Shown in pieces: positions 1 through 64,000 of a DNA stretch of 64,000 bases. The DNA is taken from contig OY253681.1 of the NCBI GenBank assembly GCA_958009085.1, forward strand, positions 682,001-746,000. Reading direction: 5' to 3'. How positions within the stretch are numbered: position 1 is the stretch's first letter; the number at the start of each line of letters is the position of its first letter. The translations under genes were made by a program, and so were the position numbers. Below the pieces are notes generated by a model. The model worked only from the letters and a program-made list of their open reading frames with translations. It made no database searches and was not told the origin of the DNA. The DNA comes from Protoeuglena noctilucae. Taxonomy: Eukaryota.

Positions 1-3000
1 ACCAAGGGCGTCGACGACGAGGGCGAGCCGGAGTTCACGTTCCGATTCGTGCTGCTAGACAAGGGTGAGGCATGCCATGCCATGCGAGATGCAATGTGCT
101 GCTGGACAAGGGTGAGGCATGCCATGCCATCCCATGCGGGATGAGGATGAGGATGCGACGATGAGGCATGAAGGGTGCAAGCATGCTTTGTGAGGGTCGC
201 AACAGTAGTGCTGGCCCAGTACCGGCTAGCTTGGCAGCAGGCCCTGCGGCGCCGGTAATGATCGCCTCTCGCAGCTGTCCAATGAGCGTCAACCACGCCG
301 CCTTATCAGTCTTCCAAGGTCTCTGGTCGACCCCTGCACTGCGTTGCGTCCTTTGGCGCAGGGTCCAGCCCCGCCCAGGGCGCGGAGAACCACGCGGCCG
401 TGACGCTGATGGTGGACGGGCAGGGCGTGGTGACGGGCGCCACGCAGCACTGCCAGTGCACGACGCCCGCGTTCGGCTTCACGTCCGAAGGCCTCGCGGG
501 GCAGCCGCTGAACAAGGTCGTCCTCATGCGGGGGCCCATGGAGCCCTTCCTGGCCGCGTGGCTCGAGGCCACCCGCGCCCCACCCTTCCAGTCCGAGTCG
601 CAGCTCGTGTCAGTGAGGCACGAGAACGGTTCGATGCGCTTCGGCGTGGCCTACTTCAACGCCGACTACGAGCTGGTCGGCGAGGGCCGGGACGCCAGGC
701 CCGTCGGCGAGCCGTCCCTCTCCGTCACCCTCTACTGCCTCGACTTCCTGCCCGTCGTGCTCGACATGCACGACGACACGACCATCCGCCAGGTGTACGG
801 CTCTGTCTACCTCCTGACCGGGCAGCTCGGCGACAGCTTGGCGGGCCAGCCAGCCGCTGCCGTGGTGCCGCAGCTGTTCCGCCAGGTCGGCAACTCCGCG
901 AATGGGTTGCTCGTGCTCCCGGGCCAGCGCCGCGCCGGCAGCAACCAGCACCGGCACGTGGTGGGGGCCGAGCACTTCTCAGAGACCCTAGCTGGTACCT
1001 TGGGGGTCAAGGTCACGTGCCAGGCGGCCCGCATCCAGGGGACCAAGGATACAGTCATGATGCTGCTGGAGCCCACGGGTCCGTCGCCGGGGCCCGTGCA
1101 GATGCCAGTGGCCCGCGCCTTCATCCAGGGCTATGACGACGTTCACCAGAGGGCGGGTCTGCGCCAGAGAGACGGTGTGCAGGAGGAGGGAGGCAATTGT
1201 GACGATGCCGCTAAGTGTGGCAACCGCACTGTCTGTGACGAGGAGCCCAAGCATGCTGGCGGGCTGACGGCGGCACCGGTCTTGCCGGACGGCGAGTGCA
1301 TGGAGGCTGTGCTGAAGGAATCGGGAATGGAGCACGGCGCGGCGACTGCAGATGGCGACGGGGTGCCTTCCGCTGAGGTGGCGACGCAGCCAGCCGAGCA
1401 CGCGCAGCACGTCGACTCCGCTGCGTACGAGACCCGAGACAACCAGGCAGCGGGAGGTGGAAGCGACGGCCGCGTGCCCAGCAAAGCGCCCAGCGGCGGC
1501 GGGGCTTCGCTGGGCCGCGGCAGCAAGGGCAGCAAGGGCCGCGCGTCGAGCGTCCGGGCCGATGGAGCAGCCGATCGCGAGGGTGCCACCGGCCTTCTCC
1601 GCTCGCTGGACCGGCAGCAGACCGGGAGCGTCCAAGGCGTGGCGATGCCCGGGCCCCCGAGGCCCTCTCAAAAGACCCAGGGCGGCCAGAGCGCGGTGTC
1701 CTGCAACGGCAGCGACGGGGAGGAGACGGGGGCTCGGCAGGGCTTTGCGTTCCAGCGGATGCGCGACTGGGTGGACCACGACGGGGCAATCGAGAGAAAG
1801 GGATTGCCTGCGGTGGAGGAGGGGCTGGAGCCCAAGGCGCTGACGGGTGCCGCCATCACGCGCCTGCAGGAGTCGCTGATGAGCGTCGCCAGGGCCGACC
1901 ACAGCGGTGAGGGTCACAGGGTGGGGAGTGGGGGTGGGCGGGTGGGGTAGGGCGCGTGCTTGAACGGGTGTTGGTGCGGGTGGGGAATGGGTGCGTGCTG
2001 GAGCGGGGGGGGGGGGGGGGGGGGGGTATGGTGCGTGCTTGAATGGGGTCGGGGGGTGAGCTTGTGATAGGGAGTGCGATGGAGAGCGTGACCAGTGATC
2101 CACTCACTGTTGCTGGAGTCGTGGGCTGTAATACAGAAAGTGGCTGATTTGCCGTGACTCGTGCGCGCAGGGTCGTTCCAAGGCGCGGCCCACGAGAGTG
2201 GCCAGCGCACGATGCACGTGCGAGAGGCCACTGCGTCTGTGCCTCGCGACCGGGGTGCCATTCGTGCCAACAGCCTCCTCCTCCACCAGGCCAAGGCAGC
2301 TGCGACCGCCAAGGGCCTCACCGACGCAGCTCAAGTACCCAAGGCTGCTCAGACGCCTAAGCTTGCACACACGCCCCATGCCGCTCCGGATGGGGACGCG
2401 TCACCGGCGTCGTCCGCACCCCTCGGGCTCGCCACGGCGCCCGGCAAGCTCGGGAGTTCCGACGAGAAGACGAATTCGGATGCCGAGGACCACGTCGAGA
2501 GCCAGTCTCACAGCGGTGATGGCGATGGCGCCCTGGGTGGTGACGGGGGGGCGGACGGCGAGGCAGTGGGGGCGACGGGTACGGGACAGGAGGGTAGCGA
2601 TGGACAAGGGCTTTTGCTGGCGAGAAAGAAGAGCGAGGGTTTGTCGGACGGGAAGGGTGGGTCGGAGGATTTGGACCGTAAGAGCAGCGTGAGCGCCAGC
2701 GTGATGAGCGAGGGTGCGGGGGAGGGTGCGGTGACGCATGAGGCCGAGGACGACATGCAGGGGCTGGAACTGCTGGAGCACGAGACGGCGCAGGTGAGGG
2801 GATGTGATGATGTGATGATGCGATGGTGTTGTGGTAAGTCGAGTGGCGCAGGTGACGGGGCGGCTTTGAGATGGGTGGGATGAGTGAGAGGGTGCTGTGT
2901 TCAACGCCTGACATGTATACAGAGGCTGGTGTCTCATCCGCGCACTGTGCTTATCATCGCAGGCCCGCGGCCGCAAGTTCAAGCGCGTCTACGGCATGCT

Positions 3001-6000
3001 GTCGTCGCAAGTGATGACGCGCCCCGTGACCATCGCCCGGCTGACCATGCTGGTCGTCTCCATGGTCATCATCGTCGTGCAGTGCATCGGGTTCAGCCAG
3101 ATCCTCCTCCGCATCGTCAAGCACAACAAGCTCAGCGCCTACGTCGTCCAGTCCGGCACCGCCATCAAGGTGACTGCGGCTGCACTCTGAGAGGCTTCAC
3201 CACCTGCAGAGCGTGGTGTTTGGTGCGTGCATTATTATGGTTATAAATGTAATTATGATAGTTATAGTAACAAAAATCTTAATGACTTATAATGTTGTCA
3301 ATCATGATTGTAGTAACATTTATATTTTTTGCTTTCATCATTCACATTCCCTTTCTGTCCGCAGTACGCGGTGGACATGAAGCGCTACGCCAGGCTCCTG
3401 CAGGGCCTGTCGATGGGCTTCCCGATCCCCGGCTCGTCTTTTGAGAACAACCAGCGGTTGTTCACGCTCTCCACCAACCAGTTCCTCAAGTCCCACAACG
3501 CCCTCTACCACACCGCCTCCATGTTCCAGGACAAGACCTACAAGCCGCAGTTCCAGGTGAGATATCGCTATGATTGCTCATCATGCTTCATGGATACCAG
3601 TACCGTCGGTAATAGTATGGGTGCACTCATGTATAGATATATAATAGTAGTACCAACATCTGGCAGCACCATGCATGGTATTGAGAGCCTTAGCAGCTGC
3701 TTCTAACCGTGGCAACCGACCTCGCCCCTATGTCGTCCCAGGAGCTGTGGCTGCGCATGGACCTGGAGGTGACGGTGCTCACGGCCAGCAGCTACGCGAT
3801 CGGCGGCGTCGACGCGCAGAAGACGACCAATTTATGGGAGTGCGGCAACACGTACGCCAGCTACGGCCTGGAGCTGGCCAAGATGACCGAAGCAGACATC
3901 AGCCAGGGGGACATCGCGCCCCTCGCGTCCTTCCAGTACCTCAGCCGCAACGGGCTCGACATCGTCGCCAACAGGTGACCTGACTGTGACACGGGTGCAT
4001 GAGATGTGACTGTGCGACAGCGACCTTAGCTGTTAGAAAACAACACCCTAGCAGCCTCCACTGGCTTCCACCCGTGCTGTAACTACTGCTGTTTGTAGCA
4101 ACCCGTCCCTTCTCAGTTGTACTAGCACCCTTCACCTCTCCATGGGTGTCACCCCCCATCCCTCTCCCGCCCCACGCAGGTACGAGCAGCTCCTGGCCGT
4201 GCTCATCGCCGCCACCAAGTACAACCTCCTGCAGATCGGCGTGGTGTCCCTCATCTTCCTGGCCCTCAACCTGGGCGTCGTGGTGCCCATCGGCCTGGTT
4301 CTCATCCACCGCGGCATCTCCGCGTCCCTCCGCGTGCGCGCCAGCACCATGGCCATCCTCATCGCGGTGCCGAGGCGGCTGGTGCTCGCCATGTCGCGCC
4401 GACCGGTCAACCTCAAGCTTTTGGAGGATCTGGCGGATGAGGAGCAGGAGGAAGATTCGACAGAAAAGAACACCCAGGCGCAGACGCAGGAGGCGGGGAT
4501 ATCGTCCAAGGCCATGCGGCTGCTGCTGTCGCAGAGGATCGACTACGAGCGCGTCAAGGGTGAGGGAGGCGGTGATACCTAGTACGAGCAGGGGTGGGTA
4601 GTGCTACTCCTTGACAAGTAGTATGTGCCCAGTCACGCCCGATGGGCGAGGGGCGGTGGGGGCAGGGTGGGTGCTTGCACACTGTCGCATCGAAAGTTCG
4701 AGACATCCCCCTCTCGCCTTCCGCAGTGGTGCGCGACCAGGTCATGTCCCGCCAGTCCAAGCAGCGCACGCAGCAGGTGCTGGAGCTGTACATCGTTGGC
4801 CCCTTCCTGCTATGGGCGGCAGTGACGGGGGCTCTGTACGGCGTCACATGGACGCTGCAGTCCAACACGTCCGTCCGCCTGGAGCCGTCCCGCGTCGCGT
4901 ACGTGATGGCGGGATACACGGCCAAGACGCTCGCCAGTGCCACGGATCTGGTCGTTGACACCAGCAACGCCCTGGCCGGATCGCCCTGGGCCCGACAGAC
5001 CGCAGCCACCCGGTGAGGGAGCCGGCTGGGGGGGTGGCTGGGGTGACTGGTTACGGTATATAAAGCTGTGCTGCATCATCGCTGTTAGGGCCGATGAGAT
5101 AAGTAGTTGCGGCGGGGTGAGACTGCCAATGTCGCCCATATGTCTGCCCACGCCCGTGCCCCGTCTCGCCCCCTCCGCGCAGTGCCAGCCTGGCCGCCAA
5201 TCAGGTGGTGGTGCAGAGCGCCGTGGATGCCCTCATCTGGGGCAACAGCACGTTCCTGGGCCAGTACCACGTCCCGGGGGGCACGGTCGTCTTCAACTCA
5301 GTCCTCCGCAACATCTACTTCACCCACCAGTGCTTCAGCGTGAGTGGAGTTGTTCGCGTAAAGATAACGATAATGACGTCGGCAGACACTCTGTCTACCT
5401 TTGAAATTTCTGCTGCCGTCTTTGCGACTCTTGGTGCTGGCGCCCTGACACTGCCACTGCCGTGTGCCTTGCGTGCACTTCTGAAGCTATGGGTGACACC
5501 CATATGAGGCGCGTCGATTGTCCATCAATCATTGCTCCCGCAGACCGTGGCTTGTCTGCCGGACTCGGACCCGCTGTGGCCCTCCGTGGGCCGCGGGTAC
5601 TACGCCCTCATGAGCCGGTTTGACGACATGACAAGCGCGCTCCCGGATGAGCGCGATGTGGACCTGGTGGTCACCAACGTCAGGTGAGATGGCGGATGTA
5701 ATATGCATGTGGTGGTCATCAACGTCAGGTGAGATGGCGAACGTGATGTTGTTCATGCGACTACCCTCGTCATAGTACCACAGACCGACAACACGCCTGA
5801 TGATCACAACACTGGTATCTGTTGCCGCCACAGGTACCAGTTCCTGCAGGCCCAGGGCGACGACACCGTCCGCGTGGCCCAGGAGAAGGTGCAAGTGAAC
5901 GTCAACACCGTCGCGTCCACCATCAACACCATCATCGCCATCCACGTCATCCTGTTCCTGGGCACCGTCGTGTCGGGCGTGTGGTGAGCGAACATGTACA

Positions 6001-6583
6001 GAGAAGAGAAGCTGTTGTGTTGTCTATGCATGTGGCAGAAACATCATGCACTGTTTTGCTACTGCCCCCTTCCCTCGCGCGCAGTTTCACCATCTTGCTC
6101 CTGCGCCCCCTCCGTCGCATGCTGGCGACCGAGGTGCTGCGCCTGTCGCACCTGATGGCCGAGCTGCCCAAGGAGCTGGCCATCGAGGAGGCGGTGGTGG
6201 CGCTGGTCGAGGAAATGTCGACGAATGGGAACGAGGAGAACATCATGGAGATGGCCGACGGGGCCGAAGCCATCCACAAGGACATCACGGGCGCCAAGGT
6301 GAGGCTGGGTTCGTGACTACTGTCTTCTAGTGGCAGTGGAGGTATGACATGCGTGGGGCGGAGGGGCCGAGTCATGTTTCAGTGTCTGTCCCATCTGTGC
6401 CACTGCAACGTGCCTGCATGGTTACCTGGTTCGTTTCTATCCACACGCTCATGCTTGCATGATGTGATGCTGTGCAAGAGGAGTCGAGCGTGTGGCGTGT
6501 GGCGTTGTTTCTTGCAGGATGCGTCCGCGAAGGCCGCCCTTGAGCCCGGGATGGAGAAGGGAGAGCATGCGTGGAAGGAGTGA
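1..6583 (+). CDS. PAS-domain multi-pass membrane protein (chlorophyte TmcB/TmcC 'tiny macrocysts'-like family), 5'-truncated by the window, about 13 exons
   Basis: GT-AG exons splice in frame (1-64, 362-~1907, 2171-2793, 2963-3169, 3365-3556, 3742-3974, 4180-4559, 4726-5012 ... 6519-6583). There are two PAS-like segments (TLMVDGQGVVTG...FGFTSEGLAGQPLNKVV; LDMHDDTTIRQV...LAGQPAAAVVP), a low-complexity linker, an RGRKFKRVYGML motif and then several hydrophobic helices. Family call is from recalled architecture. Confidence 0.75.
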
Positions 6584-6817
6584 TGCTCGACAACCGGTTC
6601 ACCTCAGGTCATTCTTGTCCGTTTCCCTGTCATATGTCGTGTCGTGACCCAACGCAAGACCTGCACAGCTACACCCCCACCAACACTGAGAGATACCCCC
6701 GCCATCGCTGGGAGATGAGGGGCTGCATGCACACGTACACCACGCGCTGCCACTGACGCCAGCACGGTGGGACTGCCTGCATTCCCATACCCACGTGCCG
6801 CGTCGCCTTTGTCCCTA

Positions 6818-7006
6818 CCCCCGCCAGCACCGCGGGGCTGTCAGTACACCCACACACTCACCCACCCACCCAAGCGCGCCTTCATCGCCACCTGGTGATG
6901 CACAAGCGCCGCTGCTGCACTGTCACTGCCGTACCAGCTCTCAGCCTTCAGGACTGTCTCAGACATGCACCACTACGCATGTCGAGGCGCGGTGACCTAG
7001 AGAGGC

Positions 7007-7039
<33 letters not shown>

Positions 7040-7136
7040 TAGGGGTGGAGAGAGAGCACCCAGTAGTTTACTAATCTATCTAATCGCGAGCCGTTTTCCC
7101 TGTTCACCCAAACGACTGCTCCGGCGGCCACCCGGT
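6818..7136 (+). repeat. Left copy of a degenerate direct repeat flanking the F-box/ankyrin locus, interrupted by a ~145-bp insert
   Basis: atcgccacctggtgatgcacaagcgcc (6884-6910) and agcacccagtag...atcgcgagccgttttccctgttcacccaaacgactgctccggcggcca (7055-7130) align with 9422-9512. Confidence 0.8.
7001..7056. repeat. Imperfect (GA)n microsatellite tract
   Basis: agaggctgagagagagagagagagagaaagagagagagataggggtggagagagag is seen directly. Confidence 0.9.
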
Positions 7137-7485
7137 AGAAGCCCCGCTTGAGAATGAGCATCAGTGTAACCTTTACTGGCGCCAAGTGAAGCTTTCCAGC
7201 TCTCGTCATTGCACAGCTTGAATGCGATCGCCTCTAGCCATCGCCGCAGCAAGCGAAGTGAGCTAGAACTTGCTTGTTCACTTCACATAGCTCTTCCCGC
7301 CGCGCCGCAACGTTCTGGGGCCGACAGGGCCGAGTGCAGGACGCGTGAGTAGGGCATGGAACTGCTTGGCAGGACGGTGTCGGCACAGAGGCCTCCAACG
7401 TCGCACCTGCGCCGGTTGAATGCGCCGCATGTTAGAAGACCTTGCGCGGCGGGCGTGTTCGCAGGCAGCCTGCGGAGTTCGATAA

Positions 7486-9217
7486 ATGGAGCGCGTGGAC
7501 ATGTCGGCTACGACCGTGGGTAAGGCGCTGAGGCCATCCGCTGTTGCATAGCCGTGGCTGCGTCGTGAGGGCATCTTGCGTGGACCGCTGGCGCGCGCAG
7601 GGTGGGACGACCTGCCCCGGGACCTGCATCGCGAGATCCTGCGGCTGGTGCCCCTGCGCGACGCGACGGCGGCGCGGGGGGTGTCGCGGGAGATGCGTGA
7701 CGAGATGGACGAGGTGTGGAGGGAGTGGGGCATCCGGGCCTCGGCGGAGGACTTCCGCAAGAACATACGGGCATACAGTAGGCATTCAGTGACCTATTGT
7801 CAGCTTGACTGTGGCCCACTGGTGGTTTACGGGTGTGAGGGGTCCCATGCGCACCACCTGGCGAGCCTGGGGCTGTGGTGGCTGGCCCTGCTGGTGGCGG
7901 AGGGGCCGGACATCAACAGCATCTCCTGGGACATGCAACTTGGGGGTCAGTCGCCGCTGATGGTGGCGGTGCGCGCTTCGCGGCCGGTGGGGCGCGGGGC
8001 GGATGGCAATGTGGAGTGGGAATACGCGCTTGGGGACGAGGAGGTGGCGCGGATGGTGCGGGTGGCGGCGGAGCTGGGGGCGGATCTCAACAGGAAGTTT
8101 GGGGTCGCATGGCCGCTGATGACGTACTGCGTGATGGGGGGCTGCTTGGAGGCGGTCAAGGCGTGCCTGGCAGCGGGGGCGGAAGTAGATGCGACAAGCG
8201 CCGCAGTAACCAGCAATGGGTGGTGGACGGCGCTGGTGCATGCCGGGCGCATGGGTCATGAGGCGGTGGTGGAGGCGCTGCTGGAGGCGGGGGCGTCGGC
8301 CCAGGTCGGGCCTGATGGGAGGGATGAGACATTGGTGGCGGTGTGCGGGGGTCCGACGCCGACGCCGGGCATCGTGCGCCGGCTGGTGGAGGCGGGTGCG
8401 GACGTGAATGCACAGGATCTCAACTCAACTGATACAGCCCTCCGCGTGTCGACGCGCCTTAACGACCTGGCCATCGTGGAGGCAGGATGGATCCCTGGTG
8501 GATGGATCCCTAGTGGATGCAGGGGCCGACGTCAATGCCGTCACCATGTCGGGGATCAGTGCGATGCATTTCGCACTAGACGGGGATATGGTGCGGTGGC
8601 TGGCGGCGCATGGGGCGAGCGTCGACGTCCGTGCCCACGGGGTCGACACCCCACCCATGTGCTCCCCACTTATGTAGGCCTGCTCTAATGGTGCCGTCGA
8701 CCTCGTTCACGCTCTGATCGAGGTGGGCGCGGACGTCCATCACAGGGGCACAGAACTCAACACGGCTCTCCACCGCGCGGTGCATTGTTACGACGAGCAA
8801 AGGGCTGTGGAGATCGCGCAGCTGCTGCTGGCGGAGGGGGCCGACGTTAGGGCCATGAATGTAGAGGGTCAGACGCCCCTTCACCACGCCTGCCACGCCG
8901 CATGCGTCAACGTGCTCTTAGACGCCGGGGCAAACCTGGAGGCATTAGACAGGTTCGCGCGGACGCCCATCTACGTCGCTGCAACTGACTGGCCGCGTAG
9001 AGCCGAGGTGGTGCTGCGGATGGCTGACCGCGGCGCGGACCTGGTCAACACGGGCGTTGTGCCGGGGTTTGTAGAGGGCGTGGTGAAAAGGCTGCGGGCC
9101 GAGCGTAGCAGCGGCGGGCCCGCTGACCACGGATGCCAGGTTAGGGGCGTGGCAGAGCAGACGTATAGTGCAAGCTGGGCCGTTAGCGGGCTTGGGCGGT
9201 CGCAAGCGTCGGTCTGA
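7486..9217 (+). pseudogene. F-box-like + ankyrin-repeat gene disrupted by a frameshift and a nonsense codon
   Basis: ATG at 7486 and one GT-AG intron (7520-7600) give MERVDMSATTVGWDDLPRDLHREILRLVPLRDATAARGVSREMR (F-box-like). Ankyrin repeats follow (TALVHAGRMGHEAVVEALLEAGA, LVEAGADVNAQD, TALHRAV, TPLHHAC). A 25-nt insertion at 8485-8509 shifts the frame, and an in-frame TAG at 8675-8677 interrupts SPLM*ACSNGAVDLV. Confidence 0.8.
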
Positions 9218-9382
9218 TGGCGGCGCACTGTGCCGCTGAGTGCAGGTGGTCAAGGGACCGGCGCCGGCGCACGTGGAGGAGCGTGGCGTGGGCTTGGCTG
9301 CTTGGACCCGACACTGCTGAGGAGCGACCGCGTTTGCTCCGTGACAGGCAGCGGCGCGATAGATTGGCGCGCGTGCTTCACA

Positions 9383-9520
9383 CACCTGCCAGCTCTGCGG
9401 AACAGCTACCCACGCTCCGTTATCGCCACCCGGCGATGCACTAGCACCCAGTGGTCTACCCTGATCGCGGGTCGTTTTCCCTGTTTTACCCAAGCAACTG
9501 CTCTGGCGGCCATCGTCGGT
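9383..9520 (+). repeat. Right copy of the degenerate direct repeat flanking the F-box/ankyrin locus
   Basis: atcgccacccggcgatgcactagcacccagtggtctaccctgatcgcgggtcgttttccctgttttacccaagcaactgctctggcggcca aligns with the left copy at roughly 80% identity by eye. Confidence 0.8.
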
Positions 9521-9873
9521 GCTGCAATCATGCTGCAATGTCACCTTGGCTGGCGCCAACTGAAGTCGTTGTCGCACACTCAGCTCTCCTGTATCGCTCG
9601 CCATCGCTGCATCGAGAGTGGATGGCCACGCGTTTCCCGGGAGAAGTATGGTGATGTCCCACGCCGTGGGAGCCCCTCTAGCCCACCGTGGGTGAGGTTT
9701 GTGCCATGAACAATAGCGTGGCATTGGTCAGGCTCCCGATGTCGCGCCGGCTGCAGCTCTGGGGCCCTTCTTATGGTAGCCCTTTTTTATGGCTGCCCAC
9801 GAGGAATTAGGACGTCTCAGCGATAGCTTCTGGCAAAGACACCTCAATGCGGATGCGTTTATTATGCCCGCAG

Positions 9874-12800
9874 ACCATGGCAGGGCCGGAGGTTCCAACG
9901 CCGTCGGCTGGGCGCGCGCGGCCGGTGTCGTGCCTCTGCGGCGACGCGGACGGGCACGGACGCCGCGCGAGTGAGGCCGGAGGAGAACATCGCTGAGTTG
10001 CTTCAATCGCTCGATGAGCTGAACTCGCTCGAGGCGTCCGTCGATTCAATGGACGTCGCCACGCTTCTGGGTGGCGATGCGATAGCGCCTGCAGTCGCGC
10101 GACGCAGCGTTGACGCCGTCAACCTGGCGGATGCAATTCAGGCGGCGTCTGCGGACACCTCGCCGCGCTTCATCTCTCCGCTCGCCCCCAACTCGAGCCT
10201 CAGCGGCGCACGGTCGGCACAGCCGCTCGCCTCGGCCCCGCTGCTGCTCTTCTTGCCGGGTGAGTGCAGGAACCGCGTCCACTCGCTTCAAACCTGAAAG
10301 CCAACACCACGGTAACCGCATCTCCGCGCCCCTTTTCAGGCATCGACGGCACGTGCATCACGCTCACGCGCCAGCTCCCCGGCCTGCAACTCCTGTTCGA
10401 CGTGCGGGCGCTGATCATGCCGCCTGGCGACCGCACGTCGTTTCGAGAGCTGGTGCGGCTGACGGCGGACTTCCTTCGTCAGGAGCGGGACACGGTGAAC
10501 GACCCACTGCGGCCCATCTACGTCATGGGGGAGTCGTTCGGTGCGGTGCTGGCGGTGGCGGTGGCCCTGGATTGCCCCGACGTCGTCAGCCGGGTCGTGC
10601 TGGTGAGATGCCGCCGCTCAACGGAGGCGCGGCTTGGCAGGTGGCTTCGCGGATCATGCGACTGCGGCCCCCGTGTGCTGTGCTCACAAACCCGTTTGTG
10701 TTCATGGCACCGTTACCAGATAGTTGATACGCACTTCTCGCTTCACAGATCAACCCGGCGACCAGCTTTGACCGCACCCCCTGGGCTGCGCTGGGCCCGG
10801 TGCTGTCCGCGCTGCCGCAGCCCCTTTACGACACGCTGCCCTACGCCCTGGCTCCCCTCCTGGGCAACCCCCTCAACATCGCCGCCTTCCGCACGAGCTT
10901 GCGTGGCACGGGCGTCAGTGGGGTGCTGAGGGACCCGGGGAGGGCGGTGGAGGCCCTGGGGGAGCTGAGGGACGCGATGGTGGAGCTGCTGCCCAGCATG
11001 GGGTGAGTTGACAGGGTGGGGAGTGGGGCGTCATGGTACATGGTGGTGGGTGAGAGTGAGAGTGGTGGGTGGGTGAGGGAGTGTTGCAAATGCTGCCCAG
11101 CATGGGGTGAGTTGACGGGGTGGGGAGTGGGTCAGGGAGTTGTGGTGATGAGTGAGGGGGTGTTGCAGGTGTGGGTGAGGGAGTCTGGCGTTGCTGCCGA
11201 GCATGGGGTGAGAGTGAGGGCGGTGGGTGGGGCGTTATAACACATGGTAGCGGGTGAGAAGAACATTGGCAGTTGCTGCTCAGCAATCGTGGCGTTGAAT
11301 GCATACGTAGGACTTGTGAGTGTCCCTCCATTGCAGTGGCCTAAAGGACATCCTGCTGCCCGCCACGCTCGCTTACCGCATCGCTCTTCTGGGTCAAGGC
11401 AGCGACTACCTGCGGGGGCGCCTGGGGCAGGTGCAGCAGCGGACGCTCGTGCTGTGCGGCGCCGACGACGCCCTGCTGCCCAGCAAAGAGGAGGCCAGGT
11501 GAGGGATTGGTGGTTCTTTTTCTAACCTCTGGCAGGTGACGGGCTATGGGATATGACAGGCATATGACGGTCCCGAAGTCAACCGTACGGGCACTGTTGG
11601 GAACCTGCCTGCCTGTCAGTTTCTCATGCAACAGGTTGTCTCCCCCTTCTGCCCCGCACAGTCGCCTGGAGCGTTTGCTGCCACGCGCACGCGCCAAGGT
11701 GCTGCCCAACTTGACGCACGCCATGTTACTGGAGGCGCCCTTCGATGTGGCCAAGGAGATTTTGGAGGAGGGGTTCTACGTGCCCAGGAGGAAGCTCAGC
11801 GCGGGGCCGCAGCAGACCACGGGTGAGGAGCAGGGTGGGTGAGGGAGTGGGTGATGTGTGGCGGCTGTGGTTGTGGGGTGCAGGCTGTGACGCGCTCAAT
11901 CTACTGGCTGTCAGCGATGTCAGCGATGACTGCATGCATGGGCTCGGAACGTATAATCGATATCCGCGTCGTCGCCCGGTGCGTGCGCAGGGAGCGGTTC
12001 TGGCGCCTGCACTGCCAGTGTCCCCTTCACCCCCCCGTACGGGCAAGCCGCGCCGCTGGACGTGCCCTCGCTGCGGGAGCTGGAGCGAGACGCGGAGAAG
12101 AGCAGCCTGGAATTGCTGAGGCGCCTGACGTCCCCCGTCTTTGTGTCGACCGGTCCGGGGGGGCGTAGGGAGTTAGGGTTGGGGCAGGTGCCGGACGTAC
12201 GGCCTATCCTGGTGAGAGGGAGATGGGGAGCGTAGGGTGTTGGGGAGCGTGAGCTGGGCTGTCGGTTAGGGTGTGCAAGAAGTGGTGGCCAGTCCTCGTC
12301 ACGTTGTCGCACGTAGCATCAACGCTCACCCGCACGGTCCCGCCCCCACCGCCGCAGTTCGGGGGCAACCACCAGGCCCCCGCCATCGACATGGGTCCCC
12401 TCATAGCACGTTTCCTGGAGGACCGCGGCACGTTGCTGCGTGGAATGGCGCACCCTCTCATATTCGGTCAGACGCGGGAGCGGTGGGAGGGCATGGCGGA
12501 TGACGAACTGCTGGAGATGGAGTTTCGGAAACGATACCGAAGCACGGGGGGCAGGCGTGACGGGGAGGGGAACGGCGGGGGCGGGGGCGGTGGTATCGGT
12601 GGGCTGTTCTCTACATACGGGGCGGTGCCTGTGAGCTCGACGGCGTTTTCGAAGTTGGTGCGGAACGGGGAGGCCGTGCTGCTCTATCCCGGGGGAGCGA
12701 GGTGAGGGGGACGGGGGAGGGGCGGGTAGTGGGGTGGGGTGAGGCCATGTGTCATGTGTGTGTGAGGGGAGATGAGGGGTGAGTGGGGCTGGGCTGAGGT

Positions 12801-13776
12801 ACCTGCAGGGCGCTTGTTTGACAAGCTTCGTTCCTTTGCGTCATTACCAGCGAAGCAAAAGACGCAATACAGTTTGTGCCCTCCCGCCCCCGCAGTGAGG
12901 CGTTAAAGGGCCGCGGGATGAAGTACACGCTCCTGTGGCCGGAGAAGAGCGAGTTCGTGCGTGTGGCTGCCAAGTACAACGCGACGATCGTGCCCTTTGC
13001 GGCGGTGGGGGCCGAGGACTCTGTGGAGGTGGTGCTGGATGGGAAGGAGGTGCTGGGGCTGCCGTGGCTGGGGGAGCAGGTGAGGGGAGGGTGCCGGGGT
13101 GGTGGTGCGGGTGGCGGTGCGTGTGGGAAGATAGGTGAGAGGTGCTAGGTTTGCTGTTGCAGTTGGGGGTGGCAGGGTCGATGCAGCACGGCATGCTGAA
13201 GCATGTTGTTTGATAAGGCTAGCAGAGACTGGCCAGCACGCATAACTTGAAGGTAGCAAACGCCCTTTCCCACCCCTCATGACCACCTACAGCCCCTCGC
13301 TCCACCCACCCACACGCAGGCTCGGAAGCTGGCCCGCTCGGCCCCCCAGGCACGCCGGGGCGTGACGGCCCGCGTCAACGCTGCGACGGGGCAGCCAGAG
13401 GATGAGGACTTCCTCTCCCCCATCTTCGCCCCCAAGATCCCCGATCGCCTCTACTTCGTATTCCAGGAGCCCATCGCCGTCGACGCCGCGATGAGCGGGG
13501 ACCGGGAGGCTTGCGAGCAGGTGCGCTGCATATCGGTGTATCCGTGTTGGTTATGAAAGCATCTCAACCTGGTTGTCGGGTGCCGGTGGTGCGCATCGTG
13601 GTCTCAAGCGCATCCCGCAGGTGTACCGCCGGGTGCGCCGGTCGGTGGAGGACGGGATTCAGTATTTGCTGGATCGTCGCGAGATGGATCCGTACCGGGA
13701 CTTCACGAAGCGCATCGTGTACGAAGGGGCGCGGGGATTCCGCAGGGGACAGGAGGCGCCCACGTTTGAGCTGTGA
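9874..13776 (+). CDS. Esterase/lipase/thioesterase-acyltransferase (phytyl ester synthase PES/ELT-like: alpha/beta hydrolase + DAGAT domain); first exon and start codon not resolved
   Basis: The spliced product has PLLLFLPGIDG, the GESFG nucleophile elbow, LINPATSF and HAMLLE. The acyltransferase part has FGGNHQAPAID, VLLYPGGAREALK, EFVRVAAKYNATIVPFAAVGAEDS and the C-terminal DPYRDFTKRIVYE...PTFEL. An Arg/Ala-rich transit-like segment lies at 9875-9970. Confidence 0.88.
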
Positions 13777-13978
13777 GCGGTTGTCTTTTGCGTAGCGCTT
13801 GAGCATCGCCGGACTCTCTACGGACACTTCGGATCCATGTTGCACTGGCGCAAGTAGGGTTAGGTTGTGGCGCCTAGGCCCGCTTCAATCCCCACATTTC
13901 CGAGTCATCTGCGTCACTCCGGAGTGGGATGCTGCGCCGGGACGCGCGTGGCGGTCTGCATGCAGCCTCCCTGCACAG

Positions 13979-16900
13979 ATGGCTGACCCCCCTGAGCCCT
14001 CCGGCCCAGAGCCGGAGGCTAGCAATGCCGATGCCGTCGAGAGGATCGCGACAAACTCGTTTGGTGCATTGCTGATGCGCCAGGTGCAGGGGCGGAGCAG
14101 CCAGGAGGTGCCAAAGTCCGCGGTTGGTCTGAACGGGCCTCCCGGCGAGCCCACTGAAGCAAGCGAAGCCAGACCCTCTCTCGATACATCCCTGAAGTGA
14201 GCACTTCAACGTCACGTGCGGCATTCGTCGCTGCGAGTGGCTGTGCGGCTGTTGCCCATGTCATGAGCCCCTCGTGGTCCCGTCCGCAGGCATGGCGACG
14301 CTCGCGACGGCCGCGAGTCAGCGGAGCCCCCTTCACAGGTCGCCTACTTCCAGTATGGGCAGCAGCAGGTCGCCATCACGGTGGAGGTCCCCATAGAGCA
14401 CCCGCACGCTGAGAAGACGGCATCGGTGAGTGCAAACGAAGCGTGCATCGCGTTTTTTGTGGTCTGTCCGGCCGCCCTGTCAGCGCATGTCACTGGATGA
14501 CGAGTATTGCGCGCGATGGCGCGCGTACACATGCTGCACGTGCGCCCTCTCTCAGCGTCGCGGAAAGCCCCTGTTCCGCAGTTGGCGCAGCTGTTCGGTC
14601 AAGATAACGAAGACCCGCGTCCACAAAGCACGGACACCAGGTGCGAGACGGCTTGTGGGCGAAGGGACCCAACATCCTTTGCTGCGCCTGCGTTTTGTGA
14701 ACCTCGGCCCGTGCCATGCTTTCCTTCCACCCCAGGTCGAATGCAAGCTTCCACGGTCCATCGGCGCTCATGTCCGCGACGGCTCCCAGCCCCCCGCTAT
14801 CGCGCCACACCAGGTCTCCACTCACGCGCCCGAGCCACGACGCGCGGACTCCGCCCCGAGAGAAACTAGTCGTCACCGGAGATGCGGGCGCCAAGGAAGT
14901 TCCCGGCACTGGGGACCCCTCGGGCCATCGGGCCCCCCGCAACGCGCAGGAGACCGCATCCTTCCTGCCCCAGGTCTTGTGGGCCGGCAGCAACACCCCG
15001 GGCACGCCTGCGCCGATGTCTCCGCGGCGGAAGCAGAGTATGGCGCCCGCGGACATGGGCATGGCTTTGGCGGAGGCCGCGGAGGTCACGGCAGAGGACT
15101 CTGCAGCGGGCGGGGGCGGGGATGCCGAGATTCCAGACAACCCGGACGCCCCGTTCGCTGCCGAGACGACCATGCTGGAGGTCCTGGATGCGCTAGATGC
15201 GATCGCTCTTCGATTCGATGCGATCGAAAGGGACCCCCGGCTGCTCAAGAGCACAGAGCCCCCGCTGCCCCTGCGCCCGCCCGTGGTGCTGCCAAAGGTC
15301 GAGGAGCGGCAGAAGCCGAAGCCGGTGAGAGCCGCAGTTGATTCGGAGTATTGTGTGGGAGGAGTTGCAGGGGGCCTCGCGGCAATCGGCGACTTACACA
15401 GCCCTGCGCGTCTGCCAACTCGTGTGCATGCCAGGCTCAGTGGCTCAGTTGTGCGCATGTGGCCAGTCCGAGCTGCCCTCTTGTCACCGACCACCTGCGA
15501 CTGTCGTTTCTCTCGCGCAGATCAGGCGTGTGGAGGATTTGGGAATCCCTTCGGAGCTCATTGAGGCCGAGGACCCCTGGCGCCTCCCGCGGCCCCTGAA
15601 CTTCGACCCCGCGGCCGTCCACGCGGCGGCGGCCTCCCAGTGGCTCCGCGGGGGCTTCGACTGGCAGCTGCACGCGTACATGCTCGACCGCCTGACCACG
15701 GTGAGTATCTGGGTGAATGCAGGACGTCGTGCATCAAGGCTGGGAGACGGCAGTAGTGTTTGTGGTTAGTAACCACAAACACTGCCATGCATTGGAAGTG
15801 CAGCTTTAACTCCCCCGCCCGTCCCCTCCCCGCAGCCGGACATGGTGGGCATGGTGCTGGCGTTGTTCTGGGCGGTTCACGCCGCGCACTTCTACGCCAG
15901 GTCGGACGCGCACGCGGGGTCCGCGGCGCAGCGCGCGTGCTTCCGGGCATTCGTCCACTTGTACGCGTGGCGGCTGCTGGGTTTCGTGGATCGGGCGCAG
16001 GCGCCCACCGTTAAGGCGAGGCTCAGGCGGGCGTGGGATGGCAGAGCGTGACTGCTGCTGCATGGGTGGTGACGCAGAGACGGCGTTGGGGAGGGCAGCA
16101 CAGGGGGCATCCATTTCATCGCTGGTTGATGCGACGCTGGGCTGCCTGTCACGAGCCACTCGGCGATGGGTTCTGTATCGCCAACGCTGCGTCATGCCTC
16201 TGTTCTCGAAATCGTATCTTCACACGTGGCATGACAGACCTATCCCTGGCAACCTCAATCAACCTCAATCCACCTACCCTGGATCGCAGGAGCGCTACGT
16301 GGAGGACTCACTGGCGCAGTGCCTGGCCAACTCAACAGTGGAGTTCTTTCGCACCGCCTTCCCCCTCAGCCAGCACCGGTTCAACAAACAGTTCGCCGAA
16401 GCCAGTAAGTATTGGAATATACATAGATGTGGGTGCTGTTGGTACTGCTGTTGCACGGGCTTTGGAGCGCTCACTCACTGAGTCGACCATGCCTGTCGTA
16501 CACCACACGCATCCGCTCTTCCCACTCATCACTCCGCCCCTGACCGCGTCATGTTGGGTCACCGTCGCATACGCCGCTCCTCGCCCGCAGTCGCCCGGCA
16601 GGTGGCGGCGTGGATGTCCGGCGGTCTGCCACAGCACACGCACCCGGTGCTGCCTCCGTCGGGAGCGACCACAGGGCGCCCTGCATCAGCCCACGCACCC
16701 CGCGACGGACTCATCGCTGCGCCCGTCGCGCCTGCGGTTGCGGCGCCCCAGCCGAGAGCCGGGGCAGGTCGCAACGCCGACGCTCACACCGTGCCGCCCC
16801 GCGCCCACCAGCTCCCTCACCCGGGTGCCGAGGCTGCGGTCCCAAACGCGGCGCATTCCGGCAGTCCGCGCCCTACGTTGGCGTCTCCGAGCAGGCGGAG

Positions 16901-19900
16901 CGTCCTGGACATCCCGGGCGCACACGGGGCGGCCGTGCGGGTACGGCCCTCCACACGCCGCCATGTCGAGGCGCACCCGCCGCCGGTCCCCTTCTCCCGC
17001 CAGCCCGCCGCGGACCTCGCCGCCACCGCCGGCGCAGCGGCGGGCAGGTCCGCGCCGCCCACGGTGCAGGCGTCCGGGTCGTCGATTGCGCTCGCGCCCC
17101 CGGGGCTGAACATGGGCCTGCACGGTCCCAGTAACTTCAGTGAGGTGTTCGGCAAGGCCCCGGGAGGGGCGCATGCGGGGTCTTCACACGCGGGGCTGCG
17201 TCAGGAGGGCGCTGGTGGCGCCAGTCAGGCCATGAGTCGGGTGCTGGGTCAGGGGGCGGACGCCAGTGCGCACGACCGCCCGCCGGTAATTTCCCTCAAC
17301 GAGCTGCTCGGCCTACCTCCCAAGCCCCCCCGGGGCTCTGAGGGACCCGACGGCGTCCCTGGTGTGGGGACTGGCGGCCGTGGGGTCGAGCGGTGAGAGA
17401 CGCACGTTGTGCATAGTGGCACGATGCGACTTGTGGCTTATCACTGTATGTCATGAGTGCCTGAGATGTGATGCGGCATGTGCGATATGGCTACCCATGA
17501 ACACCACATGGCTTCTGAGCCAGCTTGGTATCTAACGTGACCGTCATTCGACATACCGTCATCAACCGCATGCCCCCTCTGCCATGCGCAGGGCTGCCCC
17601 CGCGTCCGGCCACCGCCCCGCCAGCGCCGCGCCGTCAGCAGCGTCCGAGGTCTCTTCGGGGCTGGCTGAGGCCCACCCGGGCTTCGCGCTGCTCCGGGAG
17701 GTGTTGGGACGGCGCCGGCAGCGGGAGCAGGGCGCGGCAGCCGCGCAGGCGCACGCCGAGGTGAGACCCGAGACGCGAGACGCAAAAAGACGTTCTCGCA
17801 CCACCCAGGCTCGAACACGCGACCTCCAGGGACCAAAGGAAGCACCTTGTGCGACACCCGCAGGCGGAGGCGGAGGCACAGCGTCTGAGGGAAGCCGAGG
17901 AGCAAACACTGCGCGGGAGCCAGGCAGCGGGGCCTTCCTCCCAAACCAAGACCTTCCAGGGACAGGGCATGTGGGCGAAGAAGAAGTGGGGCAAGGTGCT
18001 GGGGCGTGGGAAGGGCGCGGGTGCTTCGCCGGAGTCGAGTCGAGACCGCCTGTCATCTGTGGGCAATGAGGACAGCGCACGAGCTTTAGGGGTGGGAGTG
18101 GCGGACGTCTGGCTTACCAAGCTGCCGGCTCAGGCGGGCGGGGAAAGAAAGGCCGAGGAGACTGGGCCGGTAGTGGAGGAGGGGACGGCGGGGGCGGATG
18201 GGGCAGGGAGGGTCGGGGTGGTGCCGGGGGTAGCGCCAGCGTCGCAGAGGACTGGGGACGGAGCGGAGGGCGGGGTTGGCGATGGGGAGGGGGCGGGGAC
18301 GGAAGACGACCGAGAGGGTGGTGCTGGGGCAGGGGCGGTGGCGGCCACTGGGGTGGCAGCTGCTGGGGCTGGGGCAAGCAAGGGGCCTGGGGTGCTGGGA
18401 GCTCAGATGGGCATGGGCGGCGGCGTGGGTGGCCTGGCTGCGAAGGCGAGCGGTGGGGCTGGCAAGGCGACGTCGGGCGCCGTCAGCCCAGAGGGCGCAG
18501 TGGGGCGTATGCAGGAGGGTGGGCAGGTGGCGAGTCCGGGCCCTCGCGAGTCCGATGGATTGGCTGGGGAAGGCCCGCGGTCGTCGGAGGGTGCGGGGGT
18601 GGAGGGCGAGGGGGACACAGGCGTGGGGTTGGAACGCACCGACCGTGCTCGACGCATCATGGAGGCCTTCTTGGGGATCATCGGGGAGCGCAGCGGGGCG
18701 ACGGTGGGCGGGGAGGGTGCGGAGGGTGGCGGGGAGGGCGAGGGGGAGGCAGGAGACGTGGCATATGACGGGAGCTTCGGGTTGGAGGCGGTGGCGGGGG
18801 CGGTGGGAGGCGGCGCGCTGTTCCGCCACACGCACCCGTCGCCGGCGCTGGCTGCGTTTCTGCGCGAGAAGGGCGCTGCGGATCCCGAGATGGCCCTGGC
18901 GGCGGGTCTGAGGAAGCGAACGGTGGGGTCCACCCACCGCCATGTCAAGGCGGCCCGACGCGTAGAGGACCTGAGGGCCGAGGCCAAGCGGCAGGTGAGG
19001 CATATTCGAAGCGCAGAGAGAGAATGCGGTGGCGTGACTCTGAAAACATGGTTTGGGAAGCATGGAGGGGGTGTGTGGGGTTCTGATGCTTCCAGTGTGT
19101 GGGAAGCGTGACTGGGTGCATCACCTGGTCATGAGTGCATGCCTATGCTGAGTTCGATTGCCGGTTTCTATTCCGACATGTTAAGTACCGTCATGCATGC
19201 AGTTGGGGGAGGGTGGGGTGCCCGACCGAGTGGATTTGGTGAAGGTGGCGCGGGGGCTGGTGGCGGAGGCGGGGGCGGTGGTGCGGGAGCACCGCGCGGC
19301 CATGAAGAAGGAAATGGAGGCGCTGAGAGAGGTGAGGATCGCGAATGAAAGCAGGTAGAGCGTGGGGTGTGAAGTGAGTGGGGAGATGGCGGTGTGGGAC
19401 GGGGTGGGACCGGTGCCGGCACTCCATCCCCATACCTATGGGGTGTCCATTTGTTTCGGTATCGAAATTTGCGATTATCTGAATGCATTTCCTCTGCGGT
19501 GCACGCAGCTGGAGAAGCGTGGGATCGCGGAGAGCCGGGAGATGGAGGCGGCGCTGGAGAAGGTGCGGCAAAGCAAGCGTGCGGCCGCGGCGGCGTACGA
19601 CAGCGCCGTCGCGTCGCCGATCCCGGGCACCGGCGGGGTGACGGTCGCCGACATCCACGCGCTGTCCAAGGGGCCGCCGGTGCCGCATCGCGGCGGGGCT
19701 GCAGGTGGTGAGCGATTGGAGAGGCTTTGCGTGCGGGCGTGTTTGCTGAAGGTGTACCCTGCGCACCCACGCCCGTCTTCTACCTTGCACGCGCGAAGAC
19801 GCTATGCAAACGCAACCAACTCATCGGTCTTCGCAGGCGCTGCGTCCCCTCATCGCACGCGCATCGACCGCTATGCTCTGCGCAACGGGCCCAAGCGTCC

Positions 19901-20156
19901 GACGCTGCTGATGCGCGATCGACTGGAAAAGGAGATCCGGCAGTCGGGGGTCGTGGTCGGCGGGCCAATGGGGACGTTTGACACGGACACGTTCGACTTG
20001 GCGGCCACCACGCTCGCGGTCATGCAGCGGGAGGAGCGCCAGCCGAGGATCAAGCCGGGCGAGGGATACCACCGGTACAAGGCCGGGACGGCGATGGCGG
20101 CTACAGGGAAGCAGTTCCGCATGATCGTCAGCAGCTTCCAGGGGCTGGGGCAGTGA
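13979..20156 (+). CDS. FAM227/FWWh-domain-like protein with long low-complexity regions; N-terminal exon structure uncertain
   Basis: The spliced core (15521-16625) reads LALFWAVHAAHFY...QRACFRAFVHLY...LAQCLANSTVEFFRTAFPLSQHRFNKQFAEAIARQVAAWMSG. This matches my recollection of the FAM227 pattern (FWW...F...Y...LxxxxYxxFxxxFPxS...WxSG). The remaining exons are Gly/Ala/Pro-rich or coiled-coil. Confidence 0.6.
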
Positions 20157-20732
20157 TGGGACAGAAGTTATCCCAGCGCCGCACGAATGGTTTTCTTTGC
20201 CGCAGACTTGCTTCTCTGATCGCACTTGAAGCTGTGCCGGGCAGTCAGTCGGGCTTGCAGCCTCGTCACCCGTCACCCGGTACACACATGCGGCAGACCG
20301 GGGGCCGGCCCCGCGAGAGAAGGGCTCCCCGTCCTCGCGAGGCATGAAAGCATGCGGTCGGTTCAACCCTGCGACGCCACGCAGGTGCAGCGACCCGACG
20401 CGACGGACGACAGGTGCAGGTGCTCACTCGCCCTTTCCGCCCAGCGAAGCCGACTCGGGGGAGGTCGCCCAAGCATCAACTTCATCCAGACGGACTCGAC
20501 TGCGGAAGTCCACTTCGCTGTTCCTGTGAGCGCCGCGATGCGCAGCGGGCCGCGCCGGTCGGCTGCCCAAGGTATTCGTTCGAGGATGCCTCGCGCGGCT
20601 GCGGCCGCTACAACGCGTTTCTGCGGCCGCTATGATCTGTTTTATTGCGATTGCGTTCCTTGCACGCGACGCATGGCGCGGACACCGACCCGCTCGTCCA
20701 TCCCGGGCCCATCGACCCTGATCCCAGAGGCC

Positions 20733-23700
20733 ATGCCGATGATGCGCTGGGCCGCCCGGGCGGCCGTCCTAGCCGCCTGTGCGGGCTTTTACGGTCTCTG
20801 CTCGAGCGTGGGCGCCTCCTCGGCCCTCGACAGCGTCACGGAGGTGAGCGGGCCTAGCGCCGACGCGTAGCACACTGCCCTGCCCGTGCGCATCGCAGCG
20901 CGTCCCTGCGCCTCATGACTCCAGCAGCAGTATATGTTATACCCTATACGCATCTATTCAGCCGCTGCATCGCCCATATATCGCTCACCGGGCTGTAAAC
21001 GCTCACGCAGGTGCGCGCCCGTGCAATGCTGCAGCAGACGCCCACCATGAACGCCGCCCCCGGTCAGGGCGTGCCCGCCGGTCAGGGCGTGCCCGCCGGT
21101 CAGGGCATGCCTGCCGGTCAGGGCATGGGTGGAGCGGGCATGCCCGCGCCTCCGGGCGCCCCTGGCATGCTGGGGCCGGGCACGAAGCCCAAGCAGCCAG
21201 CGGGGCCCCCCGTCGTCGTGCTCTACACCATCGTGTCCTTCCCAGCGGCGGGCGATACTGACAAGTGAGGCCAGCACTGTCACATCTGAACTCTGTTGAA
21301 ATGAGCTGCCTTTTGGGTTGCCCAGCATGCCACCATGCAGAGTCGCTTCTCGCATACGAGTCGAGCAATGCTCCGCACCCACCTGCCACCTCGCTACCTC
21401 CCCAGGGTCGTCATCCGCAACGAGGGAGGGTCCATGGCGGACCTCACGGGCTGGACCCTGAAGAGCAGCAGCGCCTCGGCTGGCGTCCTCACCATCGGCC
21501 AGCCCGACGGATGCCAGGGCCTGGCCAAGGTCCAGCGTGAGTGCATGTGTGGACGTCTGCAGCGCAGCGGGTTTGCCAGGAAAGATGCATGTGTACTACA
21601 CCAGTCATGCTTCCACCTGCGCCCGGCACCGGGCGCCATGCACCGCCACAGCCACAGCCACGCATCCCACGCCATGTCTATCCCTTGCCCCACCCCCGCA
21701 GCCGGCAACGACCTGACGCTGACGCCCCAGACGAGCACCAACCCGTGCGGCTTCCCGTTCCCGGTGTCCTTCCAGGACTCCCTGGTCCTGGCGGACCCCA
21801 GCGTGAGTTGCATCGCACGACATAGCACAGCACGTATCGCTACCGTCACCCACCACTGCCCACGCCCTCACGTGCACCGACCTGCGACATGTGATGAACG
21901 CTAGCAACTTTCTCATTCTCCATTCCCTGCATCTTTAGTGCCATCCTCGGCTGCACCGTACTTTGCGCCGCTCAGACCATGCGCTGTGCGTCGCCCGCCC
22001 CACCTACGCTCAGCCAACCCGCACCCATCTCCCCACCCCCGCAGGGCAAGACGGTCTCCGAGGTCTCTTGGAAGCAGTCCCAGCAGGGCTCTGCGATCCA
22101 GCTCTTCCCCGACAACTCTTACCACCTCGTCCAGGTCTCTGGCACGGTCCTCGACACGCTCAAGAGCGCGGGCGTGTTCAACTACTTCCTGCAGGCCCTG
22201 CAGGCGACGCAGCTGGAGGACCAACTCAAGGCCGCCACGGATCCCAACTTCAAGGGATCGATCGTGCCTCTCGTGGAGGGGCAGGACACCGGGCCTATCG
22301 TGCCCAACTTCCCCTGGTGAGCGAGAGCGTGGGTGTGGTAGGGTACGAGGGGTGCTGGTCTGATGGGATGTTACTGAGTTTGCATCGAGTGGTTGCTAGG
22401 ACTCCCCGCGGTGCGATGGGATGTAAGTGCAATGGGACAGCACGTTACGCGTGTGGGGCGAGTGGCTGCGGCGTGCTGTGCGATGCAAGACGGCATTCAC
22501 TGACCGCCCATCCCACGCCTCTTCCCCCCGCAGGTGGTTCGGGTTCCAGAGTGACCAGGTGAGATCCGCTGAGCAGCAAGCTCAGAGTAAGTCCACAAGG
22601 CAAGCATAGCAACCGTGGCCTGTCTGCCGAGAGAGCCGGTCAGCGCATGCAGACCGACGCCCTCCCTTGCTCATGATATGATCAAGCACTCCCCACCTAC
22701 CTTCGCTACCCTTACCCGATATGACTCCCTCCCTTATGTCCCACTCGCAGCCCATCAACCCGGTGCCCCCGGCCCAGCAGCAGCAGCAGGACAAGCCCCG
22801 GGTGGTGGGTATCCCCAAGCAGGGACCCTACACCATCTTCGCACCCACCGACTCCGCATTCGAGCAAATGCTCCAGGCGAGGTTGCGTTCGCGTGTTTGT
22901 GTTTGGTTACCGAATGCATAGCTGCCGCTCAGATAGCGCCACCCGCCCGCCTCATAGCTCACCACTGCTCAGCCCCGCACAGCAGACGGCACCAGTGGCA
23001 TACAAACAACCTTGCAATCGCGCACCGTTCCCGCTTGCACCCTCTCCCCAACCACATGCACCCACACCCGCCCTGTCATGTCACCCTCTCACCACACCCT
23101 CACACGTCGCTTCACCTGCCCCTCACAGGACCTGGGCGGCTTCCACGGCCCCCTCCCCAAGGAGGTCCTCTTCAAGCTGCCTGAGCTGAAGGACATTCTG
23201 CTCTACCACATCGTCCCCGGTCTTTACGACACGACCCTCCTCATCGACAGCGCCACGTACCCCACCTGCATGAAGTCGGACATCGTCGTCGATCGCGTCA
23301 ACGGCAAGGTGTGATGCTGGTTTGCGATTGGACACGACTGTATCTGGCAATGCGTCTCACGCTTGGGTGCCATCTTGGCTGGCATCGCTAGCATTAGACT
23401 CGACTGGGGCATGACACATGACGTGGGCTGGCATCTGGCAGTCCCTCAGTACCTGGCCGCCCCACTAGCGCAGCGCGTGTCGCAATGTCGCAACCAGTTT
23501 CGTGTCCCTCACCCTCTCTCGCAGATCCAGCTGGACGACGCTTGCGTGGACCGCCCCACCCCCGACGGCTTCACGTGCAAGGACCAGAGGGACTTCGGGG
23601 CCTGCCTGCAGCCCTTCATGACCAACCCCGCCCCCGACTGGCCCGCGGGCTACTGCCAGAAGACCTGCCAGCGCTGCACGTGCGACAAGCAGGCGAGGGA

Positions 23701-24488
23701 CGGGCCTGGGATGCGTGTCGACCGGTGCTCTGCCAGTGCTGCAGTGCGGCAACTACTGCGGTGTGCCAACCCTGCGTTATCGCATGCGACGTGGAGCACC
23801 GCACAACCAACTCCACGGACACTGTGGCACCTATGCACCCGTGCAAGTCCCATGTCTCTCTCGCACTCTCTTGGTCATGTCTCTCGCACTCGCTTATCCA
23901 CCTCTTCTCTCATATTCCCCCAGGTCTCTTGCGGCCTCGTCACCATGCCCGACCTCGAGGCCCAGAACGGCATCGTCCACGGCATTGCCCGCGTCCTCTA
24001 CCCGCCCCCGACCTTCCCCAAGGTCGCGCCGGGCGTCACGCCGCCCATCAACCCCTCAGGTGAGACATGGAGCAGCGGTGTGTGACGCTAACGCACTTAT
24101 GAGAGGGGGACTGATTGGCATGATCATACTGCACCGCATGGCTACCATGACCGCCCCACCACTTGCACCCCACCCCCGCATTCCCATCCCACCCCACCAC
24201 TCCCACTCCCCCCCATCCTACTCCCCCCTTCCACCCCACCTCACCCACCGCACCCCACCCTTCTCCCTCTCTCCCGCAGCCCCTGGCAACCAGAGCGCCC
24301 CCGGTGCCGGCCCCGCCCCTGCCATGGCCCCCATGTCCAACGCAAGTGTTGAGGACCTACTCAAGCTGCTGCCGGGAAGCGGGCAGGCACCTGCTGCTGG
24401 AGCTGACCAGACGCAGGGCGCGGCGCAGGCCCCGACGCAGGAAGCGCCGCCCAAGATCGCGGCGGCGTCGGGGCCGGCGAGCCCGTGA
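20733..24488 (+). CDS. Secreted protein: signal peptide, PAGQG repeats, lamin-tail(LTD)-like domain, fasciclin (FAS1) domain with an internal Cys-rich insert, Pro/Ala tail
   Basis: The N-terminus is hydrophobic (RWAARAAVLAACAGFYGLC). The LTD-like part reads VVIRNEGGSMADLTGWTL...DSLVLADPSGKTVSEVSW. FAS1 motifs are GPYTIFAPTDSAF, LKDILLYHIVPG and PDLEAQNGIVHGIARVLYP. Includes a 25-nt microexon (22534-22558) and two GC-AG introns. Confidence 0.85.
21058..21128 (+). repeat. Coding 18-bp tandem repeat (PAGQG[V/M]), about 4 copies
   Basis: cccgccggtcagggcgtg-type units are repeated in frame. Confidence 0.9.
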
Positions 24489-25044
24489 GCAAGCGCGAGA
24501 GGGGCGCGAGGGCAGGTCATGGTGTATGGCGGCTGTGGTGCGGGCGAGGGGCGCGTGAGAGTCCCTAACAACGATCGCCCGGCATGGCCGCCCCACTAGT
24601 CGCTCTCGAGGCCCTCTGTGGTTGTTTATTGAGCCCACCACCGTGAGTGTGGGCGGCTGCGCGCGTGCTGCTGCGTCTGGCTGCTATTGGGAACTGCCAT
24701 TGAAGCTCGCAAGCTATCGGCAACTCAAGACGCTCACATTCAATATGACCACCTTTGAGGTGGTCAGCTAAGCTCAGCGCGCTGGGCAAGCACAGGCACT
24801 CAACAGCTCAGAGCGAATGCGCCCCAGCGCAGGTCCGTCATGTCATGACTGAGGTTGTTATGACTCAATCCAACCACTGCGCAACCACCAGCATGACTGC
24901 GCGCAATGTTGCTCTCTCCCTCACTGCACCCCTTCCCCCACTGCACTGACCCCCCCACTGTGCATGCCTCCAATGCCTGCCCCCAGTCCCTCACTGCATT
25001 CCTAACCCCACTCGCTCCACTGTGCACACCCCCAAGCCTGCCCA

Positions 25045-28000
25045 TCACCGCGCGGCCCAGGGCAGAGGGCCCACGGGCGGCACGCTGCTCTCCTCCACCA
25101 CCGCGCTCGTTTCTGACAGCACACCCTTGATGACTCCGAAGGCGAAGCTCTGCCAACTGGCGGGCTGGCGGAGCTGCGGGTGGGGACGAGGCAGAGGGTT
25201 GGGGAGGTGAGGAAAGCAGGGATGGGGAGGGTCAACAGTTAAGCAGAGTTGGGAACAGTAAGCTTACCCACACCCCTCATCTGCATGCCCTCACTCACCC
25301 CCCGTCACATGTCCCTCACCTGCTGATCCACTCCCCTCACCCGCATACCCCCCCACTCACGCCCCATCACCCCCACCCCATGCCAACCCCATGTAATGCC
25401 TAAGTCTCACCTGCGCCTCCATCGACGTCTCGAGCACAATCACCGCAATCTGCTTCGCCAGCGACGGCCAGTCCACCCACAGGTTCCCCGCCTTCCCCGT
25501 CGCCCGCACTTGAAGCAGCATCCCGCGCCCGCGCCCCGCCCCCGCCCCTGCTGCCCCAGCCTCCCCCTCTGTCCCCGCCGGCCTGCTCCGGATAACGTGG
25601 AGGGTCTCTAGGGTATCCAATGGGATCCCCAGCGTCGCGTCCACTGCCATGGAGTAAGGGTCGATGGTGCCCCACACGGCGATGTGCACGCCGGGGTCGC
25701 CCTGTGTGGGAGCGGTGGTGGGGGCATGGGGGTGAGACTGTGTGATGGGCGTATGTGGTGAGGCTATGTGATGAGATAAGGTCTTAAAATGAAAGGATGT
25801 CATATGATGGGGCATGGGATGAGGCTATATGATGAGGTGAGGTGATGTAATGATAGGAGGTCATATGATGGGGCGTGAGATGAGACTGTGAGGTAGGACC
25901 GTCTCATGATGGCCAATGGTGAAAGCCGCACGATCAGACAGCGAGCGGCACGTCTGCACAAGCCAAGCGCATCTCAATCAAGCAATTATCTCCCACAAAG
26001 GGGAGATACACTCACCATGAGCAGCATGTCGGACCGCCTGAGCCGCCACCGCCCCCCCGTCTCGATGTCGAGGGTCGTGGTTCCCAGCCACGCACGGAGC
26101 TCAAACGAGGGGCCCAGGAGCGCGTCGTCCGGGACCTGCGATGAATCATATAAATACGCGAACGATGACGGGAATTAAACCACGGACTTGGCGAAAGCAC
26201 GTCGGGGCATGACACCGGACAAGGGCGGGCATCGACATGGTGAAATCCAATGGCGTGCGTTTCTCGACTAATCAATAAGGCCAGTCCTGCTTTCTGTTAG
26301 TTCACCTTGAGCACCGAGAGGAGTCTCTTCAGCAGCTCGCTGCGTACCAGCTTCAGCTTGGCGGGGTGCAGGGTCACTGCGGGAGGGGGTTTGACGTTAT
26401 CAGTGAGTAGGGTCGATGGACAGCTACAACGGCAGCATTCTCCATCCCTTCATTCACCCTCTCTCACAGCACCCGCCCTCACCCGCAGTGCTTTCCATGA
26501 CTGCACCCACTCTCCCAATCCCTGCACTACTCACCCGCCGTGCTCTCCAGTGCAGCCACCCTCTGTACCATCACCTACCCCCACACTGCTGTCTTATATC
26601 ACCACCCTCACCCGCCGTGCTCTCCAGTGCGGGCAGCACGCCGTCCTTCGGCGCCACAGTGACGGTCAATGGCCCGCCGTCCGCCACAGAGGCCACTTCT
26701 CTGAGAATGGGGTGCAGGCGAGCCAGGCCGGACTGGGCCAGGGCCTGGGGCAGAGAGGGGGAGGGATGGGGTGAGGTGGATGGGTGAGTGGATGCATGGC
26801 AGACTGGGCAAGGGCATAGGGCAGAGAAGGCGAGCGATGGGGTGGGTGCAGTTGAGCGTAGGCTACCCCTCACCCACGTCACATGCGTTTGGATCTCTCA
26901 GCCACCCTGCCACCCTCAGTATCACTGATCTTGCGTCTTCCAACAATACTCTAACACACCCCAGCTATCCCACCCCTCACCGGCGTGACGTGTGCCTGCA
27001 CCTCGACCGGCCGCGACAGGTACACCCTGGCCTGCCGGGAGGCGTCCTGCACGGCCGCCCCCGTCAGCCGCACATGCACCGTCTCGCTCTTCAGGGAGAG
27101 CGACACGGGGGTCCAGCCGCCGGCCCAGCCACGGGCGTCGGTCGATTGGATGACGCGGGAACACTCGCGGAAGGGGGAGACCTGAGTGGGAGAGGCGACA
27201 GTAAGGCAGTGGGAACACTCGCGGAAGGGGGACACCTGGATGGGTCAAGAGGGGAAGCTGGGCTGTGGGGATGGGAGTGGAACGGAAGGGTGACACACGC
27301 TTGGTTAGAAGGGAAAGCATGGCAGCGGGAATGGCGATCGTGTGGTGTGCACATGCGCACAGCGCTGACCAGTGCCCTTAGGGTGGCCAAGCCCTTCCAG
27401 ACCCACTCACAAGACAGGTCAACTAAGCGCTGCGTCTGCGTCTCCCAATGCAAGCCCAAGCCCAGCCCACCTTGGATGTCGCTGAGCTCGAGTGCTCTGC
27501 AGTCCCCACTTCCACACCATCCACCCCTCGTGTTGGACGTCCGACACGGGACACATCCCCATCCCCCCTCACGCCCCCCGCACCCCCACCATCCCCAGCT
27601 CCCCCACTGCTGCTAGGAACGTCCTCACTCCCCTCTGTCCCCGCACGCCCCCCCGGCCGCCCCTCTGGCTCAGGCTGCAGGCCGCCACCCACCACACTCT
27701 CCCCCCGCTCGTCTCTGCCACGTGCACCCGACCCTCCCCTCTCCGTCCCCACCTCCCCCGCACCGCCCTCCTTCGCTAACCGCCCGTCTGGTGACCTCTC
27801 TGCACCGCTCAGCTGCCCAACGCCACCCCCCTCGGCATCTCTCCTTTCCCCTGAACTCGACACCCCTGCCCCTTGCTCACCCCCATCCCCACTCCCATCC
27901 CTCGCCTCGACCCCACCGCCCGCATCCCCCTTCCCCACCCCACTTGACCCCACCTGCCCCTCACCCCCCGCCCCTCCCGCCTCATCCACCCCCCGGCCCA

Positions 28001-30322
28001 ACCCAGCAGCACCTTCCCTCGTGCCACTCCCACCCTCCCCACGCTCCCTATCATCGCCAGAGCCACTCTTGCCTTCCCAACCACCCCGCATGGGCCCTCC
28101 ACCCTTACTGCCTGCCACATTCGCCTTCCCGCCACCCGCCCGCCCCTCACGCCCCACCCTCGCCCCCGCACTCTCCGATAATGCTACCCCCCGCGACTCT
28201 CGGCTTCCATTTGCCGCTGCAGAAGACCCCTCCTGACCCCGCCTGTCACCCCTCCTCTCCCACCCTGCACCTGCACCCGCATCCGCACCCGCACCCGCAC
28301 CCGCACCCGCCCCCGCCCCCGCACCCGCACCCCCCATGTCTCTCTCAGGCACCTCCCCCAGGTCCCTTAGCAGCTCCGCGAGCGCATCGGGCGTCCCCGC
28401 CTGCACGTCCAGCTTCAGCCGCCTCCCCACCACGTCCGCCATCTCACGGGGCATCCACACCTGCGCCCCTGGCACTTGCACCGAGACGCCAGATCGGGAC
28501 CTCCCCGGGTGCCGCAGGGCTACGTTCACGTCGAGGATGGCGCGGTCGGAGGAGATGGTGAGGTGGGGTGGGACGTGGACGACGGCGTCGGAGAAGCGGG
28601 GGCGGGCGGACGACACTGCGAGGGATGGGTGGGGAGGGAGAGCGGTGAGATGAGGGGTGGATGGGGAGAGAGTGAGTGGGGCGGTGAATGAAGAGGGGGG
28701 GGATGGGAGTGGTGGGGTGAAGGGAGAGGTGTGAGTGGTTACTGTAGCTTCGGCCACTTGCATCGACACCCTCATTGCTACCCCCACCGCCACCACCTGG
28801 CCACGCACATCACAAGGCACCCCAACCCTAACCCACTCGCCTGCCCCCGCGTCCTCCGCCGCGTTGAGCAGTCGCATCTGCCCGTTCGCGGGAGACAGCG
28901 ACAGGTCGGCCTTGAACCCCTGCACCAGGAAGTCCGCGCCCCCGCGGCGCACCATCGCGGTCAGCGACTCGGCACTGCGTACCGCCTCGGCGCGCATCAG
29001 CTCCTGCCGACCCTCGCGCTGCGGGGAGGGTAAAGATGGTCAGGGTTTGGTAACTAATGCGAGGAATGGATGCAAGGTGGGTGAAGGTGGCCAGGGCTTG
29101 AGAGTCGTCACTGTTGTACCACTACAGTATCCAGCACTCGCCACCCATCAGTCATCTCACCCATCACTATCCACCCCTCACTCGTTCACCCCATCTCTCG
29201 CCACCCCTCACTCTCACCTGGTTTCCCAGCACTCGCAGCCCGCGTATCTCAATGGGCCTCAGCCAGTGAGCGCTGATGCGCTCAATGACGATGGAGGGAC
29301 CCCCGGCACCCATCCGGGCGTTCAGTGCGCGCGTCAGGGCGCTCACCGCAGGCGGACTAGAGAGCTGCAAGGAAGGGTGGAAAGATTGGACGGGTTACTA
29401 ACCTCAAGCCTGCCTGGCAAGGGTGAGAGGCGCGGAAAGGTGACGGGCGCAGTGACCGAGTTGCAAAGGGTAGGGTCGCAATCCCGCCTCACCGCGACGG
29501 GAGCGGCGATGACGGCTGCGGATAGGGCCGCCAGCGCGACGGCGGGGGCCAGGAGCCGCCGCCAGAGGGGACGGGTGCGCCCTGGCGTGCGTGACCCGGA
29601 TCGCCGCAGACGGAGCTGAGTGGCTCGAGACCAAGCGCCGGCCAGTAGCGCCCTGATGCGCACGACGAGCTGCGCCAGTGCCGCGCGGGCGGACGAGAAG
29701 GCCTGAGCGGCCCATTGCGGGACATCGATGTTGCCTGACGCGATGCGACGTCGCAGTGCGGCCGCGGCTGTGGCCAGGCGGGCCCGCGCCGTCGCGAGGA
29801 CAGCAAGGACCGCGCGAAGGAGCTTCTGCCAGGTTGGCAGGGTCGTCTGGCTCGCTTGCGCTTCGGACCAGGACCCTGCTTGGCTCGCATCGGCCCACCC
29901 TCCCTTGATCCCGCTCTCGCCGTCGCTGCCGGACACCGCGCCCTCAGCGTGTTCCTCCTGGTCCTGCGACGACTCTGTCGACGCTTCTGCGCGACTCTCG
30001 GGACCGCCCTGCGCGCGGGAATGGCTTTCGCTTTCTCATGACGCCAAAAGGCGAGGCCCTCCCGCACGCGAGAGCACCGGTGTGCGACGACATCGCTCGC
30101 CTCGCTCGCTCTTGGCTCAGCGGTCCCAGCATCGGCTCCATCCTGTACATCGCGGCTCTCCTTGTCCTTGTCATCGCCCGTGGCGTGCGTCAAGGCCAGC
30201 CCTCGCGAGCGTCGTCGCGAGACATGACCGCGCAGCCACCGAGCATCCCGGCGCTGCCCAGGTCTCAAACGCGACACAGGGTGGGGACACAGGGGCTGCG
30301 GGGCTCCGGCAAGCGCGGACAT
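25045..30322 (-). CDS. Putative plastid-targeted AsmA-like (repeating beta-groove) protein, about 11 exons
   Basis: The N-terminus is Arg/Ser-rich and transit-like. A single TM (LLAPAVALAALSAAVIAAPVA) is followed by LSSPPAVSALTRALNARMG...IVIERISAHWLRPIEIRGLRV. The beta-rich C-terminal part reads RRSDMLLM|GDPGVHIAVWGTIDP...ATLGIP...LLQVRATG...VDWPSLAKQIA and ends SVPPVGPLPWAAR*. Exons splice in frame; the family call is from recall only. Confidence 0.65.
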
Positions 30323-30580
30323 GGGGTCGGGGCTAGCAAAACAGCTACAGCGGTAGCATCGGACAGCCCGCCGGGCCCAGGCCTACGACTCGCCGACCTC
30401 ACGATTGCGGAGAATAGGTCGGCGACCGATCCAGTCGATGCCTTGCCACGTCACCTAGCACTGACACCGGGTTTACCTGCAGGGCAGACGCAGCGCGAAC
30501 AGCACCGCCACGGCGTCGCGGCGCCAGGCGAGTTCAGCTTTAAGCGCTTGCCGGCGCCGAGCCCTCCTGCATCTCCCCAG
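30323..30580. promoter_or_regulatory. Compact putative bidirectional promoter between divergent start codons
   Basis: Only 258 bp separate ATG 30322 (-) and ATG 30581 (+). Confidence 0.5.
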
Positions 30581-32702
30581 ATGGCATCGCTCTCGCGCGC
30601 TCGTGCCTTGGGCCGCTGGGTTGTGCAGGAATTGGCTGCCGCCGGGCCCAGCCGACCGTGTGAGCTTGGCGGCATATGTGCGAGCAGCGCGAGCCATACC
30701 CTGAGAGGCATCGGCCGCACGGAAGCCGCGAGTTCATCTGCGAGCTACCTCGTGGGGCTTCCCGGGAGGCGGATTTCGAGCTCCCCCATCGCCGGGACCC
30801 TCTTCTCGACGCGAGTAAGTGTTTATGTAAGTTTCGGTGGATTCATGGGCATCATTGGGAGCCAGATGAGGAAAACGCTGTCCTCGTTTGTGCCACGCAG
30901 AGCCCGCTGCCACGAGACCCGACCGATCCACGGCAGTACATCATCAAGCCACCCACGCACTTGTGAGTGACACTGCTCGCGAGCTCCTGCATCCCCGCAG
31001 CGATCCCAATCCAATTCAATCCATCCCTCGCGACTCCTCGCCCGCAGTGGGTTCGTTATTGTGCCTGAGAAGCAAGCGTACGTCGTGCAGCGCTTCGGCC
31101 GGCACCTCAAAGTGCTCGAGTCGGGGCTGCATTTCCTCATCCCAATCTTCGACACGGTGGGTCGTCGCAGGGGCGGCATAGTTGCATGACGCGCGTTGCG
31201 TGACGCAGCGCAATGCAGGGGGTGCTTTATTACTGTTGAGACTCATAATCCATTCGCCTCGTCCCATTCTGCGCCACGACACCCGGTCACTCAGCCACCC
31301 CCCATCCACTCACCCAAGCACCCACTCCAACTCCCTTGGCCCCCCTCCAGGTGGCGTTTGTGCACGACTTGCGCGAGACGGCGGTGCCCATCGCCAACCA
31401 GGCGGCCATCACGCGGGACAACGTGCACATCACGATCGACGGCGTGCTGTACGTGCGGACCGTGGACCCCGTTCGTGCTTCGTACGGCGTGCAGCACGCC
31501 ATCGTGGCCGTCACGCAGCTGGCGCAGACCACGATGCGGTCCGAGCTGGGGAAGATCACGCTCGACAAGACGTTCGAGGAGAGGGACTCGCTCAACCGGC
31601 ACATCGTGCAAGCCATCAACGAGGCCGCCGAGGCGTGGGGTCTGCAGTGCCTGAGGCGAGGGGCAGATCACAGAGCAGATCGTGCTGTGTGCTTTGACAA
31701 TAATAATTATAATGATACCTTGATACCATGACACCACCGATGTGCTTGGATGGGCCCAGAGGCCGCACAGTGGTGGGTCATGCTCGATGTGTGCTCATTA
31801 ATGGAAGTGCTGACAGACTGTCGCGTGCAAATGCAGGTACGAGATTCGGGACATCACGCCTCCACCGGGGGTGCAGCGGGCCATGGAGATGCAGGCGGAG
31901 GCAGAGAGGCGGAAGCGGGCGCAGGCGAGTGCTGGCATGCTACCACTGGCGACGGCCCCTGCTGATCCTGCTTGGAGACTGTTGTAACATTGTTACGCAC
32001 TAGGCCAGGCATGCCACTGGGTGCCAGCATAACTGTTATTGCCATCACGATCACAGCTGCGACTGCGTGCTTCGAGGCATAGCTGCAAACTATGCGATTC
32101 TCCTCCCTCCTCAGATTCTCGACTCGGAGGGGGAGCAGCAGAGCGTCATCAACCGTGCCGAGGCGCACAAGCGCGACATCGTGCTGCAGTCGGAGGCGAG
32201 GAGAGAGGAATCGATGAACCGTGCGCTTGGAGAATCCATCTATATCACGAACGTGGCTAACGCCACGGCCGCGTCGATCGAGGCGAGTCGGTGGGAGGGA
32301 CGACATCCGTGCATGTGCGCATGAGTGTCGTGACACGGGTGTCGCCAGGCCAGCTGGTTAGCTGCTACCCGGGGCGTGTGATCGATGCGCCGCGCTATCA
32401 TCGTGCTGCGGCGACGTGCTGTGGTGCTGTGGTCAGTACTATGCATACGACCGCCGCGCCCGCAGCGAGTGGCGGCGGCGCTCCAAGCCAAGGGCGCCCC
32501 CGAGGCGGCCGCGCTGCGCGTGGCGGAGCGGTACGTCGAGGCATTCTCGAAGCTCGCCAAGGAGTCCAACACGTTGCTGCTGCCGGCCAACGCAGGCGAC
32601 CCGGCCGCGATGGTCGCGCAGGCGCTGGGGGTGTTCGGCACGGTGTCGAAGGCCGTGCGGGGGGGCGAGGAGAAGGCGGGCGAGGGGCAAGGCGCGCAGT
32701 GA
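30581..32702 (+). CDS. STOML2: Stomatin-like protein 2 (SPFH/band 7), probably mitochondrial
   Basis: Seven exons give [90 protein letters not shown] and [21 protein letters not shown]. The N-terminus resembles an Arg/Ser-rich presequence. Confidence 0.93.
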
Positions 32703-32778
32703 AGGGGCAGGGTTGCTTGAATTGCCAGCAGACAATCATTCAGTCTCCCGTCAGTGGACGAGTGGACGGAATCGCTAG

Positions 32779-33407
32779 TCAGCCCCAGAGGTCGCCGTAC
32801 GTGCTGAAGGCGACCCACAGGCCCAGCAGGGGCGCGAGGATGCTGATGGCTGCAATGACGGTCAGGATGTTGATGTTGGAGCCCGTGTACGTGTCCCCAC
32901 GCCAGTTGGCCGAGTAGAGATCGGGCCTGTCGCGCTCATTGGCCTCCCTGTAACGCTGCAGATACTCCTGCGTGAGCAGTCCGGCTCCGGATGCGATCAG
33001 TCGGCCAATCGGGGCCTGGTGCTCATAGCGGGGCAGCTAAGACATCTATCGCCTGGTGCTCATGGCGGGGCAGCTAAGATGCCTATCGCCTGGTGCTCAT
33101 GGCGGGGCAGCTAAGATGCTATTGCAAACCTTCGTGGTCATCCCCCGCGTCACGCTCCCGTCCTTTCCCCGCGTCCGCTCGTACCAATTCGCGCCGTACT
33201 CAATCTTCTGCAGACAAGCGACCAACACGTGCGTTCATCGACATCGGAGACGCGACGTCGCGCGAGAGGGAGGGTGACGAAGCCCACCTCGTCTGATTTG
33301 TTCGCGAGGACCCGCACGGGCCGTGGAGATGGTTTCTGCGCGGCCGGATGCGCGACAAATGGTCGCACATGGCCTCCTCTCAAGGAGGCCGGCTGCGCCG
33401 TCGGCAT
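32779..33407 (-). CDS. Small (~128 aa) putative plastid protein with one C-terminal TM helix, unknown function; only its first exon is captured by the ORF track
   Basis: Three exons with GT-AG introns splice to MPTAQPASLRGGHVRPFVAHPAAQKPSPRPVRVLANKSDE|KIEYGANWYERTRGKDGSVTRGMTTK|EYLQRYREANERDRPDLYSANWRGDTYTGSNINILTVIAAISILAPLLGLWVAFSTYGDLWG*. Confidence 0.78.
33014..33119. repeat. Intronic 37-bp tandem repeat, about 3 copies
   Basis: gcctggtgctcatRgcggggcagctaagaYRYctatc occurs at 33014, 33051 and 33088. Confidence 0.92.
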
Positions 33408-33831
33408 GGCTGCGCTAGTTGAACGCGGGATTTCGCAACGCGTGCTTATTATAAGTTAGTCAGTGCAGAGGCGCTAGCCAGCACGACGGATCTGAGAAGC
33501 TTTAGATAGCTTCAGCCCTACGCCATGCTCAAGCCAGTTGCAAGTAATGGGCCTGACAAGGTCGCTGATCACCGAGCATTTCCACGCCATGACAGCTTTG
33601 TCGCGACGGATGGCATCTCGTGCATGCGGTGTCAGATGCCAGAATCGAGCTGACGCCGGTCTGGCATATGGCACTGGGGTCAAGCGACCGCCCCACCGTC
33701 ACAAGGAGGCGTGAGCAGAGCGAGTGTGTATCTTTGCCAGGCTTGTGCCAATCCACTGCCGCTGTCTAGTGCCGTCACTCCTTCAACACCGCAGGGCACA
33801 CGCACTAAGCTGGCCCCAGGCAATGTCGAGC

Positions 33832-35501
33832 TTAGGCCGAGGGGGTGAACTTGGTCGCGTTGGCGAAGCCTGCGGGGGAAAGAGTTGACATGGCTATCAG
33901 CTGACATCTGCATTGCAGGTTTGGTCAGCGGCGCACCGCTGGTCGGGCGCCTGTCCGCCACCACACAAATGGCATGCGACTACACGCCCCCCACTCAGCT
34001 CCCATGCGCCGGACTCACCGTTGTTGACCGTGGGGTCCGCGAGGTGCGCCTTGAGGTTGGCGATGGGGCCCTCGCCCGTCACGATGGCCTGGACGAAGAA
34101 GCCGAACATGGAGAACATGGCCAGGCGGCCGTTCTTGATCTCCTTCACCTTGAGCTCGGCGGCCGTCTCGGGGTCGTCAGCCAGGCCCAGGGGGTCGAAG
34201 GCGCCACCGGGGTACAGGGGGTCGAGGCCCTCGCCCGCGGGGCCGCCGTTCACACGGTAGCCCTCGATCAGGCCCATGAGCACCACCTGCGCGGGGTGGC
34301 GGCGGAAAGGAGAGATGCATGAGGAGCATGACGGATTGAGCCGGAAGCTGGTGCTGCTGCCGCGGCTGCCCATGACATGACCATCGCCGTGTCGCTGCGC
34401 GGCGCGCGCCTGGCAGGCCGTCACGGCGATGATGGACTGGGCGTGGATGAGGGAGGGGTTGCCGAGGTAGTCGAGGCCGCCCTCCTGGAACATCTGGGCG
34501 CCGGCCTTGAACCACACGGCCTCGCCGAACTTGGTGCCGTTGTCGGCGAGGAGCTCGGGCACGATGCAGCCCAGCGCGCCCATCATGGCCCAGCGGGCGT
34601 GGATGAGCTCGATCTCGCGGTACTTGGCGAACGTCTGGGGGTCAGCCGACAGGCCGGCCGTGTCCCAGCCGTAGTCGCCGGGGAACTCGCCTGCGATCGC
34701 GGGGCACAGGGGCTGGCGTTAGTTGAGGCGGGACGCGCCGATCGCGGGCCTCCGGCGCCCCGCGACGAGCCCCGCGACGCAAAATGAGCGAACGGAACGC
34801 CGCTGTGCCGCGAACGCCCCGCCTCGGGCGATCGCGGGGTCAATCCGGACCGGGTCCCGAAATCTCGTTCCGCTGTCGCGTGATCTCGTACGGGCACCCC
34901 GCGGGCGCGCGGCCGCTCGTGCGCGCGGCGCGGATCCTCACCCGTCAGGTACGCCGGGGGGTTCGTGAAGGGGCCGAGGTACATGGCGCGGTTGGGGCCA
35001 TAGAACTCGACGGCCGCGCGGGTCACCTGGCGGGTGCCCTGCGCGCGAGGAGCGAAAGCTGCTGCGTCGCGATCGAGAGAGGACGAGCGGATTGGGGCAG
35101 GCGGGGCCTCCGCCGAGCGGGCAGCGCGTGGGGCGGTGCGCAGGATCCCAGCCAAGTCCGCGACGACCGGGGGCGCGCTGCAGCGTCTCCCGGGGCTCGT
35201 CCCGCGCGCAACGAGCGAATCAAAGCCGGCAAATTCCATCGGAGGGGCGGGACAGGGTCCGGGGTGCCCAGACCGGCGCTGCCCGGGGCGCCAAGGGGTG
35301 GGCCATCCCGACGAGATCTCCGGCGAGACGGGCGCGCGGGCACTCGGACCCGCGCAGGGCGCCAGCACGGTGGTCACGGCGGTGCTACGCGCTGGTGGCG
35401 TCCGCTGCCAGCCTTGCGCGGGCAGCTGGGTCGCCGGGACGGGAGCTCACCTTGCCGGCGGCCACGGGGGCCTTGAGCGTAGCGCCGAGGAAGGAAGCCA
35501 T
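33832..35501 (-). CDS. LHCBM: Major light-harvesting chlorophyll a/b-binding protein of PSII (LHCII/LHCBM)
   Basis: Exons 35501-35451, 35038-34942, 34690-34410, 34286-34019 and 33869-33832 give [34 protein letters not shown]...[17 protein letters not shown]...[14 protein letters not shown]...[28 protein letters not shown]...ATKFTPSA*. Confidence 0.98.
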
Positions 35502-36556
35502 CGTGCTTGGGTGTCGGAGAGGACGGGACGAATCGCCGGGAGACCAGGGGGGACGGAGGGTAAGAGATTGGATCTGCTGGCCGTGCCCGAGGCGGGGGTG
35601 CCAGCGACACGCAAGCGAGCGAGTCGGGCGGGGAGGCGCGCGAGGATTAAAGCGGGCGAGGACGCCACGGGATCACTCATCAACGTAGTCTTTTCCCGAG
35701 CGACGGAGACTCGCCCGCTTGTGCCCAACTTCAGCAACTCACAGCGCCCCGCGCCAGCAAGACGGGACCGAGGGGGCCATCCAGCAGTAATCATGGCTGG
35801 TGAGTGGGAGTGATGGGGGGGAGCGGGCGCGCGGGGCTCGGCGAACGGAACGCGCTGGGTCCCCGCCAGCCCTTCCACGTTACCGGGAAAGGGGGATTCC
35901 CCGTGGTGATAGGTCTCGACAGAGGCCATTGCGTGGCGTCCCCGCCCCCCCGGCCCCCCGTTGCGCGCGGGCCTGGGCTCCACTAGCGGGTCCCAGGCAG
36001 CGAGCGCCACGCCGCCATCGCCCCCTGGGCGTTAGATTACGACGCTTCGAAACCGCGAGATCGTGGTGTGGGGCCCCGCTTGTGCGCTCGGCGCGACCGC
36101 GCGCGCAATTCCGGCGTTAGATGTCGACACGGTGGGACCCGACTTCGGCCAGCGTGCACGCTTTCTCCTCGCATCCGGACCCCCTTGCGACAATAGTTTC
36201 TTTGTTGATTTCGGCCCGGCCCGCTCGCGCACGCAGCGGTCGTGATGGAGGGCGGTCGGGTTGGAGGAGCCCACATGACCCCCCACGGGCGCGACGTTGG
36301 AAGTGAGTGATGCGCAGGCGCTCCCTCGCATGGCATCTCTCGGTGCTGGCTTCCTGGATCGGTGGCCCGGCGGCCGCTGGGTGGCCGGCCTGCGCCACGG
36401 CTGGGGCGCACGATGCCAGCGTCCCCTGGCCGGGGCGGCGCGCGCTCTCGCCCCCCCGGCCACGCGCCGTCCCCCGCCGATCGGCGTGGACGAGATGCGC
36501 CGTTCGCGACCATCGCGCCTCGAGTTCCCGCAGACGGCGGCGACCCTGACTGCCTG

Positions 36557-39500
36557 ATGCACACAGAGGAGACCGTCCGCGATTCCCTCGGTGAGCGGGG
36601 GCCGAGGGGCCCTGGCGTCGCGCAAGCCCCGATGCACTCGGATACATCAGCTCAGGCCCCACGCGCCCGGTTCTCCCCGTCGGCGGCGGGCCGGCCGCCC
36701 CTACCCACTTCGCCCCGCGTCGCCAACTTAGGGCCCCCCGCTCGCTCCCGCAGGCTCCCTGGCCGCTTCGCCGCACTCGCGCGCCTTCGACTCGCACACG
36801 TCCGCGGAGCAGGGGGCCGGGACGCCGGGAGGCAACCCTCGCAAGCGGAAGAGTCTCAGCAGCGACCCTACCCAAGAGGACGACGGCCTGCAGCGGAACG
36901 CCCAGGTGGGGGTTCTATCGATGGCCCGCAAGGGGCGCCTGTCACGCTCCGCCGCATCGGAGACGAGCGCCGCGGGCCGGGTGCGTGCGGCTGGCGATGA
37001 GATCCGCTCACGCGCATATCCTGCCCCGCACCCCCGCCTCTCTGCAGGGCCAGGTCTGCATGTACACGCTGGCGTGCCCCCCCGGGATGCGCCGCGATCA
37101 TTACCAGCTGGAGGACTTCGTGATTCACCGTGATCTGGGCACGGGGCACGTGTCGGTGGTGTATTTGGTGGAGGACCGTGCCACGGGGGTCGTGTGCGCG
37201 CTCAAGGCGTACCGCAAGAAGCGACTCACGGCCCTTAATCGCCGGCAGGTCTGCCGGGAGATTGCGATCCACGGCGGCCTGCAGCACGAGAACATCATTG
37301 AGCTCTTCTGCGCCTTCGAGGACGAGTACTGCTACTACCTGGTGAGCGCACGGTGCTCAGTGCCCGCGTGTGATGTCCAGGCTGGTCGCCCCTGTGTCGT
37401 GCCAACCGCGATCGGCGTATGCTTGGGTGCAGCCCCCCTGCTTATGCTGTGCACATGCACATCTGCACCTGCAGCTCTGCACCACCCACCGCACAACGCT
37501 CGACCACCGCATGACCCCTGTTGAGGCATGACGAGGCCGCATCGTGCTGTGCCCCCAGGTCCTCGAGTACGCAGCGCGGGGCGACCTGTTCACGGAGCTG
37601 AAGCGCCGCGGGGGCCAGCTCAACGAGAAGATCGTTGTCAAGTTTGTGCTGCACCCTTTCCTGTCTGTCCTGTCCTTTCTCCACTCCAAGGGCATCGTGC
37701 ACCGCGACATCAAGCCCGAAAACATCTTATTCAGCCAGAGCCGAGTGCTCAAGGCGAGGGGCGCGAGGCAGGGCCGGTCACGAGCAGCCTGTCGACGTGG
37801 CTAGATGGACGGCGCATGTTGTCACGACGGTCAGCCGCGGTGGTCACCTTATCCCAACCTTATCCAACCCAACCCTGCCCCGCAGGTGGCCGACTTCGGG
37901 CTCTGCATCGACACGGGCGTGGAGCGCCCCGTGACGCGGCTGGGGACGCTGGACTACATGGCCCCCGAGGTGCTCCTGTGCCCGGACAAGGCACTCCCCG
38001 AGGTGACGACGACGCCAGTACCGCTGCCTTTAAAAGGAAGCTGCGTATGCACCCCGCTGGTCCCTTTTCATCTCTCCGACCCGCCTCCCATCCACCCACA
38101 TCAACCCACCCTCACATCTCCCCTCACTCCCCAGGACAACAAGAACCTCGTGGATGTCGCCTACGCGGCCGAAGTCGACTCGTGGGCATGCGGCGTGCTC
38201 GCCTACGAGCTCCTCGTGGGCGCCCCGCCCTTCGCGCGCAACACGCGTGAGGAGACCTACCGCTCCATCCTGTCATCGGAAGTCCGCTTCCCGGCGTGGG
38301 TGTCCGACGAGGCGCAGGACTGGATCCGACGGTCTCTTGAAAAGGATCCCTCCAAGCGCCCGTCCGTCATGGACCTGCTCAAGCACCCCTGGGTGGGCCT
38401 GCACCAGCGCCGCCCCTCCCTCCGCACCGCATCCAACGTCGAAGCCCACCCCCGCGCCGCCGCACCCCACCTCCCGCCCCACCCCGAGGGCGACGTGGCG
38501 GACCACGGGCTCCTCAAGACCGGATCCCTCGCCAGCCAGGACGCCGGGCTGCTCCTGCATCACGGCGCAGCGCCGGGCGCGCGCGCGCACGTGCACCCCT
38601 CCGCCAAGCCCCAGGTGAGAGCCGCCCTGCTGTGCTGCCCGTGCTACAAGATAATCCTCGGGTGATACATCGCAGCGGCATCGCCTCCCTCGTGCTACCC
38701 TGTCGCCTATTTGCTGCCTGTAACATTGTCGATGTGGCCTCGCTTGGTGGCTGCCAATCCCCATCGTGAGCCCAACCGCTCCCCGACGCTCCCCGCAGGT
38801 CCCCGGCCTGGCCGCACACCCCGCCATGCCCGTCGGGCTGTACGTCGGCTTCCATGCGACGTTCACGAGTGCGGTGGACATCCCCCGTGGGAGCCCGGCG
38901 GGGCCGGGCCTGGTCATCGGTAGCGGCCCGCGCAAGCCGGGGCCTGCGGGAACCACGGAGGCCGCGATCGCGGGCGGAGGGTGGCACACGCCCGTGGTGA
39001 TGCAGCACAAGTCAGGGGCGGGGCACCGTGGGACGGTGTCAAATCGGGAGCAACTGCCGATGCAGCACACGCTGCACGCGGCGCTGGGCCGCCAGGCGCA
39101 GCTCCCGGGGAGCCCCGTGCAGGGCGCGAGGGTCGGGTCCCCGGCCACGCCCCTGGCCAGCGCAAGGCGGGACCCGTTGAGCGGTCTCGGGGCGGGGGAC
39201 GACCTGCTGGTCAAGACAAGCCAAGAAGTGAGCCTTACGGGCAAGCGGGAAATTCGAACAATGAGACTGGCAAACCGCGGCTTTCGCTGGGCTGAGAGCC
39301 CCTGGGCGCCCACCTTTCGCAACGCCCTTGCCCATCCTCGCCCCCGCAGCTTGCGCCGACCGTGACCAACCAGACCCAGTCGACCGACATTCTCGCCGTC
39401 CCCAAGGCCACCCGCTCCCTCGACCTCACGTCCAATCCCCTCCTGCGCGCCCCGGGGTCCCTCATCCGAGCAGGGACGTCCCTTCCCACCAAGGCAGGCG

Positions 39501-40015
39501 CACCTGCCCCCGCCCCGGGCAGCCCTCCTCTCGCGCCCCCTCTCGCGCCCGCCGCGGTCGCCCACCCCGCCGTCCAGGCATCCGTGGGACAGGGGGCCCT
39601 CGGCAGCACCTTGTATCTGGAGGCTGCCGCCGCCAACCGGCGGATCCGCAAGAGCCTCCAGGGTATGTCGCTGTTCGAGATCCCCGAGCAGCCGGGCGTG
39701 GCCGCGTGCGCTCCCGAGGCCAGGATGACCTCTCCGGGGGAGGAATGGCCCTGCCCGTGGTCCGCCAACAGCCTGCTCCCGACGTCAGCCAGCGGGCGTC
39801 TGCCGGCCGGGTGAGCGCCTCCTGCGCCCGCAGCCAGGCTTCATTTCTCGCATTTTTGCATTCCGCATGCAGCTGCGCTGCTGGGTGGGTCCTGGAGTGC
39901 GAGAACTCCGCTTTTCCTCGCCTGCAGGGTGTCGCACGTGCCCGTCGCGCAGCGCCCGGCCCCCGAGCAATCCAACTCCCGCGTCCGGAGCTTCTTCCGC
40001 AAGGTCTTTGGTTAG
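36557..40015 (+). CDS. Aurora-like Ser/Thr protein kinase (chlorophyte type) with a long disordered C-terminal tail
   Basis: Spliced kinase motifs are LGTGHVSVVY, CALK, REIAIHGGLQHENII, LEYAARGDLF, HRDIKPENIL, VADFGL, VTRLGTLDYMAPE and VDSWACGVLAYELLVGAPPF. The protein ends RSFFRKVFG* (TAG 40013-40015). Confidence 0.93.
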
Positions 40016-40528
40016 TACATTGACTCCCGCGGGCCAACTGATGCACGTCCCCCCCCCAGCCACGTCTCCCGACAGACGTGTCCAGCGTCTCTGTACGTGT
40101 GCCACTGCCCTGGAGTGGTGTGACACCACTACTCTGGGAAATGCGCGTGCCTCGCCAACCTTGCTTGTGACACGAGATCCAACTCCCCTCGCGCCACGAC
40201 CCACCCCAGCGAGGGCCAGGCTGCTCGTCAGCCCTCCAGCATAGGCGTCCACCCCTACCACCGCTGCGATGCCGCTCGATGCCGCATCTGCTCTTTCCCT
40301 TTCCCTCTACACTTTCCTTGCCCCTCAAGTGCCCTCGCGCTCACGGGAGCGCTTGCCTGCGACCTCGGTAGGGCCTCACAGCGTGCCGGTCGTCACGCAC
40401 CGCCCCTCCCCGTTGTATTGCCGCGCCCCGGCCTTTCACTGTTCCAGCCAGTTGCTGTCGCGCACTCCGACCCAGCACGCGGCGCCGTCGGGCCACTGCT
40501 GCCAGTGCTTGCTTGTTCTTCTGTGCAC

Positions 40529-40533
40529 TGTAA
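40529..40533 (+). terminator. Candidate TGTAA polyadenylation signal of the kinase gene
   Basis: TGTAA lies about 0.5 kb after the stop; it is the established chlorophyte poly(A) signal. Confidence 0.4.
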
Positions 40534-41228
40534 TGGACGCCCCTCGCTTGCCTCGTCGCCCCCTACTCCCGCGCGCCCGCCGATGCGCATGCCCCCCGCA
40601 TGCGGCAATGCCCCACAGCGGCGAGAGCTGTCGGGTTTGCCCGCTAGGCCCCCGCGACCCTGTCACGCCCTTGTATTGTGCTAGCACCACGGGCGGTGGT
40701 GCCTGCGCCGCCCCGGATGTCTGAGAGCATTTCTAACACCCCCCCTTACCCCACGCGCTCCAGTCGGGGGGCGGGACGATAGGGGAGCTAGCCAGCAAGC
40801 TCTGCGGCACTCTCCCTTCCTCGTCTGCCCCCTCGGTCCTCTGGGGATGCTAGGCCTGTGCAACCGTGCGCACGCCCTTGATCCCCTTGATGACGGTACC
40901 CTCTTTCCCTGTCGCCTCGTGACCATATGATAGAGTTGAAGAGCCATTGACGCCCTTAGTGCGGCACTGCACACCTGACAGACCCCGCCGGAGGTCGAGA
41001 CTGGCACGGGCCTGGCTTAGGCTTCTGATCGAAAGCTGCTGCCCTGGCCTCAAAGCGGCAGCGTAAAGATACCAGAAGACCCCGTCAGAGTCACCAGACC
41101 TTGCGCGTCTTCTCTGCGTCACTGTGTCTGTCGCCTGCCCGCAGCTAGAGTCCGCCGGGCCTCGCACGTGTTTCGTGAGTCACCTATTGCTCGTGGATGA
41201 TGCGTCCGCGTGCGCTGCGCATGGCACG

Positions 41229-44200
41229 ATGACCGGAGGAGGCGCACCCGATGCCAATGGTGATTGCTCCCGCGTGCATGCCGTGTGAATCCGTATTCGG
41301 CACGGCGACGGCAATCACATACACAATCTGCGTCTCTTTGCGCCCAACGGCTGCGAAGCGGTCGCCGGCTTTTCCGCGCAGGAGGGCACACGGGGAAGCG
41401 TGGGCGCCCGTCGCTCACTCTGGCGTCGGGCAGCGGGAACTTGGGTGGGATCGAGGACTTGAACGACAACATGCGGTCCACCAAGCGATTCCTGTCCGAG
41501 ATGATGGCCAGCGGCCTGCAGGGCCTACGGATGTGCCAACCGGGCCCAGCAGAGGTGTGCGATGCGCGGAGAGAGCCTCCGACCAAACGACCTTGCAATA
41601 CGTACGATAAGGCTCGCGATGGTGCTATGCTGGGCTGCGCGTCTGTTCGCAGTGCGCGCGTACGACCATCTTGCCAATGCACGCTGCGCCCCTGTCCCGC
41701 AGCAGCCACCGGCCGCCGGTCGGGGCGAGCTATGGGTGTCGAGGCACGGCGGGGATGTCCGGGAGGTCAAAGCAGGGGATCAGTCGGACGTGGAGAGCTC
41801 TCGGATGGCGGTGGAGTCTGGGGCCGAGAGGCAAGTGGCTTTTCCCGCCCCTTGGCCGCGTGGCACCTTTCCAATCACGTCCCAAGCTCCTCCGACACTA
41901 AACGTGCTGCAGCGCAGCAACTTGCCTGACCCCGAGCCCGCCCGCCCCGCGCAGAGACTCGCACGTGCACGAAGTGTCGGGCGGTGCTGCCGACCTGGCC
42001 CGGACGCACTCGGGGTCGCCCTCTGCAGCCGCGTCGCCCCGCACCTCGTTTCCCTGGGCCATGGAGGGCACCGAGTCGTCACGGGGCATGGCCAGCGATG
42101 CCTCCAACAGCCGCAATCGCTCCACGTCTGGACCCACCTCCGGCATGCAGCCACCGCCTCCGCAAGCTGCGGGCGAGGCTCGCGGGACCCCGTCGCCCCG
42201 CGCGCTCGCTCCGACGGTGCTCGTCCGCGGCGCTGTGTCCTCGGGGCCGCCCGCGGCCTCCCTGCCCGCCTCCTGCCCAGGGTGAGCTGGGGAGCAACAA
42301 CAGAGCACGTTGCATGTCTGGGATGCGGCTGCAACTCGCGCATGACCTAAGTCTAAACACCTCGCCGTGCCTTGCAGCTCCGGGAGCCCTGCCGGACTGG
42401 ACATGGCGACCGCTGCGACCCAGGCCCTGCCACTGTCCCCGCCCCTGCCCCTCCCCATGCTCTCGGGCCGCCAGGCCTCGGACGGCGCTGTGTCGCCCTG
42501 CTCGCAACCGCCGGCCGCGCCCATCGCTGGCGCCGACCCGACTGCACCGTTCCCTTATGCACCCCGCGACGGCCATGGCATGGCCGCCGCCCCATCCCCT
42601 GCTGATGCCATGCAGGGAGGTCTCCCGGGGTCGCCCAGCGACTCGTTCGCCGTGCAGCTCAACCTGCGCAAGGTCGTGATCATGCGATCTGTGTCCCGGG
42701 GCGGGGGCGGGAGGGGGGCGCTCTCACCCCGCCGCCCCAGCAATCCAGGGCTGGTAGACAACGTGGGGCGCCCGCCGCTGCCCCCGGCCGCCGCCGACGC
42801 CGCCGCGGGGATCGATCGGATGGACAAAGCCGACCGCGCCGTGGTGGGCAGCAACCCAGGCAGCCCCTCCAGCGCGCCGTCGTTATGGGGCACCGCCATT
42901 TGGGACGGAGCGTCCCCTTGGGTCCTCAGTGCTGCGACGCCCGGCTCCGGGCTGTGGGCGGGTAGCACCGCCGTCGCCGCACACGGCACGACGCAGGTGC
43001 GGCCCGGGCAGCTGCTTTCCTGAGACAGACGACGCTTGCCACGCTGCGATGCTTCCGGGCGCCCGGTCCACGTCTAGTCCAGGGGGCCTGGTTGGCAGCG
43101 GCGACTCTGCAAGCAACCTCCAACCGTCATCTGGTATCCACGTAAACGCTCTCTTCGCCCGTGCAGGTCGGCCACACGACCAGCCGCCTGTCCCGGGGCG
43201 TGTCGGCCCGAGACCTCTCCGAGCGACCTCCCAGCTCCCTGCGCACCAGCGGGGGCTACCTGCGGGGCGCCAACCGGCCCAGCACGAGCATGTCCATGCG
43301 GAGCGAGGAGTCTTCGAGCTCCTCTGGTGAGGCCTGGACGGGGCTGGCAGGACAGGGCTGGCGATGGGGGCATGGGTAGGCATGCTTGCATGAAGAAAGG
43401 GCTACCGAGACGTTAAGCGCGTGGCTACGCGGCCCCCGCCCTTCTCCCACCCAGACACTTCATCCACCGGGTCCGCTCTCCGCTCCCACGCCACCCATGA
43501 CATGAGCGTGGGTGCCATCGCTCACTCGATCGGCAACCCCCGGGCCTCCACCGAGTCCCCGGCCGTCACGGGGCCCGACGGACTCGTGTTCCCGTCGCTG
43601 GCAATCGCCAACGCCAACGCCGCGGCCTCGCCGACGCTGCAGAGCCCCCTGCAGGGAGCGTGGGGCGCGCCGGGACCGCCCGGGGTGCGAAGACGTGTCT
43701 CGGTAGAAGGGTCTTCACGCCCGCGCGGCTTGGAGGCGGGTCCCGCGTTGGTGGAGGGCGCGTCATGGTGGGGCGGGCGAGCGCTGCGGGCCGAGGGGCC
43801 AGCAGTGGGGTACCCCTCGCCACGCTCGGCAGGGCTACGTGGGTTTGACCCGAGAGCGCTGTTCTGGCCCGGGCTCAGTCCGTCCTCCGAGGCGCCCGAT
43901 GGGGCGGGCGGGATGGGCCGAGGCGACTCTGGGCTGTTCGGGCGGGCGGAGGGCAACTCAGTGGACATGGAGAGGGGCCCAGAGGGCGCTGCAGCGGGGC
44001 CGACAGAGGGCCCCGGGGAGGCAGGGGGCCCGGAGGCGCTGCCCCTGTGGCGGCGGAGTTCGCTGTACGAGGCTGAGCGCGGACCGGGAGTCAAGAGAGG
44101 TGGGATGGTGTTTCGCATTGGCCACGCGAAGCTGGGCGTGGAAACGCCCCCTGACCTCCCCGCCCCACCGTCTCGCAGGATGAGAGAATCTCGGAGCTAC

Positions 44201-47200
44201 GTGATAGGTGATGTTCGATATTACCCGATTTGCAGGGCCCCTAATGCAGCCCACGCTGCGATTCAGGGTTCTTTGACCTGACTACTCAGAAACATGGCAG
44301 CCCCATTCTTTCCTCGCCATTCTTTCCTCGCTGCTGCTCCAGTCACGTATATGATGTTTGCCTGTGTTCGTAGGTTCAGGTCGGATTGAAAGCGGCGTTT
44401 TGCGGAGAGGCAGCAGCCCCGCACGTGCGCCCTGCGCGTCCCTGGGTCCAGCGACCACACAGGAATTGTCCGTGACACATGCGCGCGAAAGCCTCTGTCT
44501 CTTAGCAAGCCCCTGGACGCGATGGACGAGAAGGATAACGCCCAGCTCCTCGGGGAGTCGTCCCTCGAGGTGGATCAGCCCCCGCCATGGCCCGTCAAGG
44601 TGCGCCCTCCATTTGTTTCGATCGTTTGATTGGAAAGCGATCGCATGTCAGCGTGGCGTCCGCGACCGCCCCAGGTCTTCTTGTCACCACGCCAGCCCTC
44701 CCGCCCGCTGACAGGTCCTATCCAGTGTGTGTTGGTTCGCGTTCCAGGTCGCGTGCGCGTTGCTCCTGTGCGCCAGGTGCGTGCGCCTCTGTCATGCTCA
44801 GGCTTCGTGCGTTGCAGCTCGGACTGAAGCGGCGCGCCGGCTTCTCGCCCCGCGGTTGGCTTCGTCCGGCGCCGGTCCTCTTAAAGGTTTCCCATCCTCG
44901 GCGCTGGGCCCCCCCGACCCGCACTCCTTCCTCTCGCTCAACCCCGCAGCAACATCTATCTTTTCTTCCCGGGAAGCACCTCCGTGGCCCGCTGGCCCGT
45001 CATCTCCGCGCTTCTGGCGATCATTTTGGCGGACACGGCTGTGCAGCGGGCGTGTCACGCGTACGGCTACGTGGACTTGGAGTTTGAGACATGGGTACCC
45101 GAGATTTTGGACGTCGTGAGCTCGGTGAGCGGCGCGGCCCGATCACGACCCGGTGCAGCTGACCTGCTGTCATCGAAGCGTAGACGCACGGCGCGTTGGT
45201 GACGCCTCCTCGCCACGCCGCACGGCGACGCGACCCACGCCGAGCTGCCGTTGCCTGCAGCTCTCGACCCTCGCCGGGGCCCTCGTCCTCCATTTCGCCG
45301 GAAGCGCTCTTCAACTCGACTCGCCCATCTCGGCCTCCCGGTACACCGACCTGTCGCGCTGGGCGGACGTGTTGACGCGTGCCGGGGCCCATGGCCTTTT
45401 GCTGCTGGGCATCCTCAAGGTCTGCACCGCCGCCTTCCGCCTGTCGTGCTGGCGCGTGCAGCGATCCCGCAGCGCCATCAGCAACACCTCGAGCTCGCGC
45501 AACCTCCGCATCTTCATCCTCGTCATGTCGGCCGGCACCTCCTTTGCGTTTGTGGCGCTGGTGGAGGCCCTGGTGCAGGTGAGCCCGCGCTCGCAGTGAC
45601 TCCGGAACAACCATCCATCGGCCGGAGTCTCGCCGGGGGCGTCTGGGATGGCGCGCGCGTGGAAGATGGGTGACACGTCTGCACGCCCCGGGTACCCAAG
45701 CAACTTTAAACCTTTTCTCTCGCCTCCCAACGCCCCCGCAGATCTCCGCCACGTGGGGCATCCTCTCGGGCTTCCCAGGCCCCCTCCCCACCCTCCTGAC
45801 CAACGTGCTGGGCGCCATCACGGACGAGACGCAGTTCGCGCGTGTGGCGTCCACGGGCGTGTCGGACGCCAACGCCGGCGTCGACTCCTGCGTGCGCGTG
45901 CTATCTGTGTCCCGCGGCGCATGGGCCGTGCAGGGCTACCCCGCATCCGCTGCCGACTGCCTGACCGTGACGTCCGACAACGGCGCTGCCACCGGCACCT
46001 TCTGCATCCGCCACTGGTGAGCGAGGGCGAAGGACGCGGGCCAAGGGCGCGCTCTGTCGCATACTATGCTGATGAACGCGCTCAGGAGTCACCTGTTGAC
46101 CTTAGCATCACCCAAGGCCGGCAAGGTCGTGAAATAGCGATGGTTGTCCCTTGTCGCCGCAGCCACGTCATCCGCTACCGTGCGTCCAGCGCCACGACGG
46201 GCGTCCTGCTGGCGGCGCTGCTGGCGTTCATCGCGAGCGCGAGCTACTTCGGGCACGGGCAGGTAGTGTACCCCTTGACGCGTCTGCTCCGCACCATCGT
46301 GCGCGCCGCCTCCCATCTCGACGATGAGGGCATGCTCACGGACGCCGGCGAGCGCGCCGACGTGGCCATCACGGCCGAGGAGGCCGTGGCGCGTGTCGTC
46401 AAGGGGATCACGCTGCTCCTGAAGGCGTCATTCCGTGGCAAAGCCGTCGTGCGGCGGATGCTGCAGGAGGCCAACAAGGTCGACCGGGAGCACGACGTGG
46501 GCATTCTGGACATCTACGGGATGCGCAACTCGAGCCGCAACTCCGTCGGCGACGCGCCCCGCAGCGCCCACTCCAGGCGCTCCGACCGGGACCGGGACTC
46601 GGTGCACGACGGGGTCACGGTGGCCGTGGCCGCGCTGCCCACGGGCGCGCAGCGCGTGTCGGCGCCGCGCGTGACGAACCACGACGACGGGTCGGTCGGG
46701 GGCGCGGACCCCGGTGCCCAGCCCAGCGGCAACCCGGGCAGCGTGCCGGGCGCGTGGCGGCGCCTGCGGGGCGCCCCGGCCGCCTGGGCCCAGGGATCGT
46801 TACACGACATGCCGGAGGAGTTCGGGACGCTGGCGCTGGACGTGCTCCGCATGCCCCGCGAGCACCTGCCCGACCTGATCGTGGAGATTTTCCGGGCCAT
46901 GCGGCTGCTGGCGCCGAGGCCGGACCCGGCCGACCCCCTCCCGCCGCGCAAGGAGAGCCGGCACGACCGGGCGGCCATCGTGGCGGCGGTGATGGAGGCG
47001 GGGGGGCCCTCGGCTCCCTCAGGGGACCCCGAGCGCAAGAGCCTTTTCAAACGCGAGATGTCGCGGCAGACGACGGCGACGGACAACGCGGGGGGGGCAT
47101 CCCACACTCCCAAGCAGGGCATCTTCGTCAGGGAGGACACGCTACGGTGTTTCATACGCGAGGTGGAGAAACGGTACCTGGACAACCCGTACCACAGGTG

Positions 47201-49894
47201 AGACTGAGAAGACGCTCTGGGGTCACGAGAGGCTGCGGTGTTTCCATGCCGTGACGCGTGCCACTCGCTAGGTGTTGCGTGCTGATGGGAGCACGCGGTG
47301 GGCGTCACTTATACGACCATGTGACGGTGCATCTCCTATCAAACCTTGTATCGCCCTGCCTGTCCCTGCAGATGGGAGCACGCGGTGGACGTCACCCACA
47401 CGACCTTCGCCCTCCTGCGCATGGCCACGTCCTTCCGCAAGCGACATCTGTCCCGGGCGCAGCTGTTTGCGCTGCTCGTGTCGGCCGTGGCGCACGACAT
47501 GGGGCACCGCGGGGTGAGTGGTTGAGTGGGGGGAGGGTTGCTGGTATCTCTAACATGGGGCACCGCGGGGTGAGTGGTTGAGTGGGGGGAGGGTTGCTGG
47601 TATCTCTAACATGGGGCACCGCGGGGTGAGTGGTGGAGTGGGGGAAGGGTGGCCTGTTGATTGTGACATGGCACATGGGGTGTGAGTGGGGGAAGGGTTG
47701 CTTGTACCTCTAACACGGTGCAGTCATCAGCGGGCTTGGTGCGACCTCACCCTCACTTCGACTGCACACAGGTCAGCAACGCCCACCTGGTCAAGACGGG
47801 GGACATTCTGGCGCTCACCTACAACGACGCCAGCCCCCAGGCGAGGCCGGCAACGATGCGCACATGAGTCAGCTGTTGTTGCCCCTCTGCACGGCAACAC
47901 ACTGGGCCAACTCACTCCTACTCAATAACCCCCTCACTTTCCTTGCTGAGCTCCACGCCGTTTGCCAGGACGGGAGCCCTAGCGCAATGCAACCGTCAAG
48001 CCTACTCGCAACGTCGTTTGTTGCCCCTCGCAACACCGCTCCCCTCTCTCCAACCCCTCAGGAGAACATGCACGTGTCCTCTCTGTTCCAGCTGTGCCAG
48101 AAAGTGCCAGAGGCGGACGTGTTCGAGTGCCTGCCGCCCGACGCCTACACCGAGGTCCGCAAGCTCATGATCGACCTCATCCTCGACACGGACATGGCCG
48201 CCCACTTCCACCGGTGAGCAGTTACTATGTAATATATAAATGCACTCTAGTCATGTAATGGCTCATCTCATGATCGACCTCATCCTTGACACGGACATGG
48301 CCGCCCACTTCCACCGGTGATTGCTTAATAGAGGGGATGCATTTCAATGACAAAGGCAGGTGTGGCTGTGCAGGCTTTGCTGGGCAAGCATTCCTGTGCA
48401 CTTGTCTCGCTCCCGTCTCCCACCCTCACCTCACCCCACCTCGCACCCCTCACCCGTCTCTCCCCACCTCACCCCCCACCCCCCACCACACAGGGTGGCG
48501 GAGATGGAGGTGGTGCTGGGCAAGGCCGAGGCGGCAGGCGAGGGGTCGTCCAGCGAGTCCGAGAGCGGCGGGCGTCGCGGCGCAGTGGCACCCGCACCCA
48601 CAGCGCCCCGCATGACCCCCGAGGACGTGCGGTGCGTGCTCTTGGGACTGCTCCACGCCGCGGACCTGGGCAACTGCGTCAAGCCCATCCACATCCACGC
48701 GTCCTGGTCGGTGCAAGTCATCCAGGAGGTGAGGGGAGAGCGAGAGCGTGACTGTCATGTGCGTCGCTCCAACGCTCATGGCATCCAATCGTTGATCGAA
48801 CCCATGTCTTTCAGACAGCCAATCCAGATGCTCATGGCATTCACCGGTTGATCGGACTGTTAATCGACTGCATGTCTTTCTAGACACCCCCATGCACATG
48901 CTCATGTCGTTCCATCGTCGATCGACTCCACGTCTCCCTCCCCCGCAGTTCTTCAACGAGGCTCAGATCCAGAAGGAGCTGGGGATGGAGCCCGTGCCCT
49001 TCATGGACCCCGAGAAGTGCTTCGTCCCAACATCGCAGATGGACTTCCTTGAGTTCATCGCCAGGCCCCTGGTGAGAAGAGAGCGCTGCTTAGGGGTAGA
49101 TATTGGACGGCACGATGGCGACGGCACCTCACCTCTGACTCCCCATTATAGAGACTTGATCGCACTGCCCGGGTTGCCTCTGCCTCTGCCCCGGTGGGTG
49201 CATGTGGTATACTGCAGTCAGCAGTTCTCTTGCATGATGACGTGCCTCCTCGCTTCCTCATTCACAGTTCATGGCCCTCGTCCGGCTCGTGCCGGAGCTC
49301 TTGCCCCTGCTGGACAACATTCAGAGGAACTTCCGGCTCTGGGCCGCGCTGGGCGTCGAGGCGCGGGAGCCCGGGGACCCGGCGCTCGAGATCCTCGTGT
49401 CGGGGAGCGCCGAGTTCTTCAAGGCGGCGCGGGCGGCGGCGCGGGCGGCCGCCAAGGCCAACAGCAAGGGGTCGATCGGAGCCATGCTGACACCGCCCTA
49501 CGCGCGCACCCAGAGCGCCAAGCAGGCCTCCGCCAAGGGCGCCGTCACGGACGGGCCCAGTTCCGTGTTCTCCGGAGCCACGCTGAGCGCCGCGGAGGGC
49601 GGGGGCGCGGGGACGAAGCGGTCGGCTCTGATGCAGCAGGCGAGCGCAGTGCCGACGCCGGCGACCGGAACCGCTCCGCGCTCGGCGCTCCCGCCTGAGC
49701 ATCGTCTCTAAGCCATTCTGCAGGTGCTGGAGCTGGCGCCGGTGGTGAACGACAAGGTCGAGGCGGTGCTCGCCAAGAGCATCGAGGACCTGAGCGGCAT
49801 GGGCCTCCGCGAACCGCCCCCCTCCGTGACCCCCGGTGTTCTGGCGGACAAGGTGGCTGCATTCCTGGTTAAGACGGACCCCTCCCAGTGCTGA
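41229..49894 (+). CDS. Membrane-bound class I 3',5'-cyclic nucleotide phosphodiesterase, paralog 1 (long disordered N-terminus, 6-TM module, PDEase domain)
   Basis: Catalytic motifs are NPYHR|WEHAVDV, AHDMGHRG|VSN, YNDASPQ|ENMH, ILDTDMAAH, LLHAADLGN, QE|FF and SQMDFLEFIARPL. Six hydrophobic segments lie at 44714-46300. The Ser/Pro/Gly-rich exons at 41229-44207 can join in frame through the acceptor at 44462, which is less certain. Confidence 0.9.
47498..47650 (+). repeat. 56-bp tandem repeat spanning an exon end and splice donor (about 3 copies plus a decayed fourth)
   Basis: catggggcaccgcggg|gtgagtggttgagtggggggagggttgctggtatctctaa occurs at 47498, 47554 and 47610. Confidence 0.93.
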
Positions 49895-50247
49895 TGGTGC
49901 CAATACCACCAGCACGGCACACACCCGCGTCGCCCGTGTAGCCAGCCCAGCAGTCCATGTCTGGCGGCGCATGGAGAGGCATGGAGAGGTCGTGCGTGTG
50001 GTATCTGCTCTTTAGCGAACATCATCGTAGACTTCAGCGCCCATTCCGTGACGAGCAATTAAACCGATTTTCTGACTCGTCGTACCGGTCGAACCGACCT
50101 CTCGACGCCATCTTCTGCGGCGGGCCGCAACATCACAGTAGCTCCTACACTCCTTACCGCCCAAAAAGTGGATGGCACTCCCACGGCGGCGCACGAGTGT
50201 GTTCGCATGTGTGGGCATCGCCCGCCGGCTGAGGATGTCGGGGCGCG

Positions 50248-53200
50248 ATGCCGCTGCTTGAATGTACATCTCCAGATGCGCTGCCGGTTGCGCGGTGCCG
50301 GCCCGTCGTGGCTACGGTGGGTCAACGACGCCTCGGCACCCCGGAGCCACGCCTCGACGAGAGGGCCGTGGCACCTGATTTTCGCGACGTCAGATCGCGA
50401 CAAATTGACTGAGCCGGTCGCCTGGAATAGCACTCCGTCCCCATTCGCGCCTGCAGGTCCTGGCCAGCCCGTGGTGGTTCCTGTGGTCGGTCTTGCTCGC
50501 GGCCATCATGTTCTTAAGGTAATAATGAGCATTTTGCTCTGCTCGCGACCGTCGGATAACCGCAGCGATGCCTCAGTGGCCGGCGAACGCCTGGATGCGG
50601 AGGCGGCTCCTGCTCCGTGCCTGCAGCGACGGCTACGTCGGTCTCAGGACCCCGTACAATCGCAGCGTCCCTCTCCTCGTCGTCGTCCCTTTCGCCGTCC
50701 TGGCCGAGGCCGCCGTGCAGCGCTGGATGCACTGGGCGGGCTACGTGGACTTCGGCGCGGGGATTCTGAGCTGGTGAGCGGCTCTCGCCCCCCGGGGACG
50801 GCGCGGAGGGACGAGCATGTCATGTTCGTAACTTCGAACCCGCGTGCCCGCGCCGCAGGTCCTTGGAGGCGATGGACGTGGTGGCTGCGGTGGGCTTCTT
50901 GGTAGCCGACTACGTGCAGGGCCGGGAGCTGTACTCGAGCCGGACGGTGGCCGTCGGGACGACGATAGAGAACCTGCGGGAGGAGTACGCGGGTGAGGCG
51001 TCCTGCGCGGCCCGCTTGCGCGGCGGTCGATGCTCGTTGCATGCGGATTATATCGGGTACGCAATACGCGACGCCCGCGGCGTCCCCGGCCGCAGTGTTC
51101 GGCGTGACGGCCTTCGGGATCCTGATACTGACGATGCTGAAGACGGGCGTGTCGCAATACCGCGCCATGTGCTGGCACGCGGCCGACCCGACCAAGATGC
51201 ACGCCCGCACGCACACGGGCAACAACATGCGCATCTTCCTTATGATCGTCGTCATCTTCAAGACCGTCGGGTTCGCTGCCATGCTCCAGACCGTGGTGAG
51301 GAGCGTTGGCGTGCATGGCCGGCCGGCTCGACGAACTGCAACCCAGCGCCTGATGTGGTGCGTGGGCCCTACCTTTCCCCCCCCGCTCCTCGCCCGGCCT
51401 CGCAGGTCCAGATGAAGGCGAGCCTCGACCGCGGATCCTCCATGGTCGCCCCCGCCAACGTCGTCCAGTTACTGGCGCCGATCACCGATGAGACGCAGGC
51501 GAGCGTTGCATTGCGAGGCCAGAGGCAGGGCTCCGTGCATCTCACAACGCCTCTGGCACCGACTGACTCGTGAAATCTTGACAACGTGCTGAGAGCGGCA
51601 GTCTCCTCGTGTTGCACTGGCCACGTCGTCGACCTCGCATCGAGTCCAGCCAGCGCGTGAGACAGGAACCGCCCTCACCTGCTCTGCACCCCCGCAGCTG
51701 TCGGTGGCGGCCGCGGAGCTCGGGTCGGCCATCCGCTCCGTATCGTGCATGCGCATCGCGGCCGTGCAGCGCGGGGCGTGGACGGTGCAGGTGGCTGGGC
51801 CTGCGGAGGAGACGCTGCTGATCGTGAGCAACGATGGCGCGCTGACGGCGTCGTTCGACGTCGAGGGGTGCAGGAGTGAGATGGCGGAGAGCTTCGGGGG
51901 ATTCAAAGTGGTGAGTGGCTGATGCTTGGCGGGTGGTGGATCGATGCGGATCGTGCTTCGGCTGCCCCTCATTGGTGCCTTGGCTGAGGCGGGCAAGGGC
52001 ATGTGACCATGCCGCCCTGCTCTCGCTAGCTGTGCCATAGCTAATCACGAGATACATGCGCTCACAACAAGTTCTCTGGCACCCCTTTCTCGCAGGCCAT
52101 GCTGGCGATCGACATCGTGTGGCTCCTCTTCAGCTTCAGCGCCGCAAGGGCCTTCGTCGTCAAACCTCTGCTGGACCTCCTCAAAGGGTGAGCAATAGTA
52201 TTTGTAGTAGTAGTAGTAGTAATAGGCACATCTCAATGTATGTGCGTCGTGTGTCGTTCGACAATCGTCTCGGTGGCACAAGCGACTGTGTTTGCAGTGG
52301 TGCCGAACAGTTGGTCAGCCACGCCATACAGCAGAGACTCGTTATCGCGCTGTGTCCCTTACCCGCAGCATCATCTCTTTGTCGTCCCATCTGGACGGGG
52401 ATGGGCTGTTAAGGGACGCGGTGGCCGCTCCCAACACCAAGGGCGCCGGGGCTGACCGGGGCAGTGACGCCAAGCAAGTGTGGGCGGAGGTGAGCGGCGG
52501 TAGTGGGGTTGGTAGAAGCTTACACTGTACGTGTTTGCTGGGGACGCTTATGAAGCCATAATGCCATTGCTCACCCCCCGACAGCCATGCCCACTCCCAC
52601 CCTGTTGCTTCATTGCTCACCTCAATTCTCATCCCTCTCGCACAGTCATACCCCCTCTCACCCCCTCTCACCCCCTCACCCACTCTCACCCACTCTCACC
52701 CACCCCTCTCTGGAACCCCCAGGAGGCCGTGGCCCGCACCATCAAAAGCATCCGGCTGCTGATGAAGGCGTCGTACCGGGGGCAGACCATCGTGAAGCAG
52801 GTGCGACTGTGACTGTGACTGAGACTGACTGAGACTGTGACGGTGACGGTGACGGTGACTGTGAGGGGTGGTATTGATGTTGATACATCTATGTTGTGAG
52901 TGATCCGCACTGCACGCCGGCGCTACCCAGGTGCTCCGGGAGGTGGGCAATCGTGACGAGAAGGAGGGCATGCAAATGCTTTCCATGTTCGGGGCGAAAG
53001 AGGGGGAGGACGTGCCGTCGAACCACCAGAGGCGGGCCATCAAAGTGCGCACCAAGTCGCGGGTCGCGCACGCCCTGGCCAAGACCATGACCAAGAACAA
53101 GGGGTCCGCGGGCACCACCCCCATCAGGTGAGATTCTGCAAAGAGACACACACACGCGGGAGGGTAGTATTCTCTTGATTGGCGAACGAAGCGCGAGCGT

Positions 53201-56200
53201 GGTGGTTGCGGCGACGGTGGTGGGCGCTTGCCTTGACCCGTGCCCTCGTTGCCTCAGCACCTGACTGTCATCGTCACTCTCGCTGCCACCCCCACTACCA
53301 TCCCCACTGCCACCCTCACTGCCACCCTTGTTACCACCCCCATTGCCACCCCTATCACCCCTATCACCCCCACCCCCCCAGTTCCGAGATAGACGGTGCT
53401 AACTCCCAGACCGTCACCCCTTTGGACTCGACCAGTGCCGGCCTCTCCAGCTTCGTGACCGCCAGCCCCGATGGGTGGTGGGCGGTGGACTGCCTGGCCA
53501 TGTCGAGGGAGACGAGCTTCGATTTTGTGGTCGAGATGTTCCGATACATGAAGTGAGTGGGATATATATGCTGATCTGTCATGTGGGGATGGATGTTCTG
53601 ATACATGGAGTGAGAGCTGGCATGAGTTGTAGTAATTATTTTGTGTTGTGCAGTGAGCAGTGGTGCCGCTCGTCGGTCGTGAGCAGTGCTCTCTGTCTGC
53701 CACTTGACCCCAACCCCGAAACCCATTCCTTCGTCCCCTCTCTCTCCCCACCACCCCAAGCCTGATCACCTGCACCGCTCTCCCGCTCACCACCAACCCC
53801 AGCCCCTCTCCCCTCTCCATGCATCCAACCCCATCCCCTCCCTCCCCACCCCCCAGGCTCATCCAGGAGGTCCCAAAAGCCGCCACCAAGGACCCCGGGG
53901 AGCCCTCCCGCCCCTGCCGCGTGTCCGTGGCCGAGCAGGCCATGAGGAGCGGCAGCGGGGAGGAGGGGGTGGCGCGGGTGCGGGAGAAGACGCTCAGGCG
54001 GTTCCTCGCAGAGTGCGAGGCGCGGTATTTGCAGAACCCGTATCACAGGTGACACTTGTGATGTAGCAAGGGCGATGGTTGGGGTGTGACGGTACCTGCA
54101 GAACCCCTATCAAAGGTGAGGTGTGCTCCTGGCAGAGTGCGAGGCGCGGTACCTGCAGAACCCGTGCCACAGGTGAGCATGCGAGGGTGGTAGTGAGGGG
54201 AGGGAGGGCGGTAGCTGTGTGGTGGGTGGCGATTGCCGGAGTGGTGCGTGCTGGTAGCTAGTATACAACCATGGGTGCAGCTGTGAGGGCTGGATGAGGT
54301 AGAGTGAAGGTTAGAGTCTGGTGCTCACTTACCAGTCCATCACATCGCCTTCCACTGCTAACCCTGTCTCTCTGCAGATGGGAGCACGCGGTGGACGTGA
54401 CCTTCTCGACCATGCAGCTGCTCCACCGCGCCGAGCGGTTCGTGCAACAGCACCTGTCCCCCGTGGACGTGCTCGCGTTGATGGTGGCCAGCATCGCGCA
54501 CGACGTGGGGCACCGGGGGCTGTCGAATGGGTTCCTGGTCAAGACCAGGGACGTGCTGGCCATGACCTACAACGACGCAAGCCCGCAGGTGACTTGTAAG
54601 AGAGGGGGGGATGAGAGGTGGTTGATTGTGGTTGGTGGAAGGCGAATGACGCAAGCCCACAGGTGAGTGACCTGTGGGGGATGGGGAGAGTTGGGGGCCG
54701 GCGGATGATGTGTCATATTATTGCTATCTCCACACTGTGCCACTCATTGCCCCTTCCACTCTCCTCGTCATCTGCTCACACTGACAACACACACACAGTC
54801 ACACTCGCATCCACTGATTTCGTTCCCCCATCTCAGGAGAAGCTCCACGCGTCCACGCTGTTCGTGATATGCTCGAGCACACACTCAATTACAATCATCC
54901 ACCCCATTCCCTTTTCTCAGGAGAAGCTCCACGCGTCTACCCTCTTCGTGATATGCTCGAGCACCCCCGAGGCCAACGTCTTTGAGCTGCTGAGCCCCGA
55001 GCAGTTCACCCACGCACGCAAGCTCATAATCGACGCCATCCTCGACACGGACATGGCGTGCCACTTCTCCAGGTGACTATATGTGATTGTGATTAATTGG
55101 TGTTTATATTAGTGACCAGTTGCTATCTATGCTCATTGTCGACACACACATGGCACCGACTGACCAGTCAGTCGCAGCTCGACTTCCAATAAGAACTGAC
55201 CTCTCCTATTCTCACCCCGCTGCTCCCCAGGCTCGCGGCATTGAGAATTACAATAACAACTAACACACCCACCCCTCATCCCTTCCCACCTCCAGGCTGG
55301 CTGCGTTGGAGGTGGTGGTGAAGGACCACGCCACGCAGACATGGGAGGCCGTGAGAGTGGCGCAGGCAGACGCAAAGACGGGACCGCACGGGCAGAGCAA
55401 CCTGGCAAATGGCGTGGGGAGTCGTGGGGTGGGGGGCGCGGTGGAGAGGTGAGGGGGGGGGAGGGAGGGGTTGGGCAGTGGGGGTCGTGGATAGGAGGCG
55501 AGAGAGGAATGGGGACGGTTACTGTTGAGTGCGGACATGCCATGGTTGTCACCCCATGTGCTGCTGATCACACGCGACGCTCACCTCATTCGCTCCGACC
55601 GATCCCATCACACGTGCAACGCTCAGCCCATGTATGCACGTCCTTTATCCCCCATCCCCACCCTCCACCCCAACCACACATTGCTTGCATCACCCCCACC
55701 CCCTCCCCCCAACCCCCCCCCCCAGTTTCTGCCCCCCCGAGGTGCGCTCTATCCTGCTCGGCCTCCTGCACGCCGCGGACCTGGGCAACAGCTTCAAGCC
55801 CGTGCACCTGCACGCCAAGTGGGCGGTGCAAGTGTCGCAGGAGTTCTTCCGAGAGGGGGAGGAGCTGAGGGTGAGGTGGTATGTGGATGTAATAATGATT
55901 GATATGGCTCAGCAAGGGTGGCGGTGAGGGTGGTGGCATGTGGGGTGGTTGCGAGAGGGGGAGGAGCTGAGGGTGAGGTGGTATGTGGATGTAATAATGA
56001 TTGATATGGCTCAGCAAGGGTGGCGGTGAGGGTGGTGGCATGTGGGGTGGTTGCGAGAGGGGGAGGAGCTGAGGGTGAGGTGGTATGTGGATGTAATAAT
56101 GATTGATATGGCTCAGCAAGGGTGGCGGTGAGGGTGGTGGCATGTGGGGTGGTTGCGAGAGGGGGAGGAGCTGAGGGTGAGGTGGTATGTGGATGTAATA

Positions 56201-58388
56201 ATGATTGATATGGCTCAGCAAGGGTGGCGGTGAGGGTGGTGGCATGTGGGGTGGTTGCGAGAGGGGGAGGAGCTGAGGGTGAGGTGGTATGTGGATGTAA
56301 TAATGATTGATATGGCTCAGCAAGGGTGGCGGTGAGGGTGGTGGCATGTGGGGTGGTTGCGAGAGGGGGAGGAGCTGAGGGTGAGGTGGTATGTGGATGT
56401 AATAATGATTGATATGGCTCAGCAAGGGTGGCGGTGAGGGTGGTGGCATGTGGGGTGGTTGCGAGAGGGGGAGGAGCTGAGGGTGAGGGTGGTTGGTTGT
56501 TTGATGACAGATGACTGAAGATGAGAGGTCGACTTGTGTTTGTTATAATCCACCTCACCTCACCTCACCTGCCCCCGCAGAAGATCGGTGTCTCCCCCAT
56601 CCCCCTGTTCGACGAAAGCAAGTGCTACCTGCCACACTCCCAGATGGTGAGCAGATGCTAGCTCTTTCAATGCTTGTATCATAACTTACACAGTCGCAAC
56701 CAACACCAAGTGCATATGTGAGACATGTTGTTACTACATGTATCATGCATTAGTATTCATACTTACGCACTTCTCCCCATCACTCCCCACCACTCCCAGG
56801 AGTTCCTGGACTTCATCGCCCGCCCGCTCTTCGTGGCCCTCTCGCGCCTGGTCCCCGAGCTGACACCGACCGTCCTGGCGCTCCGCCAGAACTTCCAGTT
56901 TTGGGCGATGATGGCCGTCGCGGACAAACAGGCGCTGGGATACGAGGACAAACCGGTGCCGCTCACGCGACAGGCGGGGCTGCTGGGGCGGGGGATGGGA
57001 ATGGGAATGGGGAGGAGGCGGCGGGGGGAATCGAACGTCGCACCTCTCCCCGAGGCTAGCGGGGGCTCTGTCATAGGGTGGCTGCGGCCGCAGGGGCGGC
57101 GAGAGAGCCGCAAAGTGGGTGGCGGGGAGGACGGGGTGGCGGTGACGGAGCTGTCGATGACGCACGGCAGCACGGGTGGGGGTGGGGGTGGGAATGGGCC
57201 GCGCACCAGTCGCTTAGCGTGGGGGCCAGCGGTGGGGGATGGGGTGGGGAGGAGGGAGGCGAGCGTGGATGCACACGGTGGGGGTGCGGGTGCGGGTGCG
57301 GGTGGGAGGAAGAGTGGGAACTATGGCAGGGGTGTGGCGGGGCCTGGGGGAGCAGTGCCGGGAGGGCGGAGGCGGGGCAGCGTGGATGGGCGGTCGTTGG
57401 ATTTGGTGAGGGGGATGCTGGGGCGGGCGCCGCGGAAGGTTTCTGGCACGATGCGTCCCTCCGGGCTGGGACTGGGCCCCTCGCAGCGGCAGCTGCACGT
57501 GGGGTGGGATCACGGGAGGGGTGGGGGTGTCAAGGGCGACGGTGCGGTACCTGAGTCGGGGTCGGCGGAGCTGTGGCGGATTGGCATGGAGCTGCAGGGC
57601 GTGGAGAGCCGGGCGTGGGCGGCAATTGTGCTGGGGAGGAGCTTGCGGGGTCTGCCGCCGTTCGAGGCCGCGCTGGCGTGCCAGGCGAGTTTGGGGGGTG
57701 AATGGGGTGGGTGGGTAGAGTTGGTGGAGTTGGTTTTGATTACTAAGCTGCAATGGGTTGCTCTGCGCGCTTCACGACCCCTCTGCTGCCCCGTCACACC
57801 TCGCACCCCTGCAAACACCGCTGTCACCTCTCGCTCCCCTCACACCCCTCACACGCCTCACACCCCTCCCCTGACCTCCTCACCCCTCTATCCACCCTCG
57901 CCCCCCCCTCAGCTCGTCGATGAAAGGAAGGTCTCTGACTTCCCCCATGTGGTCCCCAGCGAAAGCGTGGCCCCTGAGATAGTGGCACTGGTCGACGCGC
58001 TCATGGGCGTGGGGGTGCGGGACGTGCCACAGGTGAATGGGGTGTATTTAGTACTATTGCATTTAGTATTATCTGTATCTACTGAACACCAGTGGATACA
58101 TGGATGTATGGTCGTGTGATTGTGGGGGTGCGGGACGTGCCACAGGTGAATGGGGTGTATTTAGTGCTATCTGTTGCAACAGCAGTGGACCAGATAGTGG
58201 ATATGAGCGGGTGTGACTTTGCCAGGGCAGCGCGTGCGTAACACTTCATGACACTCTAAGCGTCACAGAGAGTGTCACCTCGACACCCTTCCCCGTCATC
58301 CCTGTGTCCACAGAAGGTGCTGGACGAGAGCCAGCTGGACCGCATGGACCAATTCAACAAGAAAGCAGAGGCACCACCCACGGCGTGA
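50248..58388 (+). CDS. Membrane-bound class I 3',5'-cyclic nucleotide phosphodiesterase, paralog 2 (6-TM module + PDEase domain)
   Basis: Catalytic motifs are NPYHR|WEHAVDV, AHDVGHRGLSN, YNDASPQ|EKLH, ILDTDMACH, LLHAADLGN, SQEFFREGEELR|KIG and SQM|EFLDFIARPL. The TM exons align with paralog 1 (VLASPWWFL vs VLSSVCWFA; LAEAAVQRWMHWAGYVD vs LADTAVQRACHAYGYVD; ITDETQ in both). The start codon is tentative. Confidence 0.9.
55851..56488 (+). repeat. 102-bp tandem array (6 full copies + partial) starting in the last 20 nt of an exon and carrying the splice donor in each copy
   Basis: The unit gagagggggaggagctgagg|gtgaggtggtatgtggatgtaataatgattgatatggctcagcaagggtggcggtgagggtggtggcatgtggggtggttgc starts at 55851, 55953, 56055, 56157, 56259, 56361 and 56463. 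Confidence 0.97.
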
Positions 58389-59567
58389 AAGCGGATGGGG
58401 CGAGAAGGACTGCCATCCACCATCATATACGGCCGGCGGTTAACTGACTAGTCACTGTCTGTGGCTGGCCGTCACCTGTCGAGTCGCCGTCATTTGCCGA
58501 GCATCGAGTTTTCCGGAGACGTCCTCACGCCCTCACCGGCCCGTCTCCGCCACCAATACCCCAACAATACTCTACGCCTGTCGCCACTCAGGGCCGCTGC
58601 CGCGCACGATAACACGGGCAGGCTCGCATCGAGCGATACCCCTCTGCCCACGGGGCATTGTACCCGACGCCGCGGCGGCCAACTGGGGCCCTAAGATACT
58701 CAGCATTGCGATGGGTGTCCCTCTGCTGTCCGTCTCTCATGATGCGACGCCTGGACCTCGCTGTGCATCCGCCAACCCTTGCCATCGCCGCCGGCCGCCG
58801 AGCACCGGCCGCCGAGCGCGGCACTGGCAGCACACATGATGATCAGATGATAATGATGATATGATGCTGCCACCCCTCTCTTAGCTCACATGGGTCGGTT
58901 TCATGCGCAGGCACTCGCCCAGCGCGTGCTGCAAGCCACGCCGCCCTCTCTCAGCTAGGGCCCCCTCTCAGCCACGGTCGGTGCTGCATGCGGCGAGTCA
59001 CGCAGTGCGCACTGCAAGACACGCCACGCTCTCTCTAAGCTCTGAGAACTGGCCGGTGCCTCGTGTTGCCCACGCCGCACCGCCATGCGTGCTCACACAG
59101 AGCACCACGGCCCCCCGGCTTTTGCTGTTTTCCAGCGCACGCCTGTTGCGATGTGCTGCACACGCCCTGTCTCGGTCCCACCGGACCCCAGGCCCCCATG
59201 ATCTCCTTTGCAACTAGGAGACCGTAACCATTCCTTTCGCATTCAGCATGCGTCGCATACACGTCATGTGCACGTCACACGGACAGTGTGATAACACCGG
59301 CGGTGTGACGACCCCCTTTCTCTGTCCCGCGTGCCGAGCGCTGCGTGCCGCCCCTTTTCGCGATGCTTGGCTTTTCGCCACACCCCCGTCATGCCCCCCC
59401 TGGCTGGCCAGAGATGGGCCGTGCCACGGTGCGTGACGGCCTGCGTTTTCACGGCTCCCTCAGTCAACCTGGATTTCTGTTTCTTTTCCTTCCCCTTGTG
59501 ACGTACCCCCTCCTCGGCAGGCCCATGTGTGCATATGAGAAACACCCACGAGTCTCTTTTGAATCGT

Positions 59568-59572
59568 TTACA
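59568..59572 (-). terminator. Candidate TGTAA polyadenylation signal of the MYB gene
   Basis: ttaca on the + strand lies about 240 bp downstream of the MYB stop. Confidence 0.45.
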
Positions 59573-59811
59573 ACGACTATACGATAGGGATCGTGCAGCA
59601 AAGAAACCCCCTGCACACTCTCCCACAGTCAACACAAACACCACCACGCACGCTCGCCACGCTGCTTGCAGTGCCCACCCACTGCTTGCAACGCCCACCT
59701 CCCCCGGCCAGCTTCAGGCTAGCTGTCAACCACGCACTCGCAGCACTTCGCCAAATCAACAACCTAGGTCAAACGGAGTGACACACAGAAGCCCGCTAAG
59801 GTGGGGCCGCG

Positions 59812-62800
59812 TCAGGATAGCGGTGTCGCCTCGACACGCTTCTCTGGCATGAGGGGCCCTACCCACGCCGCGGCCCGCCCGGGCCCACCCGCGCCGCCCA
59901 GCGCCACCCCGCCGCCCTCGCCCTTCCCCTCTCCCTTCACCCCATCCTCGTCGCTCATCGCCCCCGCCCCCACCCCCACATGCCCCGCCCCCTCCGTCCC
60001 CGCCACCTCCTCTGACCCCTGATTCCACATCCCAGTCTCCGTCACAGATCCCACGCCCATGCCCGCACCCATCCCGTCCCCCAACGCAGCCACAGGTCTC
60101 GCTGCGCCCCCCACCGTCACCCCGACCGCCCCTCGCGCTCCCGCCCCGCGCCCCACCCCACACGTCGCCGCCCCTGACCCTGCAGGCCCCGCTTCCCGGC
60201 TATTGTGCTCGACGCTCCGCCGCTGGGCCCCGCCCTGCTGCGCCGCGCCCCTCACCACCACCCCACCACCCGCACCACCCACGCCGCTCGCCCCGCCCTC
60301 GCCGCCCTCCCCGCTCCCGCCCACCCCGCTCAGGTCTCGCGACGCCTTGCCCCGCGAGCCCTCCGGCCCCGCAGCTCCGCTCCCGCTCCCTGCCTCCTCC
60401 TCCACACCCTCGCCCTCCCCCGCCCCATCCACCACACCCGCGCCACCCCCACCGCCCCTCTCCGTCCGCCCCAGCGCCTGCATGGACCTCTCGACCGACT
60501 CCTTAAACGCAGGATCCAACATGAGACGGCCCACTACCGCTGGGCTGACGAGCGATGCGACGTGAGCCGCCAAGCCACCGGATGACATCAGATCGTCGAC
60601 ACCACCCACACCCACACCCACACCCACACCGACGCCCAGGGGTGCACCCGGCGCCGCTGCGTGGCTCGGCGGGCCCTGCGGCACCGCCCACGCCCACGGG
60701 CCCATGGCAGGGGGCTCGAGCTGTGGGGGACGGTGAGCAGAGATGCGTGAGTGGGTGGGTGGGTGTGGAGTGCGCATACATGGTTGGCAAGGGGTTTGGG
60801 TGGATGTCAAGTGCGCATGGATTGTTAGCAAAGGATCAATCACATCACACCTCCATGCAGATTTCACTACCGATGATACAACAGCCCCACCATCGCCCAC
60901 CCATCTCCCATGTCACCTTGGGCCCCCCAGCCCCCGCCATCGGCATCCCCCACGCCCCCATCACCCCCGCCGCCCCGTCTCGCCGCTCCATCCCCTCCCC
61001 GTGACCCTTCGCATCCCCGCCACCCCCACCCCTCCCCTCAGATGCCGCCAGCCACTCCCCCGCCCCCACACCCCCCAGCATCGCCGCCGCAGCACCACCA
61101 GCCATCTGGGGCAGGTAGTCGTGCATCCCAGCCATCTTAGACACCATTTCCAACAAAGCCCCGTCGCGCGAGTGACCCCCCAGTCCCTGCCCACCACCAC
61201 CGCTACCACCGCCACCGCTACCACCCTTGCCACCAACTTCTTCCCACACCCGCGGTGCCCCGCGCCGGGCCTGCCGCGACGCATCGCCCAAAGGAGACTT
61301 GAGCGCCCCCGCTCCCAGCAGCTGCGACCCGGAACCGCCCGCCCCCGCCCCCGCCCCCGCACTGCGCAGGGCGGTGGTGGCTGGCGATGCGCGGCCGCTG
61401 TGAGTGAAGAAGAGACCCCCTTGCCCTGTGTCCTTGTCGTGCCCGCCCAGCGCACCCAGCGCGCCGCCCTCGCTGCCGCTGACGGAGGCGAGGGGCTGGG
61501 CAAAGGCGGCAATGGCGGAGGGGTGGGTGTGGAGGGAGGAGAGCTGGCCCAGACGAGAGGGCGGGTGGGAGAGGCTCATGGGCGTGGGGGGCTCTTGGGG
61601 TAGGTCGGGAGGTGCCTCGTGCATGGAGCCCATGCGGCTCTGGGGGGATGAAGGCAAGGGGAGAGGGGTGGGGGAGTGCGGGAGAGGGGTGGGTGAGGGG
61701 GGGCAATGAACAGTAGGGTAGGGTGCCGAGATGACAGGGTGCGTGCTGCATTGGTGCAAAGTATCATTAGCATTTATAGCCGACTGCACCGACTGCTGGC
61801 ACTCATGGACCTCACCATGACGATCCAATCATCATAGTTCATCGCCATTTGACAATCCACATCGTCGTCTCACCAGGACCTGCAGTGCGTTCTCTTCGTC
61901 CTCCGCCGTCGAGTCGGTGCGGCTGCGGGAACTGCCCTTGTGGCCCTCGCGCGCCGAGAGGGGCGGGTGGCCCCAGGCGTGCGAGGCAAAGGGCGCCTCC
62001 TCTTGGGACGAGTGACGCGCCGCCTGCGCCTGCGAGCGGGCGGGCGAGAGAGGGCTGTTTAGCGGGAAACTGCGGCGAGATATCCTAAATGCTACACCAA
62101 CACACCGCTGTCTGTCCTTCGGCAACCGAGTTGCAGTTGCTGCTCACTGCAGGTCGCCACCTGCAGCGCCCGTGCGTCGCTAGCAAGACAGTTCCCGCCG
62201 CCACGCACCTCGCGCATCGCCACGCGGTCCCTCCAGGATTGCCGCGGGGCCCTCGCCCGCCGCCCCGCCCAGCCCTTCGAGTCCGGAAGCTCGGTCCACA
62301 CGCTGCGGCGGACGCTGAGCGCCAGCGCCACGTCCTCGAACCCCGCGAGCCCGCCCGACGCTCCCTCCGCGCCGTCGTCGTCTCCCGTTCCGTAATACGC
62401 GTCGGAAAGCCCGGGACCCGCAGAGTCGATCTCGTCCGGAGGGCCACGGTCGGTGCGCGCCTGGGCCAAGCGGTGCCGCGGGGCCGGCGGCTCCAGCCGG
62501 CGCCGCGAGCGGGGAGGCGCGTGAGGCGATCCGGGCTCCACGCTGCTGTCGCGGGACCTGCGGGCGACGGATCAAGCGCAGCTCGCCACAGCATCAAGCA
62601 GCAAGGGCGAGGCTGCAGCCTGCAGCCAGGCGGAGCTCGAGCGCGCCGCGAAGAGCATTGACATGAAAGATGGCATGGATAAGAACGCTGCGACGCCCGC
62701 TCTCACCGCCTGCCGGTGCTGCCCGGCGACTGTGCGCGGGTGTCGCGGCTGGGGACCGAGTGGGCCAACGACGCGAGCGCCGCGGCGCTCATCAGCGTGT

Positions 62801-63716
62801 TGTGCGCGTCGCCGTCCGCGGGCTCCACCGGCTCGCGTGCGTCCCGGCTGCGGGCCCGCCCGCCGCTCATCGGCGAGGCACGGCCCCTGCCACGCTGGGT
62901 GCGGGGCTCCGGTGCAGCTTCGCGCGCCCGTACGCCCGCATCCCCCGCAGCGGCCTGCGGGATGGCGGGACATTCGCATGTTGACTTGCCAGCGTGTCCC
63001 CGGGTCGCGGCGCGGGCGCTCGGCGCTCGGCGCCCCTCGCACCTGCTGCCCGGCCAGGGCCATCCGTTTGTTCGCGCGGAACTGGTTGCAGAGATCCGGA
63101 TACTTGCGCTTGAGCGTCGAGTTAAAATGGTTCTTGATCGCGTTGTCCGTGCGGCCCGGGAGGCACTGCGGCGCGCGGAGGGCGGTTTGCAGTTGGCACG
63201 GCGATCCGAAAGTTGCCGCCGTTCCGGCCGCCGCCGCGGGGCCGCACCTTGGCGATCTCCGCCCACTTGTTGCCCAGCCTCGCGTGGCAGGCCAGGATGC
63301 TCATGTCCTCCTCCTCCGTAAAAGGGTCCTTCTTCACGTCCGGGCTCAGCTGGTTGCACCACCTGCGGGCCCGGGGGCGCGCGGGGTCGCGGGGCGGCGC
63401 CGGCGTGAGCCCACCCGTCGCAATGGCATCGCATCCGCACTCGCCTGAGACGGCACGACTTGGAAGAGCGGCCCGGAATGTGCTTGGCGATGTTGCTCCA
63501 TTGCCGGGGGCCGTACTTGGCAATCAGCGACAACAGGAGGCCGTCTTCGTCGGCGGTCCACGCGGATTTGGTTCGAACTGCGAAAGATGAGACGGCGGGC
63601 GGGGACTTCAGTGCGGCGCGGCGCTGCGGCGCGGCCTGCGGGGCCCAGGCTGCGACATGCGACATCGAGGGCCCCGGGCGCGGCGGCGGGCCCGCGCACG
63701 CACGGCGCGACACCAT
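59812..63716 (-). CDS. R2R3-MYB transcription factor with a long Gly-rich C-terminus; start codon tentative
   Basis: The spliced repeats read KSAWTADEDGLLLSLIAKYGPRQWSNIAKHIPGRSSKSCRLR|WCNQLSPDVKKDPFTEEEDMSILACHARLGNKWAEIAK|CLPGRTDNAIKNHFNSTLKRK. Downstream exons join in frame to the stop at 59812. Confidence 0.93.
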
Positions 63717-64000
63717 TATGCCGTACTTCCATACGAGATGCCGTCGCGACCCCCACGGCGGCACGAAAGGCTTCCCTTCGACCGGGCCGCAGGTGGGAGG
63801 CCCCAACCGTTCCACAACTAACCCACACCCTTATCCCGCCGCGCTGCGCCCTCCAAGTGCGCCGGGCACGAACCCACCAAGCGACAGGTCGAACAGGAAG
63901 GTAACGGTGCCGCCAACGCGTGCTCACCGGCGCCCTCCGACTCCCACTCGCTCGCTCGGCCCCCGTCGCTGGCTGCTCTCGTGTGCCGTCCCATCGCGGC

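Follow-up and report, generated by a model that had tools for sequence, protein, structure and literature searches.

Why are the ends of exons, together with their splice sites, repeated in the introns beside them? In the window, that is, the whole 64-kb stretch of DNA analysed here, roughly a tenth of the introns contain a nearby copy of the adjoining exon end and splice site, hereafter called an echo. The host is an intron-rich, GC-rich marine green alga. A scan for local direct repeats gave 21 loci, comprising 11 that straddle a donor, 4 that straddle an acceptor, 5 that are purely non-coding and 1 that is internal to an exon; the last, the sole exon-internal repeat surviving, has an 18-bp unit and is in frame. 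An ungapped repeat scan yielded 43 filtered matches in the real sequence, as against 0 to 3 at scores of 14-15 in block-shuffled copies of the window and zero at scores of 16 or more in three of three shuffles. All 13 loci listed in the initial annotation were found by repeat scans and in a print of the sequence, at the coordinates given there or a few bases away. Its statement that short duplications straddle splice sites in at least five genes was borne out, and two further loci were added, a donor echo at 53535/53592 and an acceptor echo at 26731/26802.

The echoes were confirmed as real short duplications at true junctions. In our gene models, each first copy lies where coding potential stops at a GT donor or starts after an AG, and RNA contigs additionally gave the junctions at 53553, 54049, 54589 and 54921. 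Both the gene models and the donor scoring matrix were derived within this analysis, which concerns one 64-kb window flagged for its echo pattern. Raw-read support had been called for at the outset; what was obtained is that DNA contigs of metagenome run X5, whose independence from the assembly is probable but not certain, reproduce several of the echo copies. These contigs carry 47497-47582, 48188-48317, 48291-54211 and 54187-55438 without a single differing letter. The comparison with DNA and RNA contigs covered 35841-55840, and the 102-bp array described below and the loci beyond that stretch lie outside it.

At four donor loci, the copies form plain arrays, following one another head to tail without foreign sequence in between (coordinates are on the plus strand unless stated otherwise). 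The 56-bp array at 47497..47712 contains 2.8-4 units according to TRF and the repeat scan, the unit comprising 17 nt of exon end (HDMGHRG motif) and a donor, with GTs lying at 47514 (real), 47570, 47626 and 47682. Its units 1 and 2 are 100% identical, unit 3 is a mosaic and unit 4 is degenerate; a metagenome unitig spans 47497-47582. The 102-bp array at 55850-56493 has 6.3 copies at 99%, each with 21 nt of exon end and GTGAGG, and seven donor GTs from 55871 (real) to 56483. The remaining two arrays have two units each. At 49-83/96-130 (47 bp), 34 of 35 positions are identical, and the exon end and GTGAGG are copied such that the GT at 65 recurs at 112, 47 nt downstream; both donors score 6.7. 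In the array starting at 5656 (45 bp), the copies 5665-5694/5710-5739 agree at 29 of 30 positions with a 45-nt period, and splicing from the echo donor at 5729 instead of the real GT at 5684 would extend the exon by 45 nt and introduce an in-frame stop.

The other seven donor loci have the order copy, spacer, copy, with a spacer that is weakly alike or unlike the following sequence. Three copies occur at 10987/11091/11192 (span 10987..11212; spacing 104 and 101 nt), with GTs at 11003 (real), 11107 and 11208; outside the copied piece, units 1 and 2 retain a weak resemblance (P 0.012). Three copies were also found by the repeat scans on the minus strand at 26607/26530/26476 (span 26476..26635), where the donor Gs at 26611 (real), 26534 and 26482 all begin GTGAG and score 7.9, 7.0 and 7.5. 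At 48164-48217/48267-48320, 53 of 54 positions are identical, and 50 nt of exon plus GTGA recur 103 nt downstream. This locus is bridged by the metagenome contig 48188-48317, and its 49-nt spacer has no likeness to the post-echo sequence (P 0.94) or to sequence elsewhere in the window. The newly added pair 53535/53592 (span 53535..53614) matches at 21 of 23 positions with a spacing of 57 nt, the real donor being at 53553. In phosphodiesterase gene 2, three copies lie at 54003/54090/54127 (span 54003..54177), with GTs at 54049 (real, score 6.2), 54116 (8.4) and 54173 (8.1); the echoes read TACCTG where the present exon has the synonymous TATTTG. The pair 54574/54648 (span 54574..54666; 18 of 19 identical, spacing 74 nt) places an echo donor at 54663 (score 8.9) behind the real donor at 54589 (6.4). 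Finally, at 58009/58122 (span 58009..58170; 48 of 49 identical, spacing 113 nt), 24 nt of exon and 25 nt of intron are copied, and the remaining unit is alike in indel-separated blocks only (P 0.012). The whole unit is thus recognisable at 10987 and 58009, whereas no likeness of the spacer to the following sequence was found at 48164, 54003 and 53535 or in the terminal unit of the 55850 array. In 8 of 13 such comparisons, the sequence between the copies was unlike that after the echo and the copied piece was 90-100% identical. The arrays themselves are mosaic and polar, as in minisatellites: similarity is highest among the copies close to the exon, and distant copies are degenerate.

Four loci straddle acceptors. 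Two are on the minus strand: the added pair 26731/26802 (span 26731..26844; spacing 71 nt), in which the upstream copy has no AG (CAG to TAT), and 27157/27211 (span 27157..27244; spacing 54 nt), in which the AG is present and splicing to it would extend the reading frame by 54 nt with no stop codon. In phosphodiesterase gene 1, the pair 47280/47367 (span 47280..47405; spacing 87 nt) precedes an exon starting at 47372, and CTG in the upstream copy replaces the CAG of the real site, so that the AG is lost. The pair 54831/54915 (span 54831..54964; spacing 84 nt) shares its intron with the 54574 donor echo. Its exon starts at 54921, which is the acceptor used in RNA, and the upstream copy retains an AG whose use would insert 84 in-frame nt free of stop codons.

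The view that each echo creates a decoy splice site therefore held on the donor side, where all of about 20 echo donors keep GT, and held for only two of the four acceptor echoes. The decoys are strong. With our matrix, echo donors scored 4.1-8.9 and real donors 6.2-8.7; echo and real site scored equally at 49, 5665, 47497, 55850 and 58009, and the echo scored higher at 54003 and 54574. Nevertheless, at the four loci covered by the RNA joints listed, splicing ignores the echoes and uses the outermost sites. In the RNA contigs, which come from two samples of a single study, the first donor is chosen at 53553 (joint 53552>53857), 54049 (54045>54375, cut +3) and 54589 (54585>54918, cut +3) and the last acceptor at 54921, even though at 54049 and 54589 the real donors score 6.2-6.4 and their echoes 8.1-8.9. 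These joints represent 3 of the 11 donor loci, and contigs drop rare isoforms. Furthermore, use of an echo donor would bring a stop codon in 11 and a frameshift in 2 of the 13 tested, which indicates that the echoes are not alternative coding ends. The suggestion that echoes seed new splice sites was thus not borne out at these four loci, and the accompanying suggestion that they lengthen introns was supported: the median length is 300 nt for echo-bearing introns and 177 nt for the other 101 introns (P 5e-4).

A comparable arrangement has been described in human F7, in which the first unit of a 37-bp VNTR in intron 7 spans the exon 7 donor and the most upstream site alone is reported to be used (PMC1557585). 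The downstream pseudo-donors are reportedly ignored even where their pairing with U1 is equal or better (Borensztajn et al. 2006, PMC1557585). Our best reading, held with about even confidence, is that the echoes may be a natural analogue of this VNTR. The F7 type is represented by the arrays at 47497 and 55850, a head-to-tail first unit with exon end and real donor is present at 47497, 55850, 5656 and 49, and the RNA at 54049 and 54589 agrees. Unlike the single human locus, which was studied with minigenes, the alga has 11 donor loci in 64 kb, many of them in the order copy, spacer, copy, and acceptor-side counterparts as well; a scanning-type selection of sites in the alga is putative.

Are junctions preferred over other positions? 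Under uniform placement in all non-coding intervals (n=20), 3.5 donor, 3.5 acceptor and 13.0 internal loci were expected and 11, 4 and 5 were observed; for introns only (n=18), the expectation was 4.1, 4.1 and 9.9 and the observation 11, 4 and 3. The probability of at least 11 donor loci was 1e-4 to 4e-4. Duplications are thus commoner at donors than uniform placement predicts. Part of this excess is a matter of visibility. From a reading of the aligned copies, 5 of the 11 donor loci would have been found by their intron-derived part alone, which implies about 2.2-fold better detectability of junction units; the P value rises to 0.003-0.007 if exon-derived sequence is 2- to 2.2-fold more detectable and to 0.014-0.024 at 3-fold. 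A general hot zone at intron starts is no explanation, since tandem repeats of short period are distributed evenly over the length of introns (11, 11, 7, 11 and 14 in five bins; KS P 0.46). Survival bias, the alternative raised by the initial annotation, together with detection bias removes much of the donor excess, and a duplication process aimed at junctions is putative. These data, from a single window chosen for the pattern, suggest but do not prove that duplications originate preferentially at junctions.

With moderate confidence, we interpret the echoes as ordinary small tandem duplications with minisatellite turnover, filtered by selection and detectability. Small tandem duplications with units of 45-124 bp would arise in short introns and then undergo turnover of the minisatellite type. 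A unit spanning a donor would do no damage when it arises, since splicing still takes the first donor and the added copy becomes intron; an exon-only unit would usually break the frame and be lost; and a unit spanning an acceptor would be kept only if its upstream AG is destroyed or the added stretch is in frame. An intron-only unit, in fast-changing and often low-complexity sequence, would soon cease to be recognisable. The exon-derived half of a junction unit, anchored by the selected copy, would stay recognisable, and junction echoes would therefore pile up among the visible cases. Indeed, the acceptor echoes fit such a filter, and the exon-internal survivor is in frame. We infer that the units were born by staggered-break fill-in or slippage. 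Small tandem duplications are reported to result from fill-in at breaks with 3' overhangs (Schimmel et al. 2021, PMC8355091), carried out by CST-guided Pol alpha-primase, and this signature is described as abundant in the genomes of species (PMC8355091). The process gives head-to-tail copies of tens of bp to about 100 bp and would be a ready birth mechanism for 47497, 5656 and 49; it offers no reason for breaks at junctions and does not predict the unrelated spacers at 48164 and 54003. The filters may explain the entire donor excess, but, as quantified above, they leave part of it. Further points stand against ordinary duplication. The junction should fall anywhere in the unit, and the exon part clusters instead; neutral decay of whole units predicts at most about a 2-fold difference within a unit, against 53 of 54 identical positions beside a spacer with P 0.94 at 48164; and the five youngest events (47497, 55850, 48164, 58009 and 49) are all donor events.

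Another reading, which we consider possible though rather doubtful, is a junction-focused mutation process. Breaks or template switches would favour the exon-intron transition, perhaps where transcription or splicing complexes stall or where a strongly G-skewed intron starts, and repair would re-copy a patch from about 20 nt upstream of the donor. The donor excess is 3- to 4-fold over the uniform nulls and stays nominally significant after the 2- to 3-fold correction for detectability. At every one of the 11 donor loci, the exon share of the unit stays under 0.5 (mean 0.30, expected 0.54). In 9 of 11, including four of the five youngest, the exon part is 15-26 nt whatever the unit length of 45-124 bp (P 1e-5), but this range was picked after the data had been seen and its lower bound is set by detectability. 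The order of copy, unrelated spacer and copy at several loci resembles a repair scar with filler; several clean tandem arrays, on the other hand, need no special process, and acceptor-side echoes exist at four loci. The link to G/C-skew boundaries proposed at the outset was not borne out: G skew at +6..+65 is stronger in echo-bearing introns (0.56 vs 0.15, P 0.007), but this is a circular association, the echoes being themselves copies of the G-rich start of the intron, and the rise in skew coincides with the donor and not with -20. RNA-templated repair, likewise proposed at the outset, is conjectural. Literature searches found no known mechanism or precedent, and the case depends on our own gene models in one window selected for the pattern.

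Active maintenance of the copies, by gene conversion from the selected exon copy or by selection for useful intronic U1-binding sites, appears improbable. It would suit the 90-100% identity of the patch next to an unalignable adjoining unit in the 8 of 13 comparisons, the matches of 27/27 in the terminal old unit of the 102-bp array and 35/36 in unit 3 of the 56-bp array, and the GT kept by every echo donor, several of them better than the real site. Conversion, however, should homogenise the intron-derived part too, and the echoes at 54003 keep the ancestral TACCTG while the exon moved to TATTTG, so no conversion has occurred there since that change. Selection could act through TGTAA, which we take to be the green-algal poly(A) signal. 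Between the real donor and its last echo, the density of this motif is 15 times that in the remaining intron sequence (5 vs 7 sites in 1111 vs 23359 nt; P 0.007 against other permutations of the same letters), but it was noticed by eye before testing, occurs in 4 of the 11 donor loci only and is not depleted across introns (11 seen, 10 expected).

That the spacers are inserted mobile or captured DNA, introner-like or filler, with the copies as long target-site duplications, is very improbable: AT-rich spacers between copies (e.g. 49 nt at 48164 and 68 nt at 55850) and ATGTAAT in several of them (12 window matches vs 0.86 expected, 6 from one array) favour it, but AT-rich patches are common in introns with or without an echo (27 patches), the spacers have no significant similarity to one another or across the window except low-complexity G-rich matches, the duplicated lengths of 19 to 54 nt are unlike transposase footprints, and the paralogous phosphodiesterase gene has introns at 47198 and 47841 that correspond to those at 54049 and 54589, which are therefore older than the echoes. 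Introners, transposons that generate introns and derive a splice site from the target-site duplication (Gozashti et al. 2022, PMC9860276), likewise duplicate sequence adjacent to splice sites and enlarge the intron content of marine algae, but they form dispersed near-identical families with fixed short target duplications. A blastn self-comparison detected no dispersed repeat family in the 64-kb window; 6 of 22 self-hits were dispersed, five reflecting paralogy between the two phosphodiesterase genes and one an unrelated pair, 7055/9443.

Gao and Lynch reportedly surveyed internal gene duplication in 2009. In a related model, tandem duplication of an exonic AG/GT is proposed to create a new intron as long as the duplicated segment (2010, PMC2891723). 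Here too, splice signals are duplicated, the transcript is rescued by splicing and the extra stretch has premature stops. In the alga, by contrast, both the duplicated junction and the intron that grows existed beforehand, the echo lies within the intron and not at its 3' end, and two echo-bearing introns predate the split of the paralogues. An origin as duplicated exon segments does not fit these introns, the echoes lying 45-124 nt from the donor inside longer introns.

Returning to the idea that the junction itself is fragile, a more specific form of it, which we regard as unlikely, is that a break tied to the 5' splice site, triggered for example by a polymerase or spliceosome stalling at the exon-intron transition, is repaired by repeatedly re-copying a footprint-sized patch into the adjacent intron. 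The patch would begin about 20 nt before the donor and end 5-25 nt beyond it. In a bolder variant, the extra U1 sites would silence nearby TGTAA poly(A) signals and the copies would be kept for that reason. If such break repair does operate, donor junctions would be hotspots of intron growth and would carry a standing stock of decoy donors.

A repeat search of the window detected 21 families of direct repeats lying at most 300 nt apart, and 12 of these included either a GTGAG-type donor preceded by the end of an exon or an acceptor followed by the start of one. Such a nearby intron copy of an exon edge and its splice site is called an echo here, and each locus is named by the coordinate of its first copy. 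Using our own ungapped scan (offsets 15-400, score +1/-2, low-complexity filter), 43 matches were obtained at a score of at least 14, versus 0-3 in three block-shuffled windows, none of which reached 16. At a score of at least 16, the matches clustered into 21 loci: 11 straddling a donor, 4 straddling an acceptor, 5 wholly non-coding, and 1 exon-internal. The initial annotation had listed echoes at 13 loci, all of which were found in the repeat scans, and two more were added, a donor echo at 53535/53592 and a minus-strand acceptor echo at 26731/26802. About 11 of the 113 predicted introns carried a donor echo. A more sensitive gapped scan gave six extra marginal internal matches (scores 13-15) and left the clear loci 49 and 5665 unlisted; hence, it served as a sensitivity check only. 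All counts refer to these 64 kb of one contig.

Other local repeats were also observed. The sole exon-internal one at a score of at least 16 was an 18-bp unit repeated 3.9 times in frame in a predicted exon (21056-21127). Non-coding tandem repeats touching no junction were located between two genes (33014-33124, 37 bp × 2.9) and in a minus-strand intron (25743-25884, 61 bp × 2.3). Outside the phosphodiesterase paralogy, the only dispersed repeat was a 77-nt pair with 77% identity near the ankyrin-repeat gene (7055-7130 and 9443-9512).

The window has a G+C content of 59-72% and contains short exons and introns at high density, and RNA contigs from marine metatranscriptomes contained GT..AG joints of 110-332 nt. 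Exons were predicted by dynamic programming with a gene finder that used splice matrices and a codon log-odds model and had been trained on the RNA-supported pieces; 11 of the 12 RNA-supported introns were recovered, and 9 of 12 after retraining. The resulting gene models are our own predictions, in which only GT donors are allowed, adjacent genes are merged, and at least one exon end is mis-set. Pfam matches of the predicted exons included ankyrin repeats, an alpha/beta hydrolase, a Band 7 protein, a chlorophyll a/b-binding protein, a protein kinase, and two tandem paralogous class I cyclic-nucleotide phosphodiesterases at about 46-49 kb (gene 1) and 51-57 kb (gene 2). The predicted chlorophyll-binding exon was similar to green-lineage clusters, which may be taken as a lead and not as proof. 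Four runs carrying a single species label, as well as marine metagenomes, contained nearly the complete window. When a 344-aa exon query of gene 1 was searched against JGI metagenome contigs, 78 pattern matches were obtained and none was confirmed; the organism is apparently not represented in those contigs.

The mis-set exon was predicted at 47772-47789 in gene 1, and paralogy with gene 2 places its end at about 47840, where GCGAGG follows. The intron at 47841-48061 is probably of the GC-AG type, as judged from this paralogy; the gene finder allowed GT donors only.

At each echo locus, the first copy coincided exactly with a predicted exon end or start. Furthermore, contigs of RNA runs X9, X10, and X12 contained the joints 53552>53857, 54045>54375, and 54585>54918 (the latter two with a cut of +3), indicating use of the first donor at 53553, 54049, and 54589 and of the last acceptor at 54921. 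At these four junctions, therefore, the echoes lie within the excised intron. These findings cover 15 of the 45 RNA joints, those of gene 1 being outside these 15. As for the copies themselves, contigs of metagenome run X5 matched 47497-47582, 48188-48317, 48291-54211, and 54187-55438 without differing letters; the second of these bridged copy, spacer, and copy, and the contig breaks were located where shared 31-mers are expected. The assembly probably did not derive from X5. We conclude that the echoes are genuine, are tolerated, and occur very frequently in this region. In DNA (X5) and RNA (X9 and X10) contigs, we also observed 51089 joined backward to 41930, with two additional letters; an extra tandem copy, in the natural population, of the approximately 9.2-kb unit that holds gene 1 would fit this joint, as would a repeat-induced contig join.

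All echo donors kept GT. At five loci, their matrix score was equal to that of the real donor; it was higher than the real one at 54003, a three-copy echo of gene 2 (8.4 and 8.1 versus 6.2), and at 54574 (8.9 versus 6.4). For the 13 echo donors that were tested, use would lead to a stop in 11 and to a frameshift in 2. The acceptor echoes differed from this, two (47280 and 26802) having lost the AG and two (54837 and 27235) retaining it; use of the latter would add 84 and 54 nt, respectively, in frame and stop-free. At 54003, the echoes hold TACCTG, the state of the paralogue, and the exon now reads TATTTG, a synonymous change, so that this locus is old.

TGTAA, which we take to be a green-algal poly(A) signal, was found 7-41 nt past the real donor in 4 of the 11 donor-echo loci (5684-5728, 48214-48316, 54589-54662, and 55871-55972). 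Between the real and the last echo donor there were 5 sites in 1111 nt, whereas the remaining intron sequence had 7 in 23359 nt (P 0.007 against same-letter permutations, for a motif spotted by eye and tested afterwards). No general depletion of TGTAA was seen in the introns of the window.

The median length of echo-bearing introns was 300 nt, versus 177 nt for the others (P 5e-4), a difference of about 120 nt. The initial annotation had proposed that such copies lengthen introns; indeed, echoes are one concrete route of lengthening, and one intron is mostly array. The intron at 47514-47771, after the HDMGHRG motif of gene 1, is about two-thirds 56-bp echo array. It is missing in gene 2, where 54378-54588 is a single RNA-supported exon, and by this comparison it was gained or lost between the tandem paralogues. 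Introns across the window were polar, the first third being G-rich (median repeat skew +0.68) and the last third C-rich (-0.92). Many had an AT-rich patch in the middle, for example 3219-3354, 55074-55130, and 56714-56767, and 27 patches of at most 30% G+C occurred in the window, whose mean is about 65%.

Random placement of repeat pairs predicts 2.7 loci at donors, 2.6 at acceptors, and 14.8 internal, versus 11, 4, and 5 observed. This null is too harsh if a duplicated unit survives in part only. When whole units were placed at random, the expectations were 3.5, 3.5, and 13.0 in all non-coding sequence or 4.1, 4.1, and 9.9 in introns only, and the probability of at least 11 donor loci was 1e-4 to 4e-4. 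By our own reading of the copies, 5 of the 11 donor loci could be found from the intron-derived part alone, so that units spanning a junction are about 2.2-fold easier to detect. With 2- to 2.2-fold weighting the donor tail probability became 0.003-0.007, and with 3-fold weighting 0.014-0.024; all these probabilities make the excess look stronger than it is, because the window was flagged for this very pattern. The donor-to-acceptor ratio of 11:4 in the window was not significant alone (P 0.12).

We consider it about an even chance that the echoes represent ordinary small duplication and minisatellite turnover, viewed through filters of selection and detection. Two observations are outside the predictions of such filters in their plain form. 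First, the placement of the junction in the unit was uneven: the exon share was below 0.5 in all 11 donor loci, with a mean of 0.30 versus 0.54 expected, and in 9 of 11 the exon part measured 15-26 nt across all unit lengths, a range picked post hoc whose lower edge is the detection limit. A birth process genuinely focused on junctions is a tentative reading that we regard as rather unlikely. The initial annotation had suggested, as possible processes, repair or template switching at G/C-skew boundaries or RNA-templated repair. Echo-bearing introns did show stronger G skew past the donor, but the comparison is confounded, as echoes re-copy the G-rich intron start. An early onset of G skew did not account for the unit boundary at about -20, since skew rose at the donor in both sets, and no hot zone was present at intron starts, short-period tandem repeats (TRF) being evenly distributed over the introns. 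The skew-boundary hotspot is thus left without independent support.

Second, conservation was far higher in the copied patch than in the remainder of the unit. The spacer was unlike the post-echo sequence in 8 of 13 comparisons, in which the patch was 90-100% identical; likeness was significant in two (10987 and 58009; P 0.012) and borderline in three. At 58009, the remaining blocks were nearly identical where alignable and differed by indels, which suggests that intron sequence turns over quickly by indels. At 48164, the patch was identical at 53 of 54 positions and the spacer was unalignable, so that indel turnover is insufficient as an explanation there. That conversion or selection maintains the patches seems improbable to us. 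Insertion-type origins or artefact take the small remaining probability; spacers matched only their own arrays and G-rich low-complexity sequence in the window, and no dispersed element family was found there.

Among described cases, the closest to these echoes is the VNTR in intron 7 of human F7. The first repeat unit of this VNTR extends across the donor, and the most upstream site alone is selected (PMC1557585). Fill-in at staggered breaks is a known source of small tandem duplications of the size seen here (PMC8355091). Our literature search, with subscription journals outside its scope, yielded no genome-scale description of duplications across splice junctions in an alga. If the donor excess fails for young or polymorphic events, the window would be a clear example of survival and detection bias in the reading of raw sequence; if it holds for them, an as yet undescribed mutational hotspot with a link to transcription or splicing would be indicated. 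If echoes occur genome-wide, they would provide hundreds of natural F7 experiments, with equal or stronger donors behind the real one and with acceptor counterparts, and RNA-seq would show directly by which rules a green alga with short introns chooses its splice sites.

Follow-up and report, generated by a model that had tools for sequence, protein, structure and literature searches.

Two neighbouring genes in a stretch of 64,000 nucleotides from contig OY253681.1 of the green alga Protoeuglena noctilucae (the window) raise the question of what kind of membrane module stands in front of their phosphodiesterase (PDE) domains. A sequence-only reading of the window had proposed an undescribed class of membrane sensor-PDEs, in which the S1-S6 channel-like module of Paramecium and Plasmodium ACalpha-type adenylyl cyclases is fused to an enzyme that degrades cyclic nucleotides.

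Gene models were built for both genes (Table 1). The exon structure of gene 1 was deduced from one 3890-nt RNA contig, which runs from 44177 to 50075, and from splice-site arithmetic. All 12 introns have GT/GC-AG borders, and the model agrees letter for letter with P0019, a 1068-aa database ORF (JGI/IMG and Logan transcript contigs). For gene 2, 15 of 20 introns are present in the RNA joint table; the other five (after 50518, 50773, 50992, 55072 and 55870) were inferred from reading frame, splice sites, contig-length arithmetic and alignment with the paralogue. Exons 19-21 were taken from other RNA contigs and are less sure.

Table 1. Features of the two PDE genes, in window coordinates
Feature	Position	Strand	Remarks
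Gene 1 CDS	44522-49894	+	13 exons, 1068 aa; exons from RNA-contig record coordinates and splice-site arithmetic
Gene 1 exons 1-7	44522-44599, 44715-44776, 44950-45124, 45261-45578, 45742-46016, 46163-47197, 47372-47513	+	
Gene 1 exons 8-13	47772-47840, 48062-48213, 48494-48728, 48949-49071, 49268-49639, 49724-49894	+	
Gene 1 TM1-TM5 exons (aa 27-211)	44715..45578	+	hydropathy; alignment with gene 2, P0005 and P0002
Gene 1 predicted ecto-loop (aa 212-312)	45742..46190	+	intron 46017-46162 within; AF2 model; cysteine conservation
Gene 1 TM6 (aa 315-333) and juxtamembrane helix-loop-helix (aa 340-406)	46197..46472	+	alignments; P0005 model
Gene 1 class I PDE catalytic domain (aa 646-906)	47190..49321	+	introns within; PF00233 match
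Gene 2 CDS	50248-58388	+	21 exons, 1191 aa; RNA joints and inference
Gene 2 exons 1-7	50248-50316, 50457-50518, 50627-50773, 50859-50992, 51096-51295, 51406-51498, 51698-51910	+	
Gene 2 exons 8-14	52096-52187, 52369-52489, 52723-52800, 52931-53127, 53382-53552, 53857-54048, 54378-54588	+	
Gene 2 exons 15-21	54921-55072, 55296-55448, 55726-55870, 56581-56646, 56800-57684, 57913-58032, 58314-58388	+	
Gene 2 TM1-TM6, predicted ecto-loop and juxtamembrane helices	50457..52800	+	introns within
Gene 2 predicted ecto-loop	51406-51910	+	
Gene 2 juxtamembrane helices	52096-52800	+	
Gene 2 class I PDE catalytic domain	54041..56883	+	introns within; limits from gene 1 alignment; PF00233 on one exon

All four RNA runs, which come from a single study and represent two samples at most, contain spliced contigs. 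For gene 1, the 3890-nt contig unites TM and PDE exons in a single molecule; for gene 2, a 2519-nt contig contains the joints from 50315/50456 through 55446/55724 at one depth. Each protein is the product of one spliced transcript, and the membrane and PDE parts that the sequence-only reading had combined do belong together. The limits given there, 44714..54048, identify the locus but not its ends: 44714 corresponds to the start of the second coding exon of gene 1 (44715), with the ATG at 44522, and 54048 is the end of a gene 2 exon with the first PDE residues only, the domain extending to about 56883 and the coding sequence to 58388.

Class I PDEs are characterized by metal-binding and catalytic His/Asp motifs (H..H, HD..H, E..H and TDM) and an invariant, substrate-clamping Gln. 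Exons of both genes match PDEase_I (PF00233). Gene 1, searched as P0019, covers profile positions 1-238 of 238 (1.8e-65, 221.4 bits, cut-off 24.8), and the gene 2 exon 54379-54588 scores 67.2 bits (2.3e-18). Both translations contain the motifs YHRWEHAVDV, AHDMGHRG or AHDVGHRG, ENMH or EKLH, LDTDMA, HAADLGN, and SQMDFLEF or SQMEFLDF. Judged by sequence, both genes encode an intact class I PDE domain and are putative cAMP/cGMP hydrolases.

Gene 1 has six hydrophobic segments (residues 27-45, 64-82, 99-117, 142-168, 189-207 and 315-333; Kyte-Doolittle, window 19), and hydropathy gives six for gene 2 as well, once the 62-nt exon 50457-50518 is included. Hydropathy, the PF00233 matches and the motifs thus agree with the earlier description of a tandem pair, each member with six TM helices and with its class I PDE domain intact. 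All motifs quoted there were also recovered in the spliced translations (RNLRIFILVM/NNMRIFLMIV, ITDETQ, SCVR/SCMR, RGAW, VVYPLTRLL/VVKPLLDLL, EAVAR..K.I.LL.KAS[F/Y]RG, LAD/LAE of helix 2 and ILDVV/AMDVV of helix 3). Five intron positions are common to the two genes and 365 of 959 aligned residues are identical; with the full agreement between P0019 and the model of gene 1, this puts the observation beyond chance. By region, identity is 32/96 in the loop between helices 5 and 6, 41/108 in TM6 and linker, and 16/79 in the next spacer (aa 421-520).

In order to see how widespread the architecture is, a survey that the sequence-only reading had suggested, 1,835,955,588 representatives were searched with the family (E-value threshold 0.001). 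It proved rare: there were 13 matches, counting the ORF of the window itself, and the 12 others include one protein from Pedinophyceae sp., a pedinophyte green alga (P0012). In four long members (956-1044 aa), PF00233 is the sole credible Pfam family. The N-terminal module itself is rare, without a Pfam family, and named by none of the libraries searched.

A six-TM class I PDE, however, is not a new architecture. NHR1 of mammalian PDE3 consists of six helices, and six-TM class I PDEs acting as membrane anchors are already in print (PMC10865986, PMC5617230). Plasmodium falciparum PDEs have six TM segments, most Toxoplasma PDEs are polytopic, and Giardia GlPDE has 8-9 TM segments and two extramembranous regions of about 140 aa (PMC10865986, PMC5617230, PMC7720076). 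These PDEs resemble the algal proteins in that several helices form a membrane region at the N-terminus, with the class I catalytic domain C-terminal to it, and in the lack of regulatory domains of the GAF, PAS, UCR or REC type. With six predicted TM helices before the catalytic domain, the algal genes show the PDE3/apicomplexan-type layout, a statement about hydropathy and not about homology; the algal family differs from the polytopic PDEs by its cysteine-bearing loop of about 100 aa between helices 5 and 6 and its conserved juxtamembrane helix-loop-helix. The combination of a channel-type module with a PDE is likewise published: the text on Toxoplasma TgPDE4 reports an annotated domain for ion transport (with an expect value of 4.5e-09) and many substitutions in catalytic residues (PMC7720076). 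Unlike TgPDE4, the algal proteins have no Ion_trans match, and genes 1 and 2 keep their catalytic residues.

Two further systems invite comparison. E. coli PdeC, a CSS-domain c-di-GMP PDE and an example of the bacterial TM-sensor-TM phosphodiesterases, is reported to have two conserved periplasmic cysteines and redox control (PMC5897775). In the algal proteins, similarly, an extracytosolic domain with two conserved cysteines may sit between two TM helices, and a nucleotide PDE follows in the cytosol. They differ from PdeC-type proteins in that Pfam finds no CSS, Cache, CHASE or HAMP match, that the catalytic domain is of the eukaryotic class I HD type and not EAL, and that four extra helices precede the sensor pair. 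In the choanoflagellate Rhodopsin-PDE, too, a linker is reported to connect a class I PDE with a multi-helix TM receptor, but this receptor is a light-sensing rhodopsin, and the gene 1 protein matches no rhodopsin family in Pfam.

The loop between helices 5 and 6 had been noticed from the sequence and put at about 90 aa; it is present, but measures about 100 aa. In gene 1 it bears ITDETQ, SCVR, RGAW and a second conserved Cys (RHC). The first cysteine is found in 7/8 covering rows of family alignment A3, and the second in 7/7, plus the RHC of gene 1. From this conservation, the two probably form a disulfide. The cysteines of the helix 5/6 loop, together with the basic loop between helices 4 and 5, suggest that the helix 5/6 loop is extracytosolic. 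An AF2 model of the gene 1 exon 45742-46014 has two helices and four strands (pLDDT 65.7, pTM 0.50), and the P0005 model shows the same element order in the loop at pLDDT 70-86, so that alpha-alpha-beta-beta-beta-beta appears in two independent predictions. Overall, confidence in the two structure models is modest (pLDDT 62.5 from a 12-row alignment, and 65.7 from a 9-row alignment for the loop), and all fold matches of both lie below the noise bar of the fold-alignment tool, Z 8. For the loop model, VIA-align ranks LC8/dynein-light-chain-like structures first (Z 6.0-6.8, 79-82 residues aligned); 19 of the 50 listed rows belong to sensor domains of bacterial extracytoplasmic PDC/Cache/PAS-like type (Z 3.5-5.3), which is no more than a lead. 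Foldseek returned no match at E<=0.001 for either model, and the family profile, run against PDB sequences, gave nothing below E 0.8, the solved PDE structures being without TM regions.

After TM6, gene 1 continues with PLTRLL..., LDDEGML and EEAVARVVKGITLLLKASFRGKAVVRRMLQEA in the juxtamembrane helix-loop-helix. This is the N-terminal piece with the widest conservation: it is matched by 12 database proteins, and the alignments show LDD.GM and RVV.A..LL.KAS.RG to be kept in distant family members. The P0005 model places the helices at 350-365 and 388-408. An identity with HAMP was considered and rejected. PF00672 matches neither the gene 1 protein, nor the TM exons, nor four homologues, and hhalign, given 20 HAMP segments from E. 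coli K-12 as the reference, returned a probability of 1.4% (score 12.7 over 13 columns), a score no better than that of shuffles, as 5 of 30 reached it; half of the HAMP set against the other half gave 98.3%. Between the juxtamembrane helices and the catalytic domain lie about 240 aa of low-complexity, poorly conserved sequence. The spacers of this region are long and rich in Ser, Arg and Gly.

The explanation that we favour, and hold as a whole to be somewhat better than an even bet, is that genes 1 and 2 are old tandem paralogues on the plus strand, from a family that may be restricted to green algae, and that they encode lineage-restricted membrane class I PDEs with a receptor-like regulatory and targeting unit, whose predicted ecto-domain may sense a ligand or redox state. 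The six-helix bundle would place an alpha/beta domain of about 100 aa, probably disulfide-bearing, outside the cytosol. Helix 6 would run into the cytosolic helix-loop-helix, followed by the low-complexity linkers and the PDE domain in the cytosol. A ligand, or the redox state of the two cysteines, would be signalled by the ecto-domain via helix 6 and the juxtamembrane helix-loop-helix, and the signal would set local cyclic-nucleotide breakdown at one membrane.

A simpler, possible but less probable explanation is that the six helices just tether or target the enzyme, for example to the flagellar or plasma membrane, by analogy with NHR1 in mammalian PDE3 and with the membrane regions of the Plasmodium PDEs (PMC10865986, PMC5617230). 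The loop would then be a structural spacer, and control would come from elsewhere, for example from phosphorylation of the long low-complexity linkers. The low-complexity spacer of about 240 aa, with 16/79 identity in aa 421-520, makes a rigid allosteric link less likely and favours an anchor and nothing more. The length, Ser/Arg/Gly-rich composition and poor conservation of the spacers in general also favour an anchor, and no known sensor family was matched by sequence (Pfam and PDB sequence search). A tether would, however, need less than what is kept across distant members, namely the loop with its two cysteines and the juxtamembrane motifs, and the loop is predicted to fold.

Rather unlikely, in our view, is a eukaryotic receptor-type class I PDE in which the small, disulfide-bearing ecto-domain senses an external ligand or redox state and switches the cytosolic cAMP/cGMP PDE via helix 6 and the helix-loop-helix peculiar to the family, while a buried triad of Asp/Glu, Asp and Lys/Arg in helices 2-4 adds an ion- or voltage-sensitive element. 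If this is true, the proteins would be to cyclic-nucleotide degradation what receptor cyclases are to synthesis, with an unnamed transmembrane signalling module. In gene 1 the conserved residues of the triad are an Asp in each of helices 2 (LAD) and 3 (ILDVV) and a Lys in helix 4 (ILKV), with CWR and a basic cluster conserved just after helix 4. Gene 1, gene 2 and P0005 keep all three positions, and P0012 has lost them together.

The same residues, jointly lost as they are in P0012, and the number of helices would also suit a diverged channel- or voltage-sensor-like S1-S6 module homologous to the ACalpha N-termini. These N-termini belong under Ion_trans, and Pfam gave no Ion_trans match for the full gene 1 protein (P0019; PDEase_I alone at E<=10), for the TM exons (no family at all at E<=10) or for the full-length homologues P0002, P0003, P0005 and P0012 (E<=1). 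Against 29 Ion_trans sequences, all bacterial and used as a stand-in for the protist N-termini, hhalign reported a probability of 0.3% (score 17.1) for an out-of-register match of 20 columns; this score was equalled by one of 30 column shuffles and exceeded by two of 30 block shuffles (best 22.1), and the positive control reached 100%. Helix 4 and its exit, as already noted in the sequence-only reading, have no RxxR series: K158, R165, R170, R173 and R175 follow at spacings of 7, 5, 3 and 2, not every third residue. The helix 5/6 loop has no filter motif common to the family, the ITDETQ site reading ITDETQ, VTVDEV, GTTSEA or GSSDQE, and instead of a re-entrant pore helix both models predict, with modest confidence, an alpha/beta domain. 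Fold searches with the P0005 model gave generic helical matches alone (Z<=7.2) and no channel or VSD above background, but its TM1-4 part (pLDDT 35-65) is too weak to speak against a four-helix sensor bundle. On the Ion_trans result, the helix 4 spacing and the predicted folded loop, homology to an ion channel or voltage sensor is not supported, and we consider the proposed fusion improbable.

Control exerted by the loop and not by voltage, the fallback idea of the sequence-only reading, is still the most plausible. As a lead only, the language-model look-alikes of P0003 residues 1-260 are bacterial TM-sensor-TM-HAMP proteins (0.87-0.89).

The tandem genes encode membrane class I phosphodiesterases (PDEs). 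This confirms the observation made in the sequence-only reading, whose interpretation of the N-terminal transmembrane (TM) module as channel-like is not supported. All the motifs it had quoted were found in the two genes. The interval it had marked out begins at the second coding exon of gene 1 and breaks off at the very beginning of the gene 2 PDE domain.

The window is GC-rich eukaryotic DNA (GC 0.59-0.72), with coding frames visible as runs of GC3 >0.9 and short introns between them. The LHCII-type chlorophyll a/b gene nearby on the minus strand (34020-34718) marks its source as a green alga. Initial gene models were built with a simple splice-aware dynamic programme and then corrected with RNA (four runs from one study, representing at most two samples). 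The fraction of sampled words of 44400-54300 present in these runs was 0.40-0.47, approximately the exonic share, and the RNA contigs over 44000-58600 were spliced. For gene 1, a 3890-nt contig covers 44177-44597, 45260-45574, 46162-47194, 49267-49635 and 49720-50075, and the gaps between these pieces, in the contig's own coordinates, equal the summed lengths of the proposed intervening exons. The model is settled by P0019, a database ORF of 1068 aa that shares a 90% cluster with the exon-6 ORF of the window (source JGI/IMG and Logan transcript contigs), which is letter-identical to the spliced gene 1 model. TM and PDE exons therefore lie on one transcript, as had been supposed, and the alternative of separate transcripts fails.

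All 15 RNA joints listed belong to gene 2, with 20 more outside that list. Twelve of the listed joints, ranging from 50315/50456 to 55446/55724, are at the depth of a single 2519-nt contig, which thus reaches from the TM exons across most of the PDE domain. In gene 2, five introns were inferred, and the last three exons are supported by other contigs. Exact look-up of the gene 2 genomic ORF 56725-58116 returned fragments only and no full-length gene 2 protein, and this model is thus based on RNA and inference.

Genes of the tandem pair and their neighbours in the window
Feature	Position	Strand	Exons	Length (aa)	Supporting match
Gene 1	44522-49894	+	13	1068	
Gene 2	50248-58388	+	21	1191	
LHCII-type chlorophyll a/b protein	34020-34718	-			PF00504 1e-48; green-lineage Lhcb chains ~1e-100
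Protein kinase	36967-38650	+	at least two		
Band 7/SPFH protein	31333-31656	+			
F-box protein	7600-8169	+			

Five intron positions are common to both paralogues. Sequence identity is 44/138 in TM1-4, 32/96 in the loop between helices 5 and 6, 41/108 in TM6 plus the juxtamembrane linker, 16/79 in the spacer after the linker and 186/352 in the PDE region. The class I PDE domain (PF00233) was matched exon by exon, and the whole gene 1 protein matches the profile at 1.8e-65 over positions 1-238 of 238. Both genes also carry the His/Asp metal motifs and conserved Gln of class I PDEs, in agreement with the intact domain read from the sequence. The catalytic domain of the homologue P0003 matches solved class I PDEs (trypanosomatid PDEB1, PDE1B, PDE4, PDE9) at ~1e-30; N-terminal of its residue 415, no solved chain matched.

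Hydropathy gives six hydrophobic segments in gene 1 (27-45, 64-82, 99-117, 142-168, 189-207 and 315-333). The first helix of gene 2 is contributed by the 62-nt exon 50457-50518, encoding VLASPWWFLWSVLLAAIMFL and homologous to the 62-nt gene 1 exon 44715-44776; the pointer to it was the constant "side 61" in the joint table. Family-conserved features are an acidic residue in helix 2, an Asp in helix 3 and a Lys/Arg in helix 4 (all three missing together in the homologue P0012), CWR followed by a basic cluster after helix 4, two cysteines in the loop and, C-terminal of helix 6, P-L..LL, LDD.GM and the amphipathic RVV.A..LL.KAS.RG.AVV.R.L.EA. Both genes are expressed, and their products are integral-membrane class I PDEs in which the loop and the juxtamembrane helices are conserved.

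AlphaFold2 modelling of residues 1-445 of the homologue P0005 from a 12-row alignment (pLDDT 62.5, pTM 0.37) gave poor helices 1-4, with the loop, TM6 and linker at 70-86. In this model helix 5 projects beyond the membrane; after it come a second helix, four strands and then TM6. The window loop exon 45742-46014, folded from a 9-row alignment (pLDDT 65.7, pTM 0.50), has the same order of elements. With this loop model, the top VIA-align rows were LC8/dynein-light-chain-like (Z 6.0-6.8, 79-82 residues aligned), and bacterial extracytoplasmic PDC/Cache/PAS-like sensor domains made up 19 of the 50 rows listed (Z 3.5-5.3). All these matches are below the noise bar of Z 8 and would indicate a two-layer alpha/beta sandwich, nothing more.

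As the loop between helices 4 and 5 is strongly basic, we infer that it is cytosolic, which would place the helix 5/6 loop with its cysteines on the outer side and the PDE domain in the cytosol. A receptor-like input to the PDE may then come from the ecto-domain and helix 6, with the ecto-domain responding to a ligand or to the redox state of its two cysteines. The proposed ecto-domain input would be analogous to that of bacterial TM-sensor-TM phosphodiesterases such as the CSS-domain protein PdeC.

A plain membrane anchor is a live alternative to such a receptor-like input, as the long spacers of low complexity that precede the catalytic domain argue against tight coupling. If the module is an anchor only, the two genes represent an ordinary PDE duplication within one lineage. 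On the other side, the TM region across this small family of green algae bears an outside domain that is conserved, contains cysteines and is predicted to fold, together with a conserved element next to the membrane; with these, the proteins would lend themselves to study as a candidate ligand- or redox-gated PDE.

TM1-4 could in principle form a bundle like a voltage-sensor domain (VSD), as helices 1-4 are poorly modelled. Helix 4 has no RxxR series, as the sequence-only reading had already remarked. Ion_trans (Pfam) did not match the full gene 1 protein or the TM exons at E<=10, nor four long homologues at E<=1. We then compared profiles by hhalign, aligning the TM modules of gene 1, gene 2, P0005, P0012 and two further homologues (P0002, P0003) and, as reference, 29 full-length Ion_trans matches (E 1e-45 to 1e-54) found in a sample of 301 bacterial genomes. 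The probability was 0.3% (score 17.1, 20 columns out of register) versus 100% for the positive control of one Ion_trans half against the other; the best of 30 column shuffles also scored 17.1, and the best of 30 block shuffles 22.1. Foldseek returned 0 matches at E<=0.001 for either model (P0005 1-445 or the loop exon), and VIA-align of the large P0005 model found generic helical hairpins only (best Z 7.2). Neither fold search placed channel, VSD, rhodopsin or cyclase TM folds above generic helical matches. Channel homology of the TM module is thus not supported at the level of sequence.

Two narrower readings were rejected. Gene 1 GFPGPLPTLLTNVLGAITDETQ resembles a pore helix with a T.E.-type filter, but it is unconserved in gene 2 and the homologues and is predicted to form ecto-domain helices; the loop is not pore-like. 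For the linker, a HAMP reading was tested because of the P-L..L...G pattern and because language-model look-alikes of P0003 1-260 were bacterial TM-sensor-TM-HAMP proteins (0.87-0.89, where values <0.9 are a lead only). Against 20 E. coli K-12 HAMP segments, hhalign gave a probability of 1.4% (positive control 98.3%) and a score of 12.7, reached by 5 of 30 shuffles. Judged by these profiles, the linker is not HAMP.

Relatives are few. A phmmer search of gene 1 exon 6 against 1,835,955,588 representative proteins returned 13 matches at E<=0.001, including the window's own ORF. Four are long (956-1044 aa), with PF00233 as sole credible Pfam family, and the others are fragments that cover TM6 plus the juxtamembrane helices. 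P0005 is complete for the six helices and the loop, P0002 begins at helix 4, and a longer cluster mate of P0003 also displays helix 4. The only match with an organism name is P0012, an unnamed protein of Pedinophyceae sp. YPF-701. Word-index searches, which are weak evidence of rarity, found no longer protein with gene 1 exon 6, self only with P0005 residues 60-460, and among longer proteins P0005 and P0003 only with the profile of family alignment A2. The ESM Atlas gave no usable match to P0005 1-470, and a PDB sequence profile search with A2 found none below E 0.8. Another fragment of the family, P0009 (219 aa), comes from genomic contigs of up to 399 kb. It shares 39% identity with aa 380-590 of gene 2 and 30% with gene 1; being distinct from both, it suggests at least a third paralogue in the same or a related genome.

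How algal cells shape their cyclic-nucleotide signals at membranes is, to our knowledge, poorly understood. Animals and parasites are known to have membrane-bound class I PDEs, whose TM regions are regarded as anchors. Six TM helices are described for human PDE3 and all Plasmodium PDEs (PMC10865986), and 8-9, with two ~140-aa extramembranous regions, for the Giardia PDE (PMC5617230). The architecture, proposed as a possible undescribed class, is already in print, as is even the idea of a channel on a PDE. The N-terminal module itself has no Pfam family and no solved relative by sequence, and a literature search, with most subscription journals outside its coverage, found no paper on it. It might also be a new building block for engineered cAMP/cGMP control.

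Several features of the locus concern splicing. All 32 introns of the two genes are GT-AG or GC-AG. The four GC-AG introns (starting at 47841, 49640, 51499 and 57685), a high share for a single locus, all have the donor CAG|GCGAG; RNA joints establish three of them and identity with P0019 the fourth. A 102-nt unit (x6.3, 99% identity, 55850-56493) begins within the final 21 nt of gene 2 exon 55726-55870, and every copy therefore contains the end of that exon with its GTGAGG donor. RNA contigs take the first donor, since a loose end at 55870 runs on into the opening bases of exon 56581, and the resulting 710-nt intron consists mostly of decoy donors. In gene 1, a 56-nt unit (x2.8, 97% identity, 47497-47650) copies the 3' end of exon 47372-47513 together with its donor; at this point gene 1 is interrupted by an additional intron, where gene 2 has a single 211-nt exon. 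In one RNA contig of run X1, 57097 is joined back to 53208 with 16 other letters between, probably an assembly artefact, since both ends are low-complexity Gly/Ala/Pro-rich coding or intronic repeats. Finally, contigs in all four RNA runs diverge from the window at 49449 (loose letters behind) and join it at 49926 (loose letters before), and summed RNA depth over 49357-50330 is two- to fivefold that in the remainder of gene 1. This pattern could reflect a separate transcript, an isoform, or a related copy elsewhere with the same 3' stretch.
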